Source of the DNA: an uncultured Candidatus Saccharibacteria bacterium | GTDB taxonomy: Bacteria > Patescibacteriota > Saccharimonadia > Saccharimonadales > Saccharimonadaceae | Assembly: GCA_945873065.1 (NCBI GenBank) | Contig: CAMCBN010000003.1 | Span: 5,166-69,165 of the forward strand | Reading direction: 5' to 3' | Length of the DNA stretch: 64,000 nucleotides | In this document: piece after piece, positions 1 through 64,000 of the stretch | Layout: each line of letters starts with the position of its first letter | Position numbering within the stretch: position 1 is the first letter of the stretch | Position numbers and translations under genes: made by a program | The notes under the pieces: generated by a model | The model's database searches: none | What the model saw: the letters and a program-made list of their open reading frames with translations, nothing else | Told to the model about the DNA's origin: nothing

Positions 1-131
1 TACCTGTGTACATGGTCAAATATACAGCTATGGGTGGTGTTTTGTTGCCGTATATGCTATAATAGCGGACGTTTGTACTAAGCGTGGGAGACCAACCAGT
101 CGATTGCACCACAGAAAGGATTAATTCTACT

Positions 132-1109
132 ATGGCTCTAAAGGCCGATATATTAGCAAAAGCACAGGAAATGGGTTTGGCCGTTACTGAGGCAAATACA
201 GTGGCCGAGATCGAGGCAGCTATCGCTGCAGCGACCGACAAGGACGTAATAGCCGAACGCAAATCGACTATCGCAAAGAGCGGTAAGCGTAGCCAAAAAG
301 CCCTAGATGAGGCAGAGCTCAAAGCTGAGAAAGAGGCTCGCAAAGAAGCAGGTGATACAACTCCACAAGGTGATGTTGATGCTGCTATCAAAAAAGGTCC
401 TGCGCCAAAAGTTCGTCCACTGATAGAGCGACGCGGTAAAGCTTATCGTGCTGTCGCCAGCAAGGTCAAAAAAGACACAGTCTATAGCTTAGCAGATGCG
501 ATGAAATTGGCCACCGAAACCAACCCAGCTAAATTCGATGCTAGTGTTGAAATCCACGTTCGTCTCGGTGTTGATCCGCGCCAGGCCGATCAAAATATTC
601 GCTCTACGGTAGTGTTGCCACATGGAACGGGCAAGTCGATCCGTGTCGCTGCGCTGACTATCGACGAAGACAAAGCTAAAGCACTCGAGGCTGGCGCTAA
701 TATTGCTGGCGAAGAAGCGATATTTGCGCTACTTGACAAAGGTACGATCGATTTTGATGTACTGATCGCCACGCCGCAGCTAATGGCAAAACTCGGTAAA
801 TATGCTCGTCTGCTTGGCCCGAAGGGTTTAATGCCTAACCCTAAGAGTGGTACAGTTGCTGTCGATGTAGTCAAAGCTATCACCGAAGCAAAAGCCGGCA
901 AGGTTGAGTATCGTGTTGACAAGCAGGCTACAGTCCACCTAGGTATTGGTAAGGTTAGCTTCGGTACTGATAAGCTACTCGAAAATGCAAACACTTTTTT
1001 TGCTAGCTTGCAGTCGCAAAAGCCAAGCTCATTGAAGGGTGCATATATCAAGTCGATCGCCGTAGCTACTACTATGGGTCCTGGCATGAAAGTCGAAGTC
1101 ACTAATTAG
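132..1109 (+). CDS. rplA: 50S ribosomal protein L1 with ~90-aa N-terminal extension
   Basis: L1 motifs KFDASVEIHVRLGVDPR, LGPKGLMPNPKSGTV, TTMGPG; ATG at 132 preferred over GTG at 84. Confidence 0.97.
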   Translation: MALKADILAKAQEMGLAVTEANTVAEIEAAIAAATDKDVIAERKSTIAKSGKRSQKALDEAELKAEKEARKEAGDTTPQGDVDAAIKKGPAPKVRPLIERRGKAYRAVASKVKKDTVYSLADAMKLATETNPAKFDASVEIHVRLGVDPRQADQNIRSTVVLPHGTGKSIRVAALTIDEDKAKALEAGANIAGEEAIFALLDKGTIDFDVLIATPQLMAKLGKYARLLGPKGLMPNPKSGTVAVDVVKAITEAKAGKVEYRVDKQATVHLGIGKVSFGTDKLLENANTFFASLQSQKPSSLKGAYIKSIAVATTMGPGMKVEVTN

Positions 1110-1138
1110 TCGATCCCGATAGCTTTAAGTAAGAATAT

Positions 1139-2188
1139 ATGATTTACCAGACGCCACCTCGCCTACGTCGTTACATCCGATCAAGCGGGGTGGTGTGTTT
1201 GTGTTTGGCCTTACTTATAGGGATATTTGGCTATTTTGGGCAATCGACTATACCAAAACCAAAAACCAACTCAGTGGTTATCGGTAACCCTCACGCGACT
1301 TGTCAACGCAATGGATACATAGCTAATCAGACCTATTCGTACTCGTTGTTATCCAAACAGCATATACAGCGCCACTATTTAGTACATACTCCAGCTGAAA
1401 CTGATTTTGGTACCAATAGTCCGACCGAACCTCACCCAGTTATTATGGCATTCGGAGGGAAGGGGATGAATCAGCGGACATTTGAACAAGTATCTCAACT
1501 AAATCAACTACCAGCGTTAGTCGTTTATCCTCAGCCACTTTTGGGTAAACATCGACAGCGAGCCTGGCAAGGTGCGCCATACTCAAACCGATCAGATGAT
1601 ATTGCATTTGTAAAGCAAGCGCTACGCGAGGTCAAAGCTAGATTTTGTGTTGATACCAACGCTATATATAGTGTTGGTTTTTCGAACGGAGGTGGGTTTT
1701 CGTGGTTGTTGTCTTGCTATGCTTCGCAAGAATTCCGAGCTTTCGCTATGGTCGCTGGGGCCTACTACTATCCAGAGTCAAAATGTAAGCCAGCTGTTCG
1801 TCGTTCGATAATGAGTGTTCATAGCCAACGTGATTCCACCGTGCCGTATAATGGCTCAAAAAAACGTCATTTGCCATCAATCGAAAGCTGGATAGCTCGC
1901 CGGGCTGCCAATAATCGATGCCACCCGCTCAAACCTCAAGTAGGGTATTTAAATCGAGGTGTCACCGCGCAGGTGTGGGACAACTGTGCCGACAATACTT
2001 CTGTAGTAAACCTCACACTGCGTAATGCTGAGCATGGATGGCCACTATTAGCAGGCTACTCGACATCAAACGTCGAGATTCAAACTACCACTACCACTCA
2101 GCTTATTTGGGGATTTTTCACTAGCACACAACATCTTGATCAACCATCGCAACAGGGTATAACTAGATCCATTCCGCCGATACTGTGA
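1139..2188 (+). CDS. Membrane-anchored alpha/beta-hydrolase esterase (PHB depolymerase/LpqC-like)
   Basis: N-terminal hydrophobic helix; nucleophile motif GFSNGG; HSQRDSTVPY and late His (GHGW-like AEHGW). Confidence 0.75.
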   Translation: MIYQTPPRLRRYIRSSGVVCLCLALLIGIFGYFGQSTIPKPKTNSVVIGNPHATCQRNGYIANQTYSYSLLSKQHIQRHYLVHTPAETDFGTNSPTEPHPVIMAFGGKGMNQRTFEQVSQLNQLPALVVYPQPLLGKHRQRAWQGAPYSNRSDDIAFVKQALREVKARFCVDTNAIYSVGFSNGGGFSWLLSCYASQEFRAFAMVAGAYYYPESKCKPAVRRSIMSVHSQRDSTVPYNGSKKRHLPSIESWIARRAANNRCHPLKPQVGYLNRGVTAQVWDNCADNTSVVNLTLRNAEHGWPLLAGYSTSNVEIQTTTTTQLIWGFFTSTQHLDQPSQQGITRSIPPIL

Positions 2189-2301
2189 CAAGATTTCAAG
2201 ATTTGGTAATCATCTAGCCTAATACAAACAAACCCAAGGCTGAATTTTTAGTTTCTAGTAAAAAGCCAAGCCTTGGGTCTATCTACTATTTATTTGAACA
2301 C

Positions 2302-2934
2302 TTAATCTTCGGTGGAGGGTTGACTCGACTCGAGTTCTTGCCAAGTTATCGGATCAGTCAAACGTTCCAGTGTGACACCGCTATCACCGACCATAGCGCG
2401 GCGCTTGTCGCTAGGCAGTTTATTAAACTCTGTAGCATCTGTAATGCCAGCCCGCCTTAGAGCTGCAGAGGCTATTTTCGTAAAATCACCAAGGACCTTT
2501 AGGTTATCAGTTGTTTGCCTTTTCTTGTTGGCATTATTCCATAAGCCCTCAGTCTTTGGATTTGGGGCTTTTGCTACGATTTTACCTTTGTCTGCCACAA
2601 TCACTTCTTGATCCGGCAAAGATGGTTTCTCTTTACTGACTCCGATGCGCAACGAATAACCAGAAAGTCCTGCCCCCACGCGACCAATGCGCCGTCTAAG
2701 AACATTCCAGCGCGAGGTTGAAGGTGTTTTTTCTGGCCTAGGCTCCCGTACGCGCGACTGCACGGTCATAATACTACCCAGACTATCGATGGCTGTGAGC
2801 CTGATTGGCTGTTTTCGCTTAGTTGTGGAAGGTGAAGGTGTTTGATCTCGTAAATATCCAGCTACACGACCAAGTGCTACGCCTACCTGTAGTGCTTCAT
2901 TTGGTATTTGATGCTCTTTACTGTGTCGGCTCAT
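2302..2934 (-). CDS. Hypothetical protein (basic)
   Basis: 210-aa ORF preceded by SD-like AAGGGGAGG; no recognised motif. Confidence 0.6.
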   Translation of the reverse strand: MSRHSKEHQIPNEALQVGVALGRVAGYLRDQTPSPSTTKRKQPIRLTAIDSLGSIMTVQSRVREPRPEKTPSTSRWNVLRRRIGRVGAGLSGYSLRIGVSKEKPSLPDQEVIVADKGKIVAKAPNPKTEGLWNNANKKRQTTDNLKVLGDFTKIASAALRRAGITDATEFNKLPSDKRRAMVGDSGVTLERLTDPITWQELESSQPSTED

Positions 2935-3152
2935 ATGCCTCCCCTTCTATCATCATTACGCCTAATCTATGCATAATTATTGACGATTAGTATATTATGT
3001 GACTGTAGTGTAGCAGGTTTCTGGCATAACGTCTATGCTCCTTGCGTGAAACGAGTACATTGCCATATACTGTATGTAAATAACCTAGTCGTACTACGCA
3101 AACAAGAGGGTTGCAATATATCAAAATTAAATGACGATGGAGATTTATAGCT

Positions 3153-3611
3153 ATGTTACATGCTTCATATGTGCGCAGCCGCACGACGACGAAACAGTAC
3201 GCCTGGCATACGAAAAAGCGCCACTACACAAAAGAGAAAGCCACTGAATGTGATTTTTGCACATTACTAAAGCACCCTACAGCACAAGTTGTCGCTGTAT
3301 ACGAACATTGCTCGGTGATCAAAAATAATTTCCCTTACGATATGTGGGACCATTATGGTGTGAACGATCACCTGATGGTGGTGCCAAAGCGTCATGTCGT
3401 TAGTCTCGGCGATCTCACGCCAGAGGAGCAACTAGATTGCCTAAAAGCGATTACCAAATACGAAGCTGATGGCTACTCTATCTACGCTCGTGCACCCAGC
3501 AACAAAGGTAAATCTATCACTCACCAACACACCCACCTGATCAAGACCGATGACAAACGCAAAAAATTCATTCTTTATTTAGCCCAACCATATCTTAGAC
3601 TCATGCGATGA
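3153..3611 (+). CDS. HIT-family nucleotide hydrolase
   Basis: CDFC zinc motif, HLMVVPKRH, histidine triad HQHTH; start codon uncertain. Confidence 0.85.
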   Translation: MLHASYVRSRTTTKQYAWHTKKRHYTKEKATECDFCTLLKHPTAQVVAVYEHCSVIKNNFPYDMWDHYGVNDHLMVVPKRHVVSLGDLTPEEQLDCLKAITKYEADGYSIYARAPSNKGKSITHQHTHLIKTDDKRKKFILYLAQPYLRLMR

Positions 3612-3628
3612 ACTAAAACCGTGGTATT

Positions 3629-5407
3629 TTATTCTACGGCAGATTCTGTATAGTAGTCTACCAATTTTTGCTCTAGTTCATCGCCACCCACATTCGATTG
3701 ACCGTTTGTTTCGTAGCTATGTGGGTCCATTCGGCTACGGCGCGCGTGGATACTTTCTAGAATCTCGACGAAGTTCTTGCGTGTAGCTCTGGCCCAGGCT
3801 GCTAGCTCTTGCTGACGTTTTTCTTTTTGTCTGTCGCTCATGCCACTGTAGTCCTCACGCTTGATACGAGTATCGATGTACTTATACGCTATATGAGCGA
3901 TATCGCCCAGACGCGAACGTCGTCTCTCAGCCTTCGTGAGAAATTGTACTTCTACGGGTATGTTAATTTTTTTGCTTTCTTCACTAGAATCTTCTAGAGG
4001 TAGTACAAAAGTAGCTTTAGCAACATTCATGATCGCATAACCATTAGATCCGACATCTTCCTCAGTTTGTTTTTTTACCATATATGATCTATTGTCACTT
4101 ATAGATTCAACGCAGTGAGATGTTTCGAATTCATCGCTGCTCTCTAGTGCTTGATCTTTGTCGTTTAATGACGCTACCATAGTATCAACATAGTGATCTG
4201 AGCCTTGTATGTATATGGCAGCACGTTTACCACGAGCGGGCTTGAGATGTAATTCGTTATTTTTTGCGCGTTGTTGTATGTATTCACAAAAGTTACCAAA
4301 GTCACGTCGAGACTTCTCTTCGTCATCTGATATCACCATCAGACCGACCATATCCATCGGATCTTCACCTTCGTAACGAGCATACTTATCTGCACATGAA
4401 CCAACTGTCTTCAAGCGATAATTACCCGAGACTAACGAGCTGTCATCAGCGGCAAAAAGAAATTCACCGACCTGTACTGGCAATTCATTTCGATCTTCGT
4501 AATCAGGCTCAACGACTCGCACCATAGTCAGTTGGTCTTTGTTCTTGCCCAGGGCTTTACGTATGACATTAGCCAAACCGGCCCGATCGATATCTGCCAA
4601 GCGGGCCTCGGCTTTTTTGATTAACTCACCTTGTCCTTGCTTTTGCAAACGGATGGTCTTGGCGCGATCCATCAGATACGATCCAAGCCCTTCAAGCCCT
4701 ACTACTTCACAAATTGGTGCATAGAACGACTCTGCCTCTAACACATCTTGCAACAATGCCGACTCGCGCTCAGATGATGGGTAGCGAAGGTTATCGACCA
4801 GCTCGCAGGCCTTAATGATAACGGATTCGAGATTAACGTTATTTAGTAAACGACGCATGTCATCGCAGTCGATAATAGGCTCGGCTGTTTTCCACACTTT
4901 AGCTGGTATATTACCCTTGTAACCGTTGACTATCATCTCGACTATCTCATCATCAAGCGGGCTATCGCCGACCTCCGCCTGGCGGGCCATTTCTTTGCGG
5001 TGTTTGCCAGCTGCTACTTCGATATTATCGAGGTCACTTAGTACATTACGCGTAAATTGGCGTCGATCTTCCGGAATCTCTGGATCAGACAGGTAAGCCA
5101 AAAGAGCTTTGGCAGCAGCGGCTTGCGATTTAGCGGTGTATTTTTCGTTTTTATTAAGAAATCGTGACACCACATCGTGCAATAAAATAGCATCGCTACA
5201 ATCTGGTACTAATTTACCAGCGAAAGCCTCTACCAAGCTGCTCGTACGCAGAGCATGTTCCTTGAAATCGGCACGCTCTTGCTCGGCGTTCGCTAAGTAA
5301 TCTTCAACAATAGCATCAACGGCGGTGAGATGCTCGCCATTACATTCCACTTCGGCTATAGATACCGATGGGCAGACCTGCAAAGATTCAGTCATAAGAT
5401 CCTTCAT
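3629..5407 (-). CDS. Divergent RelA/SpoT homolog (HD + synthetase domains only, no TGS/ACT)
   Basis: AILLHDVV, IIKACELVDNL, FYAPICEVVG, YRLKTVGSCADK, DMVGLMVI, NGY, VEVQFLT, GDIAHIAYK occur in the order of RSH hydrolase/synthetase motifs. Confidence 0.75.
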   Translation of the reverse strand: MKDLMTESLQVCPSVSIAEVECNGEHLTAVDAIVEDYLANAEQERADFKEHALRTSSLVEAFAGKLVPDCSDAILLHDVVSRFLNKNEKYTAKSQAAAAKALLAYLSDPEIPEDRRQFTRNVLSDLDNIEVAAGKHRKEMARQAEVGDSPLDDEIVEMIVNGYKGNIPAKVWKTAEPIIDCDDMRRLLNNVNLESVIIKACELVDNLRYPSSERESALLQDVLEAESFYAPICEVVGLEGLGSYLMDRAKTIRLQKQGQGELIKKAEARLADIDRAGLANVIRKALGKNKDQLTMVRVVEPDYEDRNELPVQVGEFLFAADDSSLVSGNYRLKTVGSCADKYARYEGEDPMDMVGLMVISDDEEKSRRDFGNFCEYIQQRAKNNELHLKPARGKRAAIYIQGSDHYVDTMVASLNDKDQALESSDEFETSHCVESISDNRSYMVKKQTEEDVGSNGYAIMNVAKATFVLPLEDSSEESKKINIPVEVQFLTKAERRRSRLGDIAHIAYKYIDTRIKREDYSGMSDRQKEKRQQELAAWARATRKNFVEILESIHARRSRMDPHSYETNGQSNVGGDELEQKLVDYYTESAVE

Positions 5408-5477
5408 TGTAGATTATTTACTTCTGTTTGTCAACTACTGATTGCCTTTCATTCTAGGAGATGATACAATGCCTAGT

Positions 5478-5620
5478 AGACATTGCCAAAGACAGTAGCG
5501 GGCGATTGAGGCCGATAAGAATGCTACCGAGGATTTCGACACACTGTCATACACATATCCAATATATGACAGCAAGGGTGAAACACGAACCGTCTTTGGC
5601 TTACGAAGGCGTTTTTTGTT
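5478..5620 (+). promoter_or_regulatory. L10 (rplJ) leader with attenuator-like hairpin
   Basis: AAAGACAGTAGC...TAAGAATGCTACCGAGG core upstream of rplJ; GCCAAAGAC (5485-5493) is complementary to GTCTTTGGC (5592-5600), which overlaps hairpin 5591-5611 followed by a T run. Confidence 0.8.
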
Positions 5621-5681
5621 GGCAGTGTCGATCTTTAACAATGCGGTCGTATTATCAACACTAACCAAAGGAGTATTATCG

Positions 5682-6203
5682 ATGGCTATTTCCAAAGATA
5701 AGAAACAAGCTTTGGTTGCTGAGATGAGTGAACTATTTGCGAATGCAAAGGGTACCGCTGTCGCTAAATATCAAGGTACTAGCGTAGCTGATTTGCAGGA
5801 GCTACGCAAAGCTGCTCGCGAAAATGGCATAGTCGTCAAGGTGGTTAAAAACCGCCTGGTGCGCGTCGCTTTCGCTGAGCTAGATACCTACAAGGACACT
5901 GACACATCTGCACTGCAGGGTCAGCTAATTTATGCGATTTCAAGTGACGATGAAGTCATGGCGGCAAAAGTCCTTAATGATTTCGCCAAAACTCATCCTA
6001 GCGTTGAGCTGGTCGCTGGTTTCAGCGGCGAAGGTTTGGCACAAAGCACTGCTGATGTTACAGCACTAGCAGGCTTGCCGAGCAAAAATCAGCTCATCGC
6101 CGAAACTGTCGCGCAACTGCTTTCACCAGTGCACGATGTTACCAACGCGCTTTCTGGCAATTTACATGCATTGCTAGATGGAGTCGAAGCCAAAGCTGCT
6201 TAA
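5682..6203 (+). CDS. rplJ: 50S ribosomal protein L10
   Basis: LQELRK, VVKNRL, LPSKNQL motifs; SD AAGGAG at 5668-5673 supports ATG 5682. Confidence 0.96.
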   Translation: MAISKDKKQALVAEMSELFANAKGTAVAKYQGTSVADLQELRKAARENGIVVKVVKNRLVRVAFAELDTYKDTDTSALQGQLIYAISSDDEVMAAKVLNDFAKTHPSVELVAGFSGEGLAQSTADVTALAGLPSKNQLIAETVAQLLSPVHDVTNALSGNLHALLDGVEAKAA

Positions 6204-6228
6204 TAACTAATTACCAAGGAGAATAACT

Positions 6229-6606
6229 ATGGCAGACGTAAAGAAACTTGCCGAAGAACTGACTAAACTGACAGTTCTAGAAGTAAACGAATTAAAGAAT
6301 GTCTTAAAGGACGAATATGGTATCGAGCCAGCTGCTGCAGCAGTCGCTGTCGCTGGCCCAGCCGCTGGCGGTGAAGCTGCTGCCGAAGACGAAAAGACCG
6401 AGTTCACCGTCACCCTGAAGGATGCTGGTAGTCAGAAGGTTGCTGTCATCAAGGCTGTCAAAGAATTGACTGGACTTGGCCTCGGTGAGGCAAAAGCTTT
6501 GGTCGACAATGCACCAAGCCCGATCAAAGAAAAGGTCTCCAAAGACGACGCTGAAGCTGCCAAGAAGGCTTTGGAAGACGCTGGCGCTAGCGTCGAAGTC
6601 GCCTAA
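6229..6606 (+). CDS. rplL: 50S ribosomal protein L7/L12
   Basis: [39 protein letters not shown]; SD AAGGAG. Confidence 0.98.
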
Positions 6607-6639
6607 TAAATTCATTACGAAACGACCGCAGAATAACAC

Positions 6640-6671
6640 AGCACTCCATCAGTCACGATGGGGTGCTTTAC
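6640..6671 (+). terminator. Intrinsic terminator after rplL
   Basis: AGCACTCCATC-agtcac-GATGGGGTGCT hairpin followed by a short T tract. Confidence 0.65.
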
Positions 6672-6773
6672 TTAGCAATAATCGCTAGTCCACGACAAGA
6701 ATGCCGTATGAAGGTAGGCGAATTGGGTCAACGATTATTTTTACAACGAATTAAATCATACATCTGTTGCCGC

Positions 6774-6825
6774 TGTGGATAACTCTCACGCGTCTTGACA
6801 AAAGGGGGCTCGTCCTCTATATAAT
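6774..6825 (+). promoter_or_regulatory. Sigma70-type promoter with upstream perfect DnaA box
   Basis: TGTGGATAA (reverse complement of TTATCCACA) 6774-6782; TTGACA 6795-6800; TATATAAT 6818-6825. Confidence 0.6.
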
Positions 6826-6862
6826 AGATTGATATCAAAAACAGACAAGGACTGCGAGAAAT

Positions 6863-7381
6863 ATGTCTGATTTACCAGAAAAACAAGTTAAGCGATTACG
6901 ATCGCTTATTCAGGAGGCCGAGACGAACCTCGCCGCCGCCAAAGAATTATTATTAAGTATCATTGGTGATGATGGCACAGCTGTCGTCACGACGAGCGGA
7001 CACGATACGTCTGTCTCGGGTAAGGTTGTCGAAGGGGTGTTTGATGGGCAGGTTATGGTCGGTCCTGATGGCAAGAACTATCCAGTACCAGCAAACTACG
7101 CCAGTAAATCCAAGCTGGTCGAGGGCGACATCTTGAAGTTAACTATCGCTGATGATGGTGGCTTTATTTACAAGCAGATTGGCCCAGTAGTGCGCAAACA
7201 GATTATTGGTACATTGACACAGCACGATGGAGTGTACTACGTCGAGGCCCAAGGTCGGGAGTATCGCATATTACTCGCTAGCGTGACATATTTCCGGATC
7301 GAGATCGGCGCCCAAGTGACGATTTTAGTACCCGAAGACAACCCCGACGCTACGTGGGCAGCGGTCGAGGCGGCATTGTAA
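6863..7381 (+). CDS. Conserved CPR-type hypothetical protein (N-terminal coiled coil, beta-rich C-terminus)
   Basis: 172-aa ORF with own promoter; helical N-terminus then G/V/Y-rich strands (GVFDGQVM, YPVPANYASKSKLVEGD); not an L7/L12 sequence. Confidence 0.8.
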   Translation: MSDLPEKQVKRLRSLIQEAETNLAAAKELLLSIIGDDGTAVVTTSGHDTSVSGKVVEGVFDGQVMVGPDGKNYPVPANYASKSKLVEGDILKLTIADDGGFIYKQIGPVVRKQIIGTLTQHDGVYYVEAQGREYRILLASVTYFRIEIGAQVTILVPEDNPDATWAAVEAAL

Positions 7382-8301
7382 CTTCAGGCGCGGGCAAAGT
7401 GGCGCACAAATTTATCGATTTGCCAATTGGAACATTTCTACTCACCAGAGTTAGTTTTGATAGCGAGCATAATGCACCGTATCTGCGCTTGATGAACGAG
7501 GCTGGTGAGTTTTTATATGCGCACCCAGGCGGTCAATGTACGCTCGAATTTAACATGCACCGCAAACGTTGTATCGGCTGGTATGATATGCGAGCGGGCA
7601 ATTGTCATTCATGCCCAGCCGAGCGTGAGGTTGATGATAAGTATGAGCAATGTCCCGAATGCCAGCAAAAAACTGGCTTCAACCCAGCTTTTTATAACAC
7701 CACTGAACTGAGCCAGCAGCAAGCCGAATTAAACGCCAAGCCGCACATATTGTATCTGGCGTATTTCGCACCGCATGTTATCAAAGTTGGCATCACGTAT
7801 GCCGCTCGTAATTTGGCGCGGCTACTGGAGCAGGGAGCGCGCAGCGCCGTCATTCTCGAGACCTTTCCCAGCGCCAATATAGCGCGGCAATACGAAGCAC
7901 AGATTGCTCGGCTGCCAGGAATATGTGAAAGCGTACAGCTACGTAAGAAAATTAATTTATTGACCGAACAGCGCTACGATCAAACGACAGCGCGCCAATC
8001 ATTAGAGCAGGCAGTGCAAGAAATTACAATGCGCTTGAATGTATCCTTTGAAGACTGCGAATACCTGGAATTATCTCGTTACATGTTGGATGGGCCTGAA
8101 TTTGACAGCACGATGTTAAGCGAAATCAGCGAGCCGAAAATTTCCGGCGAATTTGTCGGGATGATCGGCTCGCTAATCATTATGCGCTACGGCGAACGCC
8201 CAATCTTTTTGCCGCTAAAAAAGTTCATCGGCCGCGACGTCATCATCTCGCGCGAAACTGTCCCGCTTGAACTCGCGCCGCTACAAACGGCGTTGTTTTG
8301 A
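7354..8301 (+). CDS. DUF2797-like protein
   Basis: CIG...C...QCPEC zinc-like cysteines, LYLAY...KVGIT, RLLEQGA; true start may be GTG 7399. Confidence 0.75.
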   Translation: MGSGRGGIVTSGAGKVAHKFIDLPIGTFLLTRVSFDSEHNAPYLRLMNEAGEFLYAHPGGQCTLEFNMHRKRCIGWYDMRAGNCHSCPAEREVDDKYEQCPECQQKTGFNPAFYNTTELSQQQAELNAKPHILYLAYFAPHVIKVGITYAARNLARLLEQGARSAVILETFPSANIARQYEAQIARLPGICESVQLRKKINLLTEQRYDQTTARQSLEQAVQEITMRLNVSFEDCEYLELSRYMLDGPEFDSTMLSEISEPKISGEFVGMIGSLIIMRYGERPIFLPLKKFIGRDVIISRETVPLELAPLQTALF

Positions 8302-8337
8302 CCAACTGTTGCCAGGGCCGTATGCTATTATTAAAGC

Positions 8338-9039
8338 ATGGATAGCAAAAATATCTTGAATAGCCTTCATACCCTCGCTACTGGCAATGACGATTACGCT
8401 GCATTTAATCGGCGCATCGTCAATACGCAACAGGCGGTGCTCGGCGTGCGCGTGCCAGACATGCGGCGACTCGCAAGAGCCGTCGCGAAAGAAGCGACAG
8501 CTGATAATACCCGCAAATTACTTGACGAGAAATCTAATATTTTTGAATATATTTTCACGGTTGGGCTCATTATTTCTTACGCGAAATTAGACGACGCAGC
8601 AGCAATTACTCTAACGCGGAAATGGCTAGGGCAGGTCGACTCGTGGGCACAGATTGATTCGGTAGCAGATAAAAATCGACGCTACATGCACACGGCGTGG
8701 CGGAAGTTTGTATTGGAATGTCTGGAGAGTCAGCAGGAATTTTCTGTGCGATTTGGCGTAATTGTCTTGATGACGAACTATTTGGACGAATCGCACATCG
8801 ACGAAGTTTTGGATAAGCTACGTGCCGTGAAACATGATGGGTACTATGTCAAGATGGCGCTAGCCTGGACATACGCGACTGCGGCGATCAATTTTTTCGA
8901 CAAAGTTATGAACGAGTTGGCGAGCGGTGCGATTGATCCGTGGACGACCAAAAAATCCTATCAAAAAATGCACGAATCGCGACGATTTACAGAGGAGCAG
9001 CGTAAAGTTATTGATCAAATGCGCAGCAGGGCACGATAA
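8338..9039 (+). CDS. DNA alkylation repair protein (AlkD-like HEAT-repeat family)
   Basis: LGVRVPDMRRLA, VDSWAQID, EFSVRFG, YYVKMALAW. Confidence 0.85.
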   Translation: MDSKNILNSLHTLATGNDDYAAFNRRIVNTQQAVLGVRVPDMRRLARAVAKEATADNTRKLLDEKSNIFEYIFTVGLIISYAKLDDAAAITLTRKWLGQVDSWAQIDSVADKNRRYMHTAWRKFVLECLESQQEFSVRFGVIVLMTNYLDESHIDEVLDKLRAVKHDGYYVKMALAWTYATAAINFFDKVMNELASGAIDPWTTKKSYQKMHESRRFTEEQRKVIDQMRSRAR

Positions 9040-9158
9040 CTACCCTATTGAATGTTATTTAATAAGCTGACGCTTAGAACGCAAGAGCTCATTAGTAATG
9101 TTAGCTCGTCGACACGCGCCGCAAAAATTGCTATAATCACTCGAAAAGGAGCAGGGGA

Positions 9159-10640
9159 GTGAGTCAGGCATTATACCGAAAATACCGCAGTAAGTCGCTC
9201 GACGAGATCGTTGGGCAACCACATATTACGACGATCCTCAAACGGGCTATTGCTCGTAGTGTCATTGCTCATGCATACTTATTAACCGGACCGCGCGGCG
9301 TTGGCAAGACATCAATCGCTCGAATTTTAGCTCATGAGATCAATCATATACCATATATCGGTGAGTCGACTCATCTCGATATTATTGAAATTGATGCGGC
9401 CAGTAATAATTCAGTAGAAGATATACGCGACCTACGCAAAAAAGCACAAATCGCACCAGTCAGCGCCGCCAAAAAAATATATATCATCGATGAAGTACAC
9501 ATGTTGAGCAAATCGGCATTCAATGCGCTACTAAAGACTCTAGAGGAGCCCCCTGAACACGTAGTATTCATCCTCGCTACAACTGACGCTGACAAGCTAC
9601 CAGCCACAATCTTGAGTCGGGTGCAGCGTTTTAATTTTCGGTCTATCAGCGTGGGTGATATAGTACATCATCTGACGACGATCGCCAAATCTGAGCAGAT
9701 CGATATTACCCCTGAAGCACTAACGCTGATAGCACAGCATGGCGATGGGAGTTTTCGTGATAGTATTAGCCTGCTCGACCAAGCACGCTCATTAAGCGAT
9801 CAGACTATCGACTACGATATGGTAGCAGGCATGCTAGGATTAGCTGACGAAGCGATACTATCAAAGCTACTGGAGGCTCGTCAGACGAAAGATGTAGCTA
9901 AGATAGCTCGATTGATCGATCAAGCCGAGCAGAGCGGGGTGCCAGCTGATATCTTGGCTGATCAATTAATACAAATGATTCGCCAGCAGGTAGTGTCATC
10001 GCCTACCCTCGTCCCTCTCCTCGATGAATTACTCGAGGTGCGACACGCTACCTGGCCACAAGTCAAACTACTCACAGTCCTATCGCGTCAGGCATCGACT
10101 GAATCGTCTGAGCAATCAAACGCACTACCTCAAGAGGATGTTTCGCCAACGACAGCCACCAGTCATGTCGAATCTCCGCCAGCAGAATATCATTACCACA
10201 CTTCGTCGGATCTAGATCAGTCTACAGAGATCGAGAAAATACCTACTCCTACACCAAACACACAAAATACAAATACCGGTAGTAATCCCAGCTCGATACT
10301 ACCACCAAAGGAAGAATCACCACATACACCGCCAATTCATGAATTTCCTTGGCAAAAATTCACCGATGCATTAAACGGAAAGATAGGCGCGTATACTATG
10401 CTAGTCCGCGCTGATTATATCTTTGACGGGGCGACTTTGCAAATTTTTGCGGGTCGGAAATTCGCTAAGACACAACTAGACAAGTCATTGCCGATCTTGA
10501 CACAAACCGCCCAATCGCTTGGATTCAACGATATAGACATCACAATACTACCATCCGCAAAACCACCACAGGATAGCCAAAAAGCAGCTATCCTTGCTAT
10601 GATGGGGGGAGGAGAAGAGATCACTATCGATGCCGAATAA
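9159..10640 (+). CDS. dnaX: DNA polymerase III subunit gamma/tau
   Basis: LYRKYR, GPRGVGKTS Walker A, EIDAASN, IIDEVHML, NALLKTLEEPP; GTG start with SD. Confidence 0.97.
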   Translation: MSQALYRKYRSKSLDEIVGQPHITTILKRAIARSVIAHAYLLTGPRGVGKTSIARILAHEINHIPYIGESTHLDIIEIDAASNNSVEDIRDLRKKAQIAPVSAAKKIYIIDEVHMLSKSAFNALLKTLEEPPEHVVFILATTDADKLPATILSRVQRFNFRSISVGDIVHHLTTIAKSEQIDITPEALTLIAQHGDGSFRDSISLLDQARSLSDQTIDYDMVAGMLGLADEAILSKLLEARQTKDVAKIARLIDQAEQSGVPADILADQLIQMIRQQVVSSPTLVPLLDELLEVRHATWPQVKLLTVLSRQASTESSEQSNALPQEDVSPTTATSHVESPPAEYHYHTSSDLDQSTEIEKIPTPTPNTQNTNTGSNPSSILPPKEESPHTPPIHEFPWQKFTDALNGKIGAYTMLVRADYIFDGATLQIFAGRKFAKTQLDKSLPILTQTAQSLGFNDIDITILPSAKPPQDSQKAAILAMMGGGEEITIDAE

Positions 10641-11985
10641 TAACACCCAAACCAATCCAGCTAAAGTCCCCCCACAAAGTCTTGATGCCGAGATGAGCTT
10701 ACTCGGAGCAGCGCTGATAGATGATAATGTACTAGCCGATGCTAGTGAGTTACTGACATCGAAGGATTTTTATGATAAGCGTCACCAATTAATCTTCGCC
10801 GCTATGATGCGGCTATACGAACGACATAAGCCTGTTGACCTCCTCACGGTAACAGACCAGCTGCAAAACAAAGACCAGCTCGAGACTATCGGTGGATCGG
10901 CTTATCTCACAGAATTAACGAACTATGTACCGACAGCCGCTCATGCAAGGAGCTACGCCGAGATCATCGCACAAAAAGCAGTGCGACGCCGATTGATCAA
11001 GGTGAGTGCCGATATCAGCCAACTCGGTTTTGACGAGGAAACATCGACACAAGAGCTGCTAGAAAAGGCCGAGGCAGAATTATTCAGCGTATCCGACCAG
11101 TCACTCAAGCAAGATCTAGTCAGTCTAGAAAGTATCCTGACTGACAGTTTCGATCGAATCGAAGAGCTGCATCGCAATAAAGGGCAGCTACGTGGCATCC
11201 GGACAGGATATCGTGATCTTGACACGATGACAGCTGGATTACAGCGTTCAGACTTGATAGTTATCGCTGCTCGACCAGCGATGGGGAAGACTACTCTGGT
11301 GACAAATCTCGCCTACAACGTAGCAACGATAGCTAAACTACCCGTACTATTTTTTAGCTTAGAGATGAGCAAAGAGCAGCTAACTGATCGTATGTTAGCC
11401 GATGCCAGCGGTGTAGATAGCTGGAACATCCGCACCGGTAACCTCAGTGACGATGACTGGGCAAAGCTGTCCGACGCGATGGGAGAAATGGCAGAGGCAC
11501 CGATTTTTATTGATGATACACCAGGGTTGAGTGTCCTTGAGATGCGCACCAAAGCGCGCCGTGCCATGCACGATCAACCACTGGGACTGGTGATAGTCGA
11601 CTACCTTCAGCTGATGCAAGCTAATGGTAACCATCAGGGTAATCGCGTACAAGAAGTGTCGGAAATTTCTCGTGGACTGAAATTGATCGCTCGTGAACTT
11701 AATGTACCAGTGATCGCTCTTAGTCAGCTTAGCCGTACAGTCGAAAGTCGCAATCCACCGATACCGCAATTAGCCGACTTGCGTGAATCCGGGTCGATCG
11801 AACAGGACGCCGACATAGTCAGTTTCATCTATCGTCCTGGTTATTACGAGCCCGACAACCCCGAAGTACAAAACATTACCGATCTCATCATCGCCAAGCA
11901 CCGTAATGGACCTGTTGGCAAAATTCAGCTGTACTTCCACCCTGAGCGTTTACGCTTTATGAGCCTCGACAAACGCCACGAATAG
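10630..11985 (+). CDS. dnaB: Replicative DNA helicase
   Basis: PPQSLDAE, AARPAMGKT, FSLEMS, VDYLQL, LSQLSR, LRESGSIEQDAD; overlaps dnaX by 11 nt. Confidence 0.98.
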   Translation: MPNNNTQTNPAKVPPQSLDAEMSLLGAALIDDNVLADASELLTSKDFYDKRHQLIFAAMMRLYERHKPVDLLTVTDQLQNKDQLETIGGSAYLTELTNYVPTAAHARSYAEIIAQKAVRRRLIKVSADISQLGFDEETSTQELLEKAEAELFSVSDQSLKQDLVSLESILTDSFDRIEELHRNKGQLRGIRTGYRDLDTMTAGLQRSDLIVIAARPAMGKTTLVTNLAYNVATIAKLPVLFFSLEMSKEQLTDRMLADASGVDSWNIRTGNLSDDDWAKLSDAMGEMAEAPIFIDDTPGLSVLEMRTKARRAMHDQPLGLVIVDYLQLMQANGNHQGNRVQEVSEISRGLKLIARELNVPVIALSQLSRTVESRNPPIPQLADLRESGSIEQDADIVSFIYRPGYYEPDNPEVQNITDLIIAKHRNGPVGKIQLYFHPERLRFMSLDKRHE

Positions 11986-12068
11986 ACTTAGCGATTGAGC
12001 CCCCTTGTCCAAGAGAAACACACTACATGAGGGTAGCTGGTATTTCTGGTATAAGGTATAATAACTAC

Positions 12069-13526
12069 ATGCACAGACAAGTGACTGACTACACCTTATA
12101 TCGCTGGCGTTATGGTATCGCCTATTGTTTTGCAACTATAGCAGTGGTAGCTGCTGTACTTGTCGCCGGATTATTTATTCCTGGAGAGATACGGTCGGGC
12201 GAAATAGAATCTTCTATAACGAGTAGCGAGCTGTCCTTTCAAAATCTAACCCCTGTCATGATCGTTGGTTCGCCGTACTATATTTTGCAAAAAGTGAGCT
12301 TTATTCTGCTAGGTGTTACGCCGCTGAGTATCAAGTTACCATCGATGATATTAGCGCTGGCGACAGCTCTCGGCCTGTTATTATTGTTTCGTGCATGGTT
12401 TACGCGTAGTATTGCCATTATTACGATACTTTTAGTGGCGCTGTCGGCTCAGTTCCTATTTTTGGCACAAGATGGTACGCCTAGTATCGCCTTTAGTTGT
12501 CTTACAGTATGGCTTTTGTATGCAGCGACGCAGGCTGTTCGTACCAAAAAAATGTCATCGACTTTGTGGAAAGTAGTCGCTTGTGTGCTAGCGGCGTTAT
12601 TGTTGTATATACCATTAGGTATATACGTAGTAGCAGCTCTTGGTGTGCTGGCAGTATTCCATCCACATGCTCGCTATACAGTGCTGCGAGTGCAACGAAC
12701 ACGGCTTTTTGCTGCGGTATTGGTCGGTGGCATCGCACTATTACCTCTGATTTATGCTATATTGACTGATCACACAGTAGCCAAACAGCTACTAGGCCTA
12801 CCGCTACAAGCGGTAGATGTCGCGGCGAACGTTAAGCAGCTGATCATTGCGCTATTTGGCGCTACTGCTCCAGGTACATCATATCTCGTACAACCACTCC
12901 ACTCGATCGGCATGGTTTTAATGATGATCATCGGCTTTGGCTACCTCATAAACCATTATTACACTGCACGAAGTTATGCGTTGCTTTTGATAGGTTTGTC
13001 GCTATTCGGGATAGTGATCATCAACCCAGAACGTATAACAGCACTCTTCCCAGCGAGTGCGATTTTGGTAGCATTTAGTGTTGCTTGGCTAGTAAATCAC
13101 TGGTATAGCATGTTTCCACGTAACCCATATGCTCGCGTGACAGGACTACTACCAATAGTCGTACTAATTAGCGGTCTAGCTTTTGCTGGTATAAATCGAT
13201 ATATAGAGACCTACCGCTACAATCCAGAGATTTTAGCCCACTACTCAAGTGATTTACAACTCATCACCAATCGCCTACAACGCCAAGATGTCCAACCAGA
13301 CCAGCCGCTCCTACTCGCAGTCACAGATAACGAGCACTTACTATACCACATTACAGCTCGATACAACGATCGACTGCGTGTCACTACAGCGGTCCCGAAA
13401 GGACAGAAGTTCTTGGCGACGCGCGCCTTTCGTCGGCAGCACAGCCTGGGGCAGCCGAGCGACATTATAGCAAACGCTCGATCAGTCGATAGCGATAGAT
13501 TTTATGGCTATAGTCAAATACCGTGA
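12069..13526 (+). CDS. Polytopic membrane glycosyltransferase (GT-C, ArnT/GT39-like)
   Basis: Many hydrophobic segments; SPYYILQK...GVTPLSIKLPS pattern; TATAAT 6 nt upstream of ATG 12069. Confidence 0.65.
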   Translation: MHRQVTDYTLYRWRYGIAYCFATIAVVAAVLVAGLFIPGEIRSGEIESSITSSELSFQNLTPVMIVGSPYYILQKVSFILLGVTPLSIKLPSMILALATALGLLLLFRAWFTRSIAIITILLVALSAQFLFLAQDGTPSIAFSCLTVWLLYAATQAVRTKKMSSTLWKVVACVLAALLLYIPLGIYVVAALGVLAVFHPHARYTVLRVQRTRLFAAVLVGGIALLPLIYAILTDHTVAKQLLGLPLQAVDVAANVKQLIIALFGATAPGTSYLVQPLHSIGMVLMMIIGFGYLINHYYTARSYALLLIGLSLFGIVIINPERITALFPASAILVAFSVAWLVNHWYSMFPRNPYARVTGLLPIVVLISGLAFAGINRYIETYRYNPEILAHYSSDLQLITNRLQRQDVQPDQPLLLAVTDNEHLLYHITARYNDRLRVTTAVPKGQKFLATRAFRRQHSLGQPSDIIANARSVDSDRFYGYSQIP

Positions 13527-13638
13527 AGTGGCGTGTGTGCTATTTATATAGTTCGTGGGGATCCTGTTTTTGAGTTGATGTCACTGATCGTGTATAATAA
13601 GCAAGAATGACAATCAAAAACGGAGGAATATCAATACG

Positions 13639-13929
13639 ATGGCGTTTGATCAAGTGAAAATGCTGCAAAAACTGCGTAAGGCGCAAAAACAATTAGGCAA
13701 AGAAATCATTGAAGTTGAGGCTGGCGATGGCGCGGTTGTCGTTCAGGTGACTGGCGAACTGAAGATTAAATCGGTGAAAATTAACCCGGAGATGGTCGAC
13801 CTTGACAATATTGAGCAGCTCGAGCACTGGGTTCAAATCGCGGTGCGCGATGGTCTGGCTAAGGCGCAAGAAGTTGCCGCAGAAACTATGAAGCCGCTGA
13901 TGGGCGGGCTGGGCAATCTAGGCCTATAA
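13639..13929 (+). CDS. ybaB: YbaB/EbfC nucleoid-associated protein
   Basis: EAGDGAVVVQVTGELKIKSVKI; directly upstream of recR; SD GGAGG. Confidence 0.92.
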   Translation: MAFDQVKMLQKLRKAQKQLGKEIIEVEAGDGAVVVQVTGELKIKSVKINPEMVDLDNIEQLEHWVQIAVRDGLAKAQEVAAETMKPLMGGLGNLGL

Positions 13930-13938
13930 CAATTTCTT

Positions 13939-14556
13939 ATGGCAACAAAAATTTTGCCAGCGGCATTAGAGCGGCTGATTGAGGAATTTGGCAATTTACC
14001 AGGCGTTGGACCGCGCACAGCGGAGCGCTATGCATACGCCGTTTTGCGGCGCGACCCAACTCAGGCTGAGCGTTTGGCGCGTGCCCTTAATGAACTACAC
14101 CGTCGGGTTAAAACCTGTCCGGTGACGTTTGCCTTGATCGACGCCGAAGAAGAAGTATCGCCGCTATATACGGATGAGGCGCGCAATAAACAGCTCGTCT
14201 GCGTGGTCGAAGAGCCGCTCGACATCGTGGCGCTGGAGCGCACGGGGCAATACCACGGCACCTACCATGTGCTGGGCGGAGCGATTTCGCCGATTGACGG
14301 TATTGGGCCGGAGCAATTACATATTCCCGAACTGATCGAGCGCTGCAAAAACGACCAGGTCGCCGAAATCATCATAGCCACCAACGCCTCCGTTGAAGGC
14401 GAATCGACCGCGCTTTTCCTCCAGCGCTATATCCAAGAAGCCAGCCTAAAAATTACCATCTCGCGTCTGGCTCGCGGCATCCCCGTCGGCGTCGACCTCG
14501 AATACGCCGATCAAATCACCTTGACGCACGCGCTGGAAGGGCGGCGCACATTGTAG
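13939..14556 (+). CDS. recR: Recombination mediator RecR
   Basis: LPGVGPRTAER, CVVEEPLD, YHVLGGAISP, ATNASVEGEST, LARGIPVG. Confidence 0.97.
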   Translation: MATKILPAALERLIEEFGNLPGVGPRTAERYAYAVLRRDPTQAERLARALNELHRRVKTCPVTFALIDAEEEVSPLYTDEARNKQLVCVVEEPLDIVALERTGQYHGTYHVLGGAISPIDGIGPEQLHIPELIERCKNDQVAEIIIATNASVEGESTALFLQRYIQEASLKITISRLARGIPVGVDLEYADQITLTHALEGRRTL

Positions 14557-14574
14557 ATCTGTTATAATTTATAT

Positions 14575-15564
14575 ATGTTTGATGAAGCGAAGCAACTGAT
14601 TGGTGCAGCGACGAAAATTGTCATAATCCAAGCCGAAAATCCCGACGGCGATAGCTTAGGGTCGGCACTGGCGCTGGAGGAAATCCTCGGCGACCTCGGC
14701 AAGTCGGTTTGTTTATATTGCCCAGTCGATATTCCGAAATATTTGCGTTATATCAAGGGCTGGGATCGAGTTTTGGGCGATTTTCCATCGGGCGCAGAGC
14801 TAGCGATCATCGTTGACACTAGTGCAGATATATTGCTCAGTAAAGTTTTAGAGACGCCCGGTGCGCGGCATTTTCTCGAGACGCACCCGGTACTAGTGCT
14901 GGACCACCACGCCACCGACAGCACGCTGAGTTTCGACCATACCATGATCAGCCAGAACGTGGTAGCGACCGGGGAGCTAATTTACAATCTGGCGCGCGAG
15001 GCTGGCTGGGCGATTAATCCGCAAGCCGCCGAAGACTTACTCATTGCCATCATGTCCGACAGCCTCGGCCTGACCACGCCAAACACCAGTGCCGCAACCT
15101 TCCGCGTGGCGGGCGAATTAACTGCGCTGGGCGCTTCTAATGCTGAGATTGAGGAGCGCCGCCGTGAATTTATGAAAAAATCGCCGGAGATTTTGGCGTA
15201 TAAAGGCAAGCTGATTGAGAGAATCGAATATTTGCTCGACGGGCAATTAGCACTGGTGCATGTGCCGTTTGAAGAAATCCAAGAGTATAGCGATGCCTAC
15301 AACCCGGGGGCGCTGATCGGCGACGAACTACGGCTGGTCGAAGGCGTGGCGCTTTCTTGCGTCATCAAAACCTATCCCGACGGCAAACTAACCGCCCGCC
15401 TGCGCGGCAACCTGCCAATTGCCGACACCGTCGCTGGCTACTTCGGCGGCGGCGGACACCCGTACGCAGCGGGATTCAGGGTGTATGAAGATTATGACAC
15501 TATTATTCGCGAACTGGTGGAGGCGACAGATAGAGCTTTGAGCGAAGTAAAAATTCTTAAATAA
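14575..15564 (+). CDS. DHH/DHHA1 phosphoesterase (NrnA-like)
   Basis: NPDGDSLGS, IVDTS, LDHH, GGGGHPYAAG. Confidence 0.92.
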   Translation: MFDEAKQLIGAATKIVIIQAENPDGDSLGSALALEEILGDLGKSVCLYCPVDIPKYLRYIKGWDRVLGDFPSGAELAIIVDTSADILLSKVLETPGARHFLETHPVLVLDHHATDSTLSFDHTMISQNVVATGELIYNLAREAGWAINPQAAEDLLIAIMSDSLGLTTPNTSAATFRVAGELTALGASNAEIEERRREFMKKSPEILAYKGKLIERIEYLLDGQLALVHVPFEEIQEYSDAYNPGALIGDELRLVEGVALSCVIKTYPDGKLTARLRGNLPIADTVAGYFGGGGHPYAAGFRVYEDYDTIIRELVEATDRALSEVKILK

Positions 15565-15606
15565 CCAAAACCTTACCCGATTTTGGCATCATTTTTGACA
15601 AAACCG

Positions 15607-15640
15607 TTGACTTTTTGTTCTATTATTGATACATATATCA
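15607..15640 (+). promoter_or_regulatory. Cassette-type promoter (TTGACT-N17-TACATA, extended -10)
   Basis: TTGACT 15607-15612, TGATACATATAT; very similar to 19524-19553 and 39396-39427. Confidence 0.6.
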
Positions 15641-15749
15641 GCTTTTGCAATCAGCGAGAGCCGACATCTCCTTCATAGCCATTGAAGTTGAGATGTGTCA
15701 TTTCGCGGAGAAATACGTTTTCTTCGCCCGACTCCATGAGGAGTTCATC

Positions 15750-16004
15750 ATGGCAAATCCGCAGACCGACCCTAACTTCGGCAACGGAGAGGTCGGAGGA
15801 GACAACAGCTGGATGTCGCCCGTCTACGGCACAACTGCCGACGGCGACCCGGTGACTGTCTCTTTCGGTCAGGGATCTCGCGACGGACATATCGGTATCG
15901 CCAGTGGTCACGTCAGTGGCTCTGAGTACTATAGCCCTGGCGGGCACGACCATTTCGGCCCGAATGGTGAGCCGTTCGGAGATCGCGGAGCCTACAACGG
16001 CTAG
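15750..16004 (+). CDS. Small Gly/Asp-rich orphan protein (84 aa)
   Basis: SD GAGGAG before ATG 15750; coherent composition; 3' part of the listed 119-aa ORF. Confidence 0.65.
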   Translation: MANPQTDPNFGNGEVGGDNSWMSPVYGTTADGDPVTVSFGQGSRDGHIGIASGHVSGSEYYSPGGHDHFGPNGEPFGDRGAYNG

Positions 16005-16006
16005 CC

Positions 16007-16039
16007 GTGTCAGTCCTGAGTATGACGCTAAACTGCTCA
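16007..16039 (+). ncRNA. Candidate H-type pseudoknot in 3' UTR
   Basis: S1 GTGTCA(16007-12)/TGACGC(16023-28); S2 TGAGTA(16017-22)/TGCTCA(16034-39); paired by eye. Confidence 0.5.
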
Positions 16040-16063
16040 CTTGCCTTGTAGTAATATATAATT

Positions 16064-16297
16064 ATGAAAGAAAAACTACTAGATCTAGCCGATTTACTGG
16101 CAAAACGAAACGACGCCGAAGGACTGACGCTTTTGCGCAATATTACGCTTGAGCTATTTTCTTCGGGGTATAAAGTTGAGGGTCTTAGTTTACTTGAGCT
16201 AAACGAATACATCGACGAGGCGCAAGCGGTGATAAAGGCTGGTAAAAGTTCAGAGGAAATCCTAACATCGCCGATTCGAAAACTTATCGATCAATAG
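16064..16297 (+). CDS. Hypothetical protein (77 aa)
   Basis: Helical protein-like ORF; TAATAT 6 nt upstream of ATG. Confidence 0.6.
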   Translation: MKEKLLDLADLLAKRNDAEGLTLLRNITLELFSSGYKVEGLSLLELNEYIDEAQAVIKAGKSSEEILTSPIRKLIDQ

Positions 16298-16385
16298 AGA
16301 TTCGTGAGCTGGTGGTACATCTTGTCGGTATTTATTGCTAGACGTAATGCACTATATGTTGATACAATTTGGCACAATAACAAAC

Positions 16386-16976
16386 ATGGACACTCCTCGC
16401 GCTACTCAGCTTGTACGTCAAGCGACGGCCGATTTTTGGCAAGAAAAAACAGCGGAGATTAACGATGTCGCTAGTTTGGAAAAATTTGTCAATGATTATC
16501 TTGCGCTTTTGGGATGTGAATATGATTTTGCGGTAGCGAAAGCTCTAACTCAACTGCGAACCAACAGTCTAGCCGCACCGTTAGCGGAAAAAGTCGCAAA
16601 AATTACACTGCTAGCAAACGAAATTTGTGCCAAACCACCCGCCGAAAAGCGCCGCACATTATGGCAGAATATAGCTACAATCACCAACTATGCCGAGCCA
16701 ATACTCGCCAGTCTCGCCATTAAACTTCAATCACGCAAAGATGTCGTGAACTATTTACAATCTACAATGGAACACTCGGTGCTTTGGCCTAAGAATGATG
16801 TCGCTTATAAGATCGTTAACGTTGCGGCTCATTACAATATCGACGAGAACGATCAACCATTGTACAAAGTGTGGGATTTAGCAACAGAGCTAGAAATAAT
16901 GCCACCTGGCGAAACTGTATTCGATGAAAAATGGCAAAGCTTGGCGTCTTTGGTTACTTCTCTAAAAAGATGTTAG
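16386..16976 (+). CDS. Hypothetical protein
   Basis: Long ORF; ATG 16386 preferred over TTG 16335; no motif recognised. Confidence 0.6.
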   Translation: MDTPRATQLVRQATADFWQEKTAEINDVASLEKFVNDYLALLGCEYDFAVAKALTQLRTNSLAAPLAEKVAKITLLANEICAKPPAEKRRTLWQNIATITNYAEPILASLAIKLQSRKDVVNYLQSTMEHSVLWPKNDVAYKIVNVAAHYNIDENDQPLYKVWDLATELEIMPPGETVFDEKWQSLASLVTSLKRC

Positions 16977-17023
16977 GGTGGACGAACTCTTCCGTCCACA
17001 TCACCTGTGTTATTATCAAATTA

Positions 17024-17929
17024 ATGAAACGACTTTTATTACTCAAGCAAACCAATTCTCCCGTCACAGCACATTTGTATGAGCATATGACGATGAACGC
17101 CCTGAAAAGGCTCGCTTGTAAGGCGGATCTTTTTAAGCAGATTGATTATTTTTTCCTTGGCACAAACTATACCAAAACGGGGCTTATAACTATCGATATT
17201 GACCTATATACAGATGAGTCAACCAGATTAGAAAAATCACTGCAAAATATAAAAACACCAATCACCGAAGAAACTATCCAGCTAGCTATGCAACAAATTG
17301 CTGCCGAAACCGAACAAATTATCGTCTGTGACGATGCGACCAAACTGAAGCATAGCCTTAACACCCTTAACGACAAAGCTTGGCAATCTCTTGAGACAGC
17401 GGACACCATAAATACGACCAACCATCTGTTCAAAAATGAAAACATAAAACAAGTCGACGAACCTGCGCTGACGGTCGATCACATTACGTATGCATTGACT
17501 GGAACGTTGCCGGATGACGACACACTGAAGCCGCTGTTTTATTACCTGACTAGCGCTATCCACAGCACAGTAGCAGATATTGCGAATCATCAACTCGGCT
17601 ATTACGAAACGAGTAGATCTTTTAGTTGTCATGGAAACCGCGCAATGTGCACTAATGAGTTTGCTGCAATGCGTCATCTTATTAATAATGTAGAGCTAGA
17701 AAGATCGTATCATAACATCATCGAAAAGATAATCAAACCAGCCAATCTATCTCGTATCATAGGGCGACTGAAGTCTTTCTCGTATACAAACGGAACTCTA
17801 GACACCCCAAACATTGATCTATTCGAAAAAAACGTTGGCGTAATTATTGGTCCAAAAATCTGGCAAAATCTAGCAGATGAAGGATTGATCACAAGGCTAT
17901 TGACTAACTTTAAACTTGAGCAAATATGA
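17024..17929 (+). CDS. Hypothetical protein with N-terminal HxxEH (M16 peptidase-like) motif
   Basis: TAHLYEHM near N-terminus; TATTAT 7 nt upstream of ATG 17024. Confidence 0.55.
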   Translation: MKRLLLLKQTNSPVTAHLYEHMTMNALKRLACKADLFKQIDYFFLGTNYTKTGLITIDIDLYTDESTRLEKSLQNIKTPITEETIQLAMQQIAAETEQIIVCDDATKLKHSLNTLNDKAWQSLETADTINTTNHLFKNENIKQVDEPALTVDHITYALTGTLPDDDTLKPLFYYLTSAIHSTVADIANHQLGYYETSRSFSCHGNRAMCTNEFAAMRHLINNVELERSYHNIIEKIIKPANLSRIIGRLKSFSYTNGTLDTPNIDLFEKNVGVIIGPKIWQNLADEGLITRLLTNFKLEQI

Positions 17930-18004
17930 CTAGCCTGATTAGTTCATAATACTGAAACAGAGCAAAAATAGCTAATCCTGCTATTTTCCTGTAAAATAAA
18001 ATAG

Positions 18005-19441
18005 ATGAAACTCTACAACACCCTGACGCGCCGCAAAGACGAACTGAAGCCGCTCGATGGCAATACCGTAAAAATATACACCTGCGGGCTGACAGTGTAC
18101 AGCCAGCCGCACATCGGCAATTGGGTCGGCTATATTTATTGGGACGCGTTGGTGCGTTTGCTGCGCCATCAGGGTTATAACGTGATTCGCACGCAGAACA
18201 TTACCGATGTTGGACACTTGACTAGCGACGACGATAATGGCGAGGATAAGATGGAGCAGGGCGCTCAGCGCGAGGGCAAAACTGCGTGGGATGTAGCCGA
18301 GAAATATATAGAAATCGCCGAGCGTGAGGCGTATGATGTTTTGAAATTAATTCGGCCAGATCATTTGGTGCGAGCGACGGATTACATCGACCAGCAAATT
18401 GCGTTTGCGCGCGAGCTAGAAGAAAAGGGATTTACCTATATCATCGACGGCGACGGACTGTATTTTGACACCAGTAAATTGGCAAACTACGGCGCGTTGG
18501 CGCGGCTGGATATCAACGGTCTAGAAGCCGGCGCACGGGTCAGCGTGGCAGGCAAAAAGAATATCACCGACTTTGCCGTCTGGAAATTTTCACCAACCAA
18601 CAAACGGCGCGACATGGAGTGGGACAGCCCGTGGGGCAAGGGCTTTCCAGGCTGGCATCTCGAGTGTTCGGTCATTGCCCGCGAAACCTTGGGCGACCAG
18701 ATCGACATTCACACTGGCGGTATCGACCACATCCCGGTGCACCACGTCAACGAAATCGCCCAGACAGAAAGCGTGACCGGCCAGCAATTTGCCCAGATGT
18801 GGCTGCACAATAATCACATCAAAGTAGACGGGCGCAAGATGAGCAAGTCGCTCGGCAATATTATTACGCTGGATGATATCACGGCGCGCGGCTTCGACCC
18901 GATGGCGTTCAAACTGGCGATTCTCAGCAAACACTACCAAACGGAGGGCAATTTTACCTGGGAGATTCTGGAAGCGGCGGCGGCGCGGCTGGACAATTGG
19001 CGCGGGCGTGCGGTACTGCGCTGGCAAACGCACGACACGTTGGTGGACGATGACGACAAGGATGAGCGCGAGGGCAGCGTATCGCTACTGGCGGCCAAGC
19101 AAGCGCTGATTGAACGATTGGCAGACGACCTGGATACGCCGGGCGCGCTGGCGCTGATTGACGAGAGCTTCAACCGGCTGGATCATGTCAGGCTGGAGCG
19201 AATTCACCGTGCGGCGCTGGTGGAATTTCTGGAGCTGATCGACGAACTGCTGGGATTGGAGCTATTGAATTCGACGCCGGATATTTCTGATGATGCTAAA
19301 CGAACGCTGCTGGCTCGGCAACGGGCGCGCGAAGATAAAGATTGGACGAGCGCCGACCAGCTGCGAGGAGAATTAGCAGAACAGGGAATTGCGGTGCGCG
19401 ACACACCGGGCGGGCAAATTTGGACGTACAACGCACAGTAA
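18005..19441 (+). CDS. cysS: Cysteine--tRNA ligase
   Basis: YTCGLTVY...HIGN, NITDVGH, PGWHLECS, DIHTGGIDH, KMSKS. Confidence 0.97.
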   Translation: MKLYNTLTRRKDELKPLDGNTVKIYTCGLTVYSQPHIGNWVGYIYWDALVRLLRHQGYNVIRTQNITDVGHLTSDDDNGEDKMEQGAQREGKTAWDVAEKYIEIAEREAYDVLKLIRPDHLVRATDYIDQQIAFARELEEKGFTYIIDGDGLYFDTSKLANYGALARLDINGLEAGARVSVAGKKNITDFAVWKFSPTNKRRDMEWDSPWGKGFPGWHLECSVIARETLGDQIDIHTGGIDHIPVHHVNEIAQTESVTGQQFAQMWLHNNHIKVDGRKMSKSLGNIITLDDITARGFDPMAFKLAILSKHYQTEGNFTWEILEAAAARLDNWRGRAVLRWQTHDTLVDDDDKDEREGSVSLLAAKQALIERLADDLDTPGALALIDESFNRLDHVRLERIHRAALVEFLELIDELLGLELLNSTPDISDDAKRTLLARQRAREDKDWTSADQLRGELAEQGIAVRDTPGGQIWTYNAQ

Positions 19442-19501
19442 TTTGAGCCCGAAGTGCCACTTTTTCATCAGGTTTTCCATTAAATCTCACCTCTGTTACA
19501 G

Positions 19502-19534
19502 CCAAAAGTCAATGCAAGAAGCATTGACTTTTGG
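19502..19534. repeat. Perfect 14-bp inverted repeat overlapping the -35 box of a cassette promoter
   Basis: CCAAAAGTCAATGC-aagaa-GCATTGACTTTTGG; right arm contains TTGACT (19524-29), with TGATACATATAC downstream. Confidence 0.85.
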
Positions 19535-19672
19535 TTTCAATATGATACATATACATTAGCCTTTTTGATAGATTTCAAAAATCTGTCAAGTGGCGCTTCG
19601 TCCTTGGAGCAGATCTCCAGGGGCTTGAGGTGCCAAAGGCTGGCACCTCTACATCGAAGAAAGGATAGCATT

Positions 19673-19963
19673 ATGTTTAATGCGTTTCTTTTCAGCGCAA
19701 TCGTTATGACTGCGACGCTCGTCTTTTTACTCCCCGTGACAATCTACAGGGTCGTTAAGGAGGAAAGACGGTGGCGCGAAGTTGCCGCTGGTTGGGGCTT
19801 TCTCGTAGCCCTTGGACTTGCAGCAATAGTACACGCATACGCCGCTATTGAGTGGCACACCGTTAGTGGAGTAGTGGCAATAGACGCCATCGGGCTAGTA
19901 CTAACATCAGTGGCACTGCCATTCCTCATCTTTGACTCGACGAACGAGAAGAGATGCAAATAG
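19673..19963 (+). CDS. Small orphan membrane protein (96 aa, ~3 TM)
   Basis: AAGGA SD before ATG 19673; three hydrophobic stretches; hairpin GAGGTGCCA/TGGCACCTC upstream. Confidence 0.65.
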   Translation: MFNAFLFSAIVMTATLVFLLPVTIYRVVKEERRWREVAAGWGFLVALGLAAIVHAYAAIEWHTVSGVVAIDAIGLVLTSVALPFLIFDSTNEKRCK

Positions 19964-19990
19964 GAGAAAGATGAGCTGACGTGCCTCGCC

Positions 19991-20090
19991 GCGCCCAGCT
20001 GGTGGGTGCAAAAAGCTAACTTCAGTTAGTAACCAGTAAAATCGCCTGAAACCCAGGCGTCCCCGCACGAAATGTGCGGGGTTATTCCTT
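19991..20090 (+). terminator. Array of four hairpins ending in a terminator-like stem
   Basis: GCGCCCA/TGGGTGC, CTAAC/GTTAG, CGCCTG/CAGGCG, CCCCGCAC/GTGCGGGG followed by TTATTCCTT. Confidence 0.65.
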
Positions 20091-20130
20091 TGTGGTTCAC
20101 CTCGCCTTAAGTCGTGTTATAATACAAGTT

Positions 20131-21261
20131 ATGAAGGTAAAGATAGAGATCGACACCAGAACTTTCGTGCGATTTTGGTTAGTAGTGATTGGTTTTGCAG
20201 CGATAATCTTGATGATTTACTTGGCACGTACAGCGCTATTTATTCTCGGCGCTTCCGGCTTTTTGGCTTTAGCGCTGAACGGTCCAGTCAATGCTATCGT
20301 CGAGCGCCTACCTAATCGTAGCCGCACATTGAGCACAGCATTAGCCTTTACAGCAATTGTAGCCATATTGGGGGTCGTGCTATTTCTAGTAGTACCGCCG
20401 ATAGTCGAGCAGACGACTAAATTTATCGACTCTTTGCCTAAGATGATCAATAACGCTGGCGAACAGTGGCGCGATTTCGGAACTTTTATTGAGCAATATC
20501 ACATAGAGGCTCAGGTCAACCAGGTGATTGATGGTCTTCGCAACAGCGCTGAGTCGTGGACGCGCAATTTTAGCAGCAACCTTATCTCTGGTATTGGCTC
20601 ATTCTTCTCTACGATAGCTTCAGTGTTTTTGGTCTTGGTATTAACTTTTTTGATGCTTACCGAAGGACCGGCCTGGGCAGAACGTTTTTGGGGGTTGTAT
20701 CGCGACCAAGCCAAGATGGAGCGCCACCAAAAATTAACCAAGCGTATGCATGCAGTAATCTCGGGTTACGTAGTGGGGCAACTGACCGTTTCTGGTATAG
20801 GTTCATTATTCGCCGGAGCAGCGGTTTTTATCCTGAGTTTATTCTTCACTGCTATTCCATCCAACTTAGCTTTGGTGACTATAGCTACTAGTTTCGTGCT
20901 ATCACTGATACCAATGTTTGGTGCGACTATCGCTGGAGTGTTGGTGTCATTGTTACTGGCGTTTAATGCTTTGCCTGGTGGTATTATTTTCGCTATTTTC
21001 TTTATCGTCTATCAGCAAATAGAAAATAACTTCATATCGCCAACTATTCAGTCGCGCAAGATTGAACTCACCCCTCTACTGGTACTTGCAGCAGTGACTG
21101 TTGGTTTATATATCTTTGGTATTTTAGGGGGGTTAGTCTCTATACCGGTCGCTGGCTGCTTAAAAGTTTTACTAGAAGATTACCTAGAATACTCACGTAA
21201 AGCCCGCGAGGAATCTACTAAGCCGCTCGCTAAATTAGCTAGCAAAATTCGTAAAGCCTAA
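20131..21261 (+). CDS. AI-2E (PerM-like) family transporter
   Basis: Polytopic; SLIPMFG, YQQIENNFISP, GILGGLVSIP; TATAAT 7 nt before ATG 20131. Confidence 0.9.
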   Translation: MKVKIEIDTRTFVRFWLVVIGFAAIILMIYLARTALFILGASGFLALALNGPVNAIVERLPNRSRTLSTALAFTAIVAILGVVLFLVVPPIVEQTTKFIDSLPKMINNAGEQWRDFGTFIEQYHIEAQVNQVIDGLRNSAESWTRNFSSNLISGIGSFFSTIASVFLVLVLTFLMLTEGPAWAERFWGLYRDQAKMERHQKLTKRMHAVISGYVVGQLTVSGIGSLFAGAAVFILSLFFTAIPSNLALVTIATSFVLSLIPMFGATIAGVLVSLLLAFNALPGGIIFAIFFIVYQQIENNFISPTIQSRKIELTPLLVLAAVTVGLYIFGILGGLVSIPVAGCLKVLLEDYLEYSRKAREESTKPLAKLASKIRKA

Positions 21262-21328
21262 AACCAAAACGCTCCATATTACACGAAATCTTCTCTCGAT
21301 GGAGCTAACATAGGTGTTTAGTGCAAAA

Positions 21329-21544
21329 CTACGTGAAATTGACCATTATACCCAGCAAAGTTATAGCGGTCGCAGCTAATACTGAAATAGCCACCATCAT
21401 ACGATTTGGGTAATAATCAACTTTGGTAGAGGTAGAGGTGTTAGTGACGTACTTACGAGTCTTTGTAGCTTCACGTTTGACACTCGACGTAGATTTAGTC
21501 GGTCGTTTTTGATTATTTAGGGTTTTCTTTTTCTTTACGCTCAT
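21329..21544 (-). CDS. Small basic protein with C-terminal TM helix
   Basis: MSVKKKK...YYPNRMMVAISVLAA; TATACT 6 nt before ATG 21544. Confidence 0.7.
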   Translation of the reverse strand: MSVKKKKTLNNQKRPTKSTSSVKREATKTRKYVTNTSTSTKVDYYPNRMMVAISVLAATAITLLGIMVNFT

Positions 21545-21568
21545 GCTTATAGTATACTGGGTATTAAG

Positions 21569-24100
21569 ATGAATTACTATAGCAAAACCACCCAACAAGC
21601 TTTAGCCGAGCTAAAATCATCGGCCGATGGTCTCAGCCAGGCTGTTGCGTCCAAACGCTTGCAGCAATACGGCATCAATAGTATCACTGTACGTGGTGTA
21701 CCGCTGTGGCGACGGTTAATCGAGCCATTTTGCTCAGTGTTTATGACGGTGCTGTTCGTGGCGGCGATCATTAGTTTCATGCATCAAGCTTTCGTAGATG
21801 GAATAATCGTTTTAGCTATCATCGCGATAAGCGCTATCATAGACTATACTCAGCAATTATCAACCGAGCGGATATTGCGTTCTTTACAAAAGAAGTCCTC
21901 ACTTCGCACAGTAGTCCGTCGCAGTGGTAGCGAGCAAATCATTGACTCTGAAGGGTTGGTACCTGGTGACATAATCCTCCTCGAAGAAGGCGATAAAATT
22001 CCTGCTGACGCTCGCGTAATAGAATCTCACTCTCTACGTGTTGACGAATCGCAACTGACAGGTGAATCTTTGCCAGTCGAGAAAAATAATGATATCGTAG
22101 CTAATGATGCGGCCGTTTATGAACGATACAATAGTCTATATCAAGGCTCATTCATAATCGGCGGACATGGCGTAGCGGTCATTACCAGCACTGGTAACTC
22201 TACTGAGTATGGTAAATTAGCCGCTTTATCTAGCCAAACTCGCGAGCCTAGCCCAGTGCAGCGCAAGATAGACCAACTGATCAACAAGATCATTATCGCT
22301 ATGTTAATAATAGCCGCTGCTACCTTGCTATTAGCGCTTTGGCGAGGTATGGAGTTTAGTCAAGCTGTACAATTTGTCATCGCACTGTCAGTGAGTGCTG
22401 TACCAGAAGGGCTACCGGTGGCTATATCAGTAATCGTAGCACTCGGCATGCAACGTATGGCACGGCGCAAAGCACTCGTCCGCACCATGGCAGCTATCGA
22501 AACTATCGGCGTCATCACCACCATAGCTACCGATAAAACTGGCACATTAACAAAAAACAAACTTACTGTCCAAACGACCTGGGCTTTACGCGATCCCGAA
22601 TTGTTAGCCAAAACGATTGCTAATAGCACATTACCACATGTCAGTGGCAAGACATACGATCCGCTAGATAAAGCTTTCGCTGATTATCGCACTAGCCAAC
22701 ACATCGTCCAATCGCGAGCGTCCGAAGTAGTGGTTTACCAATTCGAGCATAGTATCGCTATGAGTGGTACACAGCAGCTATCATCAGGTAAATATACTTT
22801 ATCGATCAAAGGTGCGCCAGAGGCTATTGTCGCACACTGTCGCCTTAGCCCCAGTGAAAGTAAAGCTATTACCAAGCAGCTACAACAGTTGACGGAGCAG
22901 GGTTATCGCGTGCTAGCTTTGGCTTACGCTAATCGTACTAAACCGCTCAGTTCGTTGACACAGTTACCGAAACACGAGTACTTACAATTTGTTGGCTTGG
23001 TGGGCGTAGCGGATGTTTTGCGCCCTGAGGCTCGCACTTCAATAGTTAAGGCTCAGCAGGCTGGCATCACTGTGCGTATGATCACCGGTGACCATTTTGA
23101 GACAGCCTACCAAATAGGGCAACAGCTGGGGCTGGCTCATCAACGCGAAGAAGTGTTCGACTGTCGCCAACTAGATGATTTATCAGACAAAGAGCTTGCT
23201 CATCTAGTCAAGCGAATTCGGGTGTTTTCTCGTGTCATTCCAGAACAAAAACATCGTATCCTAACAGCTCTCAAGGTCACTGACATCACTGCTATGACGG
23301 GCGATGGTGTCAATGATGTACCAGCCCTGACCAATGCCCATGTTGGCATCGCTATGGGCTCGGGGTCAGCGATCGCCAAAGATGCTGGCGATATTATTTT
23401 ACTCGATAATAACTTCCGCTCCATCATCAGTGCAGTACAAGAGGGGCGTACCATTTATGCCAACATCAAGCGAATGGTAATGTACTTATTGTCTACTAAT
23501 TTAGGTGAAGTGCTGGTGTCAATAGGCTCGTTGATAGCTGGCATGCCCATACCATTATTACCAGTACAGATTTTATGGGTAAATCTAGTCACCGATACTA
23601 CCATGGTCATCCCGCTCGGTCTTGAGTCCAGTCAAAAACACACTATGCGCCGCCCACCACACCGGCCAGACGCACCTTTATTGAGCTTATTCATCCTTGG
23701 ACGTGTTATTCTGATAGCCGCCACCATGGCTGTAGTGACACTATCTTTGTACGCAATTTATAATGCAAGGTATGGTGTAGAATACGCACGTACAATTGCC
23801 TTCGTGGCTCTCGTCGTCATGCAGTGGGCCAGTGCTATGACTGCTCGTAGCGAACATGAGCCAGTTTGGCGCAGAATGTTGCGTTGGAGTCCGGCTTTTC
23901 ATGGAGGGTTGATAGTTTCGGTAGTATTGCAATTGGCTGCAATGTTTGGGCCACTTGGCAGCCTATTACATGTCACGACAGTAACGCAATACGATTTACT
24001 TATCACCTTTGCCATCGCCTTGATAGTGCCACTAGCTGTGATAGAGTGGCACAAATGGCTTGGCCGACAGAATTTGTCGAAGAATGATCGTACTGCTTAA
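21569..24100 (+). CDS. P-type cation-transporting ATPase (type II-like)
   Basis: TGES, PEGL, DKTGTLT, KGAPE, MITGDH, GDGVNDVPAL. Confidence 0.95.
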   Translation: MNYYSKTTQQALAELKSSADGLSQAVASKRLQQYGINSITVRGVPLWRRLIEPFCSVFMTVLFVAAIISFMHQAFVDGIIVLAIIAISAIIDYTQQLSTERILRSLQKKSSLRTVVRRSGSEQIIDSEGLVPGDIILLEEGDKIPADARVIESHSLRVDESQLTGESLPVEKNNDIVANDAAVYERYNSLYQGSFIIGGHGVAVITSTGNSTEYGKLAALSSQTREPSPVQRKIDQLINKIIIAMLIIAAATLLLALWRGMEFSQAVQFVIALSVSAVPEGLPVAISVIVALGMQRMARRKALVRTMAAIETIGVITTIATDKTGTLTKNKLTVQTTWALRDPELLAKTIANSTLPHVSGKTYDPLDKAFADYRTSQHIVQSRASEVVVYQFEHSIAMSGTQQLSSGKYTLSIKGAPEAIVAHCRLSPSESKAITKQLQQLTEQGYRVLALAYANRTKPLSSLTQLPKHEYLQFVGLVGVADVLRPEARTSIVKAQQAGITVRMITGDHFETAYQIGQQLGLAHQREEVFDCRQLDDLSDKELAHLVKRIRVFSRVIPEQKHRILTALKVTDITAMTGDGVNDVPALTNAHVGIAMGSGSAIAKDAGDIILLDNNFRSIISAVQEGRTIYANIKRMVMYLLSTNLGEVLVSIGSLIAGMPIPLLPVQILWVNLVTDTTMVIPLGLESSQKHTMRRPPHRPDAPLLSLFILGRVILIAATMAVVTLSLYAIYNARYGVEYARTIAFVALVVMQWASAMTARSEHEPVWRRMLRWSPAFHGGLIVSVVLQLAAMFGPLGSLLHVTTVTQYDLLITFAIALIVPLAVIEWHKWLGRQNLSKNDRTA

Positions 24101-24180
24101 AATCTAATAAAGTCGGATGATATAGATCTTGTAACTATGCTAGCAGAAGGTCTTTTCCGTCACTTCGCTCAGTGTCGATC

Positions 24181-26235
24181 TTAATGTTTCTTCATGTATT
24201 GCTGTAGTAGCTCAATATCCGCCAAATCCTTCGCTCGTCCTAAGTGCTGTTTGCATTCTATCAGATCTGCGATACCCATAAATGACACATCATGGTCTGA
24301 AAAGGCATGTTTTTTTAATGTACGTAAATTTTTGCCCATCCATGAACGCATAATATTATATCCATCATGCGACAAAATCCGTTTACCATTATCTTGCACA
24401 TATTCCTGCCAGTGTTTAGTATCGCGAAAATAGCTATAAACATCATCACTCACCACTAGGTCTACGTCGACAGTAGAGCGTAATCCCAGTACTTCCATGA
24501 CACCACCACCGATCACTACATAATAATCCGAGACAAGCCCGAGGCGATCGACCATTTCGATTGTCGATCGCCGTGCATTATCCTGATGCAGAATCGCATC
24601 GTTGAGCGTCTCAAATATATTTGCCTCTCCGACCAAATTTGTAATCCCATATGAGTCCAGCTGATGTCGTAATGTCGGCGGGACATGTGAGAAACAAAGG
24701 CGAATACCATCACTACTCAGCCTACGGTACCACCGTTTGATAGCACGAGTCGCCGTATAGTCCATCGTACTTATCGCTCCCGCATCAATGATCACGCTAT
24801 GTATTGGCTGCTGTGCTTGGCGAATAGCTAGATTCAGCCTCTCCTCGAAATACGCAATATTTTCGAAAAACAAAGCTTCGTCAAATCGATACGCCAGCAC
24901 ACCTACTGGGCTAGAGTGATGGCGATGATGCCGATCAACACGCTGCCTAGCCCAATTTGAGAGCACACCATCACGAAGGAGTACTTCATCACGAGGGTGA
25001 TATTGCCTACTTAGACGTTCTACCAACGATACTATGATAGCCATGAGTATGCCATCACGTACTCCAAGAAATACCACACCTAGTAACGCCAAAATCGCCA
25101 CCACAAACTCCGCTCGGTGTACAAACCAGATCTTGCGAAATTCCTCTAACCGCACCAAATGCCACCCGATCACACAGACGACCGCTGCTAGTGCAGCCTG
25201 TGGTATATACGCAAATATCCAGCTACCGCAAAGCAATAACACACCAATATACACCGCCATAAACACACCCGTCAACCTTGAACGAGAACCAGCTAAATCG
25301 GCTACTAACGAGCGAGGTGGACTACCGTTTACCACAAAACCATAGGTCAATGCTGATGCAATATTGGCTGCTCCGAGTGCTCGAATATCCTGACGCAACT
25401 GAACTGGCTCATCGTGCTCACCAGCAAGACCACGTATCAGCATTGAACTTTGCGCCACAATGACCAATGCAATAGAAAGGGCAGTCGGGAACAATTTCAC
25501 AGTAGTGTCAAACGAAAAAACTGGCAAGGATAGCCCAGGTAAACCTGATGGCAATACACCGATTGTCATCACCTCCACGCCTGTCATGCGTAGACCAGCA
25601 TATACGATTGACGCTACACCAAGTGCTACCAGTGCCGCTGGATATCGTGAACGACGAAGCAAGATCATTACAACGATAGTCACCACGGCAATAACTATCG
25701 CCGCTGGTTGAATATGACTAGTAGCCGTGATCAACTGATGCAATGACCCCTGATGTATTGTTTGTACACCCAATATCTCTGGTAATTTCGCTGCGATCAA
25801 CTGTACACCAATACCGGCCATAAAACCCACTACCACCGGTCGAGATATTAGATCAGCCACAAAATCAAGCCGCAACCCAACGATTATCAATAAGATAATC
25901 GCTACCATCGATGTCAGTAGTGCCATCACGCCACCATACTGCGCCGATCCAGCACTAGATATCAGCCCAGCACCAGCCGCCATCAAGACTGCAGTCGCTG
26001 AATCTGCACCAATAATTAAGCGCTTCGTCGATGCGCATAATGCAAAAATGATCGGCGCCAACAACGCACTATACAAACCAGCTTGAAATGGCAACCCAAC
26101 AATAGCTGCATAGCCCAATGATTCTGGTACAGCAATAGCAGTCACTGCTAACGCAGCCACCATATCATGACGCACATAACCCATCCAAGCCGTTAGGCGC
26201 CAACCCGCAAAAAATTGCTGAAAACGTTTATGCAT
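24181..26235 (-). CDS. SulP-family anion transporter with STAS domain and extra C-terminal nucleotidyltransferase-like domain
   Basis: VPESLGYAAIVGLP, GLYS, STAS (YRFDEALFFENI, IIDAGAISTMDYTA), then YVVIGGG...TVDVDLVV...GRAKDLAD. Confidence 0.88.
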   Translation of the reverse strand: MHKRFQQFFAGWRLTAWMGYVRHDMVAALAVTAIAVPESLGYAAIVGLPFQAGLYSALLAPIIFALCASTKRLIIGADSATAVLMAAGAGLISSAGSAQYGGVMALLTSMVAIILLIIVGLRLDFVADLISRPVVVGFMAGIGVQLIAAKLPEILGVQTIHQGSLHQLITATSHIQPAAIVIAVVTIVVMILLRRSRYPAALVALGVASIVYAGLRMTGVEVMTIGVLPSGLPGLSLPVFSFDTTVKLFPTALSIALVIVAQSSMLIRGLAGEHDEPVQLRQDIRALGAANIASALTYGFVVNGSPPRSLVADLAGSRSRLTGVFMAVYIGVLLLCGSWIFAYIPQAALAAVVCVIGWHLVRLEEFRKIWFVHRAEFVVAILALLGVVFLGVRDGILMAIIVSLVERLSRQYHPRDEVLLRDGVLSNWARQRVDRHHRHHSSPVGVLAYRFDEALFFENIAYFEERLNLAIRQAQQPIHSVIIDAGAISTMDYTATRAIKRWYRRLSSDGIRLCFSHVPPTLRHQLDSYGITNLVGEANIFETLNDAILHQDNARRSTIEMVDRLGLVSDYYVVIGGGVMEVLGLRSTVDVDLVVSDDVYSYFRDTKHWQEYVQDNGKRILSHDGYNIMRSWMGKNLRTLKKHAFSDHDVSFMGIADLIECKQHLGRAKDLADIELLQQYMKKH

Positions 26236-26321
26236 ATCTTCACCTTATCACACAGAGAAAAATCTTGATACACAAAAAAACACTCGAAGCATGAAACCTC
26301 GAGTGATATTAATCTCAGACT

Positions 26322-26396
26322 TGGCTGGGGTGGAGGGATTCGAACCCCCGAATGCTGGGACCAGAACCCAGTGCCTTACCACTTGGCGACACCCCA
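26322..26396 (-). tRNA. tRNA-Gln (anticodon CTG)
   Basis: Minus strand TGGGGTG...CTGGG-TTCTGGT-CCCAG...GGTTCGAATCC...CACCCCA-GCCA; CCA encoded. Confidence 0.97.
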
Positions 26397-26519
26397 TCGC
26401 TGTATGTACTCTAGCACGAACCGTAGATATTTTCAAGCGAACAAAGGCTAACTACCTCACTACCAAAAAAGATAGAGAGCCCTATGGGATCCGTCTTTTC
26501 CGGTTAATATATCTTCTCG

Positions 26520-27014
26520 TTATCTTTTCGTAAATTGATCCAACACCTGGCCAGCGACATACAGCATCGCTAGGCCGACCAACAAAGTGACGAAAGAAGT
26601 AACTATTAAAGCTGGTGCAAGGACAACATCAAGCAATACTCCAACAATCGCAAACCCTGTCGAAATCAACAGTGCGAGTACTAATAAAAACCAACCAACA
26701 CGCTTCTGTTGCTTGAGACCAGCAGTAGCCAGGCCAAGTAATATAGCCATACCAATAGCCAATAGCATCGACACGACCAGGTGCAAGCGCAAGAAACCGA
26801 CCATCCCACCGTTATAGTAATCCATGTACACACCCATAGCCCGAAGTGTATTAAGGAAATTACCCAATAAGCGCAAAGCGTTTAGACCAGCAATAATAGC
26901 CATCACTAGGCTAATGATCCACAGGTTAGACCGAAACCAAGCCTTTGTCTTACTATCAAAGCTTGGAAAAGGTTGGCTTAACTTTGTGACTAATGTAGTA
27001 ATAAAGTCAGACAT
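26520..27014 (-). CDS. Hypothetical membrane protein (~4 TM)
   Basis: Hydrophobic helices; TATAAT 6 nt before ATG. Confidence 0.75.
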   Translation of the reverse strand: MSDFITTLVTKLSQPFPSFDSKTKAWFRSNLWIISLVMAIIAGLNALRLLGNFLNTLRAMGVYMDYYNGGMVGFLRLHLVVSMLLAIGMAILLGLATAGLKQQKRVGWFLLVLALLISTGFAIVGVLLDVVLAPALIVTSFVTLLVGLAMLYVAGQVLDQFTKR

Positions 27015-27021
27015 ATAATTA

Positions 27022-27750
27022 TTATACCATACAAAGATATAACCGCACCCATTCTTCAGAGGTTAGCGCAGAAGGTTTTCGCTCAGGATTTATACCAAAC
27101 TTCGCGCGAGGTAGCTTCGTAAATGATGAAATCGATGCATAGTGTTGCGCGACAAACCTTTGATAGGCTGTCTGTTCGGTGCGAGGTATAAGAGACTGAG
27201 CACGCGGTAGTAATTCAAGCAAAACAGTGTCTACTGCTGGTGGTGGAGTGAAATCGCTGCGCCGTAAGCGATAGCGGATACGCGCTTGCCACCATGGAGC
27301 GAGCTGCATACCTAATGCAGCGGTAAAATGTTGATCGCTCGGTACGATTTTTTCGGCGAATTGTCGTTGGACGATCAGATATATTGCCTGAGGTGGATGT
27401 ATCGCAGCCGTGAGTTGTCGGACGATAGTAGCACTTAGCCGAAAGGGTATATTAGCGAAAACTTTATATGGTGTATCTGGTAATCGTAATCGCCGAATGT
27501 CGGCCGCGATAATTCGCACATTTGGCTGTGATCCTAGATGAGATCGTAATTTTTGTAACGCCTGCAGCTCTACTTCGACCGCTACTACTTGGTGACAACG
27601 TCGGGCCAGTACACTGCTAATCACACCACTACCAGCACCTAGATCATACACGGTATCACGCCGACGGATAGACGTATGACCTAGCAGCATTGCTACCGTA
27701 TGCGGACTACGAAGAAAGTGCTGATCGTGTGTTTTGACGAGACGTGGCAT
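27022..27750 (-). CDS. rRNA adenine dimethyltransferase family protein (KsgA/Erm-like)
   Basis: QHFL, DLGAGSG, VFANIPF, FTPPPAVDT. Confidence 0.88.
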   Translation of the reverse strand: MPRLVKTHDQHFLRSPHTVAMLLGHTSIRRRDTVYDLGAGSGVISSVLARRCHQVVAVEVELQALQKLRSHLGSQPNVRIIAADIRRLRLPDTPYKVFANIPFRLSATIVRQLTAAIHPPQAIYLIVQRQFAEKIVPSDQHFTAALGMQLAPWWQARIRYRLRRSDFTPPPAVDTVLLELLPRAQSLIPRTEQTAYQRFVAQHYASISSFTKLPRAKFGINPERKPSALTSEEWVRLYLCMV

Positions 27751-27858
27751 ATGATTAGTGTAACAGAATCATAAGATAAATCAGTTACATCGAACAACCT
27801 TAAGAAATTTATCATTAGACTGGCACCGGCAAACACAAGCGTGTATACTAAAAATCGT

Positions 27859-30006
27859 ATGGATGGGCATCAAACAACTGAGGTCGATACTACTATCCGT
27901 GCAGCTCACGCAATTGTAGCAGCGCGGTATTTTTTGCGTAGCGATTCAATACCTACAGGTGCACCTTTATCAAACGATATCATTCACCCCATCACCAGTG
28001 CCAACAAACGACAACTTGCTAAAGATTTCGCCTTTTCGATAGTGTATGCAAACTTACGACAATACTATACGCACAGTGATCATTCGTTGTACATTACGAC
28101 TGAATCTTCTCATCGTGTAGCGCTAGAAGCGCACGCTTTTCTCGAAGGAGTATTACACCCAACACGCCCTGACACTACTAGTCTCACATGGTTTCACAAG
28201 CAACCACTCGACACACCTCTCGTGTTACCGAACACAGCATCAGTAGGGCATCCAGACACCGGTGGAGCGCTAAGTATCGCATACGGTATGACATTGCACA
28301 ACCCTCAACACTCCGCGATTTGCTTTATCGACGATATGATTGCCGAAACTAGCTCCGAGAATATTGCCTGGCATACCGTATCATATCGATCAAAACCAAC
28401 CGATCATGGTGCTATATTGCCGATCCTAATCCTGAGTGAGAATTCGCCACTGTGGAATATTAATACATACCAGCTTCTTGCGCTATTTATTGGGCGAGGG
28501 TACGAACCACGCCTAGTAGACTGCACAGCCAGTCTTTCATTTACACAGATAAATCAGACTATAGCCAAAGAAATAGCTTGGCTCGACCAAACTGCGACAA
28601 AGTATACCACTTCATCAATATCTAGTCGTAATACACCACGACAGCCACTACTGATCATTAGGCCGCCCGCACAACCTTTTGTAGCCCAATCAGACAAACC
28701 ATCAAATCAGTCAAGTACCAAGCGTACCCTATTAGACAGTTCTGTCGATCAGACTACTATCGAGTATTTAACAAGATTATTCTCGTGGTGTAATAGCCTA
28801 GATTCATCCTACCGGACCGAACCACGCGAAATATCACAGCGATCAGCATGGTATAGCGGCGCATCATCCCAGCACGACGACGCTCAACCATCACGTCAAG
28901 CCTTGACGTTTCCACCGATTGAAGATGTGACCGTTGTAGCTACGCCACCAGGTAGTACTCAAGCCGATACGATCAGTAGCGCATATGCCTATCTACGCGC
29001 CATGCAACAGAATAATGACAGTTCTCAATTTTGCACAATCTACAGCTCAATAACTAACGCCTTACCATTTATCGAAGACACGGCAAAGATCACAGTTCCG
29101 ACTCCGCTACTCTATGGTATAGCTCAAGGATATATAGCATCTGGCAGGCAGCCGTTTTTGCTGACTCACGCACGTGACACGTCGCGCCTTGCGTCTGCTA
29201 TCGGGCAATACCACACTTTGCTGCCATCCGATGGCACAGATTCGACGAAAAACACACCGATCACGAGTTACAATCACCTCATTCACAGTACACCACAGCA
29301 ATCTCTTGATTGTCTAGACGAAATACTAAGCCAACCACACACATCGACGACCATTTACCTTCCAGCCGATGCTAACTGCACTGCAGTCGCTACAACACTG
29401 GCACTGACGAGCCGACGACGATGTAACATTATTTGCGCTGGAGCGGTGAATCAGCCTAGTTGGCTAACTACCAAAGCCGCCCGGGCACAAATGTTAACAG
29501 GTCTGGCTATCTGGAATTTTGCCAGCCACCCTGACCCAAACATTGTGCTGGCTGGGGCAGGTGACACCGCCATGGCTGAGATTATCGCTGCGATAGGCCT
29601 TGTCGCGGCACACTGCTCGAAAGCTCATATTCGCTGTATCAATATCTCAAGCTTCACCCCGACCAACTTTGGTACTGCTCAGCGTCAAATACCCCAGCGG
29701 GTATTTAACCGCATCTTCACCAAAGATAAACCAGTCATCATTAATTTCATTGGAAGACCTTATATCATGTCAGCATTGCTCAGTCAATATGCCGTAGATC
29801 CACATCGTGTAATCATCCATGGTCACACGGTAGCTATGCCGCACGCCACTGTGCAAACCACCTTACGCAACAACCATACTAGCCGATATGATATAGCTAC
29901 TTCGACCATCGCTAAGTTGAAACAAAACGGTGTCATATCAGCCGAAGAAGCACAGCACGCTACACTTGCTATTAACAAAATACAGGATAGATCCTCACGT
30001 CAATAG
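27859..30006 (+). CDS. Phosphoketolase (Xfp)-like protein with degenerate active-site motifs
   Basis: GALSIAYG, AWH, GAILPILIL, GYEP, IYLPADAN, VLAGAGD, FTKDKPVI retained; GHWGT, HEGGELG, GDGE, NGYKI absent; alternative GTG start 27841. Confidence 0.75.
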   Translation: MDGHQTTEVDTTIRAAHAIVAARYFLRSDSIPTGAPLSNDIIHPITSANKRQLAKDFAFSIVYANLRQYYTHSDHSLYITTESSHRVALEAHAFLEGVLHPTRPDTTSLTWFHKQPLDTPLVLPNTASVGHPDTGGALSIAYGMTLHNPQHSAICFIDDMIAETSSENIAWHTVSYRSKPTDHGAILPILILSENSPLWNINTYQLLALFIGRGYEPRLVDCTASLSFTQINQTIAKEIAWLDQTATKYTTSSISSRNTPRQPLLIIRPPAQPFVAQSDKPSNQSSTKRTLLDSSVDQTTIEYLTRLFSWCNSLDSSYRTEPREISQRSAWYSGASSQHDDAQPSRQALTFPPIEDVTVVATPPGSTQADTISSAYAYLRAMQQNNDSSQFCTIYSSITNALPFIEDTAKITVPTPLLYGIAQGYIASGRQPFLLTHARDTSRLASAIGQYHTLLPSDGTDSTKNTPITSYNHLIHSTPQQSLDCLDEILSQPHTSTTIYLPADANCTAVATTLALTSRRRCNIICAGAVNQPSWLTTKAARAQMLTGLAIWNFASHPDPNIVLAGAGDTAMAEIIAAIGLVAAHCSKAHIRCINISSFTPTNFGTAQRQIPQRVFNRIFTKDKPVIINFIGRPYIMSALLSQYAVDPHRVIIHGHTVAMPHATVQTTLRNNHTSRYDIATSTIAKLKQNGVISAEEAQHATLAINKIQDRSSRQ

Positions 30007-30054
30007 CAGCATATCATTTGAATGCAGCCTCTGCTATGCAGTATACTCATTGAT

Positions 30055-31530
30055 ATGAAACAACCTCAATTTGTAACATTGAAATTAGAAAAAATCGTTG
30101 GCGGCGGCCAAGCTATCGGTACGCTCGAAGACGGGCGCAAATGTTTTGTATGGGGCGGCCTGCCGGGCGAGACGGTAACAGTGCGCATTACCAAAAAGAA
30201 GTCGCGTTTCGTTGAGGGCGTAGTGGCGAAAGTTTTGGCTCCATCGCCCGAACGGATAGAGCCTCGCGACCCTGATAGTTATCTTTCAACCAGCCCTTGG
30301 CAGATTATGAGTTTCGACGCCGAACAACGGCATAAAGCTGCGCTGATCAAAGAAGCATTTGAGCTGCATAAGCTCGCTTTGCCGAATCCGATCGAAGTCT
30401 TTACCGACAGGCGAGAATTTCAATATCGCAACAAGGTTGAATTTAGCTGGTATAGCGACACGGTCAGTCTCGAGCCGCCTCATCCTCAGGACGATCTAGG
30501 TCAAAGCAGAGCTGTCCCGACAGATGATAGTGGTAAAAAGACGACGGACGACGCACGAGACACCCTCGACCTGGCATTCTTTCGCCGCGGCTCTAAAGGC
30601 AAGATCGTCGTGAACGGCACATCGCTGGCACACCCCGAAATTAACACTTTAGCCCGCACCATCCGCGACCTCCTGCGCACTAAGCCCGTCTCTGCCCGCA
30701 ACCTCAAAACTCTCCTCATCCGCTCAGATAAGCAAGGAAACTGCGTCTGGCAATTATATCTCAAAGATGAGCTGCTCGACCTCGTCACCCCCGATGAAGC
30801 CGCTGCGCTACCAGCCCAAGGCGGGGAAATTATTTATTCTGACCCCAAAAGCCCCGCCAGCCGCGTCACCAAGCGCCTGACTGCCTTCGGCGACACCACC
30901 CTCGCTGACACCATCCTCGGCGTCCCATTCCGCTACGCTTGTGAAGGCTTTTTTCAAGTTAACGTACCTGTGTACGAGCAAGCGCTGCGCGATATGAAGG
31001 AGTGGGTCAACGGCTCAAGTTTTGAATCGTCTCATTCTCAAAACAATCCGGAGCGAAGCGGAGCTGTTCTGATGAATGACGATAACACAGAGGCGGCGAA
31101 TAAGCAGGGAACATTAGACCTCTACTCCGGCGTCGGTACCATCGGCCTAACTATCGGCGGCTCGCACGTCACCCTCGTCGAAAGCAACGAACATGCTGTC
31201 AATGAAATGAAACGCAACATCGCCCAGCTTGGCCGCGAAAACACTGCCCGCGCCGTCCTGGCGCCCAGTGAAAAAGCCCTCGGCTATATCACCAGCGACC
31301 AGTTGGTCATCGTCGACCCGCCGCGCGCCGGCCTGCACGCCGATGTCATCGCCAAACTCCTCGAAGCAGCCCCGCCGCGCATCATCTATCTCAGTTGCAA
31401 CCCTGTTACCCAAGCCCGCGACGCCGCCCTCCTGGCCGCCAAATATTTCATCCGCGCTCACCGCGGCTACAATTTTTTCCCGCGCACACCGCACATCGAA
31501 CACCTCGTCGTGTTAGATAGAAAAATGTGA
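30055..31530 (+). CDS. TRAM-domain RNA (uracil-5)-methyltransferase, RlmD/RumA-like, with two in-frame insertions
   Basis: GGLPGETV TRAM, YRNKVEF, FFQVN, LDLYSGVGTIG, VDPPRAG, YLSCNP, FFPRTPHIE. Confidence 0.92.
   Translation: MKQPQFVTLKLEKIVGGGQAIGTLEDGRKCFVWGGLPGETVTVRITKKKSRFVEGVVAKVLAPSPERIEPRDPDSYLSTSPWQIMSFDAEQRHKAALIKEAFELHKLALPNPIEVFTDRREFQYRNKVEFSWYSDTVSLEPPHPQDDLGQSRAVPTDDSGKKTTDDARDTLDLAFFRRGSKGKIVVNGTSLAHPEINTLARTIRDLLRTKPVSARNLKTLLIRSDKQGNCVWQLYLKDELLDLVTPDEAAALPAQGGEIIYSDPKSPASRVTKRLTAFGDTTLADTILGVPFRYACEGFFQVNVPVYEQALRDMKEWVNGSSFESSHSQNNPERSGAVLMNDDNTEAANKQGTLDLYSGVGTIGLTIGGSHVTLVESNEHAVNEMKRNIAQLGRENTARAVLAPSEKALGYITSDQLVIVDPPRAGLHADVIAKLLEAAPPRIIYLSCNPVTQARDAALLAAKYFIRAHRGYNFFPRTPHIEHLVVLDRKM
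30474..30549 (+). repeat. In-frame palindromic element, copy 1
   Basis: Ungapped 46/76 identity to 31026-31101 with 28 of 30 differences being transitions; imperfect hairpin. Confidence 0.85.
31026..31101 (+). repeat. In-frame palindromic element, copy 2 (GCGAAGC apex)
   Basis: Homolog of 30474-30549 in the same frame (offset 552 nt); hairpin centred on GCGAAGC 31053-31059. Confidence 0.85.
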
Positions 31531-31543
31531 ACTACTCACAAAC

Positions 31544-33034
31544 CTACCGTCCATAATACACCTGTCCGGGAACTGTATTACCCAGTAGCATATCGATCGT
31601 TACGAAACCATACCCTTGTCGGCTCAGTGCATCCAAGATACACGGGATAGCATTGACAGATGTAACATGAATATCATGTAGAAGAATAATAGCTCCGGGA
31701 CGAGCGTTCGCTACAGCGCGACTGCAGACGATCGAGCTATTGCGATCTGCCCAATCACGAGTATCTACCGACCACAAAACCGACGACATACCGAGCCTTC
31801 CCAGCTCAGTGTTAACCGTTTGGCTGGTGGCACCATACGGTGGGCGAACGATCTTCGGGGTATATCCTATAGCACGCTGAATCGCAGCATTAGTATCGCC
31901 GATCTCTTGGCGAATACCAGCCAAACTTAGCCTGGTGAGGCTTGGGTGACTCCAAGTGTGGTTGCCGATCTGATGACCGCTAGTTTGCATTCGCCGCAAT
32001 ACACCAGCCTGCGCATCGACTTTGCTACCGATCACAAAAAAGGTAGCCTTCGCACCACGCTGGTCGAGTATATCAAGTAGTCGCATAGTGTGCGCCCCCG
32101 GCCCATCGTCGAAAGTGATCGCGACACATCGCCCGCCTGGACAACTGGCACCAGTCCGGGGGGCTGGGGTAATCGGTGTAGATGGCACCGGTACTGGTTT
32201 TGGTTTTGGCGGATCAGGTACAGTGAATAAACTTTTAGCGAGCGGATTTTGCAACTCTGCGACGAGTTCATTGACAGATACCGAGAGCTCTATTTCACCC
32301 TGCGATGATGCTAATACCATGCCTTGTCCAAATGGCCATCCTATAGTCGTAGAGCTATTGACGACAAAGTTTTGCAACACTGTTTCATCGATACTATCAT
32401 CGACCGCAGCATCAGGCTTTTCGACTTCAGCTAACGCTTTTTTAGCAGATTTTTGAGCAAGCGCTAAAACTTTCGCCACGCTAGCATCCGAGCCACCGAC
32501 TAGCTCACGGAGTGTAATAGGTTTACCGCTCTTTTTATCAAAGGTCCAAAAGTAACGCAACGAGGCCGGGTGAGCTCCGTGGGTATTTTGCTTGATCGAG
32601 ATGATGAGCGATAGATGTTGAGCTGAATTGTAGGACACCTGGTAACCGATAGTTTCTGTCATTGGCTCGGAAATGCTGCTGCCAGCCTTGACAGCCTGTG
32701 TGAAATCTTCATCTGCTTGATCGATGGTTTTGCTAGCGAGCATATCGATCGACTTGATACCAGTGATCGGATATTCTATGGAAACCTTTTGCTTGGTAGA
32801 ATTGCGCGTGACAAACTTCGAGCGTATACCTTGGTATTTTGAATCAGCAAAATAATATCGTTCATCAGATGGGTTAGTCGGCGATTCAGTCGAACGTGAT
32901 GGTGGTGAAGGCGGTTTCTTCCACAGACTCAAGACGAAAAAAGAAATAACTACTATGATAGCGAGACCAGCGAAAATAGCAAGTCGTCGGTGCGATACCG
33001 AGTAGAGACGCCGTTTAGAGGATGATGCTTTCAT
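31544..33034 (-). CDS. Membrane-anchored polysaccharide/peptidoglycan deacetylase (CE4, PdaC/PgdA-like architecture)
   Basis: N-terminal TM, Pro-rich linker, TFDDGP, GNHTWSHP, RPPYG, WSVDTRDW, ILLHD. Confidence 0.92.
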   Translation of the reverse strand: MKASSSKRRLYSVSHRRLAIFAGLAIIVVISFFVLSLWKKPPSPPSRSTESPTNPSDERYYFADSKYQGIRSKFVTRNSTKQKVSIEYPITGIKSIDMLASKTIDQADEDFTQAVKAGSSISEPMTETIGYQVSYNSAQHLSLIISIKQNTHGAHPASLRYFWTFDKKSGKPITLRELVGGSDASVAKVLALAQKSAKKALAEVEKPDAAVDDSIDETVLQNFVVNSSTTIGWPFGQGMVLASSQGEIELSVSVNELVAELQNPLAKSLFTVPDPPKPKPVPVPSTPITPAPRTGASCPGGRCVAITFDDGPGAHTMRLLDILDQRGAKATFFVIGSKVDAQAGVLRRMQTSGHQIGNHTWSHPSLTRLSLAGIRQEIGDTNAAIQRAIGYTPKIVRPPYGATSQTVNTELGRLGMSSVLWSVDTRDWADRNSSIVCSRAVANARPGAIILLHDIHVTSVNAIPCILDALSRQGYGFVTIDMLLGNTVPGQVYYGR

Positions 33035-33122
33035 GGCTAAATTATACCATAAGCATAATTGTCAACGTAAACAATATCGATATCGACACCACGAGAAGGG
33101 AAGAGGGTTCTACCTTGAGAGG

Positions 33123-35489
33123 CTACGAGTTTTTATGCTGGTAGCGTCTACCGACCCATGTCGCATACATCCACTGAGCTACTGCCACCAACACGAGCAC
33201 TATTATCACCGGCCACAACGCCGACAAATCTGGCGTAGTAAAATCAAAGAAACCGCGCAACGGTGTTACCACAAAACTCATCGCTACCACCAGCATCACA
33301 GCCGCTACATATAATGACCGACCAAACAGCGCGTGTTTATCTAGAGCTACACCAAACATTCGTCCCGCCAAAAAAACTACATATACACCGAAAAATGTCG
33401 CTACTAATACTGTCATAGTGGATACCATCGCTGAGTGGCCTGGTTGAGCCTGGCTCATCATCCAATACGACAGGCTGACTGCCAACCCTGACACTACAGC
33501 AATCGGCGCAACCGCCAACAGAGTGTCATGCCAGAAGCGCTGTGGATTGATCCGATGGCGTGGTGTAGGTGCAAATAATGTCCACATAATAGTCGGCATC
33601 GTCACCAAGAAAATATTCATAAACGTTAGATGGCGTGGTGCATATGGGTAGACCATCCCCAAGGCTAGTGTGACCGATAATAGCACTACACCATAAATGA
33701 TCTTATGAAAAAACAGCACACCTATCAGTTCGATAGCTTGCATAATGCGATTACCCAAACTCATACCGATCGGCAAAGAGGTAAATGAGTTATTCAGCAA
33801 AATGACATCAGCTACACGCCGACTAGCTGGTGCGCCATCATACATCGCTACGCCAAGGTCTGCTTTCTTCAGCGCCAGTGCATCGTTGACACCGTCACCG
33901 ACCATCCCTGTGAAAGCCTGTTGTGAAAAGTGGGTGATCAAACGCTCTTTTTGCTCAGGCAAAACACGCGCAAATATAGTATGCGTATCAGCGGCAGTAG
34001 CAAAATCTGCGTCGCTCAGTTTGGCCAGTTCAGCGCCAGTGATAGCCTGGTCTGGATTGTGTATACCAGCTTCGCTCGCGATATATTGTACTGTACGTGG
34101 ATTATCACCACTGATAACGCGGATGGTAACACCTTGTTGTTGCAAAAAATCTACCGTATCTACTACGCCATGGCGCAGACTATTACGCAAAACGACCAAC
34201 CCCAATAACCGGCTAGAAGCATTTTGGAGCTGCTTGAGTGGGCTAGTGATATCATCGGATTCTGCCAGTAGTAACACTCGCAGGCCAGAATCAGCTAATT
34301 CGTCTACCTGTGTCTGCTGCTCAACAGATAGTGGCGTGATCTGACGAGCGACAAATTCTGGCGCACCTAGTATTAATGTACGCTTAGTATCACCGATACG
34401 CGCTCTCACCATCGCCATCTTACGACTAGACGAAAACGCCATTACGTCTAACACCTGCACCCCAGTCGGTGGTTGAGCCGCCGCCAAGATGGCCCGACCA
34501 GTTATATTATTACCGCTAGTTTCACGCGCTACCAGCGCCGCCAAATTCGCTACATTCACCAGTGCTAGCGTCAAATCGGGGTCTACTGGCTGGATATCGC
34601 CACGCCCCTCGGGGCTGCCCACATTACCAAAGGAAATAGCCCGCTCAAATGTTACCTCATCGCTAGTCAATGTACCAGTCTTGTCGACACATAGTACCCC
34701 CAACAACGCCATCGCTTCAATCGCCGAAAGTTTTTGTGGCAAAACCTTCGCCTGGGCCAATCGCAACGAACCAAACGCTAGAAGTAGTGAACTAGCCAAC
34801 AATAGCCCTTCTGGCACTACTGTTATCGCTGCAGTAATGATCGTCTTGAGAATGCTCACCGCCTGCAGCCCTGCGAAGGAGTAGCGAGCAAATATCAATA
34901 TTGCCAATGCCACTGCACCGTAGGTGAGTACCGTTATCGCCTGCTGAATGGCTCGTTGCAGTGGCGTTAGCTGCGGTGTATACCGTTGCAGCACCCGACT
35001 AATCGCACCCGCCTTGGTATCGTCGCCTAATGCCACGACACGCGCTCGCCCAGACCCAGCCACTACTGTAGTAGCGGCATAGATTGTATCACCACGATTT
35101 TTATCGACAGCTGCTGATTCGCCAGTGAGCATACTCTCGTTGACTTCTAGACCCTGCGACGATGACACTATCGCATCAGCTGGTAACTCATCGCCCGCTT
35201 GAATGATGATTTCATCATCCAGATGCAGATCGTCGTACAACACTTCGATCGTCTGTCCATCACGCTCTACTCGAGCTCGTGGCGCGCTCATGAGTTCTAG
35301 CTTGCGCAAGGCATATTTAGCACGAATCTCCTGAATGGCTCCGATCAACGAATTAATAACAATCACCACCGAAATAAACCACGCATCACGATATTCACGC
35401 ACATACAGCAACGCCATCGCCAATAGCAAAATCGCCAATGTGATCGGCGAAATAAAATTACGGCGAATAATCGCTAAATAATCACGCAT
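33123..35489 (-). CDS. P-type cation-transporting ATPase (CtpE-like)
   Basis: TGES, VPEGL, DKTGTLT, GAPE, ISGDN, GDGVNDALAL. Confidence 0.93.
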   Translation of the reverse strand: MRDYLAIIRRNFISPITLAILLLAMALLYVREYRDAWFISVVIVINSLIGAIQEIRAKYALRKLELMSAPRARVERDGQTIEVLYDDLHLDDEIIIQAGDELPADAIVSSSQGLEVNESMLTGESAAVDKNRGDTIYAATTVVAGSGRARVVALGDDTKAGAISRVLQRYTPQLTPLQRAIQQAITVLTYGAVALAILIFARYSFAGLQAVSILKTIITAAITVVPEGLLLASSLLLAFGSLRLAQAKVLPQKLSAIEAMALLGVLCVDKTGTLTSDEVTFERAISFGNVGSPEGRGDIQPVDPDLTLALVNVANLAALVARETSGNNITGRAILAAAQPPTGVQVLDVMAFSSSRKMAMVRARIGDTKRTLILGAPEFVARQITPLSVEQQTQVDELADSGLRVLLLAESDDITSPLKQLQNASSRLLGLVVLRNSLRHGVVDTVDFLQQQGVTIRVISGDNPRTVQYIASEAGIHNPDQAITGAELAKLSDADFATAADTHTIFARVLPEQKERLITHFSQQAFTGMVGDGVNDALALKKADLGVAMYDGAPASRRVADVILLNNSFTSLPIGMSLGNRIMQAIELIGVLFFHKIIYGVVLLSVTLALGMVYPYAPRHLTFMNIFLVTMPTIMWTLFAPTPRHRINPQRFWHDTLLAVAPIAVVSGLAVSLSYWMMSQAQPGHSAMVSTMTVLVATFFGVYVVFLAGRMFGVALDKHALFGRSLYVAAVMLVVAMSFVVTPLRGFFDFTTPDLSALWPVIIVLVLVAVAQWMYATWVGRRYQHKNS

Positions 35490-35979
35490 CAGCCACCTCC
35501 ACTTGATGATAATTACATTTTGCGGCTACCCGCCAACCGCTACGTGAGTCGCTATCAGCTTGGTAAATATAGCCATCTTTTACCTCAGATATCCGCACCA
35601 AGGCTGGACTGTATGGTGCCAAAGTGCGATAAAATACTATATCACGATCGGTCACCCGACTAAACCCAGGAAACATCTTTTTGAACTTTTGCCGGCCAAA
35701 CTCATCGAAATAATCGGGCTGACCTTTTGGCGGGAAGAACTTTGCTGGACGTAACCCGATACGCGTGACAAGCTTTTTCACATCGCTCAGTAATAATCGT
35801 GATGGACCATAAATACAACAATACAACTGCCCATCATCCGCAAAAAACACTGTTGCTCGTGCTGACAATCCAGCCGCAATATTATGGGCGACCATCTTAT
35901 CGATCGTCAACTGCACCCCGAAGCGTACCATCAGCAAACGCTGCATCCGTACTGTGTCGAAATTACCAGAGATATCCAT
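35482..35979 (-). CDS. Hypothetical protein
   Basis: 165-aa ORF, TATACT 6 nt before ATG, overlaps next gene start. Confidence 0.75.
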   Translation of the reverse strand: MDISGNFDTVRMQRLLMVRFGVQLTIDKMVAHNIAAGLSARATVFFADDGQLYCCIYGPSRLLLSDVKKLVTRIGLRPAKFFPPKGQPDYFDEFGRQKFKKMFPGFSRVTDRDIVFYRTLAPYSPALVRISEVKDGYIYQADSDSRSGWRVAAKCNYHQVEVADA

Positions 35980-36043
35980 ACAACAAGTATAACAAAGTCA
36001 CGAGAGGACGGCGAGAGAAGGTAGTGTGAGTTATACTGGAGGT

Positions 36044-39000
36044 ATGACTGATTTTTCTACTCGCTATTCGCACCTCAATACTCACCAGCGCCAAGCTGTA
36101 GATGACATCGATGGGCCGCTGCTTGTTATCGCTGGACCAGGCACTGGCAAGACTGAATTGCTGAGTATGCGCACCGCTAACATCCTCCGTCAGACTGATA
36201 CGCTACCCGAAAATATTCTCTGTCTTACTTTCACCGAAAGTGGTGCGATGGCTATGCGTCAACGGTTGCGTAGTATTATCGGAGCAGATGCTTACCGCGT
36301 AGCAATACATACTTTTCATAGTTTTGGTAGCGAAGTTATCAACCAATATCGCGAATATTTTTATCATGGCGCCCAAGTAGAGCCGATCGACGAGCTAGGT
36401 ACGTTAGCTATTTTAGATGATATCTTTCAACAACTCGATCATCGTAATCCACTCAGCAGTAAACAAGGCGAGAAATACACCTATCTGCGCGATACTAGCC
36501 GTAGCATTAGCGAACTCAAGCAGGCCGGTCTCAGCCGCAAAGAATTACTGCGCGTCATAGAGGCAGACGAAGCTTTGCTGGATGAAGTAGAGCCAGCTCT
36601 GACGGAGGTTTTCGCCAATCGCATCACTAAACAAATAGCCGGCAAGCTAGCCCCAATAGCCGGTCAGGCTGCACAGCTATCCTTGCCAAGCCTACCGCCA
36701 GCCATCCCGCCACTGGCTGATAGCTTTTCGCTCAGCCTAGCGCGAGCGATCGACGAGTCGCTAGCTAGCGACAAGACCACGCCGATCACCGCTTGGCGTA
36801 ATCATTGGCTTGAAAAAAACAACACTGGCGATTACATAATGAAGGACCGCAAGCGCCTAGCGAAGCTGCGCGCCCTTGCCGATATTTACCAATCTTACTT
36901 AGACATATTGACCGAAAATTGCCTAATCGATTACGATGATATGATCTTCGAGCTAGTCCAAGCTATGCAGTCTCAGCCCGAACTACGCTACAATTTACAA
37001 GAGCGCTATCAATACATCATGGTGGATGAGTTTCAAGACACTAATCTAGCTCAGTTACGCATCCTTTTCGCCCTGACTGATAATCCAGTCCATGAAGGCA
37101 AGCCAAATATAATGGCAGTCGGCGATGACGATCAAGCGATTTATAGTTTTCAAGGAGCCGATGTAGGTAATATTCATCGTTTCCGCCAGCAATATCGCCA
37201 AGTCAAACTGATAGCATTGACGGACAATTATCGCTCTAGCCCAGCGATCTTGGCGGCAGCTCGCTCGGTCATTACTCAGGGCAGTGACCGGCTCGAAGCG
37301 GTAGTAAACGAGCTAGATAAAACTCTATCGGCTCATCATATGCCCGAGTACAGCACGGTACAGCTACACCAGCTACCTAGCACTATCGCCGAACGACACT
37401 GGCTAGTTCAGCAAATTCGCCAACAAATTAGCAGTGGTATACCAGCTGAAGATATTGCTGTCATCGCCAGACGACACAGCGAGCTGACAGCGTTAGTGCC
37501 ATACCTACAGGCAGCGGACATCAAGGTCAACTACGAGCGACGCAATAATATCCTGGATCTACCGATCATTCGACTCATCGATCTCATCATGAGGCTACTT
37601 TGTGCCATCGCTGATGGTGATATAGGATTAGTCGACAGTTTATTGCCTCAATTGCTAGCCCAACCAGCCCTAGGTTTTGATAGCCAAGATGTCTGGAAAC
37701 TCAGCTTGCGAGCATGGCGCAATCATCAGAGTTGGACAGAGGCAATGATGGCGACAACTACCTTCCGTCCACTGATCATCTGGCTAATTGAGCTAGCTCA
37801 GCAATCACAAACTACGCCTTTCGAGCTCATCATTGACCGCATTATCGGTGCACCCGAACAGCCCACTGACGATGCGCACCAAGCAAACCAACCAGTTGAC
37901 AGTGAGCCATTGTATGTTTCACCTATTTACCAATATTATTTCTCGCCAGAGAAGATCCAGCAAAAACCCGACAGCTACATCACCCACTTAGAGGCATTGC
38001 GCACATTCCGCCAACACCTAGTCGACAACATTGGTAGCTGGTCGTTTTTTAGCCTACGTGAAGCATTAAGTTTTCTCGATATGCATTATGGATTCAATCT
38101 ACCGATCACCAGTATCCAGCTGCGAGCCGAGACCAACCGCGACCACATCAACCTAATGACCGCCCACAAAGCCAAAGGCTTAGAATTTCCACATGTTTAC
38201 ATCTGTGGTGCCACCGACAACGCCTGGGGGCGCACCGTACGATCACCGCAGCGTGTCATAAACTACCCCGATAACTTAACCATCGCGCCAGCAGGCTCTA
38301 GCTACGACGAACGCCTACGACTATTCTTCGTCGCCATGACTCGCGCCAAGGACACACTACATATTAGCTATAGTCAACAAAATGACGCTGGGCGAGCTAC
38401 TTTGCCAGCTAGTTTTCTTGAAGCGACAGAGCTATCAGCCGAGATAGTAGACAGCAATGATTCCATAGCCAGTATCAGCCAACAACTTACCACCGACTGG
38501 CGTGGACACTTCGCCGAATCAAATTCACCAGAGTTACGGCAACTACTCCAACCGCTACTTGAACAGTATAAATTATCCGCTACCGACCTAACCACCTTCC
38601 TCGACGTGGTCCACGGCGGGCCAACGACTTTTTTGGTCAATAATCTGCTACACTTTCCACGCGAGCGTAGCGCTTACGCTCTATACGGTACCACCATTCA
38701 CCACGTGTTACAGAGGGCACATTCACACCTTTCTGCCACCGGCAACACTCGCCCCACCGAGGACATATTGGGTGATTTTCAATACGAAATGCAACGACAG
38801 CCGCTTGATGATAATAAACGTGCTTATTTCACGAAGAAGGGGCTAGATTCACTCAGCGTCTTTTTGCAGCAACAAAGCGATACTTTTCGTCCCGATCAAA
38901 AAACCGAGCTATCCTTTGCGAGCCAGGGTGTTGTCTTGAGCGAAGTGCGGCTAACTGGTACACTCGACCTTGTTGACATTGACTCTAACAGAGGTACTAT

Positions 39001-39367
39001 CACTGTCACCGATTACAAAACCGGCCGCCCCGTCACATCCTGGCAGGGTCACGATGACTACACCAAATATAAGCTTCATCGTTATAAGCAACAGTTGATG
39101 TTCTACGAGCTGCTGGTACGTCATTCACGTGATTACACCCGTTACGAATTCACCGAAGCACGGCTACAATTTGTCGAACCCGACCAAGAAGGGCAAATTC
39201 ACCAGCTGACTGCACATTTCAGTGAAGCAGATCTAACCGAGTTTGCTCGATTACTCACCGTAGTATGGCGGCATATCATGGCATTAGATATGCCAGATAT
39301 CAGTGGTTATTCTGCAGACTATAAAGGTATGCAGGCCTTCGAACAAGACCTCATAAAAGAATACTAA
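36044..39367 (+). CDS. UvrD/PcrA-like helicase with C-terminal PD-(D/E)XK nuclease domain
   Basis: AGPGTGKT, LTFT, VDEFQD, VGDDDQAIYSFQGA, NYRS, TAHKAKGLEF, FVAMTRAK; C-terminal GTLDLVD...TDYKTG. Confidence 0.93.
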   Translation: MTDFSTRYSHLNTHQRQAVDDIDGPLLVIAGPGTGKTELLSMRTANILRQTDTLPENILCLTFTESGAMAMRQRLRSIIGADAYRVAIHTFHSFGSEVINQYREYFYHGAQVEPIDELGTLAILDDIFQQLDHRNPLSSKQGEKYTYLRDTSRSISELKQAGLSRKELLRVIEADEALLDEVEPALTEVFANRITKQIAGKLAPIAGQAAQLSLPSLPPAIPPLADSFSLSLARAIDESLASDKTTPITAWRNHWLEKNNTGDYIMKDRKRLAKLRALADIYQSYLDILTENCLIDYDDMIFELVQAMQSQPELRYNLQERYQYIMVDEFQDTNLAQLRILFALTDNPVHEGKPNIMAVGDDDQAIYSFQGADVGNIHRFRQQYRQVKLIALTDNYRSSPAILAAARSVITQGSDRLEAVVNELDKTLSAHHMPEYSTVQLHQLPSTIAERHWLVQQIRQQISSGIPAEDIAVIARRHSELTALVPYLQAADIKVNYERRNNILDLPIIRLIDLIMRLLCAIADGDIGLVDSLLPQLLAQPALGFDSQDVWKLSLRAWRNHQSWTEAMMATTTFRPLIIWLIELAQQSQTTPFELIIDRIIGAPEQPTDDAHQANQPVDSEPLYVSPIYQYYFSPEKIQQKPDSYITHLEALRTFRQHLVDNIGSWSFFSLREALSFLDMHYGFNLPITSIQLRAETNRDHINLMTAHKAKGLEFPHVYICGATDNAWGRTVRSPQRVINYPDNLTIAPAGSSYDERLRLFFVAMTRAKDTLHISYSQQNDAGRATLPASFLEATELSAEIVDSNDSIASISQQLTTDWRGHFAESNSPELRQLLQPLLEQYKLSATDLTTFLDVVHGGPTTFLVNNLLHFPRERSAYALYGTTIHHVLQRAHSHLSATGNTRPTEDILGDFQYEMQRQPLDDNKRAYFTKKGLDSLSVFLQQQSDTFRPDQKTELSFASQGVVLSEVRLTGTLDLVDIDSNRGTITVTDYKTGRPVTSWQGHDDYTKYKLHRYKQQLMFYELLVRHSRDYTRYEFTEARLQFVEPDQEGQIHQLTAHFSEADLTEFARLLTVVWRHIMALDMPDISGYSADYKGMQAFEQDLIKEY

Positions 39368-39395
39368 CTGCGAGCCATAGCACTTCTATGCGAGC

Positions 39396-39427
39396 TTGAT
39401 TCTTTATTCGTATAGTGATATAAATAT
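39396..39427 (+). promoter_or_regulatory. Cassette-type promoter (TTGATT-N17-TATAAA, extended -10)
   Basis: TTGATT 39396-39401; TGATATAAATAT; resembles 15607 and 19524 promoters. Confidence 0.6.
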
Positions 39428-39586
39428 TAATAGCTCTATGAGCGGACTCTGACCTTGCGCCAGATGCGCGAGATCCCGGAAGCGCTCTGCACGAGAGCGT
39501 TTTTTGGAGAGGGATTCGCCGACAACCGCCGTCCGGGAGATTCCCGGTCGGCCGCCGCAACTCGCGGCAGAAAGGGGGTGATCCCC

Positions 39587-39739
39587 ATGAGTTGTAACCC
39601 ATGTACCCGCATGGGCTACTCGGGCACGAAGACGTGCCCTAGTTGTCGAGGGACGGGCAAAAAGTCCCTCGGGTACCGTTGCGATAACTGCAACGGTACT
39701 GGGCAGGTCTGCCTCCAGTGCGGAGGCAAAAATGCCTGA
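39587..39739 (+). CDS. 50-aa Cys-rich small protein with DnaJ-type zinc-finger repeats
   Basis: CNPC, CPSCRGTG, CDNCNGTG, CLQCGG; strong SD AAGGGGGTGAT 39572-39582. Confidence 0.8.
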   Translation: MSCNPCTRMGYSGTKTCPSCRGTGKKSLGYRCDNCNGTGQVCLQCGGKNA

Positions 39740-39860
39740 TTAAATTTTTTGACGGTGCGGGTCGTGCCCCCGCAACCCGCTGAGCCTCGAGCTCAGCAAC
39801 AGGGCGTCCGTCCGCCCCTGGTACGATTCGCCAGCTGGTTAAATCCGGAAAAGAATCACT

Positions 39861-39929
39861 GGGCGTGCATGGTGAAGGCAGAGTCCTAGAGACTCATAAG
39901 CCTCACGGGTTCGACTCCCGTCGCGTCCA
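39861..39929 (+). other. Degenerate tRNA-like element (Met/CAT-like loop, broken anticodon stem)
   Basis: Acceptor GGGCGTG/CGCGTCC + A; T-arm ACGGG-TTCGACT-CCCGT; CTCATAA loop present; only 69 nt, no encoded CCA. Confidence 0.7.
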
Positions 39930-40035
39930 CTGGAGATGGTGCAATGACGCATCGTCTTCTCAGGTGACTCGCGAGATTCACTCGTGAAAGTAACCCTACC
40001 AGGATACTCTCGAGCAGAGCCGCTTGAGTCACCAC

Positions 40036-40075
40036 CCCCCTACCTCAATGACGAGGTAGGGGGCTTTTCCTTTTT
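40036..40075 (+). terminator. Intrinsic terminator
   Basis: CCCCCTACCTC-aatgac-GAGGTAGGGGG followed by CTTTTCCTTTTT. Confidence 0.85.
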
Positions 40076-40097
40076 GTGCTACAATTAACTAACAGAT

Positions 40098-41174
40098 ATG
40101 AGTTCGTTTTGGAATGACCTGCCGCAGCCGTTTTTCGTCCTGGCGCCGATGGAGGCTGTCACTGATGTAGTGTTTCGCCAGGTTGTCAGGCGGGCAGGCG
40201 CACCGGATATCTTTTTCACGGAGTTTGCTAATGCTACTGGCTGGGTGCACGCTGGTGATAAGGCCATCGCTGGGCGGCTGATCAAAACCGACGATGAACA
40301 CCCGCTGGTGGCGCAAATTTGGGGTGGCGAGCCAGGCGATATGGAGCAATTTGCGCGCCACTGCCGAGAGCTTGGTTTTGATGGGATCGATATCAACATG
40401 GGTTGCCCGGCCAAAAGCGCTATCAAATCGGGCGGGGCGGCGCTTATCCGGAGGCCAGACGTCGCAGTGGCAGCAATTCGCGCCGCCAAAACCGCCGGGC
40501 TGCCAGTCAGCGTTAAAACACGTCTAGGTTACACGTATGCCGATGAATGGCGCGATTGGCTGCGGGTACTGCTCGAGCAAGACATCGTCAACTTAACGAT
40601 CCACCTGCGCACGAAAAGGGAGATGAGCAAGGTGCCGGCGCATTATGAACTCATCGACGAAATTGTCGCGCTGCGCGATGAAGTCGCACCCCAGACACTA
40701 CTGACTATCAACGGCGATATTCGCGACCGCGCGCACGGCCTGGAACTCGCCGCTCAGCACCCCGGCATAAACGGCATCATGATAGGCCGCGGCGTATTTC
40801 ATGATCCGTTTTGCTTTTCGAAATCTGCGAGCGGTATCGCTGAAAAAAATCTGGGCGCGAAGCCGGGACCCGGATTATTTTTCAGTGACACCCGAACAGA
40901 TAGAGAGCTGACGGGGCTTGATGCGCCCGTCACAGCCTCCTCGACAGAGGATATGTCCACTCCTCACAGAGCCGAACTCCTTGAACTGCTCCGCTATCAC
41001 CTCGACCTCTTTGATGAATACCAACCTGTTCTCGAACGCCCCTTCGAAACCCTGAAAAGATTTTTCAAAATCTACATCCGTGACTTCGATGGCGCTAAAG
41101 AGTTGCGCGATCAACTGATGCACACCAGGACAACTGACGAAGCGCGACACGTTTTGCGAAGCGGTAGGTTATAG
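40098..41174 (+). CDS. tRNA-dihydrouridine synthase (Dus family) with in-frame palindromic insertion
   Basis: LAPMEAVTD, FTEF, DINMGCP, VSVKTRLG, TIHLRT, INGDI, GIMIGRG. Confidence 0.93.
   Translation: MSSFWNDLPQPFFVLAPMEAVTDVVFRQVVRRAGAPDIFFTEFANATGWVHAGDKAIAGRLIKTDDEHPLVAQIWGGEPGDMEQFARHCRELGFDGIDINMGCPAKSAIKSGGAALIRRPDVAVAAIRAAKTAGLPVSVKTRLGYTYADEWRDWLRVLLEQDIVNLTIHLRTKREMSKVPAHYELIDEIVALRDEVAPQTLLTINGDIRDRAHGLELAAQHPGINGIMIGRGVFHDPFCFSKSASGIAEKNLGAKPGPGLFFSDTRTDRELTGLDAPVTASSTEDMSTPHRAELLELLRYHLDLFDEYQPVLERPFETLKRFFKIYIRDFDGAKELRDQLMHTRTTDEARHVLRSGRL
40833..40932 (+). repeat. In-frame palindromic element in dus (GCGAAGC apex)
   Basis: Imperfect long stem 40833-40855/40869-40892 with GCGAAGC 40857-40863 in the loop; second hairpin TGACGGG/CCCGTCA 40909-40932. 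Confidence 0.8.
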
Positions 41175-41228
41175 TGGATTTTGAATTTCATTGTTGCCTT
41201 CATTGATTATTTGTGATCTAATGTATAT

Positions 41229-42074
41229 ATGGTGTATATTGAACGTTGGCCGACCAGCTTCATTGACCCGCAGACAGCCCAAGAAGGGTTAATGCCTGCT
41301 CTAAATAATCTACCAGAGGGGCATATTTTGTTGGTATCAGACCAAACAAAAGATATATCTGGTGTAGCCCAAGAAGTCACATTCGCCGAGCGCCCCGATT
41401 ACGAACAGGGCCGAGAACACAGTATGCACGAAGTTCATTTCGCTGATATGTCAGCCATAGGCAAGGACGACTCTACACTATCTGTACAGCCTGTTGCTAT
41501 CAAGCCGTATCCAAAGAGTTGGCCGTGGCTAGCCGAGCACGATTATGTTATTAGCAAAAAACTTAACGATCAGCACAACCGACAGATTGCTTACTCGACT
41601 ATCGGCTTCACTCGTTGGCACGGAATAGTCAGCAGCCTCACGCAATTCGAACAGGGCGTCACTAGTTGCGATAATCTACTATGGAAAGGTGAGAAACACC
41701 CCACCACACCTGAAGACATTCGACTAGCTCTAGGCGTGGCCGCTCAGACTTTGGTATTTTTGCATGATCTAGGCATGGTTCATGGTGATTTCGCTGTTCG
41801 CAATACTGCTTATGACTCGACTATGCAGTTCCGCGTCATTGACGTGACGACCACGCACCCAGACAAAACCCCAGACGAATTTTGTAGCGACATCTCTGCG
41901 TACATCGAGTCTATATCTGATCATACATGGGGGAACTCTGCTGTCAACAACCAACAGATAGCCGAATTATTCCTCGCCCCCTACAGAAAGACCGCTCCAG
42001 ACATCCTACCGAAATCTGCTCGTCTAGACATCACGAGATATGTCGACGCATTGATGCGCCATTACGATAAATAA
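41229..42074 (+). CDS. Hypothetical protein with protein-kinase-like catalytic motifs
   Basis: VAIKPY, LHDLGMVHGDFAVRN, VIDV resemble kinase subdomains II, VIb, VII. Confidence 0.6.
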   Translation: MVYIERWPTSFIDPQTAQEGLMPALNNLPEGHILLVSDQTKDISGVAQEVTFAERPDYEQGREHSMHEVHFADMSAIGKDDSTLSVQPVAIKPYPKSWPWLAEHDYVISKKLNDQHNRQIAYSTIGFTRWHGIVSSLTQFEQGVTSCDNLLWKGEKHPTTPEDIRLALGVAAQTLVFLHDLGMVHGDFAVRNTAYDSTMQFRVIDVTTTHPDKTPDEFCSDISAYIESISDHTWGNSAVNNQQIAELFLAPYRKTAPDILPKSARLDITRYVDALMRHYDK

Positions 42075-42210
42075 GACTCCAGGACAGTACAAAAGCGCCT
42101 CCGGGCATTATTCGGCAAATCTGACCGTTCCGTTCTAAGGCAACCATCAGTGCACACCCCGATAACACCTCGTGCAGTAGGTATATTGTCGAAGATACAT
42201 CATGACCAGA

Positions 42211-42636
42211 TCACTGGCGGCGATGTCGTCGTCGCAAATTGGCTACCTGCAAACGCACCTTGTGGCGATCGACTAGCTGATGAGCTTTCTCTAGCTCGAC
42301 TTGATCGCTAGCGTTATCGCGTTGCTGCAAAGCTCGCTCAAGTGCTGCCTGACTTTCTGCCTCAATGATATCATCACCATGCTCGGCCTCGTCTACTAGA
42401 ATACGAACGCGCTTTTGGTCAATCTCGACTACACCACCACTGATAGCGAAAAATTCCAATCTGTCATCACTGTCGCCCTTATCATGGCGTACTGTCACCA
42501 CGCCAGGCACAGCTAATGTCACTAATGCTTCGTGACTAGGGAAGATCGATATCTCACCCTCGGGTGTCGGCAACATTACCTCATAGACTGTCTCGTGTAA
42601 TTTACTACCAGTGAGTGTGACTAGTTCTAATTCCAT
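42211..42636 (-). CDS. atpC: F1Fo ATP synthase epsilon subunit
   Basis: LPTPEGEISIFPSHEALVT, ISGGVVEI, ILVDEAE; own -10 (TATAGT) 6 nt before ATG. Confidence 0.93.
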   Translation of the reverse strand: MELELVTLTGSKLHETVYEVMLPTPEGEISIFPSHEALVTLAVPGVVTVRHDKGDSDDRLEFFAISGGVVEIDQKRVRILVDEAEHGDDIIEAESQAALERALQQRDNASDQVELEKAHQLVDRHKVRLQVANLRRRHRRQ

Positions 42637-42968
42637 GCTCCTACTATAGCAGAGGTGAGGCGAAAAAGCGAGGTGTTTTACCGGAGCAGATTCCCTAATC
42701 TACAAGTGTTATCACGACATAGCTAGTTTCGGAAAAGCGATAATTTTCTCGTATATGTTGAAAACCAGAGACATATGGCGGCGACACAGAACTCGTGCCA
42801 TACGCCCAGTGCTTTGGTGTCATAACAGGCCCAGCCTCGAATATAATGGACATTCTACGTAACGCGCCAACCCATTCCACTGCGACAAGGACCTAACATT
42901 TTTAGCTGGCGCTATGCAGGAAATCATGCGTAAGCTAAACGATGACACCGAAGAATAGATAATGAAAG

Positions 42969-43014
42969 CGGGGCGGGGAGCAATAGATGAACAGTTATCG
43001 CTCGACCCGCCCCG
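42969..43014 (-). terminator. GC-rich hairpin closing the 43044-43373 cassette
   Basis: CGGGGCGGG/CCCGCCCCG 9-bp stem plus inner GAGC/GCTC; TTTCATT follows on minus strand. Confidence 0.6.
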
Positions 43015-43043
43015 AGTGGTGGGGGAGATACCTGTACGCTAAG

Positions 43044-43373
43044 CTATAGAGCCAAGCCCCAGGCTAGCAGGGACACAAAGATCCCTATGGCAGCAGCTAC
43101 CGAGATCAGTAACATACCGATGGTTTGGGGTAGTTTTGCCGCCCCGAGTATGACTACTCCAAATAGTAGCCACACGACGTACATAACGAGCCAAGGTAGG
43201 TCGCTACGTGAAAATCCCGTTCCGCCGAAGTGAAACAGAATCAGCCAGCTCCCGAGTGGTACACCAGCCCAGGAGAAAACCCTAATCACCCAGAAGGGCA
43301 TGATTTTCACCCTTCTCTGAGTGAAAGAACGCATGGAGCGGGTATCCCATGCGTTCTTTTCATCATCTCGCAT
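43044..43373 (-). CDS. Small orphan membrane protein (109 aa, ~3 TM)
   Basis: Perfect SD AAAGGAGGTGAT; TTGACA-N17-AACACT upstream (43466-43438); hydrophobic helices. Confidence 0.75.
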   Translation of the reverse strand: MRDDEKNAWDTRSMRSFTQRRVKIMPFWVIRVFSWAGVPLGSWLILFHFGGTGFSRSDLPWLVMYVVWLLFGVVILGAAKLPQTIGMLLISVAAAIGIFVSLLAWGLAL

Positions 43374-43487
43374 GTGATCACCTCCTTTACGCGTATTCTA
43401 AATGGGCGACTTTCACCCGAATACCCCACCAACTGTAAGTGTTGCACGGCTCGTAATAATTGTCAAAGGTTCGCCACGGTATATCCA

Positions 43488-43520
43488 CAAAAAGATAGGC
43501 ACTCACATGAGTACCTATCT
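43488..43520 (-). terminator. Intrinsic terminator after atpD
   Basis: Minus strand AGATAGGTACTCA-tg-TGAGTGCCTATCT followed by TTTT. Confidence 0.75.
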
Positions 43521-43554
43521 ATCGCTTTTTATACCTAGGTGAAAACCGTGGTAG

Positions 43555-44934
<1,380 letters not shown>

Positions 44935-45057
44935 TTATTCCTCCTTCTTTCCGGCGAACGATCCATACACTCATACCAATTCTGTTGTGTTTATAACGAG
45001 GGTAACACTCACCCGACCCCTGTTATTAACGTCTCCTTTATCTGCTACTATTTTACA

Positions 45058-45303
45058 CTATTGTTGCTCGGTAGTATATACTTGCTCGACTCTACCCCGG
45101 AAAGCCAAATGATCTTCCTCTTCCCAGCCATATTTTGGCAAAGCGCTAGGCCGCCATTTTTCTAGAATATCATCCAAACGAGGCCGCCTACCACCCAGAC
45201 GAGCGAACAGGGTTCGAATCTGGCTATCACCGAGGCTCCTCCACTGCAGTGTTTGTAAGCAAAGTACTTCATCCTGAATCTGTGACGAAAATTTTTCACA
45301 CAT
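45058..45303 (-). CDS. Hypothetical 81-aa ORF inserted between atpG and atpD
   Basis: ATG 45303; frame stays open 28 codons beyond the TAG, to 44971; no motif recognised. Confidence 0.35.
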   Translation of the reverse strand: MCEKFSSQIQDEVLCLQTLQWRSLGDSQIRTLFARLGGRRPRLDDILEKWRPSALPKYGWEEEDHLAFRGRVEQVYTTEQQ

Positions 45304-45316
45304 ATATCCGATAAAA

Positions 45317-46201
45317 CTAGCCCATCGCCTCCACGCCAGCACTAATCTCGGTCAATTCCTGAGTGATAGCCCCCTGACGCTGCTTATTCATCTCGAGAGT
45401 CAAGTCATCGACCAGACTAGTAGCGTTATCTGTAGCATTTTTCATCGCTAACATCCGTTGGCTGTGCTCACTAGCACGAGCATCAAGGAGCGCTTGATAA
45501 AGGCGCGCACTAACCATCCGCCTAGCAACGGTGTCTAATACTGCCGCTGGGCTCGGCTCGAAGACAGCTTCATCATCAACTTGATCTTCTTTATCGATCA
45601 CCTCATGATCCTCAGCGTCGAGGCCAGCTGGTAGCAAGTGGATGACATCAGCTTGTTGTGTCATACTACTCTTAAATCGAGTAAAAATAACATCAACGGC
45701 ATCGACCTGCTTGTTGACGAACATATCGTGCGCTGTATCTAGTAGAGCCCGAAAAGCCGGACCGCTCGGATAATCTGGAAAATCCTCGTACACACCAGCG
45801 ACCTCTGTGTCTTTTAATCTAGCGACAAATTGCGCCGCCTTGCGGCCGACAGCAATAGTGGTGTTCGATATACCCGCTGCATCATCTTGGCGCAACAATT
45901 GTACGTAATGCTTGAGGACATTAGTATTATAAGCGCCAGCCAAACCTTTATCAGCGGCGATCACTACGATCAAACGACGCTGTACTGGCCGCTGCGCAAA
46001 TAATGGATGATGGTCTGTTACACCTTGGCGTGACAGATAACGCAATAATCCACGCGCTGCTCGGGTGTACGGCGCTGTAGTACGACTCAGTTCTTGCGAC
46101 CGACGCATTTTACTAGCCGCCACCATCTGCATAGCTTTGGTAATCTGTTTAGTGCTTTTGACTGATCGGATACGAGCTTTAAGTTGCTGAGTATTTGGCA
46201 T
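45317..46201 (-). CDS. atpG: F1Fo ATP synthase gamma subunit
   Basis: QITKAMQMVAASK, DKGLAGAYN, SEHSQRMLAMKNATDNA, RQGAITQEL. Confidence 0.97.
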   Translation of the reverse strand: MPNTQQLKARIRSVKSTKQITKAMQMVAASKMRRSQELSRTTAPYTRAARGLLRYLSRQGVTDHHPLFAQRPVQRRLIVVIAADKGLAGAYNTNVLKHYVQLLRQDDAAGISNTTIAVGRKAAQFVARLKDTEVAGVYEDFPDYPSGPAFRALLDTAHDMFVNKQVDAVDVIFTRFKSSMTQQADVIHLLPAGLDAEDHEVIDKEDQVDDEAVFEPSPAAVLDTVARRMVSARLYQALLDARASEHSQRMLAMKNATDNATSLVDDLTLEMNKQRQGAITQELTEISAGVEAMG

Positions 46202-46204
46202 GAT

Positions 46205-47740
46205 TTACTCCGCAAATTCTTTAGCTACTGCCATAGCGGTATTTTTGACAGTCTGAGCAATCGCTTCGTCCTGACCAAACTTATCGGTGCCTTCATTTAA
46301 TGTAATCATTTGCTCCTTCGACTCGACCCAGAGACGACCAAGTAGGGCAGACTGCGCATCTTTTATCTTGCTAGCTGGCACTTCATCGAAATAACCTTCG
46401 CTAACCGCCACGATACTCACTACCTGCTGCCAGACACTAAGTGGTTGATACTGCGACTGCTTGAGTAGCTCTGTCAAGCGTTGACCGCGGCTAATCTGCG
46501 CTTTGGTTTCGGCATCAAGATCGCTGCCAAATTGCGCAAAGCTAGCGAGCTCACGGAACTGACTGAGACCCAGCTTGAGGTTGCCGCTAACGCTCTTAAG
46601 AGCTTTAGTTTGCGCTGCACCACCGACACGCGACACCGAAAGTCCAGCGCTAATCGCCGGGCGAATACCCTGGTAGAACAAATCAGTTTCCATGAAGATC
46701 TGTCCATCGGTGATAGAAATCACATTGGTCGGAATATATGCTGAAATATCGCCAGCCTGCGTCTCGATGATCGGCAGTGCGGTGAGTGATCCAGCGCCTA
46801 GTTCGTCACTAACCTTGGCGCTACGCTCCAGCAGGCGCGAATGCAGATAAAATACATCACCCGGAAAAGCTTCCCGACCTGGTGGACGACGCAATAGCAA
46901 CGACATCTGGCGATAAGCTACTGCGTGCTTGGTCAGGTCATCGTAAATCATCAATGCGTGCTGGCTATTGTCGCGAAAATATTCGCCCATAGCTGTACCA
47001 GCGTATGGTGCCAAGTAGAGTAGGGAAGCCGGATCACTCGGGCTGGTCGCTACCACGATAGTCTGCTCCATCACACCTTCGGCTTTGAGCCGCTCGACCA
47101 AGCGAGCAATTTTGCTCAACTTTTGGCCAACTGCCACATAAATATTAACGACGCCGGTTTTCTGACGTGCCTGATTGATCATAGTGTCGATAGCGATCGC
47201 CGTCTTACCAGTCTGACGATCACCGATGATAAGCTCGCGCTGACCACGACCGATTGGGAACATTGCGTCAATGCTCATGATGCCAGTCATCAATGGTTCG
47301 TGAACGGATTTGCGCCCCATCACACCGACAGCTTCACGTTCGACTAAACCGCGCTGCTTGGTACTAATTTCTGGTCCACCATCTAGAGGTTGGCCAAGTG
47401 GATTAACCACGCGCCCGAGTAGCTCTGGACCGACTGGTACACTCAAGACCTCACCCTTGAGCTGGACCTTATCGCCAGCCGATACGCCTTGGTCGCTACC
47501 AAGTAATACCGCACCGATTTCATCTTCCATCAAGTTTAAAGCGAACGCTTCGACCACTCCATTAGCTGTCTGGATTTCCAGCACTTCACTGTAACCTGCC
47601 TCGCGCAAACCATGCACCCAAGCCACGCCATCACCCACGCGGGTGACTATGCCGACCTTTTCTAAACCTTCAGAGGCTTCCAGTCCAGCAATGGCTTGGC
47701 GTAAGCTCGCGGACAGCTCTGTTAATGCTATCTCTGCCAT
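46205..47740 (-). CDS. atpA: F1Fo ATP synthase alpha subunit
   Basis: [52 protein letters not shown]. Confidence 0.98.
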
Positions 47741-47752
47741 ATATCTTCCTCG

Positions 47753-48145
47753 CTATTTTGCACCCGCTAGGGTAGTTAATTTATGTTGAATCGTGCCATC
47801 GTACTGTCGACCAGGCAAGGTAACTTTCACACCGCCTATCACTCGTGGGTCAACAACTGAGCGTAGTTGCACCGACTGATCGACCAACTGTAGTCGATCG
47901 ACTATCTCACGACGTTGAGCGTCTGACAACAAATGTGCTGTAGTAACTGCGCCTAGCACCACACCACGTTGCGCCAAAGCTTCCTCGATAGCAGCTACCA
48001 TTTGACCAGCCTCGCGTACAGCACCAGTCGTTATCAAATAAGCCGCTACCTGACGCAGCAAAACTGAATGATCAACACTCTCATCCAGCAATTGCTCAGC
48101 TACATAATTCGCTATCCGCCGTCGTGAAAGTCGGCCAGACATCAA
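47753..48145 (-). CDS. atpH: F1Fo ATP synthase delta subunit (short form)
   Basis: Position between atpF and atpA; VDPRVIGGVKV...YDGTI. Confidence 0.88.
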   Translation of the reverse strand: MMSGRLSRRRIANYVAEQLLDESVDHSVLLRQVAAYLITTGAVREAGQMVAAIEEALAQRGVVLGAVTTAHLLSDAQRREIVDRLQLVDQSVQLRSVVDPRVIGGVKVTLPGRQYDGTIQHKLTTLAGAK

Positions 48146-48690
48146 ACAGTCTCCTTTTGTAAGTCGTCCAAGCGCTTGCGTATGAGAGCCTTGTCTTTAG
48201 CAGCATCGACTGTCTCGGCAGTCACAGTACGTGTAGCCTCCACTACCAAGCTAACCATTTCCGATTGTAAATCCCGCTTGGCTTTAGCTAGCTCTGCTTG
48301 AGTTTCTTGACGGCCAGCCTGGATAATTCGCTCAGCTTGCGCTTCGGCGTCTTGCCTGGCATTCGCCACCAACTCAGCCGCCTCTGTCCGAGCCGAGGCT
48401 ACGATATCACGCGACTCTTGACGAGCTTGCTGCATCAACTCCATGGTCCGCATCTCTGTATCGTTGGCTGCCTGCTTGGCCTTAGTAGCTGCTTCAAGAC
48501 CTTCGCGGATATCAGCGTCGCGCTTGTCGAGCATAGCCAAGATCGGCGGATAAACCCATTTTTTAAACACCAGCAACAACAGGATAAATGCCACTGTTTG
48601 CATAACGAGCAGCTTCCAGTCTAGCCCAAGCGAGCCAAACAAGTCACTGCCACCAGCTGTAGCCGATGCCAGATAGTTTACACTGTTCAC
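48142..48690 (-). CDS. atpF: F1Fo ATP synthase b subunit
   Basis: TM (QTVAFILLLLVFKKWVYPPI) then coiled coil. Confidence 0.93.
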   Translation of the reverse strand: MNSVNYLASATAGGSDLFGSLGLDWKLLVMQTVAFILLLLVFKKWVYPPILAMLDKRDADIREGLEAATKAKQAANDTEMRTMELMQQARQESRDIVASARTEAAELVANARQDAEAQAERIIQAGRQETQAELAKAKRDLQSEMVSLVVEATRTVTAETVDAAKDKALIRKRLDDLQKETV

Positions 48691-48703
48691 TGGCGCAAAC
48701 TCC

Positions 48704-48916
48704 TTACATTACTTTACCGACGATAGCCGCCACGAAACCAATAATGGCGATAGCGTCAATGAAGGAAATACCGAGGATCATCATCGTACGCAAATCGTTG
48801 ATCTTTTCTGGGTTACGACCAGCGGCCTTCATAGCTGATGCACCGACCCAACCACAGCCGATCGCTGCAAACGCTGCCGGGATCGCGTAGGTAAGTGAAA
48901 ATGCTAATGCTTCCAT
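48704..48916 (-). CDS. atpE: F1Fo ATP synthase c subunit
   Basis: Two-helix hairpin with GRNPE loop; carboxylate is Asp (FIDA); no obvious Na+-binding Q/E/S signature. Confidence 0.95.
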   Translation of the reverse strand: MEALAFSLTYAIPAAFAAIGCGWVGASAMKAAGRNPEKINDLRTMMILGISFIDAIAIIGFVAAIVGKVM

Positions 48917-48942
48917 GATATTTATCTCCTTTAAATTATTAC

Positions 48943-49788
48943 CTATATTGTTGTTACTCCTTCGGCCGTTGCAGTTCTTGCATCAATCGAAGTCGTCGAA
49001 GCCTCGGGCGTATGTTTTTCCTCATCACCGCCGTGATGCGTCAATCCAAGCGAAATGAATATAGTCGACAACATGAAGAATACATATGCCTGGATACCAC
49101 CGATAAACAATTCGAAGAAGTAAAAGGGTTGCAACACTACTGGCGAAGCAATCTGTGTCAGATAGGCTATCACTGCCAATAGTACTTCACCTGCCAGTAC
49201 GTTACCAAACAGACGGAATGACAAACTTAGCACCCGTGATAACTCTGCGACGATCTCTAAAATACCGACGAAAGACATGATCGGATCGCGCAGTGGATTG
49301 ATGATATAACGCTTGATATTGCCCAAAAAGCCCAACTCGCGTGCCGCATAAATTTGCGCCATCACAATAGTAGTGATCGCCAAACCGAATGTCATGTTCA
49401 GATCAGCCGCTTGACCACGGAACAGCGGTGTATGACCAACAGTGATCGGCCCGACGATCGGTAGCATACCCAACCAATACTGCCCAGCAATGAAGAAGAA
49501 CATAGTGATGACTAATGGTGCCACCCGACGCGACCATTTCGGATCGGGTATAACCTGCTGAACTGTATTGTAGAGGCCCTCAAAGCACCAAACCACTAAC
49601 CGCGTAGCAAAATTCGGCTTTTTATTACCGAGTACCGCGGCGCGTGTCCGGAACATCAGCCAAACCAGCAAAATTAGTCCGACCATACCGACCAAGTTAG
49701 CGTTAGTAACCGGCCACCCAGCAATATCGAACACCGTGTCAGCCTTCACTGAAATATGTAGCGATGATGACGCAAATGCAGTAAACAT
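48943..49788 (-). CDS. atpB: F1Fo ATP synthase a subunit
   Basis: ADLNMT, SLSFRLFGNVLAGE, IQAYVF. Confidence 0.95.
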   Translation of the reverse strand: MFTAFASSSLHISVKADTVFDIAGWPVTNANLVGMVGLILLVWLMFRTRAAVLGNKKPNFATRLVVWCFEGLYNTVQQVIPDPKWSRRVAPLVITMFFFIAGQYWLGMLPIVGPITVGHTPLFRGQAADLNMTFGLAITTIVMAQIYAARELGFLGNIKRYIINPLRDPIMSFVGILEIVAELSRVLSLSFRLFGNVLAGEVLLAVIAYLTQIASPVVLQPFYFFELFIGGIQAYVFFMLSTIFISLGLTHHGGDEEKHTPEASTTSIDARTATAEGVTTI

Positions 49789-49790
49789 CT

Positions 49791-50033
49791 CTATTTTTTA
49801 CCTCCATCAATTTGGCGTTTGACGAGCACCACTGCGCAAAGAGCACCAATAGGTATACCAGCGAACATCAACCATGGCTTCGTCTGCCACGATCGATCGA
49901 GCCAGACACCTAATAGCGTGAGCCCCACGACTGGCACAAAAATCCGCCAAGTCGTATCTGCCATAACACCAAAAACAGCGCTCAACGGCATAGTGTGATC
50001 ACTCCGACCACTCCCAGTAGACTCTGTACTCAT
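49791..50033 (-). CDS. AtpZ/AtpI-like membrane protein
   Basis: First gene of atp operon; GVWLDRSWQTKPW pattern. Confidence 0.8.
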   Translation of the reverse strand: MSTESTGSGRSDHTMPLSAVFGVMADTTWRIFVPVVGLTLLGVWLDRSWQTKPWLMFAGIPIGALCAVVLVKRQIDGGKK

Positions 50034-50095
50034 ATGATTGTATTGTAGCAGGCGAGGAGAGTGCCGTAAAGTGTCTTTTGGCGTATACTATCGTT

Positions 50096-50341
50096 ATGCC
50101 TCGTCGTAATCATACACCACCACATCAACCATACCGACCAGCAATTCATCGATCGCTCAAAAAGCGTTTTCCAAACCGCGCAGCCGCCGAGCGAGCTATT
50201 GCTGCAATCCGCATGTACCACCTTGACGTGTCACTCCGAGCCTACCGATCGCCCTACGATGGTGGATGGTATCTGACCAGCCAAACAGATCAGCCAGACT
50301 TTCCATCCTCGAGCCACCCCAAAGGGCGAACGCGACGATAA
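50096..50341 (+). CDS. Small basic hypothetical protein
   Basis: TATACT 6 nt before ATG 50096; KKRFPN...AYRSPYDGGWYLTS. Confidence 0.6.
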   Translation: MPRRNHTPPHQPYRPAIHRSLKKRFPNRAAAERAIAAIRMYHLDVSLRAYRSPYDGGWYLTSQTDQPDFPSSSHPKGRTRR

Positions 50342-50350
50342 ATAAGATTT

Positions 50351-52594
50351 TTAATAGAACAACACTCGACGCTGGCTATTGGTATTTTTATTAGCCTGTG
50401 GGGTAGCATTATTGTTGGTAGTGTCATCGCCGAGCTGACCGTTTGAGTTATTGCCAACCGTGAAGACTTTGCGATTACTAGTATAGGCTACTGCCGTACC
50501 GTAGCCAGATCGTACATACAAAGCATTATTACCACCAGTGCCTAATACCAACATCTGTTGTGGTGTGGCATAGATACCACCAAAATGTCCAATGCCGAGC
50601 TGACCCGATACATTACTACCTGCGCCAAACACTCGTCCATCTGTAGTCACTACAAATATGTTAGCTACATTTGGATCAAGCCCGTTTGATGTTGTCCAAG
50701 ATGTTGTCGCTCTCACGCCAGCTGGAAGCTTAAAATCGACCGGAACTGGATTGTACATCTGGCGCTTGTACCTATCTGGGTCAAACGGATTTGAGTTGAC
50801 ACCATTACCAAGCGCTCCTGTATTTAGCCCCCATGTCTGGACACGACCATCATTTCGGACTAGCGCAGCAAAGTATTGGTCGGTCGAAACATCGACCACT
50901 CCCGATGATGCGATTCGCTCAAGGGTCGGATTGTAGGCATACCACAAAAAATTCATAATGTACCGGCAGTCAGCCACTTCTGTTTCGCCAGTTGACGAGT
51001 TGGCTTCTATGACACATTTACCACGACCACCAATATCGCTACTATTGCTAAGGTATACGTAGTCTCGACTTCCTGGAACATAGCGAAAATCATATTTTTG
51101 ACTCGGCGAAGCACCCGAAGTAGGACATCGCGACATTTCAGCACGTTTGAAGTCCGTACCAGCACTCGTCAGACAAAGGGCATTCGATGATGCTGGGTTA
51201 GATTCGACTCGAAGTGTATTTGATGTCCGTTCAAAGCTCCATCGCTGGTTGGCTGCAGCCGAGCAATTCTCGGTCTTCGTCGCCTGACCATTCGCTGCTA
51301 GACATTTTTTTGAATTTAGCCCCAGTAGTCGAAATGTCGCTACACCAGCCTGGCCAAAGTTCGTTTTGCCAGCAGAATATAGAGCTCCATTACTATCGCG
51401 CACGTACATAGTGTCCCCATCAAATGTCACCTGTACCGCCTTCGATTTGCCTGGCATACCAAAAGTACCTATCTGTACAGGCGAGCGGCGCTCATTGATG
51501 TCATTTTGCGCCAATTGGCCAAAAAAGTTATTGCCCCAACCATACAATTTGCCACTCTCACCGATCGCATACGCTGTCTGGCTATCGACAGCCCACGACA
51601 CCGCATCACCACGTATTTTTTCGGGGAAGGTGAGCTTGGTAGGTGTGCGAATCGCTGCCTCGGATGAATTGACACCAGCTACACCTTTTTCGTTCGTACC
51701 AGCAACGTAGACATTACCATTTGATGTCACGACAAACGTCACCTCGCCGAGTGGTGCCACAAATGTTGCCACGGCATCACTCGCAGGTAATCTAAATTGT
51801 ACCGGCGACGATACGTGTCGATCCGTCGTCGCGGGATTGCCTAATTGTCCTCCATCGTTGAGCCCAGCCCCCCAGACCTCACCATTATCAGTCAATGCAA
51901 ACAAGTTTCGTCCATGTGACAAAAAATTAGTATATGTGCGAACCACACGTTTATTCGCCGGTAGAGAAAACCTCCCTGGGTGCAATGTATCTGTAGTATT
52001 GCCTAGTCCCAGCTGGCCAAACGCATTAAACCCAGCCGAATTAGGCCGGCCAAATTCATCGATCGTAGTGAAGAATGCTCCATTTGGCGACCCTGATGCA
52101 TAACCAAACGTCACGCTATCTAGTAAAGTACTCAGACCTGTTTGTCCAGCGAGACGATATTCGTACGACTTCCACAAACTATCATCTGTCGTCCGAAATA
52201 TCTCGGTGCGCCCGATCACTACCACACGCTGGATACTACCTTCGCGCCGTTCAGGCTCAGCCACTTCAAATGTCGACCGTATATTGCCAGTCTGTAGCAC
52301 ATAGCGCGATCGACCAGCTACCGAGCTACCCTGGCAATTGGTATCGGGACGTAATTTCGCTGTATTTGACCATTGAGCTAATTCATTATTCTGCTCGAGA
52401 CACTTTGAAGCGTACACCACACCACTTTCGGCTGCTTCGCGAGCCAAGCGACGATAGTACTGAGCGTACAAACCTTCACGAATTGATGTCGTCGCCGAGG
52501 CCGCCACCAATAGCAACAGCATTATCACCACAGAGGCGACAATAATCGTCGGAAGAGCAAATCCCGTGTCTGATCTATTTTTGTACGATCTCAT
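50351..52594 (-). CDS. Prepilin-type N-terminus + RCC1-like repeats + ricin-B-like lectin domain (putative adhesin)
   Basis: TG|FALPTIIV hydrophobic N-terminus; repeated GxNxxGQLG; Cys-paired QxW-type subdomains; ATG 52594 preferred. Confidence 0.8.
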   Translation of the reverse strand: MRSYKNRSDTGFALPTIIVASVVIMLLLLVAASATTSIREGLYAQYYRRLAREAAESGVVYASKCLEQNNELAQWSNTAKLRPDTNCQGSSVAGRSRYVLQTGNIRSTFEVAEPERREGSIQRVVVIGRTEIFRTTDDSLWKSYEYRLAGQTGLSTLLDSVTFGYASGSPNGAFFTTIDEFGRPNSAGFNAFGQLGLGNTTDTLHPGRFSLPANKRVVRTYTNFLSHGRNLFALTDNGEVWGAGLNDGGQLGNPATTDRHVSSPVQFRLPASDAVATFVAPLGEVTFVVTSNGNVYVAGTNEKGVAGVNSSEAAIRTPTKLTFPEKIRGDAVSWAVDSQTAYAIGESGKLYGWGNNFFGQLAQNDINERRSPVQIGTFGMPGKSKAVQVTFDGDTMYVRDSNGALYSAGKTNFGQAGVATFRLLGLNSKKCLAANGQATKTENCSAAANQRWSFERTSNTLRVESNPASSNALCLTSAGTDFKRAEMSRCPTSGASPSQKYDFRYVPGSRDYVYLSNSSDIGGRGKCVIEANSSTGETEVADCRYIMNFLWYAYNPTLERIASSGVVDVSTDQYFAALVRNDGRVQTWGLNTGALGNGVNSNPFDPDRYKRQMYNPVPVDFKLPAGVRATTSWTTSNGLDPNVANIFVVTTDGRVFGAGSNVSGQLGIGHFGGIYATPQQMLVLGTGGNNALYVRSGYGTAVAYTSNRKVFTVGNNSNGQLGDDTTNNNATPQANKNTNSQRRVLFY

Positions 52595-52752
52595 TATCTC
52601 TACAATACCGTAATTTTCAACCGTAAGCAATATCAAAATTATTAATCACAAAGCCATCACATATCTCACCAATTATTCTAGTTTTATTGGCATCTGGGGG
52701 CTTGCGTGTACCGACATCCCGTATATAATAATGCTGTTAGAAGGGGATTAAT

Positions 52753-53043
52753 ATGACATCACAGACAAGCGATACTATCAACTCTACGCCAACTATCATC
52801 ATTTATAGCGCTGAATGGTGTGCGTTTTGCAAAACCGAAAAACAATACCTTGATCGCCTCGGCGTACCGTACACTACTCGCGACATCGAAAAAGACGATG
52901 GTGCCATGGATGAGCTTCTTGCCAAGGTCGGTGGCACCACTAGTAGTGTTCCTGTGACTGACATCAATGGCGAGATTATCCGTGGCTTCGACCGCATTGC
53001 TATCGATGCCGCACTCAAAGCTGCGCATCTCATCAAGGAGTAG
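52753..53043 (+). CDS. Glutaredoxin-like protein (NrdH/YruB type)
   Basis: WCAFC, SVPVTDING, GFD. Confidence 0.9.
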   Translation: MTSQTSDTINSTPTIIIYSAEWCAFCKTEKQYLDRLGVPYTTRDIEKDDGAMDELLAKVGGTTSSVPVTDINGEIIRGFDRIAIDAALKAAHLIKE

Positions 53044-53089
53044 ATTAAACAGAATTGTGCTAGACGAGCAGGAGAAATCGTCGCATTCA

Positions 53090-54805
53090 TCAACTCTCGC
53101 CGATTTGCACTACATCGCCACCGATTTTGTGGCGAAAGTAATCGTCGTGACTAACGTAAAGGACAGCGCCCGAATAACGCTCCAGCGCCGCCTCAATCTC
53201 CTCGATACTCGGTAAATCAAGGTGGTTGGTCGGTTCATCGAGAATGAGTAGCTGCGGATCGTTCGCTAGCATGCTGATGATTTGAAAACGTGCTTTTTGC
53301 CCACCACTCAGCGAAGCAAGGGGAATCGCTCCATCGTTTTCGATGAAAAGGTAGTCGCTCATCAGCTGACGAATTTTCGTTTCATTAATCGGTAGATCGC
53401 GATCAAGATACATTTGCTCAATCGCACGAGCGAGCGGCACCTCCAAGTAAGTTGGCGCTATTTCTTGCTCATACACACCGACACGCACATGCGGATCGAG
53501 GGCGAGAGAACCATTATAAATAATTGGTCGCATTAGAGAATGTCTGCCCCCTAGATCACTAGGGTAGCCCCGCTGTTCTTCAGATTGACCTAAACGATTT
53601 GACGATAAAGACTCCAGCAGCGCCCGAATCAACGTCGACTTACCAGCACCATTTCTCCCTCGCAACTCGACCGCTTCGCCTTCGCGCAAGTCAATATTAA
53701 CACCTTCAAATAAAATCCGTTCGCCGTAACCCAACGCGAGGTCGCGCACCTCGACCAGTTTGCGCTGTGAGCGCATCGCACCATCTTTCATACCGAGACG
53801 AATATTTTTTGCTTTGAATTTCTGGTAGCGATCTGCCACTTTGTAATTCAATTGTGATACATTGTCGCGGTCAATCCAAAAGGTTGGCTTGTCGATCGCC
53901 TCCAGTTTTTCTAGCTCCGACGCTGCCTGTAGTTCGCGTCGTTTAAACTGTTTGATAGTATCAGGGTCACGGGCTTTTTCTTTCATTCGCCGAAACTGCA
54001 AAACTTTGTCGCGCAAATTGGCGATCCGCCGCTCGATCTGTTCGAAGTCCTGCATAGCGTTACCTGTTGCCGAAGCGTTTTGTCGCAAATAATCATCATA
54101 ATTACCACTGTAACTAACACAGCCACCATCCTTCATTTCTACGATACGGTCTACTTCTCTCAAAACATCACGATCATGGGTGATCACCAATACTGCCTGG
54201 CTAGAACTCTTCATCCAATCGATAAATTGCTTTTTGGCGATATAATCCATATGATTGGTCGGCTCGTCGATCAACGCCAAATCAGCATCAGCATGCATGA
54301 TTTTCACCACTTCGACTAAACGCTTTTGTCCACCACTCAGGCTCGATATTTTGCGTTCACCATAGCCCTCCATCTGGAAATTCTTTAGTTCTTCGGCGAC
54401 TAATTCTTCGATCTGATAAAACCCTTTTTCGCCAAAGCGATCCAGCGCCTGCGTGTACTTCTCAATTTTTTGCATGTCGTCGCCCATAGTTTGCGGGTAG
54501 GTATGAAGGATATGTCGCAACCGCATGTACTCAGGTAGCCCTCGCAAAATATATTCCAGCACCGTGATGTCACCGACACCGTGGTGCTCCTGCGCTGTCG
54601 CCACCACCACGCTACCACGACGAAAAATGATCGAGCCACTATAATCATCATCTACACCTGTCAGCATACCAAATAAAGTAGACTTACCAACACCATTACG
54701 CCCAATTAAGCCGACTTTTTCGCCATCATCGACGCTGAATTTGACATCTGTCATCAAAACTTTCGGACCGAATGATTTTTCGGTAACATGGATATCAGCA
54801 ATCAT
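53090..54805 (-). CDS. ABC-F family ATP-binding protein
   Basis: Two ABC cassettes (GRNGVGKS/LSGGQ/DEPTNH; GRNGAGKS/LSGGQ/DEPTNH), no TM domain. Confidence 0.93.
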   Translation of the reverse strand: MIADIHVTEKSFGPKVLMTDVKFSVDDGEKVGLIGRNGVGKSTLFGMLTGVDDDYSGSIIFRRGSVVVATAQEHHGVGDITVLEYILRGLPEYMRLRHILHTYPQTMGDDMQKIEKYTQALDRFGEKGFYQIEELVAEELKNFQMEGYGERKISSLSGGQKRLVEVVKIMHADADLALIDEPTNHMDYIAKKQFIDWMKSSSQAVLVITHDRDVLREVDRIVEMKDGGCVSYSGNYDDYLRQNASATGNAMQDFEQIERRIANLRDKVLQFRRMKEKARDPDTIKQFKRRELQAASELEKLEAIDKPTFWIDRDNVSQLNYKVADRYQKFKAKNIRLGMKDGAMRSQRKLVEVRDLALGYGERILFEGVNIDLREGEAVELRGRNGAGKSTLIRALLESLSSNRLGQSEEQRGYPSDLGGRHSLMRPIIYNGSLALDPHVRVGVYEQEIAPTYLEVPLARAIEQMYLDRDLPINETKIRQLMSDYLFIENDGAIPLASLSGGQKARFQIISMLANDPQLLILDEPTNHLDLPSIEEIEAALERYSGAVLYVSHDDYFRHKIGGDVVQIGES

Positions 54806-54959
54806 TGGTATATTATAGCATGTGAGCTACGACAGCCCACTGCGGCATATATAGCCTTAACCTCAGAATTACGTCCACCTTGTTTATTTTACTACATCGT
54901 AACCTTACATATGGTGGTACAATACTCCCCAGACACACTAGAAAAAAGAAAGGTTATGG

Positions 54960-55328
54960 ATGAGTTACGAGCAACAACCTCTCATTGAAAATGATGGTAT
55001 CACATTAGTTAATTACACTTCTTTGCCACCAGAGCAGACCGCGCTATTCCCATCGTCAGCCTCGACCGAAGATATTGCAGCCTTGCCACTAGACACCCTG
55101 CAGTCTATGGCAGCCGATGAACAATTTACAATGGATAACATTGATTTTACAGCAGCAGAGAAACGCTTCCTGGCCAGTTGGCTCGATCCTATCGCGAGCG
55201 TAGACCCCAACATGGCTAGTGAATTAGCCGAAGAATGCCTACGAATAAAGAGAAACGGAGGGAACGCTGGTAATATGACGGCTTTCATAAAAAATACTTT
55301 GAGTAGCGACATAGCCAGTGCTGCCTAG
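54960..55328 (+). CDS. Hypothetical acidic protein
   Basis: 122-aa ORF in correct spacing; no motif. Confidence 0.55.
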   Translation: MSYEQQPLIENDGITLVNYTSLPPEQTALFPSSASTEDIAALPLDTLQSMAADEQFTMDNIDFTAAEKRFLASWLDPIASVDPNMASELAEECLRIKRNGGNAGNMTAFIKNTLSSDIASAA

Positions 55329-55353
55329 CGACAGATGATGCTATAATACTTGC

Positions 55354-55830
55354 ATGACTAATCGACACGCCGCCAAACCAGCCACCACTCCCATAGTGAA
55401 CCGTCGAGCGCGGTTTGATTATGAATTGAGTGAAGAGATCGTGGCTGGGATCGTGTTGACTGGCCTAGAAGTGCGAGCCGCACGCGACAGGCACGTGCAA
55501 CTCAAAGGTGCTTATGTTACTTTGCGAAACGGCGAATTGTGGCTGAACAATGCTAGTTTTTCCCTCAAGCAAAATGAGCGCGGCAAACCAGGTTCGCGCG
55601 CTGTCGACACTTCAGCGCGAAAATTACTCGCTAGTCGCAAACAAATTGACGATTTCGCTACCGCCAGACAACGAGGCTTGACCATTGTCCCGACAAAGTT
55701 ATTGACTCACGGGAGATTCATCAAGGTCGTTATCGCTCTCGGCAAAGGCAAGAAAAAATACGACAAACGCGAAACTATCAAGCGGCGCGACATCGAGCGC
55801 GAGAGTAGACGCACGCTACGTCGTTATTAG
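55354..55830 (+). CDS. smpB: SsrA-binding protein
   Basis: NRRARFDY, AGIVLTGLEV, RKLL, GKGKKKYDKRETIKRRD. Confidence 0.96.
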   Translation: MTNRHAAKPATTPIVNRRARFDYELSEEIVAGIVLTGLEVRAARDRHVQLKGAYVTLRNGELWLNNASFSLKQNERGKPGSRAVDTSARKLLASRKQIDDFATARQRGLTIVPTKLLTHGRFIKVVIALGKGKKKYDKRETIKRRDIERESRRTLRRY

Positions 55831-55895
55831 CAACACAACCAAGCAATTCTTCTACTTCTTGTTTATACTATTTTGTCGCTTGCGCTATTATGCCT

Positions 55896-57197
55896 CTAGA
55901 TATTTGTACCGCGACGTGCTGCTCTTGCGGCAATCACACGCTCGTATAAGTCGATGACTTTATGGATTTGCCGTTTTTCGGTATAGCGCAGCGCCAGTTT
56001 TTTACTTTGTTCGCCAAACTCAGTACGTTTTTTCGGACTCTTCAAAATACTCAAAACTTTCTCGGCGAAATCGTGCGGGTCGTTTTCGGCGTAATAGCCA
56101 TTTACACCATCTTTCACTACCTCTGATACATCGCGATCGATCAGCACAATAGGCAACCGCGCGTGCGCCGACTCGTGCAGCACCCAACCCTGTGTATCCT
56201 TTAGTGACGGGAACAAGAACACGTCCAGTGCTGCGTACGCAACACCCAATTTCTCGCGCGGAATCATGCCAGTAAAAATTATCCGCTCAGGGAATTTCGA
56301 CTGGGCAGCGATCGCTTCCAACTTCTCGCGAAAATCAAAATCACCGACAAACAGCAGCTTCGCCTTCGGTCGCGCTGCACCGATTTCGTCAAATGCTTCG
56401 ACTAACAACGGTAGATTTTTTTCTTCACCCAATCGCCCAACGAAACCGACGACCTCGTCTTTCTCGCTTAAATTCCACTGCGCCCGAAAATCTGCCAACT
56501 GCTTTTTGGTTGGCTTTGGCACTGCATCAACACCGCTCGGCAAGATTTCCATATCGTAATGATAATCATCAGTCTGCCATGATTTAAGCTGATTATAGCT
56601 TTTTCGACTCAGCGCAATCACGCAATCAGCCTTACTGTGCAAGATCGTCATAGCCTTAGAGATAATATCCCTATTCCACCTAGTCACACCAGAACGTGGC
56701 CGCCACAACTTCAGGATTTCTCCGATATCGTGTCCGTTCATTTTGACAGATAGGGGAAATAGCACACCGACTAGCGCTAATGCTCCAGGCAGTACTGCTG
56801 GGTAATTTTCAACGAACTCGTAAAGATCAGTCGAATGTTGGATAACTAGTGGAATGTCATACTTAACCGCTGCTTTGATACCGAGCAGACCAATTTGTGA
56901 TGGCGTAAACACATGGACCACATCAAGCTGCATGTCGTCAATTTGCTTCAGTTGTTTTGGTGGCAAAAACAGGGAGATATCAGAACTATCGAAAAATCCG
57001 CTGCTAAAACTGCGAAAACGAATCACGTGGTCGCCCTCATCTGGCGCAGCGTGCTTATTTGGATCAAGCGACCGTGCAGGACAAAAAATAAACACTTCGT
57101 GACCTTGCTCTTCCAGCCGCTGCTTCAACGTATCAACCACAAAAGTGATGCCGTTAATCGTCGGCCGATACGTGTCGGTAAATAAACCAATCCTCAT
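55896..57197 (-). CDS. GT4 glycosyltransferase, monoglycosyl-diacylglycerol synthase (Mgs/LafA)-like
   Basis: MRIGLFTDTYRPTINGI, VGRLGEEKN, DTQGWVLHE. Confidence 0.85.
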   Translation of the reverse strand: MRIGLFTDTYRPTINGITFVVDTLKQRLEEQGHEVFIFCPARSLDPNKHAAPDEGDHVIRFRSFSSGFFDSSDISLFLPPKQLKQIDDMQLDVVHVFTPSQIGLLGIKAAVKYDIPLVIQHSTDLYEFVENYPAVLPGALALVGVLFPLSVKMNGHDIGEILKLWRPRSGVTRWNRDIISKAMTILHSKADCVIALSRKSYNQLKSWQTDDYHYDMEILPSGVDAVPKPTKKQLADFRAQWNLSEKDEVVGFVGRLGEEKNLPLLVEAFDEIGAARPKAKLLFVGDFDFREKLEAIAAQSKFPERIIFTGMIPREKLGVAYAALDVFLFPSLKDTQGWVLHESAHARLPIVLIDRDVSEVVKDGVNGYYAENDPHDFAEKVLSILKSPKKRTEFGEQSKKLALRYTEKRQIHKVIDLYERVIAARAARRGTNI

Positions 57198-57221
57198 AAC
57201 GTGTAGGATAATTGTACCATA

Positions 57222-58241
57222 TTAGAGTAAATTTTTATAGAGACCCACTAATCGCTCAGCTCCAGCCTGGCTGTCAAAGCGCTTGGCAATTTCGGCTGAA
57301 CCCTTACGAGCGTGCTTTCTATACGCTGCGTCAGTCTGCAGCCGCTCAACAATCTTAATAAATTCTTTGTCGGTTTTTGCCATCAAAGCATCGCCACGAA
57401 AGGTATCGTTATACTGCGGAATATCACGCAAAACGATTGGCAGCCCCGCGCCAGCTGCTTCCAATACGCACATTGGATGGTTTTCCTGCATCGCAGGCAA
57501 GACAAACACATCAGCAGCCAGATAATATTGTCGCACCTCTTCGAGCGGAATGACTCCAGTAACAACCAGGTTTTCAGGTGCAGATCCGATCATTTTTTGC
57601 ATCGCTCCATACTCCGCCCCTAGGTTTTTGAAAGGAATGCCACCAACCCAAAAAAATCGTGCTTCTGGCATTTTTTTAGCTATGTCGATCAAAATATCTA
57701 GTCGCTTGCGCGGTTGCACTTGGCCGTTACCGATTACCACAAAATCACTCTTTTTTAGCCCCAGCTTTTTACGAGCTGCCTGCCGCTCCGCTGCGGTTGA
57801 AGCATAGCGACCCATGTCGATCGTGTTGTATAGCACTTCCGTTTGTTGGATCTTCATATCGTTAACTAATTCATCGCGCACCATTCCAGAGCACGCCAAT
57901 ACCAAATCGGCTTTTTTGTAGAAAAATTTTAGCCACCAGCGTCCAAGCGGTTTCCAGTATTTCGCACCACGGATTGATCCTACGAAACTATCTGGAACGA
58001 GATGCGCCGAGACGACCTTTTTACCGTCGCGCTTAATAAGATGTCGAAATGAATATATACCAACAGTCTGAATATGAATGATGTCTGCCGACCGATTTAC
58101 ATTGACCTCAACGTCAACATCTTTCCTTTTTTTAAGTGCAGCAGTTATCTCCTTGTAAGCTGTATGTACACCGTGACCTTGCACGGTAAACTCGCTTTCA
58201 GAGATCATATTAACTCGCAGTTTCTTTTCTTTGGTCTTCAT
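57222..58241 (-). CDS. GT4 glycosyltransferase, CpoA/LafB-like
   Basis: KLRVNMISES...QGHGVHTAY, NGQVQPRK, ENHPMCVLEA; ATG 58241 preferred because 58250 abuts the -10. Confidence 0.85.
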   Translation of the reverse strand: MKTKEKKLRVNMISESEFTVQGHGVHTAYKEITAALKKRKDVDVEVNVNRSADIIHIQTVGIYSFRHLIKRDGKKVVSAHLVPDSFVGSIRGAKYWKPLGRWWLKFFYKKADLVLACSGMVRDELVNDMKIQQTEVLYNTIDMGRYASTAAERQAARKKLGLKKSDFVVIGNGQVQPRKRLDILIDIAKKMPEARFFWVGGIPFKNLGAEYGAMQKMIGSAPENLVVTGVIPLEEVRQYYLAADVFVLPAMQENHPMCVLEAAGAGLPIVLRDIPQYNDTFRGDALMAKTDKEFIKIVERLQTDAAYRKHARKGSAEIAKRFDSQAGAERLVGLYKNLL

Positions 58242-58251
58242 AATGGCCATA

Positions 58252-59097
58252 TTATAACATAATTAGAGAGCGGCGAATCTCTTTCGCTACACGACGCGGC
58301 TGCTCGATAACCGACATATGCCCAGTCTCAAGCTCGACAAAACAGTTGGCGGCAACGTCTTTTGCACTAATTGGGCGAACAACCGAATCGTATGTTGAGG
58401 ACAGCACACCAACAAACTGCGACGACGGAATTTCCATACGATGAGAAAAAGCTATCTCGCGCCCAACGCGCCAATATTCAAGAAGCTGAGATCGATTCGC
58501 ATTCGTCCGACGCGTCAACCAATCAACCAGTTGCAATGTCTCGGTATTTTTCTTTCTCAATAGCCACCGTCCGCGAAATACCGAAAAACGATAATTCAAA
58601 TAACCAAATTGCATAATTACTCGCATTCTGAAAAAGACTGCCGATGACAATTTCATCGAGCGCGAAAGTTGCAGCGGCGGATTCAAATACCACGTACGCT
58701 TATGCTGCACCCGGCTTGCTACGACGCAACCCAGCGAATACGCCAGCACAGTGTCGATGTCGACGCCGCGTTTCTCCAAAGCGGGCAACAGCTCTTCCGC
58801 CCATTTACACAGTTTCGCTACCGTTAACCTGTGCACTAGTTCGCTCGCACCGTGCGAGGGTAAATCGACAAAAATTATATTAAACTCATCTCGTAGTTCA
58901 TACGCTAGCGGCACCAAACCATGAAAATCTCCGCCTGCTCCGTGGATAAAAAGCAGAGTTTTAGTATGTGGCGAGGCGTGTAAAGTTTTATGAATATACA
59001 GCGCAGTTTTTACGCCATCAACATTAACAAACTCTCGCTGCAATGAGGCAACAAATTTATCGTAAGCTTGTTCTATCACCGCCTTATTGTACCGCAC
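58252..59097 (-). CDS. Alpha/beta hydrolase
   Basis: FIHGAGG, VDLPSHG, AYSLG nucleophile elbow, GHM. Confidence 0.85.
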   Translation of the reverse strand: MRYNKAVIEQAYDKFVASLQREFVNVDGVKTALYIHKTLHASPHTKTLLFIHGAGGDFHGLVPLAYELRDEFNIIFVDLPSHGASELVHRLTVAKLCKWAEELLPALEKRGVDIDTVLAYSLGCVVASRVQHKRTWYLNPPLQLSRSMKLSSAVFFRMRVIMQFGYLNYRFSVFRGRWLLRKKNTETLQLVDWLTRRTNANRSQLLEYWRVGREIAFSHRMEIPSSQFVGVLSSTYDSVVRPISAKDVAANCFVELETGHMSVIEQPRRVAKEIRRSLIML

Positions 59098-59143
59098 TTA
59101 GCGAAAATTTCCGCCAAATTATTGGCTGCGCTATAATTATTTC

Positions 59144-59968
59144 ATGAAGTTATTTTCCTGGAACGTCAACGGCATTCGCGCGGTGATTACTAAAGGCGAA
59201 TTTGCTACGTTTATCGAAACGTACGACCCGGATGTCATTTGCCTGCAAGAGACCAAAGCGCAGCGCGGGCAAGTCGAGCTCGACCTGCCGCAATATGACG
59301 AGCATTTTTATTCTGCTGCCAAAAAAGGCTATTCGGGGACGGCGATTTTTTCCAAGACGCCAACGCTCCAATACCGCGACGGTTTTCCCGAGGACATTAT
59401 TCAGCAGTTCAATCTGATGGGCGACCAATACGGCGATCCAAACAATGAGGGGCGGATTATCGCAGCAGAGTTTGATGAGTTTTGGCTAGTGACGTGCTAT
59501 ACGCCAAATTCGAAAGGCGATTTGAGCCGATTAGATTTGCGGCACGACAAATGGGACCCGGCATGTTTGGCGTATTTGAAAGGACTGGAAGCAGGGAAGT
59601 ATGGCAACGCCAAACCGGTATTATATTGCGGCGACATGAATGTGGCGCACCGGGCAATTGACCTGGCAAACCCAAAACCAAATATCGGCAAGCACGGCTT
59701 TACTGATGAAGAGCGGGCAGGCTTTCAGGCGTATCTCAACGCTGGTTTTGTCGATGTTTTTCGCGCTGCGAATCCAGATCTGACCGAGGCTTACACCTGG
59801 TGGACGCACTGGCAGAACGCCCGGGCGCGCAATGTCGGCTGGCGGATCGATTACTGGCTGGCTTCGTCTGGTATTGCACCGCGTATCAAAAACCCGCAGA
59901 TTCACCCGGAGCAAATGGGGTCAGATCACTGTCCGGTGAGTATTGAGTTAGCTAATGATGAAACATAG
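59144..59968 (+). CDS. xth: Exodeoxyribonuclease III
   Basis: SWNVNGIRA, CLQETK, GDMNVAH, GWRIDY, GSDHCP. Confidence 0.96.
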   Translation: MKLFSWNVNGIRAVITKGEFATFIETYDPDVICLQETKAQRGQVELDLPQYDEHFYSAAKKGYSGTAIFSKTPTLQYRDGFPEDIIQQFNLMGDQYGDPNNEGRIIAAEFDEFWLVTCYTPNSKGDLSRLDLRHDKWDPACLAYLKGLEAGKYGNAKPVLYCGDMNVAHRAIDLANPKPNIGKHGFTDEERAGFQAYLNAGFVDVFRAANPDLTEAYTWWTHWQNARARNVGWRIDYWLASSGIAPRIKNPQIHPEQMGSDHCPVSIELANDET

Positions 59969-59976
59969 GTCGACGC

Positions 59977-60798
59977 ATGCACTCATTTTGGTATACCCAA
60001 GACAAGTCCAAACCACTGTTTCCTGATATCGAATGGAATAAACCCCAACAACGTAATCGGTCAGGCAAACTAGCTATTGTTGGTGGTAATCACTTTGGTT
60101 TTCGAGCGGTCGAGCAGAATTATCGTTTGGCATTATCTACCGGGGTAGGGCAGGTACGAGTGCTACTACCAGACTCCTTGCGAAAAGCTATTCCGATTAC
60201 TATAACTGATGTGGTGTTTGCACCAAGTAACCACAGTGGCAGTCTGGGTGTGGATGCACGTCTAGACATACAAGCCTTGGCACAATGGGCCGATAGTCTT
60301 TTGTTCATCGGCGATGCAGGCCGCAATAGTCAAACGGCTATCCTATACGAAGAGGTCATCGATCAAAGCACTACGCCACTCGTCATCAGCCGCGATGCCA
60401 TAGATCTGATCCTGCCAAATGCCGATCATGTCGTACAGCAGCCCACCATCGCTCTGGTCGCTTCCTTTGCACAAACGCAAAAACTATTCCGTCGGCTTTA
60501 TTACCCAAAGATCTTGACTTTCCGTATGACATTATTACAGCTCGTCGAAACGCTGCATAAATTTACCATCACCTACCCGCTGACACTGGTAACATTCCAT
60601 GCCAATACGATTATTGTCGCCCGTGATGGCAAAGTGACGACCACCCCATGGACCGATCCGATGAGTATCTGGCAAGGTAGTGTGGCTACCCGAGCTGCCG
60701 CATATTACCTATGGAATCCTTCGCAGCCACTACAGGCTATAACCGCTAGTTTACTCGATACAAGCGCTATACAAAACGCCACTCATCTGGTAGTATAA
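59977..60798 (+). CDS. NnrD/YjeF-C (ribokinase-fold)-like protein, divergent
   Basis: SGKLAIVGGN, GVGQVRV, PLVISRDA; several canonical motifs not evident. Confidence 0.6.
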   Translation: MHSFWYTQDKSKPLFPDIEWNKPQQRNRSGKLAIVGGNHFGFRAVEQNYRLALSTGVGQVRVLLPDSLRKAIPITITDVVFAPSNHSGSLGVDARLDIQALAQWADSLLFIGDAGRNSQTAILYEEVIDQSTTPLVISRDAIDLILPNADHVVQQPTIALVASFAQTQKLFRRLYYPKILTFRMTLLQLVETLHKFTITYPLTLVTFHANTIIVARDGKVTTTPWTDPMSIWQGSVATRAAAYYLWNPSQPLQAITASLLDTSAIQNATHLVV

Positions 60799-60840
60799 GG
60801 ATAGCTTTGTCGTTTTACACAAAGTCGTTCCTGTAAATAC

Positions 60841-60927
60841 GCCGCGGTGGTGGAATTGGTAGACACGTTAGACTCAAAATCTGATGTCCACTAGGACGTG
60901 CCGGTTCAAGTCCGGCCCGCGGTACCA
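60841..60927 (+). tRNA. tRNA-Leu (anticodon CAA)
   Basis: GCCGCGG acceptor, TTAGA-CTCAAAA-TCTGA, long variable arm, GGTTCAAGTCC, encoded CCA. Confidence 0.97.
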
Positions 60928-60938
60928 CTTTTCGAAAT

Positions 60939-60974
60939 AAAACACTCATCCTGGTAGGTGGGTGTTTTTATTTA
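60939..60974 (+). terminator. Intrinsic terminator after tRNA-Leu
   Basis: AAAACACTCATC/GGTGGGTGTTTT hairpin plus T tract. Confidence 0.75.
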
Positions 60975-61001
60975 AGTAACTATTGTATAATGGTTATAGC
61001 T

Positions 61002-62684
61002 ATGCAACCGACATCACCCAGAGCACGAGTACCGCTTAATCGCGATGCAGCGCTTAGCGAAGCACGTAGCCAGATTGATGCCATATACAATACATCATCA
61101 CAGGCTACGACAGCGAAATCGTCGATACAACCGATCACTTCTACTCCATCGATAAAACCCCGTGAACATGCAACCACACGTGATGCTAGCACTGTTTCTG
61201 CTGGTAGCTCGGCCACATTTACGCTGCCACAAAGTTCAGCCAGGCAAAGCCATCGCCCTATCGTGCGACGATCTATCAGCGATATTCACCGTCCGACTCG
61301 GCCATCACAAACTACGCCCCAGCGGTCGGCGACTGCAATGCCACAGCATGATACTCCACTCCACCGTAGCTACACACAGGCTTCAACGAAACCGACACCT
61401 GTTTCAGCTTCGTCGACCTCCACATCACCTGTCAGCCGAATAGTTAAATCTCCTTCGTCACCTCGAGTAGCGCAAGAGCAACCAAAGCCAACAAGCTCAG
61501 CTCATCAACGAACAGAGCCAGCCTTTAACTCATCCAGACCACATTCACCACGAGCCGAACAAAACCAAGCCGAGCCAAAAACCGCGTTTTCGTCAGCTCC
61601 CGCGCAGCCCGAGCACGCTTCACAACCTGGCGCACCGCGCCAACCATCAGAGAGTCAAAAGGCTGCTTGGCAACAATACCATAGTGCTTGGCAAAATTAT
61701 TACCAGCAATATTACGAACGCTATTATCTAGGGCAAGTCAAAAAAGCCAAAGACGAGCTCGCTCAGGCTAATCAGGCTAGCGCTAGTAGCAACGATACAC
61801 CGCCAGCTGCACCATCAGCCACCGACACAGACACTGATAAGGATAAGGATAACGATATCATTAGCAAGGAGGAGGCCCTTGACGATTTGCGCTCAGGGCT
61901 TCTCGATAAGCTCCAAACTACCGCCAAGAATGTCCGTCAAAGTCGTCATTTTGTGCCAGCTTTAGCCGCACTCACAGTAATGGTCGTATTTTTATTCTTG
62001 CAGTACAATCGTGTGATATTTTCGTATGTTGCCGCCTGGACCACTCCGAGCACACTTGACGCCCAAAACTACATCATTAGCCCTTACGACACTAACAATG
62101 TTGGGCCCGACCCAAAGTTAATCATCCCGAAAATCGCTGTCGACGTACCGATCATCTGGGATGCTAATGCTGCCAGCCAAGCATCACTCAATGCCGCCAT
62201 GGACAAAGGTGTCGTTTGGTTCAATATCCCCGGAGCAAATGCCAAACCAGGCGAGGTAGGTAACTTCGTTTTGTCTGGACATTCTAGTAATGATTGGCTC
62301 GACAATGGCAAATACAAATTTATCTTCGCCCGCTTGGAGCAAATGCAAAAGGGTGACAATATTTACGTCAATTACAACGGTACTCGCTACACTTACACCG
62401 TTACTGGCTCGCGCGTTGTTAAGCCAACTGATGTCCAAGCTCTTCAGACGAACGCCACCAAGCCTACCATGACTCTGATCACCTGTGTACCACTCGGGAC
62501 AGCACTAAATCGACTGTTAGTCACTGCCGAGCAGGTCAGTCCAGATCCATCATCTGCCAACAAGAAATCGTCCTCTGATACATCATCGCAAAAACCTGCT
62601 TCGAACAGCGCTACAATGCCAGGGAATTCGCCATCGTTTATCCAGCGAGTCGGCAATCTATTCTCTGGCGGAAATAACCATTGA
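61002..62684 (+). CDS. Sortase with long Ser/Pro/Gln-rich N-terminal region
   Basis: Catalytic H (LSGHS), C (TLITC), R (NRL); single TM before catalytic domain. Confidence 0.92.
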   Translation: MQPTSPRARVPLNRDAALSEARSQIDAIYNTSSQATTAKSSIQPITSTPSIKPREHATTRDASTVSAGSSATFTLPQSSARQSHRPIVRRSISDIHRPTRPSQTTPQRSATAMPQHDTPLHRSYTQASTKPTPVSASSTSTSPVSRIVKSPSSPRVAQEQPKPTSSAHQRTEPAFNSSRPHSPRAEQNQAEPKTAFSSAPAQPEHASQPGAPRQPSESQKAAWQQYHSAWQNYYQQYYERYYLGQVKKAKDELAQANQASASSNDTPPAAPSATDTDTDKDKDNDIISKEEALDDLRSGLLDKLQTTAKNVRQSRHFVPALAALTVMVVFLFLQYNRVIFSYVAAWTTPSTLDAQNYIISPYDTNNVGPDPKLIIPKIAVDVPIIWDANAASQASLNAAMDKGVVWFNIPGANAKPGEVGNFVLSGHSSNDWLDNGKYKFIFARLEQMQKGDNIYVNYNGTRYTYTVTGSRVVKPTDVQALQTNATKPTMTLITCVPLGTALNRLLVTAEQVSPDPSSANKKSSSDTSSQKPASNSATMPGNSPSFIQRVGNLFSGGNNH

Positions 62685-62842
62685 TATAGAGATTAATAAA
62701 CGATATAAACCACAACCATAAAACAACTATAGTTTGGGGCTCTTAGGCATAAGTTAATTTAGATTCACCCCAGTGATAGTAAGTAACATACAACAAAATC
62801 TGTTGTACAACCACTTTCACTTACATCTATTATAGATTAGAC

Positions 62843-62891
62843 TTATTAATTATTAATTATTAATTATTAATTATTAATTATTAATTATTAA
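62843..62891. repeat. Tandem repeat (TTATTAA)x7
   Basis: Seven perfect copies counted; last copy contains the stop codon of the minus-strand gene. Confidence 0.97.
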
Positions 62892-64000
62892 TCTACCATG
62901 ATTTTAGTCTGTCGCAATGTGATAGCATCACCATTCTTCGCGAAACTATAGAGGTACTTCTGGTTTTGCGACAAAACCACCGGCAAATTTACCGACACCG
63001 AATCTGCCACTGTTTGGCGGTTCAGACCATCAAAATCATGCATATGCAATCCCTCTGAATCGGCAAGAGTGAAGTGATATCCGTCTATCCAATTAACGTC
63101 ACCTTTGAGAGGGGTCTTCGTCTCCACTGTTGACACCGACAATAGCTCAAGATCATACGTCGTCAATGATTTAGCGTTATATGCCGTGATAAAACGATGG
63201 TCGCCTATCGAAAAACCAAGCATATTTACCCCGCCAGGCACCGAAACTGACGCTATTGTCTTCATGCTTGAAGCAGATTTGGTGTCGCTTACCACATATG
63301 ACCCTTTCATAATATCTATCGTCTCACCGTAGGCAATGACGTAATATACTTCATTGTAATATTTCTCAATACGAAAATGGAGTGGGGTAGTACCCATATC
63401 TGTGTAGTGCCTGATGATACGCGCATTATCGGCACCGATAGTGAGGTAACCGACTGCGCGCTGTTTAGTCGTCGCATCTAGCTTGGTCGTATATACGATC
63501 GTGTTATCACCATAGAGTGAGAACTCTGCGATATTGCTGATAAGCGGGCCTGTCACCGTTGTGTCGGCTATATTGATCTGTCGTACATCATTTTCGGTAG
63601 TGAGGGCTATCAACTTACGGCTATCACTCTGTGAAAACTCAAGCCGAGCGATATCTATATTAAGCAAGGTCGTGATATTCTTTAGCTCGTGTTTGCCCTG
63701 GGTGTCCAACACAAGCCACTCGGTTTTGGCGCCGTTGTACGTATGCTTAATAAGAAGGTAGCGATTATCTTTATCCCACGACGTTACTGCGAAAGATTGA
63801 GCCGAATCTTCGCTCGGAGCAGTGAAGTGTGACGAGTCCAGCGATACGCTAGTGACCTTTGGCTGATCACCGGCTAAATCCGCCAAACGGACAGTCGGCT
63901 TATGCGCCGATTCGATATATGCCAAATATCGATTATTGCCTGAAGCAGTCGCACTTGATACCGTATCTGATTTGCTGATCGTCTTATTCAAGGGATTCTG
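62888..64000 (-). CDS. Partial large secreted/surface protein, beta-propeller-like C-terminus (5' end outside window)
   Basis: Frame is open to the window edge; repeated beta-strand motifs (SWDKDNRYLL, NWIDGYH, LSQNQKYLY). Confidence 0.7.
   Translation of the reverse strand, partial: QNPLNKTISKSDTVSSATASGNNRYLAYIESAHKPTVRLADLAGDQPKVTSVSLDSSHFTAPSEDSAQSFAVTSWDKDNRYLLIKHTYNGAKTEWLVLDTQGKHELKNITTLLNIDIARLEFSQSDSRKLIALTTENDVRQINIADTTVTGPLISNIAEFSLYGDNTIVYTTKLDATTKQRAVGYLTIGADNARIIRHYTDMGTTPLHFRIEKYYNEVYYVIAYGETIDIMKGSYVVSDTKSASSMKTIASVSVPGGVNMLGFSIGDHRFITAYNAKSLTTYDLELLSVSTVETKTPLKGDVNWIDGYHFTLADSEGLHMHDFDGLNRQTVADSVSVNLPVVLSQNQKYLYSFAKNGDAITLRQTKIMVD

Follow-up and report, generated by a model that had tools for sequence, protein, structure and literature searches.

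A previously unannotated gene in the genome of an uncultured Saccharibacteria bacterium encodes a fast-evolving second enzyme of the RelA/SpoT type. It is a lineage-specific paralogue, strongly diverged, that corresponds to the N-terminal catalytic half of the long RSH enzymes. With fairly good confidence, we take it to be a ribosome-independent pyrophosphokinase whose hydrolase domain is non-canonical or a pseudo-hydrolase; its product is probably an alarmone-like nucleotide, made in a new way. Alarmones are the means by which RSH enzymes set bacterial growth, and recent work has revealed that the RSH fold can also make (pp)pApp or pyrophosphorylate tRNA. A search of the literature for work tying such a protein to Saccharibacteria or Patescibacteria found none.

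The gene was recognized in a window of 64,000 nucleotides (the whole stretch of DNA analysed), the translation of which confirmed that the open reading frame delimited in a first-pass annotation is intact and that every motif string quoted there is present, with the correction that the spacing of the first synthetase motif is R.K...S...K, one residue longer than had been written. The protein probably begins at M5 rather than at the first ATG, since its homologues begin at M5, the database copy has 588 residues and the -10 element of a promoter-like site reaches up to and includes the first ATG; as read from the sequence, this last arrangement would favour M5 with a very short leader. The positions of all features are collected in Table 1.

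Table 1. Features of the paralogue gene and its immediate surroundings, in window positions.
Feature	Positions	Strand	Remarks
RSH paralogue ORF	3629..5407	-	592 aa from first ATG; 588 aa from M5 (5395) probable
Promoter-like TTGACA-17 nt-TACAAT	5406..5434	-	11/12 matches; consensus match only
Residues 1-26, acidic N-terminus	5330..5407	-	Predicted disordered (pLDDT<50)
Residues 27-285, RSH-type HD domain and helical bundle joining HD to SYNTH	4553..5329	-	hhalign, HD_4 in relatives, Foldseek
LLHDVVSR	5162..5185	-	H77, D78 metal-ligand pair retained; catalytic E-D replaced by S81-R82
KACELVDN (KLADRLHN equivalent)	4790..4813	-	Metal-ligand Asp replaced by E202; Arg by Leu; Asn is N206
Residues 286-520, SYNTH domain (nucleotidyltransferase-fold pyrophosphokinase)	3848..4552	-	Profile and Foldseek
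Syn1 motif RLKTVGSCADK (R331, K333, S337, K341), ATP-phosphate binding residues	4385..4417	-	Profile alignment; R and first K in 158/158
DMVGLM	4337..4354	-	D352 (codon 4352-4354) equivalent to Rel D264; M357 at adenine-stacking Arg
Residues 388-455, family-specific insert, strand-helix then disordered loop	4043..4246	-	Replaces RFKDYI / G-loop approach
NGYAIMNVAK, remodelled acceptor strand	4016..4045	-	Residue 460 aligns with Y308; K464 with H312
EVQFLT (EIQIRT equivalent)	3935..3952	-	E486, Q488 retained; Arg replaced by Leu
Residues 521-592, two C-terminal helices, no known domain	3632..3847	-	R556 in 139/158 members
HIT-family gene, convergent neighbour, outside the feature	3153..3611	+	Pfam HIT E=6.6e-6; HQHTHLI triad
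L10 leader-like RNA preceding rplJ, in back-to-back arrangement with the paralogue promoter region	5468..5626	+	42.5 bits vs gathering score 44, E=3e-4

The likeness of this protein to RSH enzymes is far beyond chance, and it became visible as the profiles used were broadened. Taken alone, the protein scores 15.9 bits against the Pfam RelA_SpoT model (PF04607), below the cut-off of 27, and has no match to PF13328 (HD_4), so neither gathering threshold would place it among the RSHs; among 25 relatives, PF04607 is matched by 19 (best E=4e-6) and HD_4 by 10. A single-sequence search against the PDB returned spurious repeat-protein matches only, and an early profile of 25 family sequences reached only E=0.21, detection in the PDB requiring a broader profile restricted to the SYNTH domain, which found RelSeq (2.4e-7), the S. 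aureus Rel SaRel (5e-7) and FaRel2 (1.8e-5). Likewise, hhalign of the paralogue against one Rel sequence gave a probability of 38%, which rose to 98.8% with profiles on both sides (158 family sequences against 26 Patescibacteria Rel; E=8e-16, 425 collinear columns). The paralogue and the catalytic region of Rel share, in collinear order, the H..HD..(D/E)..N metal site, an LVDGVTK-like Asp, an ETLxIYAPL-like helix, RxKxxxSxxxK, the catalytic Asp, ExQ and an AAH..YK helix, and hhalign maps R331/K333/S337/K341 onto the RxKxxxSxxxK positions, D352 onto RelSeq D264 and E486/Q488 onto E323/Q325, with an HD domain holding H51, H77, D78 and E202 (Glu for Asp) on their N-terminal side. Structure prediction points the same way: the top 19 Foldseek matches of the full AlphaFold model are all catalytic regions of long Rel/RelA/SpoT enzymes, and those of the SYNTH-only model are all RelQ or RelP (probability up to 0.99). 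The TM-scores of the model against solved RSH structures are low (0.22-0.43), owing to inserts and to domain orientation. Hence, the RSH fold that had been proposed from the HD and SYNTH motifs is borne out by profile alignment, PDB profiles and structural models alike.

The order HD, helical bundle, SYNTH is that of the long RSH Rel enzymes (RelSeq 1vj7, T. thermophilus Rel 6s2t/u/v, S. aureus Rel 7oiw, B. subtilis Rel 8acu), whose TGS, helical, ZFD/CC and ACT/RRM domains are missing here. As the annotation had stated for TGS and ACT, Pfam and NCBIfam revealed no regulatory domain past residue 520, where 72 residues form two helices in the model. Lacking ribosome-sensing C-terminal domains, the paralogue would work independently of the ribosome, as small alarmone synthetases do. 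A 711-aa orthologue from the same genus was considered as a carrier of a new domain and was discarded, its extra length being due to low-complexity sequence inserted between Syn1 and Syn2.

The pattern of conservation in the SYNTH domain was assessed in 158 non-redundant members clustered below 60% identity and often only ~20% identical in pairs. In this set, R331, K333 and D352 are present in 158/158 members, E486 and H505 in 157, K341 and K464 in 154 and Q488 in 149. The acceptor side of the domain is remodelled. M357 occupies the position of the adenine-stacking Arg (RelSeq R269, RelTt R277), which is Thr in 120/158 members; H312 corresponds to K464 and R327 to Leu (Leu or Val in the family), and the guanine-reading K304 and N306 are not conserved. 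The NGY string quoted by the annotation is literally there, but it is not a family feature, as Y457 falls within a three-residue insert found in about a quarter of the members; the profile alignment places residue 460 at the position of Rel Y308, and this residue is Tyr or Phe in 121/158 members and Met in this protein. Ahead of the G-loop, the family carries an insert of 45-60 residues, in which [KR]394, G402 (150/158) and [YF]406 are conserved. Accordingly, the set of residues expected of a (p)ppGpp synthetase (the R241/R269 pair, G-loop K304, N306, Y308 and H312) is not found, R331 being retained. In T. thermophilus Rel, the R277A and Y329A changes strongly lower synthesis (10.1101/670703), and since the equivalent residues are M357 and M460 here, (p)ppGpp synthesis itself may be poor or absent.

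From these correspondences, the following mechanism can be proposed. The SYNTH domain would be an active Mg2+/ATP-dependent pyrophosphokinase, in which R331/K333/S337/K341 would hold the phosphates of ATP and D352/E486 would carry out catalysis, the pyrophosphate being moved to the acceptor's 3'-OH within a remodelled pocket (Lys at H312, Met/Thr at R269, Leu at R327, K304/N306 not conserved, and a new strand-helix insert with G402/[YF]406). Most likely the acceptor would be a purine nucleotide in free form, and the product (p)ppGpp or a near analogue of it. The protein is acidic, with a pI of 5.0 (family median 5.2) against 9.4 for the Rel of the same genome, and this acidity fits a substrate that is a small molecule and not RNA.

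The HD region, which is ~55 residues longer than that of Rel between the HD motif and KLADRLHN, combines retained and altered features. The replacement of the catalytic E-D pair, noticed in the first-pass annotation, holds: the pair is S81-R82 here and, in most relatives, D-R; L203 stands in place of the Arg of KLADRLHN, and the equivalent of the ribose-contacting Tyr is probably F48, so that none of these three marks of a (p)ppGpp hydrolase is present. No credibly aligned E-D pair exists among the 158 members; only one (P0261) shows E-D at those columns, its HD dyad reads A-G, and the row looks like a misalignment. In T. thermophilus Rel, each of E80Q, D81N, D81E, R147G and Y49F abolishes hydrolysis (10.1101/670703), and because the equivalent positions are changed here, canonical (p)ppGpp hydrolysis is very unlikely. 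To that extent the earlier description of the protein as hydrolase-dead was right; however, it is too simple, as all four metal ligands (H51, H77, D78, E202) and N206 are retained. Across the family, the metal site is kept or lost as a whole: 79 of the 158 members have all four ligands, 75 have lost two or more and only four have lost one, and an alignment-free check found a hydrophobic-flanked HD motif in 60/79 of the sequences with the site and in 5/79 of those without it. As far as sequence can tell, this all-or-none behaviour indicates selection on the metal site in the subgroup that includes this protein. The HD domain would thus have chiefly a structural or regulatory role, as a pseudo-hydrolase like that of RelA, and in the subgroup with a full metal site it may serve to bind a nucleotide or to hydrolyse some other ester. 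The parallel with RelA, which likewise keeps a ppGpp-inactive HD module on a conserved synthetase ([hS], pseudo-hydrolase with active synthetase), is incomplete: RelA lacks the metal site, as does half of the paralogue family, whereas the subgroup of this protein retains it; RelA is switched on by the ribosome and deacyl-tRNA through C-terminal domains that the paralogue lacks; and RelA retains R269/Y308/H312/R327, while the paralogue does not.

The loss of the E-D pair, the substitution of the R269, Y308 and R327 equivalents, the disappearance of the HD metal site from half of the family and the sub-threshold Pfam scores could also be read as signs that both centres are inactive and that the protein is a scaffold or a nucleotide-binding regulator, for example a sensor of (p)ppGpp or ATP. 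We regard this as quite improbable, because the catalytic Asp and Glu and the triphosphate-binding Arg/Lys/Lys are near-invariant at ~20% identity, as catalysis demands and binding alone would not, and because purifying selection acts on the gene (dN/dS 0.11, 0.23 and 0.25 in three close clades). Consequently, of the two outcomes left side by side by the annotation, an altered pyrophosphokinase or a pseudo-enzyme, the former is favoured.

It is scarcely credible, on the other hand, that this is an ordinary bifunctional Rel/SpoT made odd-looking by the fast evolution of Saccharibacteria. Its domain order is indeed that of the Rel N-terminal region, and both metal ligands and SYNTH catalytic residues are in place, but the source genome (854 kb) already encodes a normal Rel of 518 aa, with HDTVED, KLADRLHN, NGYQSLH, EFQIRT and a TGS domain, which makes the paralogue a second, divergent copy. 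Rel scores ~130 bits with PF04607 in 182/201 related genomes, compared with 16 bits for the paralogue, and the SYNTH profile of the family separates the two with a clean gap (at least 58 bits for paralogues, at most 35 for Rel). The paralogue also lacks TGS, and the hydrolase positions at which changes are lethal to RelTt activity are all changed. At the sequence level, the identity with an ordinary Rel/SpoT is effectively refuted.

The family is restricted to one family of Saccharibacteria, where it occurs in 44/201 species and 22/95 genera; 2/401 carry it across the phylum. Carriers include oral Saccharibacteria, Nanosynbacter among them (oral taxon 488, TM7-008, TM7-053). The Tn-seq tables of Southlakia epibionticum cover the canonical Rel only (non-essential) and are hence uninformative on the paralogue family; the TGS-bearing Rel of the source genome may be compared with SEML1_0554 (PMC10633639). 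Housekeeping genes surround the two conserved syntenic slots in which the paralogue is inherited, and in the tmk-rplJ slot it is found in both orientations. It evolves several times faster than Rel: in a genome of the same genus, Rel is 86% identical and the syntenic paralogue only 25%, paralogue identity being untied to Rel identity, and in one clade dS reaches 0.43 at the paralogue against 0.07-0.22 in its neighbours.

This very fast and discordant divergence, the patchy spread, the two orientations and the raised dS are features that a toxSAS-like conflict protein might show, that is, a growth-arresting pyrophosphokinase which modifies tRNA CCA ends (FaRel2/CapRel) or synthesizes (pp)pApp (FaRel/Tas1). 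Its target would be phages, in a defence role, or the host bacterium, and the HD domain or the C-terminal helices would provide a fused antitoxin or sensor. The weak match of the SYNTH profile to FaRel2 and the presence, in one syntenic context, of a KwaB-like protein and a Dda/RecD-like helicase downstream point in the same direction. The toxSAS (FaRel2, CapRel, PhRel, FaRel/Tas1) do illustrate that an RSH SYNTH domain with non-(p)ppGpp outputs tolerates new acceptors, and they share the fast evolution. Nevertheless, such a role is unlikely. Clustering of the neighbours at 24 loci yielded no small putative antitoxin conserved across the two contexts, nor indeed any neighbour common to both; the slots lie among ribosomal, nucleotide-metabolism and replication genes instead of defence islands; and the KwaB-like neighbour shows extreme conservation (dN/dS 0.01-0.03), in which it differs from typical defence genes. 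Membership of a defence system was rejected, as neither PADLOC nor PHROGs gave a match, and so was a phage origin, with 0/50,697 phage records and a single contig-end match in IMG/VR. Moreover, the dN/dS of 0.1-0.25 gives overall no sign of positive selection, an RSH HD domain is fused to the synthetase, and the protein is acidic, while tRNA-modifying toxSAS would need an RNA-binding surface.

The HIT gene that converges on the paralogue across a 17-bp gap had drawn attention as a nucleotide hydrolase lying tail-to-tail with it, and a check of co-occurrence had been suggested. HIT is present in 53 and the paralogue in 44 of 201 related genomes, and both occur in 11, against 11.6 expected (Fisher OR 0.91, p=1). 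Within the sampled stretch around the paralogue, HIT appears in 4/24 loci only, the two genes usually being far apart. HIT was therefore rejected as a functional partner, the adjacency being coincidental.

A clue to function comes from one genus in which two of three species carry the paralogue together with a Rel cut to 193-196 aa, reduced to an HD domain with HDTVED and KLADRLHN intact, and in which no canonical SYNTH is left; the third has a full Rel and lacks the paralogue. That an alarmone hydrolase has been retained is most easily understood if the paralogue makes an alarmone for it to hydrolyse. This complementarity across three species might also be read as a SAH acting on a host-derived alarmone or, as Mesh1 does, on NADPH. 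The shortening of Rel in these two species is the same kind of event as that of RickRel and RickSpo, long RSHs that secondarily shed domains in reduced genomes (PMC7229694) and persist as single-domain remnants, in contrast to the paralogue family, which retains both catalytic domains and loses the regulatory half only. The isolated SYNTH domain finds its closest structural matches in RelQ (SAS1) and RelP (SAS2), with which the paralogue would be expected to share ribosome independence; they are single-domain tetramers of ~200-230 aa with canonical G-loop residues, whereas the paralogue has an HD domain at its N-terminus as well as a large insert.

We give a lesser but real chance to an alternative in which the acceptor is not a guanosine nucleotide, so that the enzyme would produce a different nucleotide messenger or modify a macromolecule. 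Such an activity would have evolved in epibiotic Saccharibacteria, with the paralogue as the sole SYNTH enzyme replacing Rel in some lineages and its fast, discordant evolution reflecting interaction with a host or with phage.

In this family, the donor site is invariant, the acceptor site has been rebuilt and the hydrolase site is decaying. Published HMM-based censuses would probably miss this two-domain family, as it scores below the Pfam cut-off. Natural transformation is established for the Nanosynbacter lyticus strains ML1 and TM7x (PMC10633639), and deleting and complementing the gene therefore looks feasible, provided that a carrier strain can also be transformed. Should the product be (p)ppGpp, the paralogue would be a ribosome-independent source of alarmone in organisms of minimal regulation; a different product would mean that the relationship between epibiont and host involves a nucleotide signal or modification that is new.

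The minus-strand ORF that the first-pass annotation had read as an altered RelA/SpoT homologue (RSH) is a real, unannotated and lineage-restricted RSH paralogue, and is neither an artefact nor an ordinary Rel. All the motif strings quoted in that annotation were found at their positions in the translation of the ORF. A near-consensus promoter-like site (TTGACA-17 nt-TACAAT) ends exactly on its first ATG, homologues start at its second Met and the database copy has 588 aa, so that M5 (ATG at 5395) is probably the actual start; residue numbers used here are those of the 592-aa ORF. The coordinates of this and other features are collected in the table.

Coordinates of the RSH paralogue, its neighbours and the loci used for comparison
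Feature	Location	Strand	Remarks
RSH paralogue	window 3629-5407	-	592 codons, no interruption
rplK-rplA-rplJ-rplL cluster	window 84-6606		broken between rplA and rplJ
Esterase-like protein	window 1139-2188		hydrophobic segment at N-terminus
210-aa ORF of unknown function	window 2302-2934		without Pfam match
86-aa ORF	window 5435-5695	-	overlaps L10-leader-like RNA; probably spurious
L10-leader-like RNA	window 5468-5626	+	lies before rplJ; scores 42.5 bits (gathering score 44; E=3e-4)
172-aa protein	window 6863-7381	+	directly after rplL; without Pfam match
DUF2797 protein	window 7354-8301	+	next after 172-aa protein
Canonical Rel of the same genome	L001 787-2343		contig 2
Syntenic orthologue of the paralogue	L058 7510-9645		G570
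KwaB-like + Dda/RecD-like helicase pair	L003 8176-10667
HD-only Rel locus	L159 1450-2031		G535
HD-only Rel locus	L160 1441-2031		G488

By its sequence alone, the assignment to the RSH proteins would be borderline: the match to Pfam RelA_SpoT (E=0.017, 15.9 bits) lies below the cut-off of 27, a Pfam search of the protein gave no match for the hydrolase domain (HD), and a PDB search with the single sequence was uninformative. Among 8,000 scored word-index candidates, 262 matched at E<=1e-3, and an exhaustive search yielded 376 clusters at 50% identity; the matches listed (best 120 and best 150) were 156-623 aa long, mostly ~500-600 aa, with no run-on among them into the vast canonical Rel family. 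RelA_SpoT was matched by 19 of 25 relatives and HD_4 by 10. When a 158-sequence non-redundant alignment of the family was compared by hhalign with one of 26 Patescibacteria Rel proteins, the global alignment reached 98.8% probability (E=8e-16, 425 collinear columns) and the local one 96.6% (E=6e-10). A family profile restricted to the pyrophosphokinase domain (SYNTH) retrieved from the PDB RelSeq (2.4e-7), S. aureus Rel (5e-7), FaRel2 (1.8e-5) and RelA (6e-5), as well as B. subtilis Rel. In the AlphaFold2 model (pLDDT 84.4, pTM 0.86), the 19 best Foldseek matches were catalytic regions of long RSH proteins, the best at a probability of about 1.0, and those of a SYNTH-only model (pLDDT 81.4) were RelQ and RelP. 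TM-scores to RSH structures stayed between 0.22 and 0.43; such low values are to be expected, given the inserts and a domain angle that varies. The RSH resemblance was thus borne out by profile-profile alignment, PDB profile search and Foldseek, and so was the proposed absence of TGS and ACT regulatory domains: neither was found by Pfam or NCBIfam, and the last 72 residues are modelled as two helices.

The reading as an ordinary Rel was dropped, since the same genome (G000; 853,655 bp, 6 contigs, 97% complete) has a normal 518-aa Rel (HDTVED, KLADRLHN, NGYQSLH, EFQIRT and a TGS domain), and since the SYNTH profile of the family leaves a clean gap between true members, which score 58 bits or more, and canonical Rel, which does not exceed 35 bits. 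The Rel of this genome and of most relatives is ~490-550 aa long and consists of HD, SYNTH, TGS and little more, the usual ZFD and ACT/RRM end being missing; in G000 an inorganic pyrophosphatase gene lies immediately upstream of it. Canonical Rel was present in 182 of 201 sampled species of the GTDB family, with a PF04607 domain of about 130 bits in nearly all carriers, and the paralogue in 44 of 201 species (22 of 95 genera), never in two copies in one genome of this sample. In a phylum-wide sample it was found in 2 of 401 genomes, both within the same GTDB family, and all 68 loci in species-representative genomes belonged to entries titled Candidatus Saccharibacteria, Nanosynbacter, Saccharimonas or TM7 oral taxa 352/488. 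A literature search for Saccharibacteria and Patescibacteria returned no description of such a protein, and neither group is mentioned in the RSH census papers, whose classes are HMM-based. A PF04607 match was absent from 19 of the 201 genomes, and several near-complete genera (e.g. G408/G491, G410, G422/G500 and G438/G507) had neither Rel nor paralogue, so that RSH enzymes are dispensable in parts of this GTDB family; this is consistent with the annotation and Tn-seq tables of Southlakia epibionticum, in which canonical Rel is the only RSH listed and is non-essential.

The paralogue is under purifying selection: three clades of close relatives gave dN/dS values of 0.11, 0.23 and 0.25. Its dN tops that of the called genes around it; the only ORFs to match it are spurious antisense ones and small ones of unknown function for which comparisons are few. 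Across 19 related genomes, identity to the proteins of the window was 58-86% for Rel and 22-40% for the paralogue, with no correlation; in G570, of the same genus, the values were 86% and 25%. In 26 close relatives (L091-L154), its median dS of 0.43 exceeded that of the flanking genes (0.07-0.22) by a factor of 2-6, a hint that diverged alleles were imported by recombination at the paralogue alone. These patterns would fit either a scaffold under weak constraint that diverges fast while its active site stays fixed, or the replacement of alleles by recombination.

The surroundings of the gene are those of a typical small Saccharibacteria genome. The order is rplA, the esterase-like gene, the 210-aa ORF, a HIT nucleotide-hydrolase-family gene convergent with the paralogue, and the paralogue itself; divergent from it follow the L10-leader-like RNA, rplJ (whose likely start is the ATG giving MAISKDKKQ, not the listed TTG), rplL, a conserved unknown gene, DUF2797 and dnaX. 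The 172-aa protein after rplL is near-invariant in close relatives (dN about 0), and its gene and that for DUF2797 keep synteny with rplJ-rplL-dnaX in about ten genomes. In relatives, the gap between rplA and rplJ is occupied by thyA, folA, dcd, tmk, in some cases HIT, and the paralogue; in G000 the nucleotide genes are missing from this gap, and the esterase-like gene and the 210-aa ORF stand there instead. The paralogue occupies two conserved slots, one between this nucleotide-metabolism cluster and rplJ, in either orientation, and another with a CofD-like gene on one side and RNase H, a KwaB-like protein and a Dda/RecD-like helicase on the other. At nine loci (L003, L007, L040, L042-L047), the KwaB-like (DUF4868) and helicase genes follow downstream of the paralogue as a conserved pair, with no KwaA evident; the KwaB-like gene shows extreme conservation (dN/dS 0.009-0.03), unusual among Kiwa-type defence components. 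A functional link with HIT, whose triad is intact, had been proposed and did not hold: HIT lay inside the sampled stretch at 4 of 24 loci, it occurred in 53 of 201 genomes and the paralogue in 44, their overlap was 11 against 11.6 expected (OR 0.91, p=1), and in genomes with both the two genes were often hundreds of kb apart. Their adjacency in the window is incidental.

Residue equivalences were taken from the profile-profile alignment. In SYNTH, R331/K333/S337/K341 correspond to RelSeq R241/K243/S247/K251 and D352 to D264; M357 takes the place of R269, the second adenine-stacking Arg (RelTt R277), M460 that of Y308, K464 that of H312 and L490 that of R327, E486/Q488 match E323/Q325, and H505 matches the His of AAHW. 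A family-specific insert of 45-60 residues (388-455), modelled as a strand, a helix and then a disordered loop, separates the helix after D352 from the acceptor strand. Across the 158 sequences, clustered below 60% identity (that between sampled orthologues is often as low as ~20%), R331, K333 and D352 were conserved in all, E486 and H505 in 157, K341 and K464 in 154, G402 and G336 in 150, Q488 in 149 and T466 in 146. The 'NGY' of the first reading is no family motif, as Y457 falls within a 3-residue insert missing from about three quarters of the members. The syntenic orthologue in G570 is lengthened to 711 aa by ~90 low-complexity, charged residues inserted after the RxKxxxSxxxK motif and before the catalytic Asp, and G498 has a similar ORF of 732 aa.

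In HD, H77-D78 form the HD pair, S81-R82 occupy the place of the catalytic Glu-Asp, D125 corresponds to the Asp of LVDGVTK, and K199/E202/N206 to the Lys, metal-binding Asp and Asn of KLADRLHN, whose Arg is replaced by Leu. R45 and H51 correspond approximately to the base-stacking Arg and the first His, and the ribose-contacting Tyr is probably replaced by F48, assuming a one-column shift: confidence in the alignment is low here, and as printed it is off by one column, setting R45 against the Lys preceding that Arg and H51 against the residue preceding that His. Since E80Q, D81N, D81E, N150A, R43A, Y49F and R147G each abolish hydrolysis in T. thermophilus Rel (10.1101/670703), canonical (p)ppGpp hydrolysis by the paralogue is very unlikely. 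The earlier term 'hydrolase-dead' holds to this extent; however, the protein keeps all four metal ligands. These ligands behave as one unit: 79 of the 158 sequences keep all of them, 75 have lost at least two and 4 exactly one, and a hydrophobic-flanked HD motif, counted without alignment in the N-terminal part, occurred in 60 of 79 'kept' and 5 of 79 'lost' sequences. Loss was repeated, with close relatives (35-41% identical) differing in state. None of the 158 has a credibly aligned ED pair; P0261 alone has E-D in these columns, and with A-G as its HD dyad it looks misaligned.

Taken from the alignment, the conservation pattern indicates that the SYNTH-type catalytic centre is obligatory and the HD site optional; that the paralogue is purely a pseudoenzyme appears quite improbable. 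A role in conflict like that of the toxic small alarmone synthetases, which include FaRel2, is also unlikely, and searches of PADLOC/PHROGs-type defence or phage families gave no match to the protein. The reading that we favour, and consider fairly probable, is that of a pyrophosphokinase which works independently of ribosomes, its acceptor pocket being rebuilt and its hydrolase domain either non-canonical or pseudo. At a pI of 5.0 (family median 5.2; Rel of the same genome 9.4), the protein is acidic throughout, which would argue against an RNA or ribosome as substrate; (p)ppGpp and some other product are about equally probable.

A genus with three species in the collection bears on the role of this putative pyrophosphokinase. 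In G488 and G535 the Rel locus adjoining GAPDH encodes an HD-only protein of 193-196 aa with intact QLRKDGSPFITHP, HDTVEDT and KLADRLHN, that is, a Rel reduced to a small alarmone hydrolase; no canonical SYNTH was detectable in either genome, and both carry the paralogue. G357, the third species, lacks the paralogue, and its Rel is complete. Because a stand-alone alarmone hydrolase is maintained, it is suggestive, within a genus of three species and with other explanations at hand, that G488 and G535 still make an alarmone, for which the paralogue would be the sole candidate synthetase.

Follow-up and report, generated by a model that had tools for sequence, protein, structure and literature searches.

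Phage morons, in the Juhala/Hendrix concept, are autonomous promoter-ORF-terminator units lodged between two genes that neighbour each other in related phages, and integron gene cassettes supply exchangeable, very diverse single-ORF cargo to a fixed expression context. mRNA-tRNA-like co-transcripts that are processed by RNase P are exemplified by MALAT1/mascRNA in mammals, by the tRNA-like 3′ ends of plant viral RNAs and by the tRNA-like domain of tmRNA. Here we describe small-ORF units in the genome of an uncultured Candidatus Saccharibacteria bacterium, found in a stretch of 64,000 nucleotides (the window), in which a first-pass annotation had proposed four loci of one architecture. Like morons, these units are self-contained and lie between genes adjacent in relatives (DHH-family gene/cysS; atpD/atpC), with cargo that in many cases is small and that differs from one close relative to the next; unlike morons, they belong to the chromosome of a cellular organism and have no phage genes as neighbours (no PHROG matches), one conserved promoter module is common to all of them, and the ORF is swapped inside a fixed promoter, leader and 3′ frame. 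They have such exchangeable, diverse cargo in a fixed expression context in common with integron cassettes, but have no integrase, each carry their own promoter, and are scattered singly over separate slots instead of forming arrays.

Results

A shared promoter module at loci 1 to 3

Three promoters had been said to align closely, and their strings match the sequence exactly at loci 1, 2 and 3 (Table 1). A regular expression of the three strings has exactly three matches in the 854-kb genome, which are these loci, and an nhmmer promoter model likewise recovers loci 1–3, with the next best site at an E value of about 1, so the promoter is not the genome-wide generic type, whose upstream motif, TGnTATAAT/TATACT, is unlike it. 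Over 43 units, the consensus consists of an A/T-rich tract upstream of the −35, often ATTTTTGACAAAA, a core with −35 TTGACa, a 17-nt spacer with an extended −10 TG at its end and a (TA)n −10 region, and a putative first transcribed block, AGCUUUUG; start sites, promoter activity and promoter strength are predictions from the sequence. Of 61 congeners, 46 have matches to a covariance model of the promoter, with 2–11 sites in each genome. Outside the genus, across 100 genomes that represent 88 other genera of the same order, the promoter model has a single weak match. With three clear copies and one weak one, the source genome is where the promoter family is at its poorest; relatives hold up to 11. 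A family of autonomous small-protein units with a common promoter, as originally proposed, is thus borne out.

It could be argued that a few near-consensus strong promoters resemble each other by coincidence, in an architecture common to any monocistronic gene, since promoter, leader, Shine-Dalgarno, ORF and terminator would fit any small gene, and locus 4 does fit in this generic sense only. For loci 1–3 we give this almost no credence: it is ruled out by the specificity of the nhmmer model, by the copy number in congeners and by the scan of other genera, 99 of the 100 genomes being without a match. The promoters also share their spacer and first transcribed bases beyond the consensus hexamers (36 of 41 positions are identical between locus 1 and the slot-3 promoter of congener G018), and none of the fetched copies lies directly upstream of a recognisable housekeeping gene.

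The conserved spacer and start block could nevertheless stem from a bound regulator, not common descent. The units would then be a regulon only, united by a common regulator site or an optimal RNA polymerase contact, towards which selection makes the promoters converge or at which it keeps them constant, with ORF differences between relatives reflecting ordinary gains and losses of spacer genes rather than an exchange of cassettes via the modules. Such a reading would suit the A/T palindrome ATTTT-N5-AAAAT found immediately upstream of the −35 in many copies, the nine of ten promoter copies that lie on one strand of one contig in congener G012, and the differences in leader between units, whose 5′ breakpoints vary from +5 to about +90.

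Table 1 Coordinates of features in the window.
Feature	Position	Strand	Basis or remark
Locus 1 promoter module	15590–15647	+	sequence; nhmmer E 3e-9; covariance model 39.8 bits
Locus 1 upstream A/T palindrome CATTTTTGACAAAA	15590–15603	+	sequence
Locus 1 promoter string TTGACT-N14-TGATACATATAT	15607–15638	+	sequence
Locus 1 −35 TTGACT	15607–15612	+	17-nt spacer before −10
Locus 1 extended −10 TG	15627–15628	+	within 17-nt spacer
Locus 1 −10 TACATA	15630–15635	+	sequence
Locus 1 conserved start block AGCTTTTG	15640–15647	+	predicted start site
Locus 1 leader, type A	15640–15749	+	four hairpins; fold z −4.05
ORF84 (84 aa)	15750–16004	+	Gly/Asp/His-rich soluble small protein
Locus 1 3′ element GTCCTGAG..CTGCTCAC	16005–16045	+	travels with ORF84 cassette
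Rest of strain-specific insert	16064–17929	+	between DHH-family gene and cysS; orf77, orf213, orf332
orf77	16064–16297	+	partner of ORF84 in relatives; dN/dS 0.22
Locus 2 promoter module	19502–19565	+	sequence; nhmmer E 1.4e-5; covariance model 30.6 bits
Locus 2 inverted repeat CCAAAAGTCAATGC / GCATTGACTTTTGG	19502–19515 / 19521–19534	+	−35 embedded in repeat
Locus 2 promoter string TTGACT-N13-TGATACATATAC	19524–19554	+	sequence
Locus 2 −35 TTGACT	19524–19529	+	inside inverted repeat
Locus 2 TG	19543–19544	+	sequence
Locus 2 −10 TACATA	19546–19551	+	predicted start ~19558
Locus 2 leader	19558–19672	+	5′ hairpin and two GC-rich hairpins; fold z −6.46
ORF96 (96 aa)	19673–19963	+	predicted three-helix small membrane protein, orphan; three predicted TM segments
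Locus 2 3′ structures	19964–20090	+	last is intrinsic terminator 20061–20081 with T run (terminator scan)
Locus 3 promoter module	39396–39439	+	sequence; nhmmer E 1.9e-7
Locus 3 promoter string TTGATT-N14-TGATATAAATAT	39396–39427	+	sequence
Locus 3 −35 TTGATT	39396–39401	+	sequence
Locus 3 TG	39416–39417	+	sequence
Locus 3 −10 TATAAA	39419–39424	+	predicted start ~39432
Locus 3 leader	39432–39586	+	fold z −3.82
ORF50 (50 aa)	39587–39739	+	predicted Cys-rich CxxCxGxG mini zinc-finger protein; exchangeable slot
Locus 3 conserved 3′ RNA block	39750–39860	+	hairpins GCGGGTCGTGCCCCCGC and GCTGAG..CTCAGC, then AACAGGGCGTCCGTCCGCCC
tRNA-like element	39861–39932	+	co-transcribed with ORF50; CCA not encoded
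Locus 3 terminator	40036–40063	+	11-bp stem and T run (terminator scan); kept in congeners
GC-rich hairpin after ORF109, GGGGCGGG ... CCCCGCCCC then GCTTTC	42960–43020	−	read from sequence; terminator-like, long loop
ORF109 (109 aa)	43044–43373	−	small membrane protein with three helices; flanked by atpD and atpC
Locus 4 Shine-Dalgarno AAAGGAGGTGAT	43388–43377	−	strong
atpC, flank of ORF109	42211–42636		gene annotation
atpD, flank of ORF109	43555–44934		gene annotation

Transcription and structured leaders

Transcription of the cassettes could be confirmed for loci 1 and 3. The data are one metatranscriptome (run X6) in the form of assembled contigs, which reflect expression poorly in their depth and leave loci 2 and 4 uncovered. 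The deepest contigs of the window come from loci 1 and 3: at locus 1 an RNA contig spans 15690–16006 at depth 11.2 and 99.7% identity, and at locus 3 a second (39545–39943, depth 9.25) covers ORF50 and the tRNA-like element; all other contigs of this run at 95% identity or above, along 34 kb of the rest of the window (1–14500 and 44500–64000), have depths of 2.2–8.1.

Hairpin-rich 5′ UTRs had been reported for all four loci, which holds for loci 1–3, judged by fold z scores against shuffled sequence (Table 1) and, at loci 1 and 3, by covariation; the locus 4 leader is not significant (z −1.02). In the type A leader of locus 1, a 5′-terminal, a long and a third hairpin are followed by a GACUCC/GGAGUU hairpin, which in the predicted fold sequesters the Shine-Dalgarno GAGGAG (15738–15743). 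Compensatory changes occur in 14 of 36 pairs in the consensus of eight homologous leaders, and an Rfam search of this leader gave no match. At locus 2, whose leader has near-identical homologues only, both the AAAGGA Shine-Dalgarno and the AUG are paired in the predicted fold. The locus 3 leader combines a long-range helix, a GCGCUCU-GCAC-GAGAGCG hairpin whose loop is GCAC, additional hairpins, and a GGGG/CCCC hairpin that pairs the Shine-Dalgarno with the bases immediately before the AUG, with compensatory changes in 21 of 38 pairs (consensus of seven orthologous leaders).

In congeners, the same promoter module drives type B leaders, which correspond to the Rfam motif RAGATH-10 (58–93 bits); their outer helix pairs the Shine-Dalgarno, in this case GAGGAG, as the window leaders do, and one slot of this kind is bounded on its 3′ side by a hammerhead-like ribozyme. 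Neither the four loci nor the rest of the source genome has a RAGATH-10 match, and the leaders of loci 1–3 are undescribed structures that differ from it. Since the Shine-Dalgarno is paired in all leader types, transcription is probably high and translation initiation gated or damped by the leader.

Type I toxin-antitoxin systems (Hok/Sok, Ibs/Sib, AapA/IsoA), in which the mRNA of a hydrophobic toxin is silenced by antisense RNA, likewise have long folded leaders that mask the ribosome binding site, and their small hydrophobic ORFs are likewise multi-copy and variable; here there are several copies per genome, and a TM segment is predicted in 24 of 39 cargo ORFs. We nonetheless consider a toxin-antitoxin-like function improbable. 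The cargo ORFs are unrelated in sequence and mostly 60–140 aa long with 2–4 helices, whereas classical toxins are shorter, and some are soluble (ORF84, zinc fingers, a lipoprotein). Moreover, no antisense RNA gene is evident at the units, the four loci have no internal antisense promoter-like site bar the palindromic AT-rich promoter region, PADLOC gave no matches, and mRNA from loci 1 and 3 is plentiful.

Diverse cargo, in part under purifying selection

We fetched 40 copies of the promoter from relatives, and most of them precede a small ORF that has a Shine-Dalgarno. Cargo ORFs have a median length of 88 aa, and 39 of them fall into 29 sequence families, mostly two- to four-helix membrane proteins, along with mini zinc-finger proteins, the ORF84 family and the lipoprotein. 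Across the coding sequences tested, dN/dS is 0.07–0.40, with purifying selection on ORF84 and on one slot-3 ORF family, slot-3 ORF50 itself giving no usable dS. The four window ORFs have the lengths first described, are mutually unrelated on comparison, and yielded no known homologues in our searches. A role as effectors toward the host bacterium or phage, as raised in the first-pass annotation, would be speculative. ORF84 has 19 homologue clusters, with an invariant GHDH(F/Y)GP motif and a dN/dS of 0.07–0.19; family searches gave no matches, and its AF2 model, with a pLDDT of 44, is too poor to use. Homologues of ORF96 form one cluster at the same species level (94% identity), and its dN/dS of 0.45, from just 12 substitutions, is uninformative.

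An exchangeable slot with a tRNA-like element

Locus 3, suggested to be an insertion, is instead a slot conserved across the genus. Its promoter is conserved at the orthologous slot in congeners, its 3′ RNA block is 69–79% identical to that of seven congeners, and the Dus promoter lies directly 3′ of its terminator. At least eight other ORF types occupy the slot in congeners, exchanged precisely from start to stop, and four close species have four different ORFs. ORF50 carries a DnaJ cysteine-rich-domain/anti-TRAP-like motif; its match to RtpA is weak (19 bits, cut-off 65), and homologues were found in G023 only among the fetched congeners (57% identity) and in two metagenome clusters. In the X6 RNA contig, a hairpin stem of the 3′ RNA block shows paired deletions.

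As in the mRNA-tRNA-like co-transcripts, an acceptor-stem/T-arm mimic is co-transcribed 3′ of the ORF; unlike them, locus 3 is a bacterial chromosomal mRNA, known from sequence and an RNA contig, and the middle of its element is a free-varying hairpin, which replaces the D and anticodon arms. The element has a 7-bp acceptor stem with G3:U70 and a T arm CGGG-UUCGACU-CCCG. Six acceptor-stem sequences occur in 15 congeners, with 6–7 of the 7 pairs kept in all. ARAGORN and the Rfam tRNA model did not call it, and the ends of the tmRNA model match it at 26 bits; the genuine tmRNA is distinct from it and located at C1:55939–56342. The element may be a substrate of RNase P or RNase Z.

ORF exchange within conserved modules

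Presence/absence and swapping at syntenic sites were demonstrated by comparing slots among relatives: at six orthologous slots the ORF is replaced from the start codon to a few bases past the stop, with promoter/leader and 3′ module retained. This bears on the regulon reading, against which stand the breakpoints of the locus 3 slot, which in four closely related species fall on the start codon and directly behind the stop, the same 3′ module in different slots, and near-identical leaders of ~110 nt joined to unrelated ORFs (type A precedes ORF84, a 65-aa Cys/basic protein and a 152-aa protein). Random turnover would yield less precision than these breakpoints, 3′ modules and leaders show, and we regard a regulon alone as possible, if rather unlikely.

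Locus 1 does not represent a single inserted cassette, as had been supposed, but the opening gene of a strain-specific insert of 2.4 kb between the DHH-family gene and cysS, which lie 8–57 nt apart in most relatives; the rest of the insert (Table 1) has low GC (0.39–0.43). An orf77-like gene adjoins ORF84 in L061–L063. The locus 1 3′ element is kept in L061 and is 82% identical over 33 nt in L087; a terminator scan of it found nothing, so that, of the 3′ structures claimed for each locus, loci 2 and 3 have terminator-like hairpins and locus 1 has no canonical terminator. A second site of the ORF84 family is the secY-infA spacer, where the copy has a different promoter, so promoter and ORF do not travel together.

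This second site, the insertion between genes adjacent in relatives and the conserved unit ends might suggest site-specific cassettes, integron-like or a small mobile element, that insert promoter-ORF units at defined sites. We judge this very unlikely, given the promoter difference at secY-infA and each unit having a promoter of its own. No recombinase lies near the loci, in agreement with the first-pass annotation, and the genome has a single tyrosine recombinase match, which lies on a different contig; no direct or target-site repeats were found flanking the units, and the common recombination route once suggested for them found no support in these searches.

We favour, as fairly probable, the reading of loci 1–3 as genus-specific modular monocistronic small-ORF units, in which the ORF is exchanged within conserved modules, probably by homologous recombination. 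Each unit would comprise a strongly conserved sigma-70-type promoter, from A/T tract to start block; one of several leaders, with a 5′-proximal hairpin first and a Shine-Dalgarno-pairing helix last; the exchangeable small ORF; and a structured 3′ module, namely a terminator, a tRNA-like element (locus 3) or a hammerhead-like ribozyme (relatives). The most likely route would be DNA uptake followed by homologous recombination via the conserved 5′/3′ modules or the flanking housekeeping genes, proceeding without a dedicated recombinase. The units lie in spacers between conserved housekeeping genes, ComEC is present in the genome, and an AddA-like helicase-nuclease is encoded within the window. 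A mosaic is seen, with 98% identity from cysS onward versus 83–88% upstream and an unrelated spacer between. Same-species metagenome contigs only break near module boundaries, with no alternative cassette seen among them. The units would show how a tiny reduced genome maintains a variable set of small proteins.

A separate gene in the ATP synthase operon

The single architecture proposed for four loci applies to loci 1–3 and does not extend to locus 4, where the best promoter candidate is poor (TTGACA at 43466–43461, then AACACT) and nhmmer gave no match to the promoter model. The hairpin after ORF109 was not called by the terminator scan because its loop exceeds 8 nt. ORF109 is probably read with or after atpD. 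Its homologues (59–64% identity) are confined to the nearest clade, with a dN/dS of 0.09–0.38; a search at E ≤ 0.001 returned no more than four representative proteins, including a 4681-aa protein that matches by chance over 29 residues. Locus 4 stands apart as a clade-specific gene for a small membrane protein in a variable atpD-atpC slot: the spacer measures 7–14 nt in nine other fetched congeners, and G004, G020 and G022 carry other small membrane ORFs there.

Three of the four loci share a promoter specific to the unit family

The assembly comprises 853,655 bp in six contigs with a GC content of 0.47, the window corresponds to C3:5166-69165, and its sequence is also present in pig-gut metagenome runs. 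Both the size of the genome and its genes are consistent with a reduced, host-dependent bacterium. Four small-gene loci, encoding ORF84, ORF96, ORF50 and ORF109 (loci 1–4, of 84, 96, 50 and 109 aa), lie among housekeeping genes, with recR, a DHH-family gene, cysS, addA, dus and the atp operon forming the flanks. No PHROG match was found around the loci except one at 17 bits. A first-pass annotation of the sequence had proposed four mini-cassettes with a common architecture and had listed three promoter strings; these are exact, as are its ORF and Shine-Dalgarno positions, and a regular expression covering the strings matched the whole genome only at loci 1–3. Locus 4 has a poor promoter candidate.

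Positions, promoter elements (sigma-70 reading) and neighbouring genes of the loci, and positions of RNA elements. Unprefixed coordinates refer to the window, C1 is another contig of this genome outside the window, and L numbers are contigs of relatives. RAGATH-10 leaders belong to congener units with the same promoter.
Feature	Position	Strand	Elements or score	Upstream neighbour	Downstream neighbour
Locus 1		+	-35 TTGACT; spacer 17 nt; extended -10 TG; -10 TACATA	DHH-family gene (14575-15564)	cysS (18005-19441)
Locus 2		+	-35 TTGACT; spacer 16 nt; extended -10 TG; -10 TACATA	cysS	AI-2E-family transporter gene (20074-21261)
Locus 3		+	-35 TTGATT; spacer 17 nt; extended -10 TG; -10 TATAAA	AddA-like helicase-nuclease gene (36026-39367)	dus (40098-41174)
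Locus 4		-		atpD (43555-44934, -)	atpC (42211-42636, -)
Weak fourth promoter copy	C1:263100-263054 (unit 263100-262600)	-	TTGATT-N17-TGATATATATC		
tRNA-like element, locus 3	39861-39932				
RAGATH-10 leader	L078:306-390		93.2 bits		
RAGATH-10 leader	L082:303-387		91.0 bits		
RAGATH-10 leader	L069:801-890	-	77.2 bits		
RAGATH-10 leader	L068:822-901	-	58.4 bits		
Hammerhead type III-like ribozyme (G010, G018, G050)	L078:868-935 (model match L078:873-915); L080:644-710; L100:589-655				

An obvious objection is that the shared motif is simply the generic promoter of the genome. The generic motifs, TGnTATAAT and TGnTATACT, are enriched upstream of ~500 long ORFs and correspond to an extended -10 without a conserved -35. 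A profile built from loci 1–3 and four homologous promoters of relatives recovered these loci at E-values of 3e-9, 2e-7 and 1e-5, with the next best site in the genome at E ~1. A covariance model made from the same alignment (R1) matched 46 of 61 genomes of the genus, at 2–11 sites each, and had no match in one subclade; across 100 genomes from 88 other genera of the order it returned one weak match only. This near-silence is a useful control, showing that the model does not simply catch strong AT-rich promoters, and together the two scans separate the motif from the generic promoter. The weak fourth copy of the promoter drives a predicted 135-aa lipoprotein in a unit with a Shine-Dalgarno-pairing hairpin and a strong terminator. 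The sequence TGATACATATA was also considered as a dispersed motif and rejected, its three other genome copies lying inside coding sequence and lacking a -35.

Across 43 copies, the conserved block consists of an A-rich or ATTTT-N5-AAAAT tract upstream of the -35 (the upstream tract of the module being ATTTTTGACAAAA), CTTGAC, a spacer whose last bases are TATTG or TAGTG, ATATATATAT with a varying number of TA repeats, and finally yAGCTTTTG. Between the promoter of locus 1 and that of slot 3 in the congener G018, 36 of 41 positions from TTGAC to TTTTG are the same; proteins of the housekeeping neighbours in these two genomes are only ~73% identical.

Structured leaders pair the ribosome binding site in predicted folds

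The leaders of loci 1, 2 and 3 fold more stably than shuffled controls (z -4.05, -6.46 and -3.82, respectively), and that of locus 4 shows no significant fold against such controls (z -1.02). With its poor promoter candidate and no significantly folded leader, locus 4 therefore fits the proposed shared architecture only trivially, as a small gene, and the architecture holds for loci 1–3.

Leader length in the copies that we fetched from relatives is 45–210 nt, and several leader families recur among the units. Type A, which includes locus 1, folds into four hairpins with compensatory changes in 14 of 36 consensus pairs, and its last hairpin (GACUCC/GGAGUU) pairs the Shine-Dalgarno sequence; the genes found behind this leader encode ORF84, a distant relative of ORF84, a basic protein of 65 aa that is rich in Cys, and a protein of 152 aa. 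In type C, a simple hairpin stands ahead of genes for small membrane proteins. A fourth type, found at locus 3, shows compensatory changes in 21 of 38 consensus pairs; among the paired elements is a hairpin in which the Shine-Dalgarno sequence pairs with the nucleotides immediately preceding the AUG.

Type B corresponds to the Rfam motif RAGATH-10 (RF03147), with 58–93 bits against a membership threshold of 41.2 bits for the covariance model, and its outer helix pairs GAGGAG. Neither the window nor the rest of the genome studied here yields a match to the model. Of 25 congeners searched, 13 have the motif, and a set of 41 genomes from the order shows it almost nowhere outside this genus. Most RAGATH motifs are without known function (PMC11061315). 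Part of the unit family in relatives has already been seen before, as the orphan RAGATH-10 motif. We found no description of the unit family as such in the literature, and nothing on RAGATH-10, Saccharibacteria tRNA-like elements or Saccharibacteria small membrane proteins.

Small ORFs are replaced inside a fixed frame

We fetched 40 promoter copies from six congeners. Most have a small ORF with a Shine-Dalgarno sequence downstream, a few of the automatic ORF calls being doubtful, and no recognisable housekeeping gene lies directly downstream of any copy. The 39 scorable cargo proteins fall into 29 sequence families with a median length of 88 aa, and at least one membrane helix is predicted in 24 of them. 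Searches of Pfam, PHROGs, NCBIfam and PADLOC with the ORFs yielded nothing usable.

In six comparisons of orthologous slots, that is, of spacers between housekeeping genes that hold a unit, the upstream flank and promoter (sometimes also the leader) align at 74–95% identity, the next 220–670 nt are without similarity, and alignment then resumes at 77–98% identity. The 3′ breakpoints lie at the stop codon or a few bases past it, and one 3′ hairpin module (AACATAGCTCACTAAACCATGTCTCAA...) closes different slots. The comparisons show that the ORF is replaced inside a fixed frame, and the swapping at syntenic sites that had been suspected is therefore directly visible.

The slot of locus 3 illustrates this at high resolution. 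In the close relatives G001, G009, G012 and G023, the flanks are 80–87% identical; similarity stops within 3 nt of the start codon and returns 5–30 nt past the stop, and the ORFs of these four genomes are mutually unrelated. Across 16 genomes the slot holds at least nine ORF types, including several Cys-rich zinc-finger mini-proteins and an 'AVQxG' family (dN/dS 0.25–0.40), whose distribution ignores the species relationships implied by atpC identity. Every fetched congener has this slot filled, so that locus 3, previously read as an insertion, is instead a conserved slot.

Locus 1 opens a 2.4-kb insert (ORF84, orf77, orf213, orf332) between the DHH-family gene and cysS, which are separated by 8–57 nt in most relatives. 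ORF84 is a real protein family, with 19 clusters, dN/dS of 0.07–0.19 and an invariant GHDH(F/Y)GP motif. In two metagenome contigs the gene occupies this position too, with the same promoter and leader ahead of it; an orf77-like gene comes next, and after that different genes. A third contig has it between secY and infA, adjoining an orf77-like gene, with a different promoter. An AlphaFold2 model of ORF84 reached a pLDDT of 44, and neither ORF84 nor ORF50 has a predicted transmembrane segment.

At locus 2, ORF96 is an orphan seen only at species level. The block from cysS to a SulP-family sulfate permease gene (24181–26235), including this locus, is 98% identical to the metagenome contig L065; upstream of the block, recR and the DHH-family gene are only 83–88% identical to L065, with unrelated sequence separating the DHH-family gene from cysS. 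Compared with every congener fetched, the AI-2E transporter gene lies in inverted orientation. The region 18005–24500 looks like a recombination or transfer mosaic.

ORF109 of locus 4 occurs only in the nearest clade (59–64% identity; dN/dS 0.09–0.38). The spacing between atpD and atpC is 918 nt here, as against 7–14 nt in nine other fetched congeners, and in three further congeners the spacer holds other small membrane ORFs; the atpD–atpC spacer is therefore a variable slot too, without the promoter module. A common origin of its contents was considered: the ORFs of G004 and G022 are mutually related (E 1e-6 to 1e-8), and ORF109 is not detectably related to these or to the ORF of the third spacer, which led us to reject this explanation. 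The claim of autonomous, probably co-regulated small-protein units with swapping is supported for loci 1–3, and locus 4 is not a member.

Conserved RNA modules close the units

The 3′ part of locus 3 holds a conserved RNA block and a tRNA-like element, whose discriminator base would be 39929. Over 15 genomes the acceptor stem of the element has six sequences with 6–7 of 7 pairs kept in all, and the T arm is kept in the 12 scorable elements; the middle, of 27–61 nt, is unalike between congeners. In this genome, the element was called neither by ARAGORN nor by the Rfam tRNA model at the gathering score. ARAGORN called 43 tRNA genes in the whole genome, tRNA-His and tmRNA not being among them, and both gaps raised the question of whether locus 3 might fill one. 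Against the tmRNA model, only the two ends of the element align (26 bits, gathering score 47) with 34 nt between them, and the Rfam model places the tmRNA at C1:55939-56342 (80 bits), which rules out locus 3 as the tmRNA gene. An undetected tRNA-His or an amber suppressor was likewise rejected, as no consistent anticodon loop exists across congeners.

In the AddA–Dus spacer of the congener G014 (L032:1400-2340), positions 600–864 of the spacer hold three tandem tRNA-like elements, the last of which is a full cloverleaf called by ARAGORN as tRNA-Pyl(CUA), whose anticodon would read amber codons. In G020, the orthologous element carries the anticodon GCC and an extra arm of 25 nt.

Units of three congeners carry a putative hammerhead type III-like ribozyme, complete in its core (UC, CUGAUGAG, CGAAA) and with pairing in all three stems, of which stem I changes between G010 and G018. 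It scores 28.6 bits (E 8e-4) against an Rfam gathering score of 48.5, and sits exactly where homology returns after the swapped cassette.

Two units are the best-represented transcripts of the window

In a metagenome RNA-seq run (X6), a 317-nt RNA contig corresponds to 15690–16006 in locus 1 (99.7% identity, depth 11.2) and a 418-nt contig to 39545–39943 in locus 3 (depth 9.25), the latter joining the leader end, ORF50, the 3′ block and the tRNA-like element in one RNA. Genes flanking loci 1 and 3 are at or near zero depth. In another 34 kb of the window, including the atp operon, every contig with at least 95% identity has a depth of 2.2–8.1. These data come from a single sample, and contig depth is a crude measure; even so, no transcripts of the window are better represented than those of loci 1 and 3, which is what a strong promoter would lead one to expect. 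Transcription is confirmed in this way for loci 1 and 3, with loci 2 and 4 being without coverage in this run.

In four DNA runs from pig gut and manure, contig ends recur near 39592, 39763–39777, 39856 and 40063–40095. These points match the ORF50 start, the bases right after its stop codon, the 5′ boundary of the tRNA-like element and the terminator, respectively. Assemblies could be broken in this way by strain differences where the modules of locus 3 meet, which is suggestive and not evidence; the search of the pig-gut DNA runs for strain-level cassette variants gave only these breaks.

Possible mechanism and relation to known systems

The units combine a specific multi-copy promoter, exchangeable ORFs and conserved 3′ modules with leaders predicted to pair the ribosome binding site and, in two cases, high RNA levels. 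Judged from its sequence, the promoter would be strong given its UP-like tract, consensus -35, optimal spacing and extended -10, and it could include a binding site for a regulator. The 5′ hairpin would stabilise the mRNA, the Shine-Dalgarno helix would damp or gate translation, and the tRNA-like element and hammerhead-like ribozyme would set transcript ends by cleavage.

A common recombination route had been suggested for the cassettes, and no dedicated route is evident: the genome has a single, distant match to the tyrosine recombinase family (PF00589; C1:72725-73261), on another contig, and no flanking repeats were found at the units. We favour uptake of DNA followed by homologous recombination in the conserved modules or in the flanking genes, a route of exchange that fits five observations, none of which proves the route, namely ComEC and the AddA-like enzyme in the genome, the lone distant recombinase match, the missing repeats and the visible mosaic.

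Like phage morons, the units have their own promoter and terminator and occupy places where relatives have two genes side by side (the DHH-family gene and cysS, and also atpD and atpC), locus 3 with its always filled slot being the exception. Unlike morons, they are chromosomal, outside any phage or prophage genome, and have one promoter in common. Their cargo diversity recalls integron cassettes; these, however, are promoterless and carry attC, whereas the units have their own promoters and end in a terminator, a tRNA-like element or other hairpins, with neither an adjacent IntI-type integrase nor an array. Type I toxin-antitoxin systems share the folded 5′ UTR predicted to sequester the ribosome binding site, and the hydrophobic cargo. 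Type I toxins, however, are hydrophobic proteins of roughly ≤60 aa, whereas the ORFs described here are mostly longer and the cargo is more diverse; nor is an antisense RNA evident, as scans for promoter-like sequences inside the four loci found an antisense candidate only at locus 1, in its palindromic promoter.

Bacteria that depend on a host and have reduced their genomes to <1 Mb encode few regulators and many small orphan proteins. In the present case, one 50-nt promoter model picks out 3–11 probably highly expressed small proteins per genome, with the variable part delimited to the codon, and so provides a short, testable set of candidates that may contribute to epibiotic life or to conflict with phages or competitors. 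The promoter, leader and 3′ module also form a natural expression platform for genetic tools in these organisms. In addition, the family brings RAGATH-10 together with a hammerhead-like ribozyme and a tRNA-like element within a single modular setting, suggesting that such RNAs in bacteria frame and process small-gene transcripts.

More speculatively, the genus may run a recombinase-free cassette system, although we consider this less likely than not. Portable promoter/leader modules and 3′ RNA-processing modules (terminator, tRNA-like element, hammerhead) would serve as both expression signals and homology arms, and a population-wide pool of small membrane and zinc-finger proteins could then be shuffled through fixed slots between housekeeping genes, under diversifying selection from the host bacterium, competitors or phages. 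If true, RAGATH-10, so far an orphan motif, and some bacterial hammerheads would find their biological context at the 5′ and 3′ ends of units.

Further observations at the loci

ORF50 (39587–39739) has a weak match (19 bits, cut-off 65) to RtpA, the anti-TRAP protein, which is a zinc protein of 53 aa and belongs to the DnaJ cysteine-rich type; common CxxCxGxG repeats probably account for the match. Between dus and atpC, a 281-aa ORF (41229–42074, +) has a weak Bud32-like kinase match (24 bits, cut-off 125) and was found elsewhere only in G010, at 38% identity; this spacer is another variable slot. The cysS of the genome studied here is closer to those of other genera (65% identity) than to those of its nearest congeners (57%). 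In one subclade (G006, G013, G014, G017 and G021), the cysS match is split around residues 209–212 (e.g. L054:2059-3711) and the open frame is longer, at 506–567 aa, which suggests a putative in-frame insertion.

Follow-up and report, generated by a model that had tools for sequence, protein, structure and literature searches.

Paired in-frame hairpin segments in a predicted RNA methyltransferase gene of a Saccharibacterium are probably decaying copies of a short palindromic element

How does the gene of one conserved enzyme come to carry, at two separate places, what looks like the same hairpin-forming stretch of DNA, read each time in the same frame? The question is raised by a segment of 64,000 nucleotides (GCA_945873065.1 CAMCBN010000003.1:5166-69165; "the window" below denotes this whole stretch) from the 853-kb genome of a pig-associated Saccharibacterium. 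A preliminary description of the window had aligned positions 30474-30549 with positions 31026-31101, without gaps and in frame, and recomputation returned the same counts (46 of 76 positions identical, with 28 transitions and 2 transversions), the same codon phase within the methyltransferase ORF, and the same translations, PPHPQDDLGQSRAVPTDD and SSHSQNNPERSGAVLMND. When written in a purine/pyrimidine alphabet the two segments agree at 74 of 76 positions, and an ungapped scan of both strands of the 853-kb genome found no other stretch reaching 58 of 76. Because agreement of this order is unique in the genome, the similarity of the segments is not a product of chance.

The host gene (Table 1) is predicted, from sequence and from a structural model, to encode an m5U RNA methyltransferase of the RlmD/RlmCD type. 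Pfam recognizes TRAM, tRNA_U5-meth_tr and Cons_hypoth95 in the product of 490 aa, the closest solved homolog is RlmCD of S. pneumoniae (PDB 5XJ1), and the features of this type of enzyme, namely a TRAM domain, a C-terminal U5-methyltransferase fold and a motif I of the form D-x-Y-x-G-x-G, are present according to Pfam, the PDB matches and the model. The ORF as listed opens at 30022; since orthologs start with MKQP or MKRP, the ATG at 30055 is likely the start codon.

Table 1. Positions in the window of the methyltransferase gene, its two inserts and the palindromic elements.
Feature	Position	Strand	Remarks
RNA (uracil-5) methyltransferase host gene	30055..31530	+	TRAM plus class I SAM-dependent, RlmD/RlmCD/RumA type (predicted); assigned from Pfam and orthologs
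Insert 1 (residues 136-167)	30463..30558	+	From ortholog alignments; between strands E126-135 and E168-175
B-type copy 1	30467..30542	+	Decayed, imperfect hairpin of ~28 bp; segment 30474-30549 lies within the homologous stretch
Insert 2 (residues 320-351)	31015..31110	+	From ortholog alignments; follows helix H303-318 and precedes the first SAM-fold strand
B-type copy 2	31019..31094	+	Same hairpin; 67/76 identical to the master sequence, closer than copy 1
GCGAAGC heptamer	31053..31059	+	Apex of copy 2; also kept at site 2 in P0002, P0004 and P0005
A-type element in the tRNA-dihydrouridine synthase (Dus) gene (40098-41174)	40831..40893	+	In-frame; model R1 59 bits, E 1.6e-13

The segments had been proposed to be insertions relative to RlmD, and they prove to be extra both with respect to orthologs and with respect to RlmCD 5XJ1, against which the protein has about 32 additional residues at insert 1 and about 27 at insert 2. 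The orthologs found among 5.8 billion proteins are 433-554 aa long, a range that the whole-genome search extends to 582 aa, and the differences in length are confined to exactly two places, the sites of inserts 1 and 2. Many orthologs from the same genus are 436-441 aa long and empty at both sites, as the whole-genome search of relatives showed, and neither insert occurs in the orthologs of other families within the order, which are 414-433 aa long. In ortholog alignments both inserts are missing from these empty-site proteins, insert 2 also from the close relative P0003, and the alignment of empty-site orthologs to the protein encoded here is interrupted at residues ~135/165 and ~318/350; WYSDRAEDGTETLDLAFF and LRDMQQWVENKSVIDLYSGVG are examples of such empty sites. 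Furthermore, a tree of the core protein places emptiness at both sites on its deep branches, so that emptiness is the ancestral state. Because empty sites occur within and outside the genus, the segments are derived insertions and not ancestral loops. Mapped onto an AlphaFold2 model (pTM 0.72), as had been recommended, both inserts fall in loops of low confidence (pLDDT <50 throughout), predicted to be disordered and placed between regular secondary structure, and the two insertion sites appear in the model as surface loops compatible with the protein fold.

The stretch shared by the two inserts, here called the B-type element, is about 80 nt or about 28 codons long, and it can be compared with copies at the same two loops, sites 1 and 2, of close orthologs (P numbers). 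Near-perfect palindromes are found at site 1 of P0003 and at site 2 of P0004 and of P0005, which fold at -34 to -44 kcal/mol, whereas the two copies of the window fold at -23.6 and -23.7 kcal/mol and site 1 of P0002 folds at -15.6 kcal/mol; it is this weaker folding that marks the copies of the window as decayed. Relative to the master-like consensus, copy 1 has undergone 24 transitions and 3 transversions and copy 2 has undergone 8 transitions and 1 transversion. The decayed copy 1 is also present in P0002 (70 of 76 positions identical), and each genome of the B-type clade retains at least one fairly intact copy. The copy that P0003 has at site 1 and the one that P0004 has at site 2 belong to different genomes; they are identical at 57 of 60 positions over the core, in host genes that are 75.8% identical, and these copies are younger or more constrained than the gene around them.

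Both copies of the window fold to one common hairpin shape, as the preliminary description had it, and the compensatory pairs listed there reappear in the pair table: 30484C-30523G against 31036T-31075A in columns 19-58, 30490G-30516C against 31042A-31068T in columns 25-51, and 30497T-30508A against 31049C-31060G in columns 32-43. The GCGAAGC cap reported for copy 2 is likewise at its apex. Taken singly and set against shuffles, the folding of the two copies is unremarkable (z of -0.5 and -1.7), and their structural signal stems from comparison with other copies. In an alignment of seven B-type copies, 88.8% of cells are paired, as against 26-49% when the partners are slid, seven pairs are altered on both sides, and the covariation score of 0.281 (0.211 in shuffles) was matched by 0 of 500 shuffles. 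Two arm positions in P0005 are altered jointly on both arms. The forward orientation of the B-type element has a single stop-free frame, which is the frame in use, and a common frame of the two copies would therefore be expected after selection in any case.

The distribution of the B-type element is narrow. A pattern scan of 105 genomes of the genus found it in the genome of the window and in none of the other 104, a scan of JGI metagenomes gave one match, in an ortholog of the same methyltransferase gene, and none was found in viral contigs. That the B-type element is, or was, mobile is suggested by its presence at two sites and by analogy with two families described below, the A- and D-types.

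In other species of the genus, the same two loops of the methyltransferase carry three further palindromic families, designated A, C and D. The A-type core consists of CTCAGAAAAAATCTGGG, a variable loop and CCCGGATTATTTTCTGA, amounting to ~64 nt, or ~84 nt with the outer stems, and its consensus hairpin comprises 21 bp, with 10 covarying pairs. A covariance model, the tool that had been put forward for tracing a family, brought out the A-type in 32 of the 105 genomes scanned in the genus; each of these gave 1-7 matches, part of which were counted on both strands. Among 150 genomes representing ~120 other genera of the order the model had no match. Every one of the 73 A-type occurrences defined by pattern, and likewise 14 further copies from other contigs, lies inside a long ORF, and at least seven hosts have been tallied, namely sites 1 and 2 of the methyltransferase, Dus, an RNase HII-YraN protein (in its linker), an ABC-F ATPase, Fpg and MnmA. 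The element can lie either way round and is read in several frames, hence the unrelated peptides that it encodes (SQKKSG..GPGLFSDD, HHQKIIRDPRKVAQIFSE and YRRKKSGRACHRDPDCFP), and at methyltransferase site 2 it occurs in either orientation, depending on the species. In this genus RNase HII and a YraN-like (UPF0102) nuclease domain form one fused protein (loci L033, L035, L039, L128-L132 and L137), with one A-type element or two, in either orientation, in the linker; the copy of L033 has lost its 5' arm.

The genome of the window has one A-type copy, the Dus element, which was first detected by tblastn/blastn and is also the only significant covariance-model match there. It sits in-frame after a DPFCF motif, and other species carry an A-type element at the same site of Dus, forward or reverse (L036 versus L138). 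Searches of this genome for further copies by the ungapped purine/pyrimidine scan, by blastn and tblastn with all insert types, by fuzzy arm searches and with the covariance model returned the Dus copy only, and copy numbers are low throughout, with three elements here and no more than 7 in any other genome. Two weak model matches were discarded, C3:40123 as lying inside a P-type ATPase gene and C2:90911-90969 as a strong hairpin followed by a T-run, in the manner of an intrinsic terminator. A phage vector for the A-type was also considered and dropped, since the single IMG/VR match (L125) is probably not phage-borne: on this UViG contig a Saccharibacteria Dus gene with an A-type element adjoins a tyrosine-integrase-like ORF and probably represents the host flank of a prophage.

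The D-type is a palindrome of ~120 nt that is always read in one frame, as (S/D)EGFAFPAKRGQERQLDQLAAERPE, and it has at least four hosts: methyltransferase site 2, LepA (in the G domain), topoisomerase I (TopA) and IleS. Its loci in genomes of the genus are L101-L124, and in L006-L010 it is nested in a truncated A-type copy. The C-type (..GDDERGS..GADSSAGPAPSDLR..) occupies site 1 in one genome (L011) and site 2 in another (L024), and was seen in the methyltransferase gene only. Unclassified modules of 36-63 aa are also present at both sites (P0005-P0008, P0017 and P0090). No Rfam family matches the region.

Whether the A- and B-types have a common origin is a separate matter. Both contain an internal TCTCAG...CTGA, the GCGAAGC cap is common to the B-type copy 2 and the Dus element of this genome, and the 5' terminal motifs agree in two cases, GTCTCGAGC of copy 1 being that of the A-type at site 1 and GCCGCAAGT of P0004 site 2 being that of the A-type in ABC-F. 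Model R1 gives B-type copy 2 just 9.2 bits, and local and semi-global alignments of A with B, set against shuffles, yield P values that vary with pair and scoring scheme between 0.008 and 0.8. Homology of the two as an established fact was accordingly abandoned, similarity over the whole element not being significant; on the sequence motifs listed, a relationship is likely but unproven.

The modules at these loops are exchanged quickly. Methyltransferases with near-identical core proteins differ in the module at site 2 (P0017 versus P0082, and P0005 versus P0006), and the differences reach into the flanks, which points to allelic recombination between strains. L114 and L104 are almost identical alleles, site 1 being filled in one and empty in the other. 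Together the three pairs indicate very recent replacement, by recombination or deletion. Comparison of L104 with L114, whose flanks are ~97% identical, reveals neither a clean boundary nor a direct repeat, and the target duplications that the preliminary description had suggested looking for were not seen; the outermost bases of the stems are complementary to each other and are not direct repeats. These outermost 4-6 bp of A-type hairpins are locus-specific yet complementary (L036, L038, L104, L128, L136, L138 and window 40820-40905), and just inside them lies a common GCGAG(Y)GG / CC(C)GAGC motif. The apical loops are common to the loci of one genome or clade and not to orthologous loci. Stems peculiar to the locus, combined with apical loops peculiar to the genome, suggest that copies exchange sequence with one another, whether by conversion, by template switching or by re-insertion. 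A suggested association with an HUH/RAYT gene found no counterpart: in a screen that covered the Y1 family (PF01797), no such transposase was detected in this genome, and the 9 of 61 genomes of the genus that encode one are mostly not those that bear elements. Among the loci read, no long element is bounded by the arms.

The excess of transitions between the two segments calls for less explanation than it might appear to. A related strain, represented by contigs of run X3 from another pig metagenome, differs from window positions 30300-31296 by 46 transitions and 2 transversions in 997 nt; the mutation spectrum of the lineage is thus extremely transition-biased, and most of the 28:2 pattern is explained by it without any special process. 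A deaminase-type process, of which the 28:2 bias might have been a sign, was set aside on these grounds. Relative to P0003, the element and third codon positions have equal transition rates, and the transversion rate of the element is about one third of that at third positions, a deficit that fits some tolerance of G-T wobble together with some resistance to changes that break stem pairs. At orthologous sites the arms of A-type elements are 0.90 identical, compared with 0.80 for third codon positions, and are conserved about as the gene average, while their hairpin loops vary freely. At three positions of copy 1 (30493, 30497 and 30498) the X3 variant has a different base, in every case the one found at the homologous position in copy 2.

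The paired segments are probably decaying copies of a short non-autonomous, hairpin-forming element akin to the Rickettsia palindromic elements. Such an element would have landed in-frame in two surface loops of the RlmD/RlmCD-like methyltransferase, and since the frame in use has no stop and the added peptide is hydrophilic and disordered, the enzyme presumably tolerates it. A look for RNA-seq runs that might show the inserts in the transcript turned up none flagged as RNA. It is hardly credible that the segments are conserved enzyme loops or alike by chance, as one might gather from the weak single-sequence z-scores, given the purine/pyrimidine agreement unique in the genome and the empty sites in orthologs within and beyond the genus. 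A single insertion, or a palindrome arisen de novo, in one loop could have been copied to the other by ectopic conversion or intragenic duplication, in which case the B-type would not be transposable and its likeness to the A-type would reflect shared ancestry of the site or convergence. We regard this as unlikely, though it has several observations in its favour: the B-type is confined to the methyltransferase gene, its two copies share orientation and frame, each site is followed by a similar stretch coding for T-L-D-L, where pairing could be seeded, within each clade sites 1 and 2 hold one type, and the X3 bases that match copy 2 are compatible with conversion. Yet the common frame is to be expected where a single forward frame is open, P0003 combines a master-like site-1 copy with an empty site 2, and simple duplication does not produce an A-type element that stands either way round at site 2. 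Moreover, the A- and D-types, at the same loops, are also present in unrelated genes, from which it follows that a general process of copying between loci exists in the genus.

Selection for a function, for example of the hairpins as mRNA structure tuning translation or decay or of the encoded peptides as flexible loops modulating substrate binding, would make the palindromic form itself the functional feature, and would account for A-type arms conserved above third positions, for arms that change in concert, for the retention of at least one reasonably intact copy in every B-clade genome and for the recurrence of GCGAAGC caps. We think this improbable, because many healthy orthologs do without both inserts, the copies of this genome and of P0002 are clearly decayed, one nucleotide element read in different frames and orientations gives unrelated peptides, hairpin loops vary freely, Rfam holds no matching family, and the inserts are predicted to be disordered. 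Improbable as well is a more radical form of mobility, independent of any transposase and targeted to hairpins, in which, at these two loops and at similar ones in Dus, RNase HII-YraN, Fpg and other genes, modules insert, replace one another or flip at palindrome centres through template switching or cruciform-guided conversion, making up a self-renewing cassette system in essential genes that would not be transposition in the ordinary sense; it is hinted at by the complementary locus-specific stems, the genome-specific apical loops and the occurrence of either orientation at one site.

If the segments are decaying copies of a non-autonomous element, the element would be selfish or neutral DNA and not an adaptation. 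It might reach a new site through a trans-acting enzyme that recognizes the hairpin, through ectopic gene conversion, or through template switching between palindromes, and it might persist because symbionts with small genomes are poor at purging weakly deleterious inserts. Drift after insertion, under a transition-biased spectrum and a residual constraint on pairing, would then give rise to the 28:2 pattern.

The nearest known counterparts are the Rickettsia palindromic elements, reportedly the subject of a study by Ogata et al. in 2000. In the summary of PMC10969869 these are hairpin repeats of ~100-150 bp found in-frame in housekeeping genes, with 44 in R. conorii. The elements described here resemble them in being short in-frame hairpin repeats in housekeeping genes that are unrelated to each other, in a bacterium that depends on a host and has a reduced genome, in adding a peptide at fold-compatible sites through a stop-free frame, and in having copies that decay after insertion and no associated transposase known. 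Dispersal over unrelated genes applies to the A- and D-types, the B-type being two copies in one gene. The likeness claimed is one of kind, in another phylum (Saccharibacteria/Patescibacteria), and the present elements differ in length (~64-84 nt, ~120 nt for the D-type), in having far fewer copies (1-7 per genome, compared with the 44 of R. conorii), in the reuse of two loops of one gene by four families in both orientations, and in their fast turnover between near-identical strains.

Other in-frame or palindromic repeats are further removed. REP elements are extragenic, 20-40 nt long and abundant, and occur alongside a RAYT (IS200/IS605-like Y1) gene; the elements considered here share with them the imperfect palindrome and a conserved feature that is the hairpin rather than the coding content, but they are rare and intragenic (the 73 A-type occurrences, the further copies and both B-type copies). 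PF01797 is, unlike in REP/RAYT systems, absent here and from most genomes that bear elements. The likeness to REP/RAYT thus lacks two defining features, and because there is no RAYT gene the term REP-like is unsupported in that sense; RPE-like fits better. Fusion MITEs that insert in-frame are represented by QMITE1/2 of Coxiella burnetii (PMC5896051), and ERIC and BOX elements can also be intragenic (PMC10969869). The in-frame bacterial MITEs are similar as small, non-autonomous inverted repeats that add a peptide within ORFs, and differ in terminal inverted repeats that match a parent IS and in target-site duplications, neither of which was found here, and in location, MITEs being mostly intergenic and all copies examined here lying in coding sequence; the Coxiella MITEs are more distant from the present elements than are the Rickettsia palindromic elements. 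Protein-coding sequences in mitochondria of Nematomorpha contain long inverted repeats of which both arms are translated (PMC6649704), but these are organellar and much longer, and the abstract of that paper does not report them as a dispersed family for which close relatives have empty sites.

Full-text literature searches that combined Saccharibacteria or Patescibacteria with palindromic elements or MITEs returned nothing relevant. The preliminary description had spoken of a possibly undescribed coding family of MITE or REP-like kind; its first half holds, in that in-frame palindromic elements are dispersed in the genus and no paper describing them was found, and of its second half, a REP-like nature in the RAYT sense is not supported. 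The set of in-frame palindromic families in Saccharibacteria is apparently unreported and in that sense new, and its unusual traits are a very low copy number, the reuse of loops by several families, insertion either way round at a single site, and fast turnover.

To our knowledge, in-frame palindromic "selfish" DNA is textbook matter for Rickettsia only. The present elements mean that the phenomenon recurs in a second lineage of host-dependent bacteria with reduced genomes, the oral and gut Saccharibacteria, and because turnover between near-identical strains is recent, population data or co-cultures may make it possible to catch the mechanism of mobility at work. The inserts also account for much of the range in length, from 433 to 582 aa, of a conserved enzyme within one genus. 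For annotators and for those who predict structures they carry a warning, that low-confidence loops of this sort are mobile DNA and not lineage-specific domains.

Follow-up and report, generated by a model that had tools for sequence, protein, structure and literature searches.

The genomes of Saccharibacteria measure ~0.8 Mb, contain hardly any spare DNA and encode few regulators, yet every relative examined in one of their genera keeps a folded RNA between two housekeeping genes. The source of the DNA described here is a tiny parasitic bacterium, probably a Nanosynbacter (Saccharibacteria). This genus was suggested by the one genuine match (Nanosynbacter sp. TM7-053) among 119 from a scan of genome contigs with the 16-mer GRGCGTCCGTCCGCYC, which was too unspecific a query. 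The locus of the RNA occupies positions 39396-40075 of the window, i.e. the whole 64,000-nt stretch of DNA that was analysed; all features discussed below lie on its forward (+) strand. Reading from 5' to 3', there is first a promoter and a leader of 155 nt that is folded, then a 50-codon ORF with a strong ribosome-binding site in front of it, and finally a structured tail of 336 nt with a terminator.

A structured transcription unit between a helicase gene and dus

The promoter (39396-39424), as read from the sequence, consists of a -35 element TTGATT (39396-39401), a 17-nt spacer ending in TGa, and a -10 element TATAAA (39419-39424). A consensus scanner missed it for the sole reason that the sixth base of the -10 element is an A; in an alignment with relatives both TTGAC and the -10 element line up. 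The structured 5' UTR (about 39432 to 39586) contains four or five hairpins, among them those at about 39454-39472, 39474-39508, 39528-39552 and 39554-39568. Its predicted fold has an energy of -75.5 kcal/mol, compared to -60.8 +/- 4.1 for shuffled sequences (z = -3.55), and none of 200 shuffles is equally stable. The GCAC-loop hairpin at 39474-39508, with the loop GCACG at 39489-39493 and a U run behind it, emerges as the consensus helix when 11 relatives are compared, with four pairs kept through two-sided changes. Part of the ribosome-binding site AGAAAGGGGGUGAUC (39569-39583) is taken up in a small hairpin, GGGG/CCCC (39575-39586), which varies in step among relatives when judged by eye (GAGGU/ACCUC, GGGU/ACCC, GGGG/CCCC).

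The tail (39740-40075) folds with a predicted energy of -148.4 kcal/mol versus -110.5 +/- 5.5 for shuffles (z = -6.9; 0 of 100 shuffles). It ends in an intrinsic terminator (40036-40075) found by a terminator scan: an 11-bp stem (40036-40063) with eight G-C pairs and the loop AAUGAC (40047-40052), then the U tract CUUUUCCUUU, in agreement with the definition of a Rho-independent terminator. The stem covaries in relatives and the loop CAAUGRCG is conserved. The promoter, multi-hairpin UTR, Shine-Dalgarno sequence, ORF, structured tail with a tRNA-like fold and 11-bp terminator are thus all located where the first-pass annotation had placed them, and its proposal of a single structured transcription unit with its own promoter and terminator is borne out. 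A further candidate, a helix closing the 5' leader onto the 3' module by pairing AGCGGACUCUG with CAGAG-CCGCU, was rejected: the pairing is good in the window and amounts to only 4 bp in relatives.

The ORF encodes a basic microprotein of probable zinc-finger type

The ORF (39587-39739 in the ORF list) encodes a 50-aa microprotein, MSCNPC...CGGKNA. It has four CxxC pairs (CNPC, CPSCRGTG, CDNCNGTG, CLQCGG) in the manner of the DnaJ cysteine-rich domain, a double zinc finger with two zinc centres; two of the pairs are full CxxCxGxG repeats, one is CxxCGG and one CxxCxxxG. Homologues have 86-90% amino-acid identity. Comparison with the closest of them (L021) revealed 40 nucleotide differences, 26 of which fall at third codon positions, with pN 0.12, pS 0.74 and dN/dS about 0.04. 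Judged by these substitution rates, the ORF is a real gene under purifying selection.

A profile built from seven ORFs of the locus matches the DnaJ cysteine-rich domain structures 1EXK (E = 8.1e-6) and 6JZB (E = 2.5e-4), while the microprotein of the window alone scores 14.5 bits (E = 0.044; cut-off 32.7) against Pfam DnaJ_CXXCXGXG (PF00684). The purifying selection and the 1EXK match speak for the earlier reading of this ORF as a DnaJ-type zinc-finger microprotein; an AlphaFold2 model, with a pLDDT of 44.6 from a 3-row alignment, was too poor for use. The likeness to the DnaJ domain (PF00684; 1EXK) extends to the four CxxC pairs with CxxCxGxG spacing, but the microprotein has neither a J domain nor client-binding domains. 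Anti-TRAP (RtpA; PF15777; 3LCZ), of about 53 residues, is likewise a stand-alone zinc protein of this type. One of the seven locus ORFs, a different one from that of the window, matches the anti-TRAP family (E = 0.0087), and the locus profile is weakly similar to 3LCZ (E = 0.29); unlike for anti-TRAP, however, the surroundings of the unit showed no sign of TRAP or a trp regulon. All of the small proteins of the locus are basic.

A search of 5.8 billion proteins returned only two matches to the zinc finger and six to the commonest alternative ORF of the locus. Outside the genus, a search for the latter in 301 genomes of the order gave no match, but the set had no positive control and the result shows little. 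The locus points to a family of unannotated microproteins mostly missed by gene callers.

Two pseudoknots and a covarying 3' module

Downstream of the ORF the tail contains two pseudoknots, which are absent from the list of features in the first-pass annotation. In pseudoknot 1 (39748-39817), the P1 strand GACGG (39751-39755) pairs with CCGUC (39808-39812) inside the loop of P4 (39802-39806 / 39813-39817), thereby enclosing the hairpins P2 (39757-39761 / 39769-39773) and P3 (39780-39785 / 39791-39796). In pseudoknot 2 (39818-39857), the loop GAUUC (39825-39829) of P5 (39818-39822 / 39830-39834) pairs with GAAUC (39853-39857), with the hairpin P6 (39835-39838 / 39845-39848) in between; P5 and P6 covary. 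A model of the pseudoknot module, R1, scores 96.9 bits at the window locus. Across 22 distinct sequences, 96% of the cells are paired and 16 of 31 pairs, belonging to P2-P6, show two-sided changes, a level that 0 of 500 shuffles attained. Compensatory changes are also seen in the RNA contig from a near strain (see below), where C39805U occurs jointly with G39814A, and 39784 and 39792 are deleted as a pair. P1 is almost invariant (A-U is replaced by G-U in two sequences) and for that reason cannot be confirmed by covariation. Judged by eye, most relatives have GAUUC/GAAUC as the loop pairing of pseudoknot 2; in L021 it reads GGUUC/GAAUC, and L019 has a pairing of 10 nt, GCGAUUUCUU/AAGAAAUCGC.

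The 3' part of the tail begins with an 11-bp hairpin (39932-39959) whose loop AAUGAC (39943-39948) is the same as that of the terminator. A whole-genome scan found only four hairpins of at least 6 bp with an AAUGRC loop, and both of the 11-bp ones are within the unit. Between these two hairpins lies a multi-branched module (39963-40033), closed by a helix of GGUGACUCG (39963-39971) and UGAGUCACC (40025-40033) and containing the hairpin CGAG-AUUCA-CUCG (39972-39984), a variable hairpin, and the nearly invariant GAGCAGARCCGCU (40012-40024). RNAalifold analysis of 18 relatives gave 25 pairs in this module, 14 of them kept through two-sided changes, and the module is also present in the divergent two-mimic scaffolds L011 and L167-L171.

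Most helices of the tail are backed by compensatory changes. Conserved, covarying structure lies downstream both in homologues of the ORF (L021, L167) and in homologues of the locus, and the objection foreseen earlier, that homologues of the ORF might lack conserved downstream structure, falls away. The features of the unit exceed chance, as seen from the z-scores of the folds, from covariation and from the retention of the unit among relatives. The RNA scaffold (leader hairpin, long ribosome-binding site, two pseudoknots, tRNA mimic, twin AAUGAC hairpins, three-way module and terminator) is kept by selection.

A tRNA-like element without CCA

The segment at 39861-39929 (69 nt) resembles a reduced tRNA. 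Its 7-bp acceptor, GGGCGUG/CGCGUCC (39861-39867 / 39922-39928), includes G3-U70 (G39863-U39926) and U6-G67, and its T arm, ACGGG-UUCGACU-CCCGU (39905-39921), has a loop of the tRNA form UUCRAnY. There is no D arm, only six nucleotides (CAUGGU) being found at its position, and no anticodon: the long irregular arm (39874-39904) has a 5-nt loop without an intact anticodon stem. The discriminator A39929 is followed by CUG in place of CCA. Neither ARAGORN nor the Rfam tRNA model (RF00005) makes a call at 39861-39929. The Rfam scan, which the first-pass annotation had proposed as a check, gave at a permissive threshold no family other than tmRNA (RF00023), which matches the tRNA-like ends of the mimic with 26 bits (E = 1.8e-8), below its gathering score of 47. 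Elsewhere in the genome there is no convincing acceptor-plus-T-arm fold that lacks an annotation. A scan that required pairing yielded 33 distinct acceptor/T-arm versions at the locus, all of them accordingly paired, and 32 of the 33 keep C74 although CCA is not kept. The tRNA-like fold suggested earlier for the tail is confirmed, with the tmRNA-end match as evidence. The mimic always starts 3 nt past the GAAUC strand of pseudoknot 2; in seven of 25 genomes with the pseudoknot module (L158, L160-L165) its place is taken by a fold that is not tRNA-like.

Part of the long arm copies a genuine tRNA. Bases 39891-39903 of the mimic (GACUCAUAAGCCU) are identical to the anticodon loop and 3' stem of the genome's own tRNA-Met(CAU), and in relatives the arm has such identities with the anticodon hairpins of tRNA-Ala(UGC) and tRNA-Trp(CCA), the matches being 12-14 nt long. 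The 13-nt identity in the window was reached by none of 300 shuffles, and the same holds for the match of each relative (0 of 300). Duplex energies for pairing of the arm with the downstream RNA were no better than those of shuffles (z from -2.4 to +1.5).

CCA is encoded by 42 of the 43 tRNA genes of this genome, whereas the mimic ends in A-CUG, a contrast missed by the first-pass annotation. No CCA-adding enzyme (PF01743) was found in the 97%-complete genome, while control genomes were positive. With no CCA on the mimic and no gene detected for the enzyme that would add it, charging is unlikely.

These observations bear on whether the unit is a miniature second tmRNA or an alanine-charged mimic, in which AlaRS would charge the G3-U70 acceptor and the RNA would act on ribosomes or donate alanine. 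The unit does recall tmRNA (ssrA, RF00023): it combines an anticodon-less tRNA-like domain, a G3-U70 acceptor (with A73 in the window and in alpha-type relatives), a short ORF and pseudoknots between ORF and T arm, in the order ORF, pseudoknots, tRNA-like domain, and the tmRNA model matches both ends of the mimic. However, its acceptor strands, separated by only 54 nt, make up a closed mini-tRNA, with ORF and pseudoknots upstream of it instead of enclosed by it; the ORF has its own ribosome-binding site and ATG start codon and encodes a predicted folded zinc protein, not a degradation tag; and the lack of CCA and of the PF01743 enzyme speaks against charging. In addition, G3-U70 is not conserved, being replaced by G3-C70 in beta and gamma types and by A3-U70 in L011, and a canonical tmRNA is encoded elsewhere in the genome (80.4 bits, C1:55939-56342). 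We therefore regard a second tmRNA or an alanine-charged mimic as highly improbable.

Transcription of the unit and its relation to dus

Transcription of the unit, anticipated by the first-pass annotation, is documented by a metatranscriptome contig from a near strain (run X6), which covers 39545-39943 at a depth of 9.25. In the same run the ATP synthase genes of the organism have depths of 3-14 and its tmRNA 749, while the flanking helicase gene and dus were undetected (depth 0). In this one RNA sample the level of the unit's RNA is that of an mRNA, not that of a stable RNA. The contig is joined to a sequencing adapter at its end (39943). It is the sole RNA contig of the unit, and it passes both borders of the mimic (39860/61 and 39929/30), which means that at least part of the RNA is uncut or that the contig includes DNA.

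The position upstream of dus raises the possibility of a functional tie to this tRNA-modifying gene, and in its most explicit form the unit would be a cis-regulatory leader, with Dus binding the mimic and controlling read-through of the terminator. In every genome examined dus comes directly next, and in other genera the mimic keeps a canonical D arm, the substrate of Dus. Nevertheless, the mimic of the window has no D arm, and the strong terminator is directly followed by TTGTGaTAaAAT, conserved in all relatives, with an extended -10 promoter for dus, TGTGcTACAAT (40076-40085), just outside the unit and ahead of the dus start at 40098. Moreover, dus RNA was not detected in the sample that contains the unit, and there are genera in which the unit is absent and the helicase gene and dus are 5-38 nt apart. 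The tie to dus is not sustained by these data, and a dus leader deserves very little credence.

A conserved scaffold with exchangeable ORFs

The order helicase gene-unit-dus is constant across the genus and much of the family, and of 105 genomes in the genus, 25 contain a match to the R1 model, each of them a single one. The interval between the helicase gene and dus is 0.4-1.6 kb in every relative of the genus examined, and 730-1,650 nt in the closest ones. Relatives keep the scaffold, but unrelated small ORFs fill the same slot. The conserved RNA scaffold thus hosts an ORF that can be exchanged, an aspect that the first-pass annotation missed. The mimic arm can also differ where the ORF does not: L146 and L153 have 100% identical ORFs and mimic arms that are only 62% identical. 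The pattern in which ORFs are replaced is consistent with homologous recombination that breaks within the pseudoknot module, which is conserved, and takes the 3' end of the helicase gene along with the ORF. In other genera (L184, L189) the mimic is located upstream of the small ORF.

An alternative is an ordinary small gene beside a decaying tRNA gene, the structure being the remains of degenerated tRNA genes. At the same spot in a distant clade of the genus there is a canonical cloverleaf (L176), which we read as tRNA-Arg(UCU) and ARAGORN as tRNA-Pyl(CUA); other genomes of that clade have odd tRNA-Gly- and tRNA-Cys-like genes, and the arms share stretches with genuine tRNAs. Decay is at odds with acceptor and T stems that stay fully paired through many compensatory changes in the 33 variants, with covarying pseudoknots and 3' module on either side, with transcription of the region, and with the retention of so long an interval among relatives of a 0.85-Mb genome with very short spacers. 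We consider this explanation quite unlikely.

The unit had also been suspected to be a compact mobile remnant, and we examined this possibility of a mobile-element or phage relic together with the relevant collections. The swapping of the ORF between close relatives would suit such an origin, as would weak Pfam similarities to phage mini-proteins (E = 0.01-0.06) and the occurrence of the pseudoknot module on one IMG/VR contig. That contig is the only true one among 13 IMG/VR matches to a 17-mer, the other 12 being due to chance, and it is a chromosomal fragment that adjoins dus as in chromosomes. In a phage collection only a 23-residue CxxCxGxG motif was matched, in two unannotated giant-phage records, and no match was significant. 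Repeats, an integrase and a transposase are all absent, the unit is present in one copy per genome at a constant place between the helicase gene and dus, and the pattern of ORF replacement fits homologous recombination instead. The notion of a mobile remnant is thus hardly tenable.

A proposed mRNA with a 3' end defined by a tRNA mimic

As the main reading we propose, with a probability of about 0.45, that the unit is a long-lived mRNA for a small protein, and that this mRNA owes both the formation and the protection of its 3' end to the tRNA mimic and the pseudoknots. The mimic, which would be no decoder and would not be chargeable in this genome, may serve as a handle for the tRNA-maturation machinery. 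Its acceptor/T-arm unit and conserved C74 would be the features read by type-A RNase P, the RNA of which is present in the genome (268 bits, C1:59267-59638), and cleavage would fall at 39860/39861. This would leave the message with the 3' terminus ...GAAUCACU, locked in pseudoknot 2, stacked behind pseudoknot 1 and shielded from 3'-exonucleases, and the very long ribosome-binding site might also hold the ribosome at the 5' side. Together, the protected end and the long ribosome-binding site would let a small-protein mRNA persist and be translated strongly in a cell that has very few regulators, and the released mimic with the 3' module may have a further role of its own. Against this reading stand the RNA contig that runs across both borders of the mimic and the seven genomes in which the fold at its place is not tRNA-like. 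As the mimic lies upstream of the ORF in L184 and L189, a role in 3'-end formation cannot be general there.

Several known RNAs offer parallels to such an mRNA. The tRNA-like structures of plant viruses such as TYMV and TMV, which are recognised by tRNA machinery, are located at the very 3' end, terminate in CC(A), are aminoacylated, and serve replication and translation. The order of coding RNA, pseudoknots and tRNA mimic is shared with the unit, in which, by contrast, the mimic is internal, lacks CCA, is encoded in bacterial DNA and is followed by about 140 nt of further structure. In MALAT1 and MEN-beta with mascRNA, RNase P is brought in by a tRNA-like element, and the 3' end that it creates is tucked into a triple helix; a protected 3' end defined by a tRNA mimic is thus a strategy known from human long non-coding RNA. 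The mechanism proposed here would be similar (an RNase P-made, structure-protected 3' end), but those RNAs are eukaryotic and non-coding and rely on a triple helix, whereas the unit is coding, has a pseudoknot and is only predicted to be cleaved. RNAIII (hld) and SgrS (sgrT) are also structured RNAs of about 0.5-0.65 kb with many hairpins that encode a small protein; unlike in these, the tail of the unit consists of mimic and pseudoknots and not of C-rich or seed hairpins, and it is the ORF, not the RNA, that varies among relatives. A substitute for ribosome hibernation was considered and set aside, the genome having an HPF/RaiA homologue.

It is also possible, though doubtful, that the tRNA mimic is the main product: a non-chargeable decoy, released or embedded and possibly bound by the co-encoded small basic protein (in the way that SmpB completes tmRNA in its tRNA-like domain), that occupies or titrates something recognising tRNA, with the ORF as partner or passenger. 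The target could be a modification enzyme, a tRNA site on the ribosome, or an anticodon nuclease that comes from a host, a competitor or a phage. In favour are the co-occurrence of small ORF and mimic across the family in either order, the basic character of all the small proteins, and the 12-14-nt copies of anticodon loop and 3' stem in the arm; the divergence of arms between the near-identical scaffolds L146 and L153 is a turnover anticipated under conflict. AAUGRC-capped hairpins recur, once within the arm of a second mimic (L011), like a repeated putative binding site. On the other hand, the RNA level is mRNA-like and in our one sample about 80 times under that of tmRNA, the RNA contig is continuous over the borders of the mimic, the arm in the window has its 5-nt loop and no intact anticodon stem, and some lineages lack a tRNA-like fold at this place.

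The identities between mimic arms and anticodon hairpins would be superfluous for a plain processing signal, and hint at a role of the mimic as such.

In an extended form, which we consider unlikely, the locus would be an undescribed RNA-protein module in which a non-chargeable mimic that keeps the tRNA elbow is held in a pseudoknotted scaffold together with an interchangeable small basic protein of zinc-finger or hydrophilic-helix type. The arm, copying different tRNAs in different strains and reshuffled by recombination, would then be an arms-race decoy, and the protein would act as complement or guard of the mimic, a part played for tmRNA by SmpB. Examples of opponents in such an arms race are tRNA-cutting toxins of hosts, competitors or phages, or a tRNA-sensing factor.

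Implications for Saccharibacteria

A published description of such a unit was not found: no paper links Saccharibacteria or Patescibacteria with the term 'tRNA-like', and the locus is not mentioned in a TM7x transcriptome preprint. The locus is a compact natural set of modules: two pseudoknots, a ribosome-binding site of unusual length and a putative minimal handle for RNase P. If the mimic acts alone, it would represent a tRNA decoy of a new class, in a group of obligate epibionts from mouth and gut that is of interest to medicine. If instead the mechanism that we favor, a 3' end made and protected by mimic and pseudoknots, is true, it would be the first bacterial mRNA known to us with a 3' end that is set and shielded by a tRNA mimic and pseudoknots.

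Anatomy of the transcription unit

The 853-kb genome carrying the window (G000, 97% complete; window at C3:5166-69165) has a 730-nt spacer between the gene for a 1113-aa UvrD-type helicase/nuclease (36026-39367 in the ORF list) and its downstream neighbor dus (40098-41174), and this spacer is filled by the unit at 39396-40075. The first-pass annotation had proposed a structured transcription unit here, and all of its parts were located: -35 and -10 elements set 17 nt apart (39396-39424), a leader of 155 nt whose fold is much more stable than those of its shuffles (z = -3.55), a 15-nt ribosome-binding site (AGAAAGGGGGUGAUC) upstream of an ORF of 50 codons (39587-39739), a 336-nt tail (fold z = -6.9 relative to shuffles) and, from a terminator scan, a terminator with an 11-bp stem. 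The same unit, in identical synteny, is found in a relative, Candidatus Nanosynbacter sp. TM7-053, which makes Nanosynbacter the probable genus.

On sequence grounds, the 50-codon ORF is a gene. Two near homologues were found in a search of 5.8 billion proteins; one of them, at locus L021, comes from a contig on which the helicase-unit-dus order recurs. Of the 153 bases, 40 differ between this homologue and the window ORF, 26 at third positions (pN 0.12, pS 0.74). The product had been labeled a DnaJ-type zinc finger, and this label is supported by a sequence profile, not by structure: a profile built from seven cysteine-rich ORFs at this locus in different genomes matches the DnaJ cysteine-rich domain (1EXK, E = 8.1e-6; 6JZB, 2.5e-4), with a weak match to anti-TRAP. 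We base the label on the profile because the window protein alone scores below the Pfam cut-off and its AlphaFold model is unusable.

Structure and covariation of the tail

Two pseudoknots start directly 3' of the stop codon. In pseudoknot 1, the P4 hairpin loop contributes CCGUC, the partner of GACGG at 39751-39755, and this pairing encloses hairpins P2 and P3; in pseudoknot 2, the P5 hairpin loop (GAUUC) pairs with GAAUC at 39853-39857. When a covariance model of the nested helices of this region was searched in 105 genomes of the genus, 25 were positive, with exactly one copy each. Across 22 distinct sequences, pairing is kept in 96% of cells and 16 of 31 pairs have changed on both sides, a level of pairing reached by none of 500 shuffles and by none of the slid controls. 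Helix P1 is nearly invariant (A-U to G-U in two cases) and rests on complementarity because there is almost no sequence variation. Pseudoknot 2 is supported by a compensating 10-nt version, judged by eye, in L019, the corresponding spacer of a relative.

The tRNA-like element, or mimic (39861-39929), starts three bases 3' of GAAUC and is followed by an 11-bp hairpin with an AAUGAC cap, then by a multi-branched module that surrounds the invariant GAGCAGARCCGCU, and by the terminator, which is likewise capped by AAUGAC. Genome-wide, only four hairpins of 6 bp or more have an AAUGRC loop, and both 11-bp ones belong to this unit. For the module and terminator 25 pairs are predicted, of which 14 have changed at both positions with pairing preserved; in the leader, the GCAC-loop hairpin, with four compensated pairs, is the consensus helix. 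The downstream structure described at first pass is borne out by covariation in the nested helices and in the module with the terminator, and the tail is an RNA structure under selection.

Conservation and exchange at the locus

The order of helicase gene, spacer and dus is kept throughout the genus and in most sampled genera of the family. Within the genus the spacer ranges from 363 to more than 1,500 nt, and nearly all spacers contain a small ORF preceded by a strong ribosome-binding site, at least one tRNA-like element, or both; in other genera it ranges from 5 nt, where the unit is absent, to about 1,400 nt. The mimics found in other genera have a canonical acceptor stem, D arm and T arm, with a tetraloop hairpin or a long insertion as the anticodon arm, and may lie upstream of the ORF. 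The ORF in the slot differs between genomes. The commonest encodes a hydrophilic protein of 57-63 aa (GFFxDRS..AAYRRAAEAVQ.., dN/dS 0.14), and others encode zinc fingers akin to that of the window or different from it, zinc ribbons, or unrelated peptides.

We compared pairs of loci segment by segment. Spacers L146 and L153 are 99-100% alike in leader and ORF and 62% in the mimic arm; L146 and L147 are 97-100% alike from the mimic through dus and 56-62% in the ORF, the leader and the 3' end of the helicase gene. The recombination junction lies inside the unit. Because these segments form mosaics, ORF swapping has the look of lineages recombining by homology and breaking within the conserved pseudoknot module; it does not resemble transposition of a cassette. 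The earlier idea of a mobile remnant is disfavored by this swapping pattern, by the single copy in each of the 25 positive genomes of 105 and by the fixed helicase-dus order.

Several further observations were made at these loci. The 3' end of the helicase gene (window 38900-39367 and relatives) occurs as deeply divergent alleles (56% versus 88% nucleotide identity) that travel with the small-ORF type, with dus on the opposite side up to 100% identical. Spacer L176 (genome G014) has three tandem tRNA-like genes upstream of dus (521-794), the last of which, a canonical cloverleaf called tRNA-Pyl(CUA) by ARAGORN, reads as tRNA-Arg(UCU) with a perfectly paired anticodon stem. Two spacers from a distant clade of the genus have an 8-nt tandem repeat, AACTTAGA, immediately before the dus promoter (L179 spacer 541-618, about 9 copies; L178 spacer about 1060-1085). 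The sister scaffold at loci L011, L018 and L167-L171 has an additional promoter and an additional tRNA mimic. This second mimic is larger, its acceptor stem has 8 bp, it scores 35 bits with the Rfam tRNA-Sec model (cut-off 47), and its long arm is capped by an AAUGGC loop, as on the terminators. L224 (IMGVR_UViG_3300014026_000189), a 33-kb contig filed as viral in which the unit adjoins dus, probably derives from a Saccharibacteria chromosome, and another part of the contig may contain a prophage.

Transcription

Among the assembled contigs of one animal-associated metatranscriptome, which carry no strand information and may include DNA carry-over, a 418-nt contig spans 39545-39943 at depth 9.25; there, the ATP synthase genes of the same organism have depths of 3-14 and its tmRNA 749, and the helicase gene and dus have zero depth. 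The unit is transcribed, as had been proposed, and these depths put it among well-expressed mRNAs rather than stable RNAs. The sampled strain carries C39805U together with G39814A, which turns a C-G pair of P4 into U-A, and one pair of P3 is missing from it through the joint deletion of 39784 and 39792. Since the contig is continuous through both borders of the mimic, cleavage there is incomplete. In this single contig the match stops at 39943, where the AAUGAC loop begins, and Illumina adapter follows; 39943 may be a natural RNA end or a cleavage site within the loop.

The tRNA mimic and a proposed mode of action

The tRNA-like fold described at first pass was confirmed in its acceptor and T arms: the acceptor stem of the mimic has 7 bp and includes G3-U70, its T arm is canonical, and it has neither a D arm nor an anticodon stem-loop. 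ARAGORN and the Rfam tRNA model make no call on it, and the Rfam tmRNA model matches its two ends only (26 bits versus 47 needed); a normal tmRNA is located elsewhere in the genome. The mimic is neither a tRNA nor a tmRNA, and the unit fails the membership tests for both. Charging in this genome is unlikely because the mimic ends in A-CUG, whereas CCA is encoded in 42 of 43 predicted tRNA genes, and because the CCA-adding enzyme family (PF01743) is not detectable in the assembly (3% of the genome missing), control genomes being positive.

In the tRNA complement at large, ARAGORN reports 43 genes; tRNA-His and tRNA-Arg(UCU) are missing and may lie in the unassembled 3%. One call, tRNA-Arg(tcg) at C1:165442-165525, overlaps tRNA-Ser(tga) on the opposite strand, has no CCA and is probably false; the genuine tRNA genes all encode a 3' CCA. 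Gene-encoded CCA together with undetectable PF01743 suggests that the organism has no means to repair or add CCA ends. In an acceptor-plus-T-arm scan of the genome, the mimic was the sole additional candidate.

C74 is retained in 32 of 33 mimic variants at this locus, and a type-A RNase P RNA is present in the genome. We propose, with a probability of roughly 0.45, that RNase P would recognize the acceptor/T-arm unit and C74 and cut before G39861, that the new 3' end of the message would be held in pseudoknot 2, behind pseudoknot 1, and that the long ribosome-binding site would retain a ribosome on the 5' side, with a stable, strongly translated message as the outcome.

At 39891-39903 the mimic repeats, base for base, the anticodon loop and 3' stem of the organism's own tRNA-Met(CAU); in the same place, mimics of relatives carry 14 nt from tRNA-Ala(UGC) or 12 nt from tRNA-Trp(CCA), on nearly identical acceptor and T stems. 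Each of these identities was reached by 0 of 300 shuffles. In the main rival reading, the active agent would be the mimic itself, working as a tRNA decoy, perhaps in complex with the small basic protein. This rival accounts better for the copied anticodon hairpins, for the way they change from strain to strain and for the recurrence of AAUGRC loops; it agrees less well with the mRNA-like abundance and with a contig that is uncut at the mimic, and we consider it rather unlikely. At least one test in this analysis goes against each of the other readings, namely a tRNA pseudogene, a charged mini-tmRNA, a dus leader and a mobile remnant.

RNase P processing, our preferred reading, would act on what the data show to be a conserved, transcribed, single-copy, structured small-protein mRNA with a non-decoding tRNA mimic. 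Its parts have relatives in tmRNA, in viral tRNA-like 3' ends with upstream pseudoknots and in the MALAT1-mascRNA route, and its microprotein in DnaJ and anti-TRAP zinc fingers. No papers linking Saccharibacteria or Patescibacteria with tRNA-like RNAs were found in the searched literature; the CCA contrast and the identity of the mimic arms with tRNA-Met(CAU), tRNA-Ala(UGC) or tRNA-Trp(CCA) are new in this analysis. The unit belongs to a known kind, RNAs carrying tRNA mimics, and its function is directly testable.
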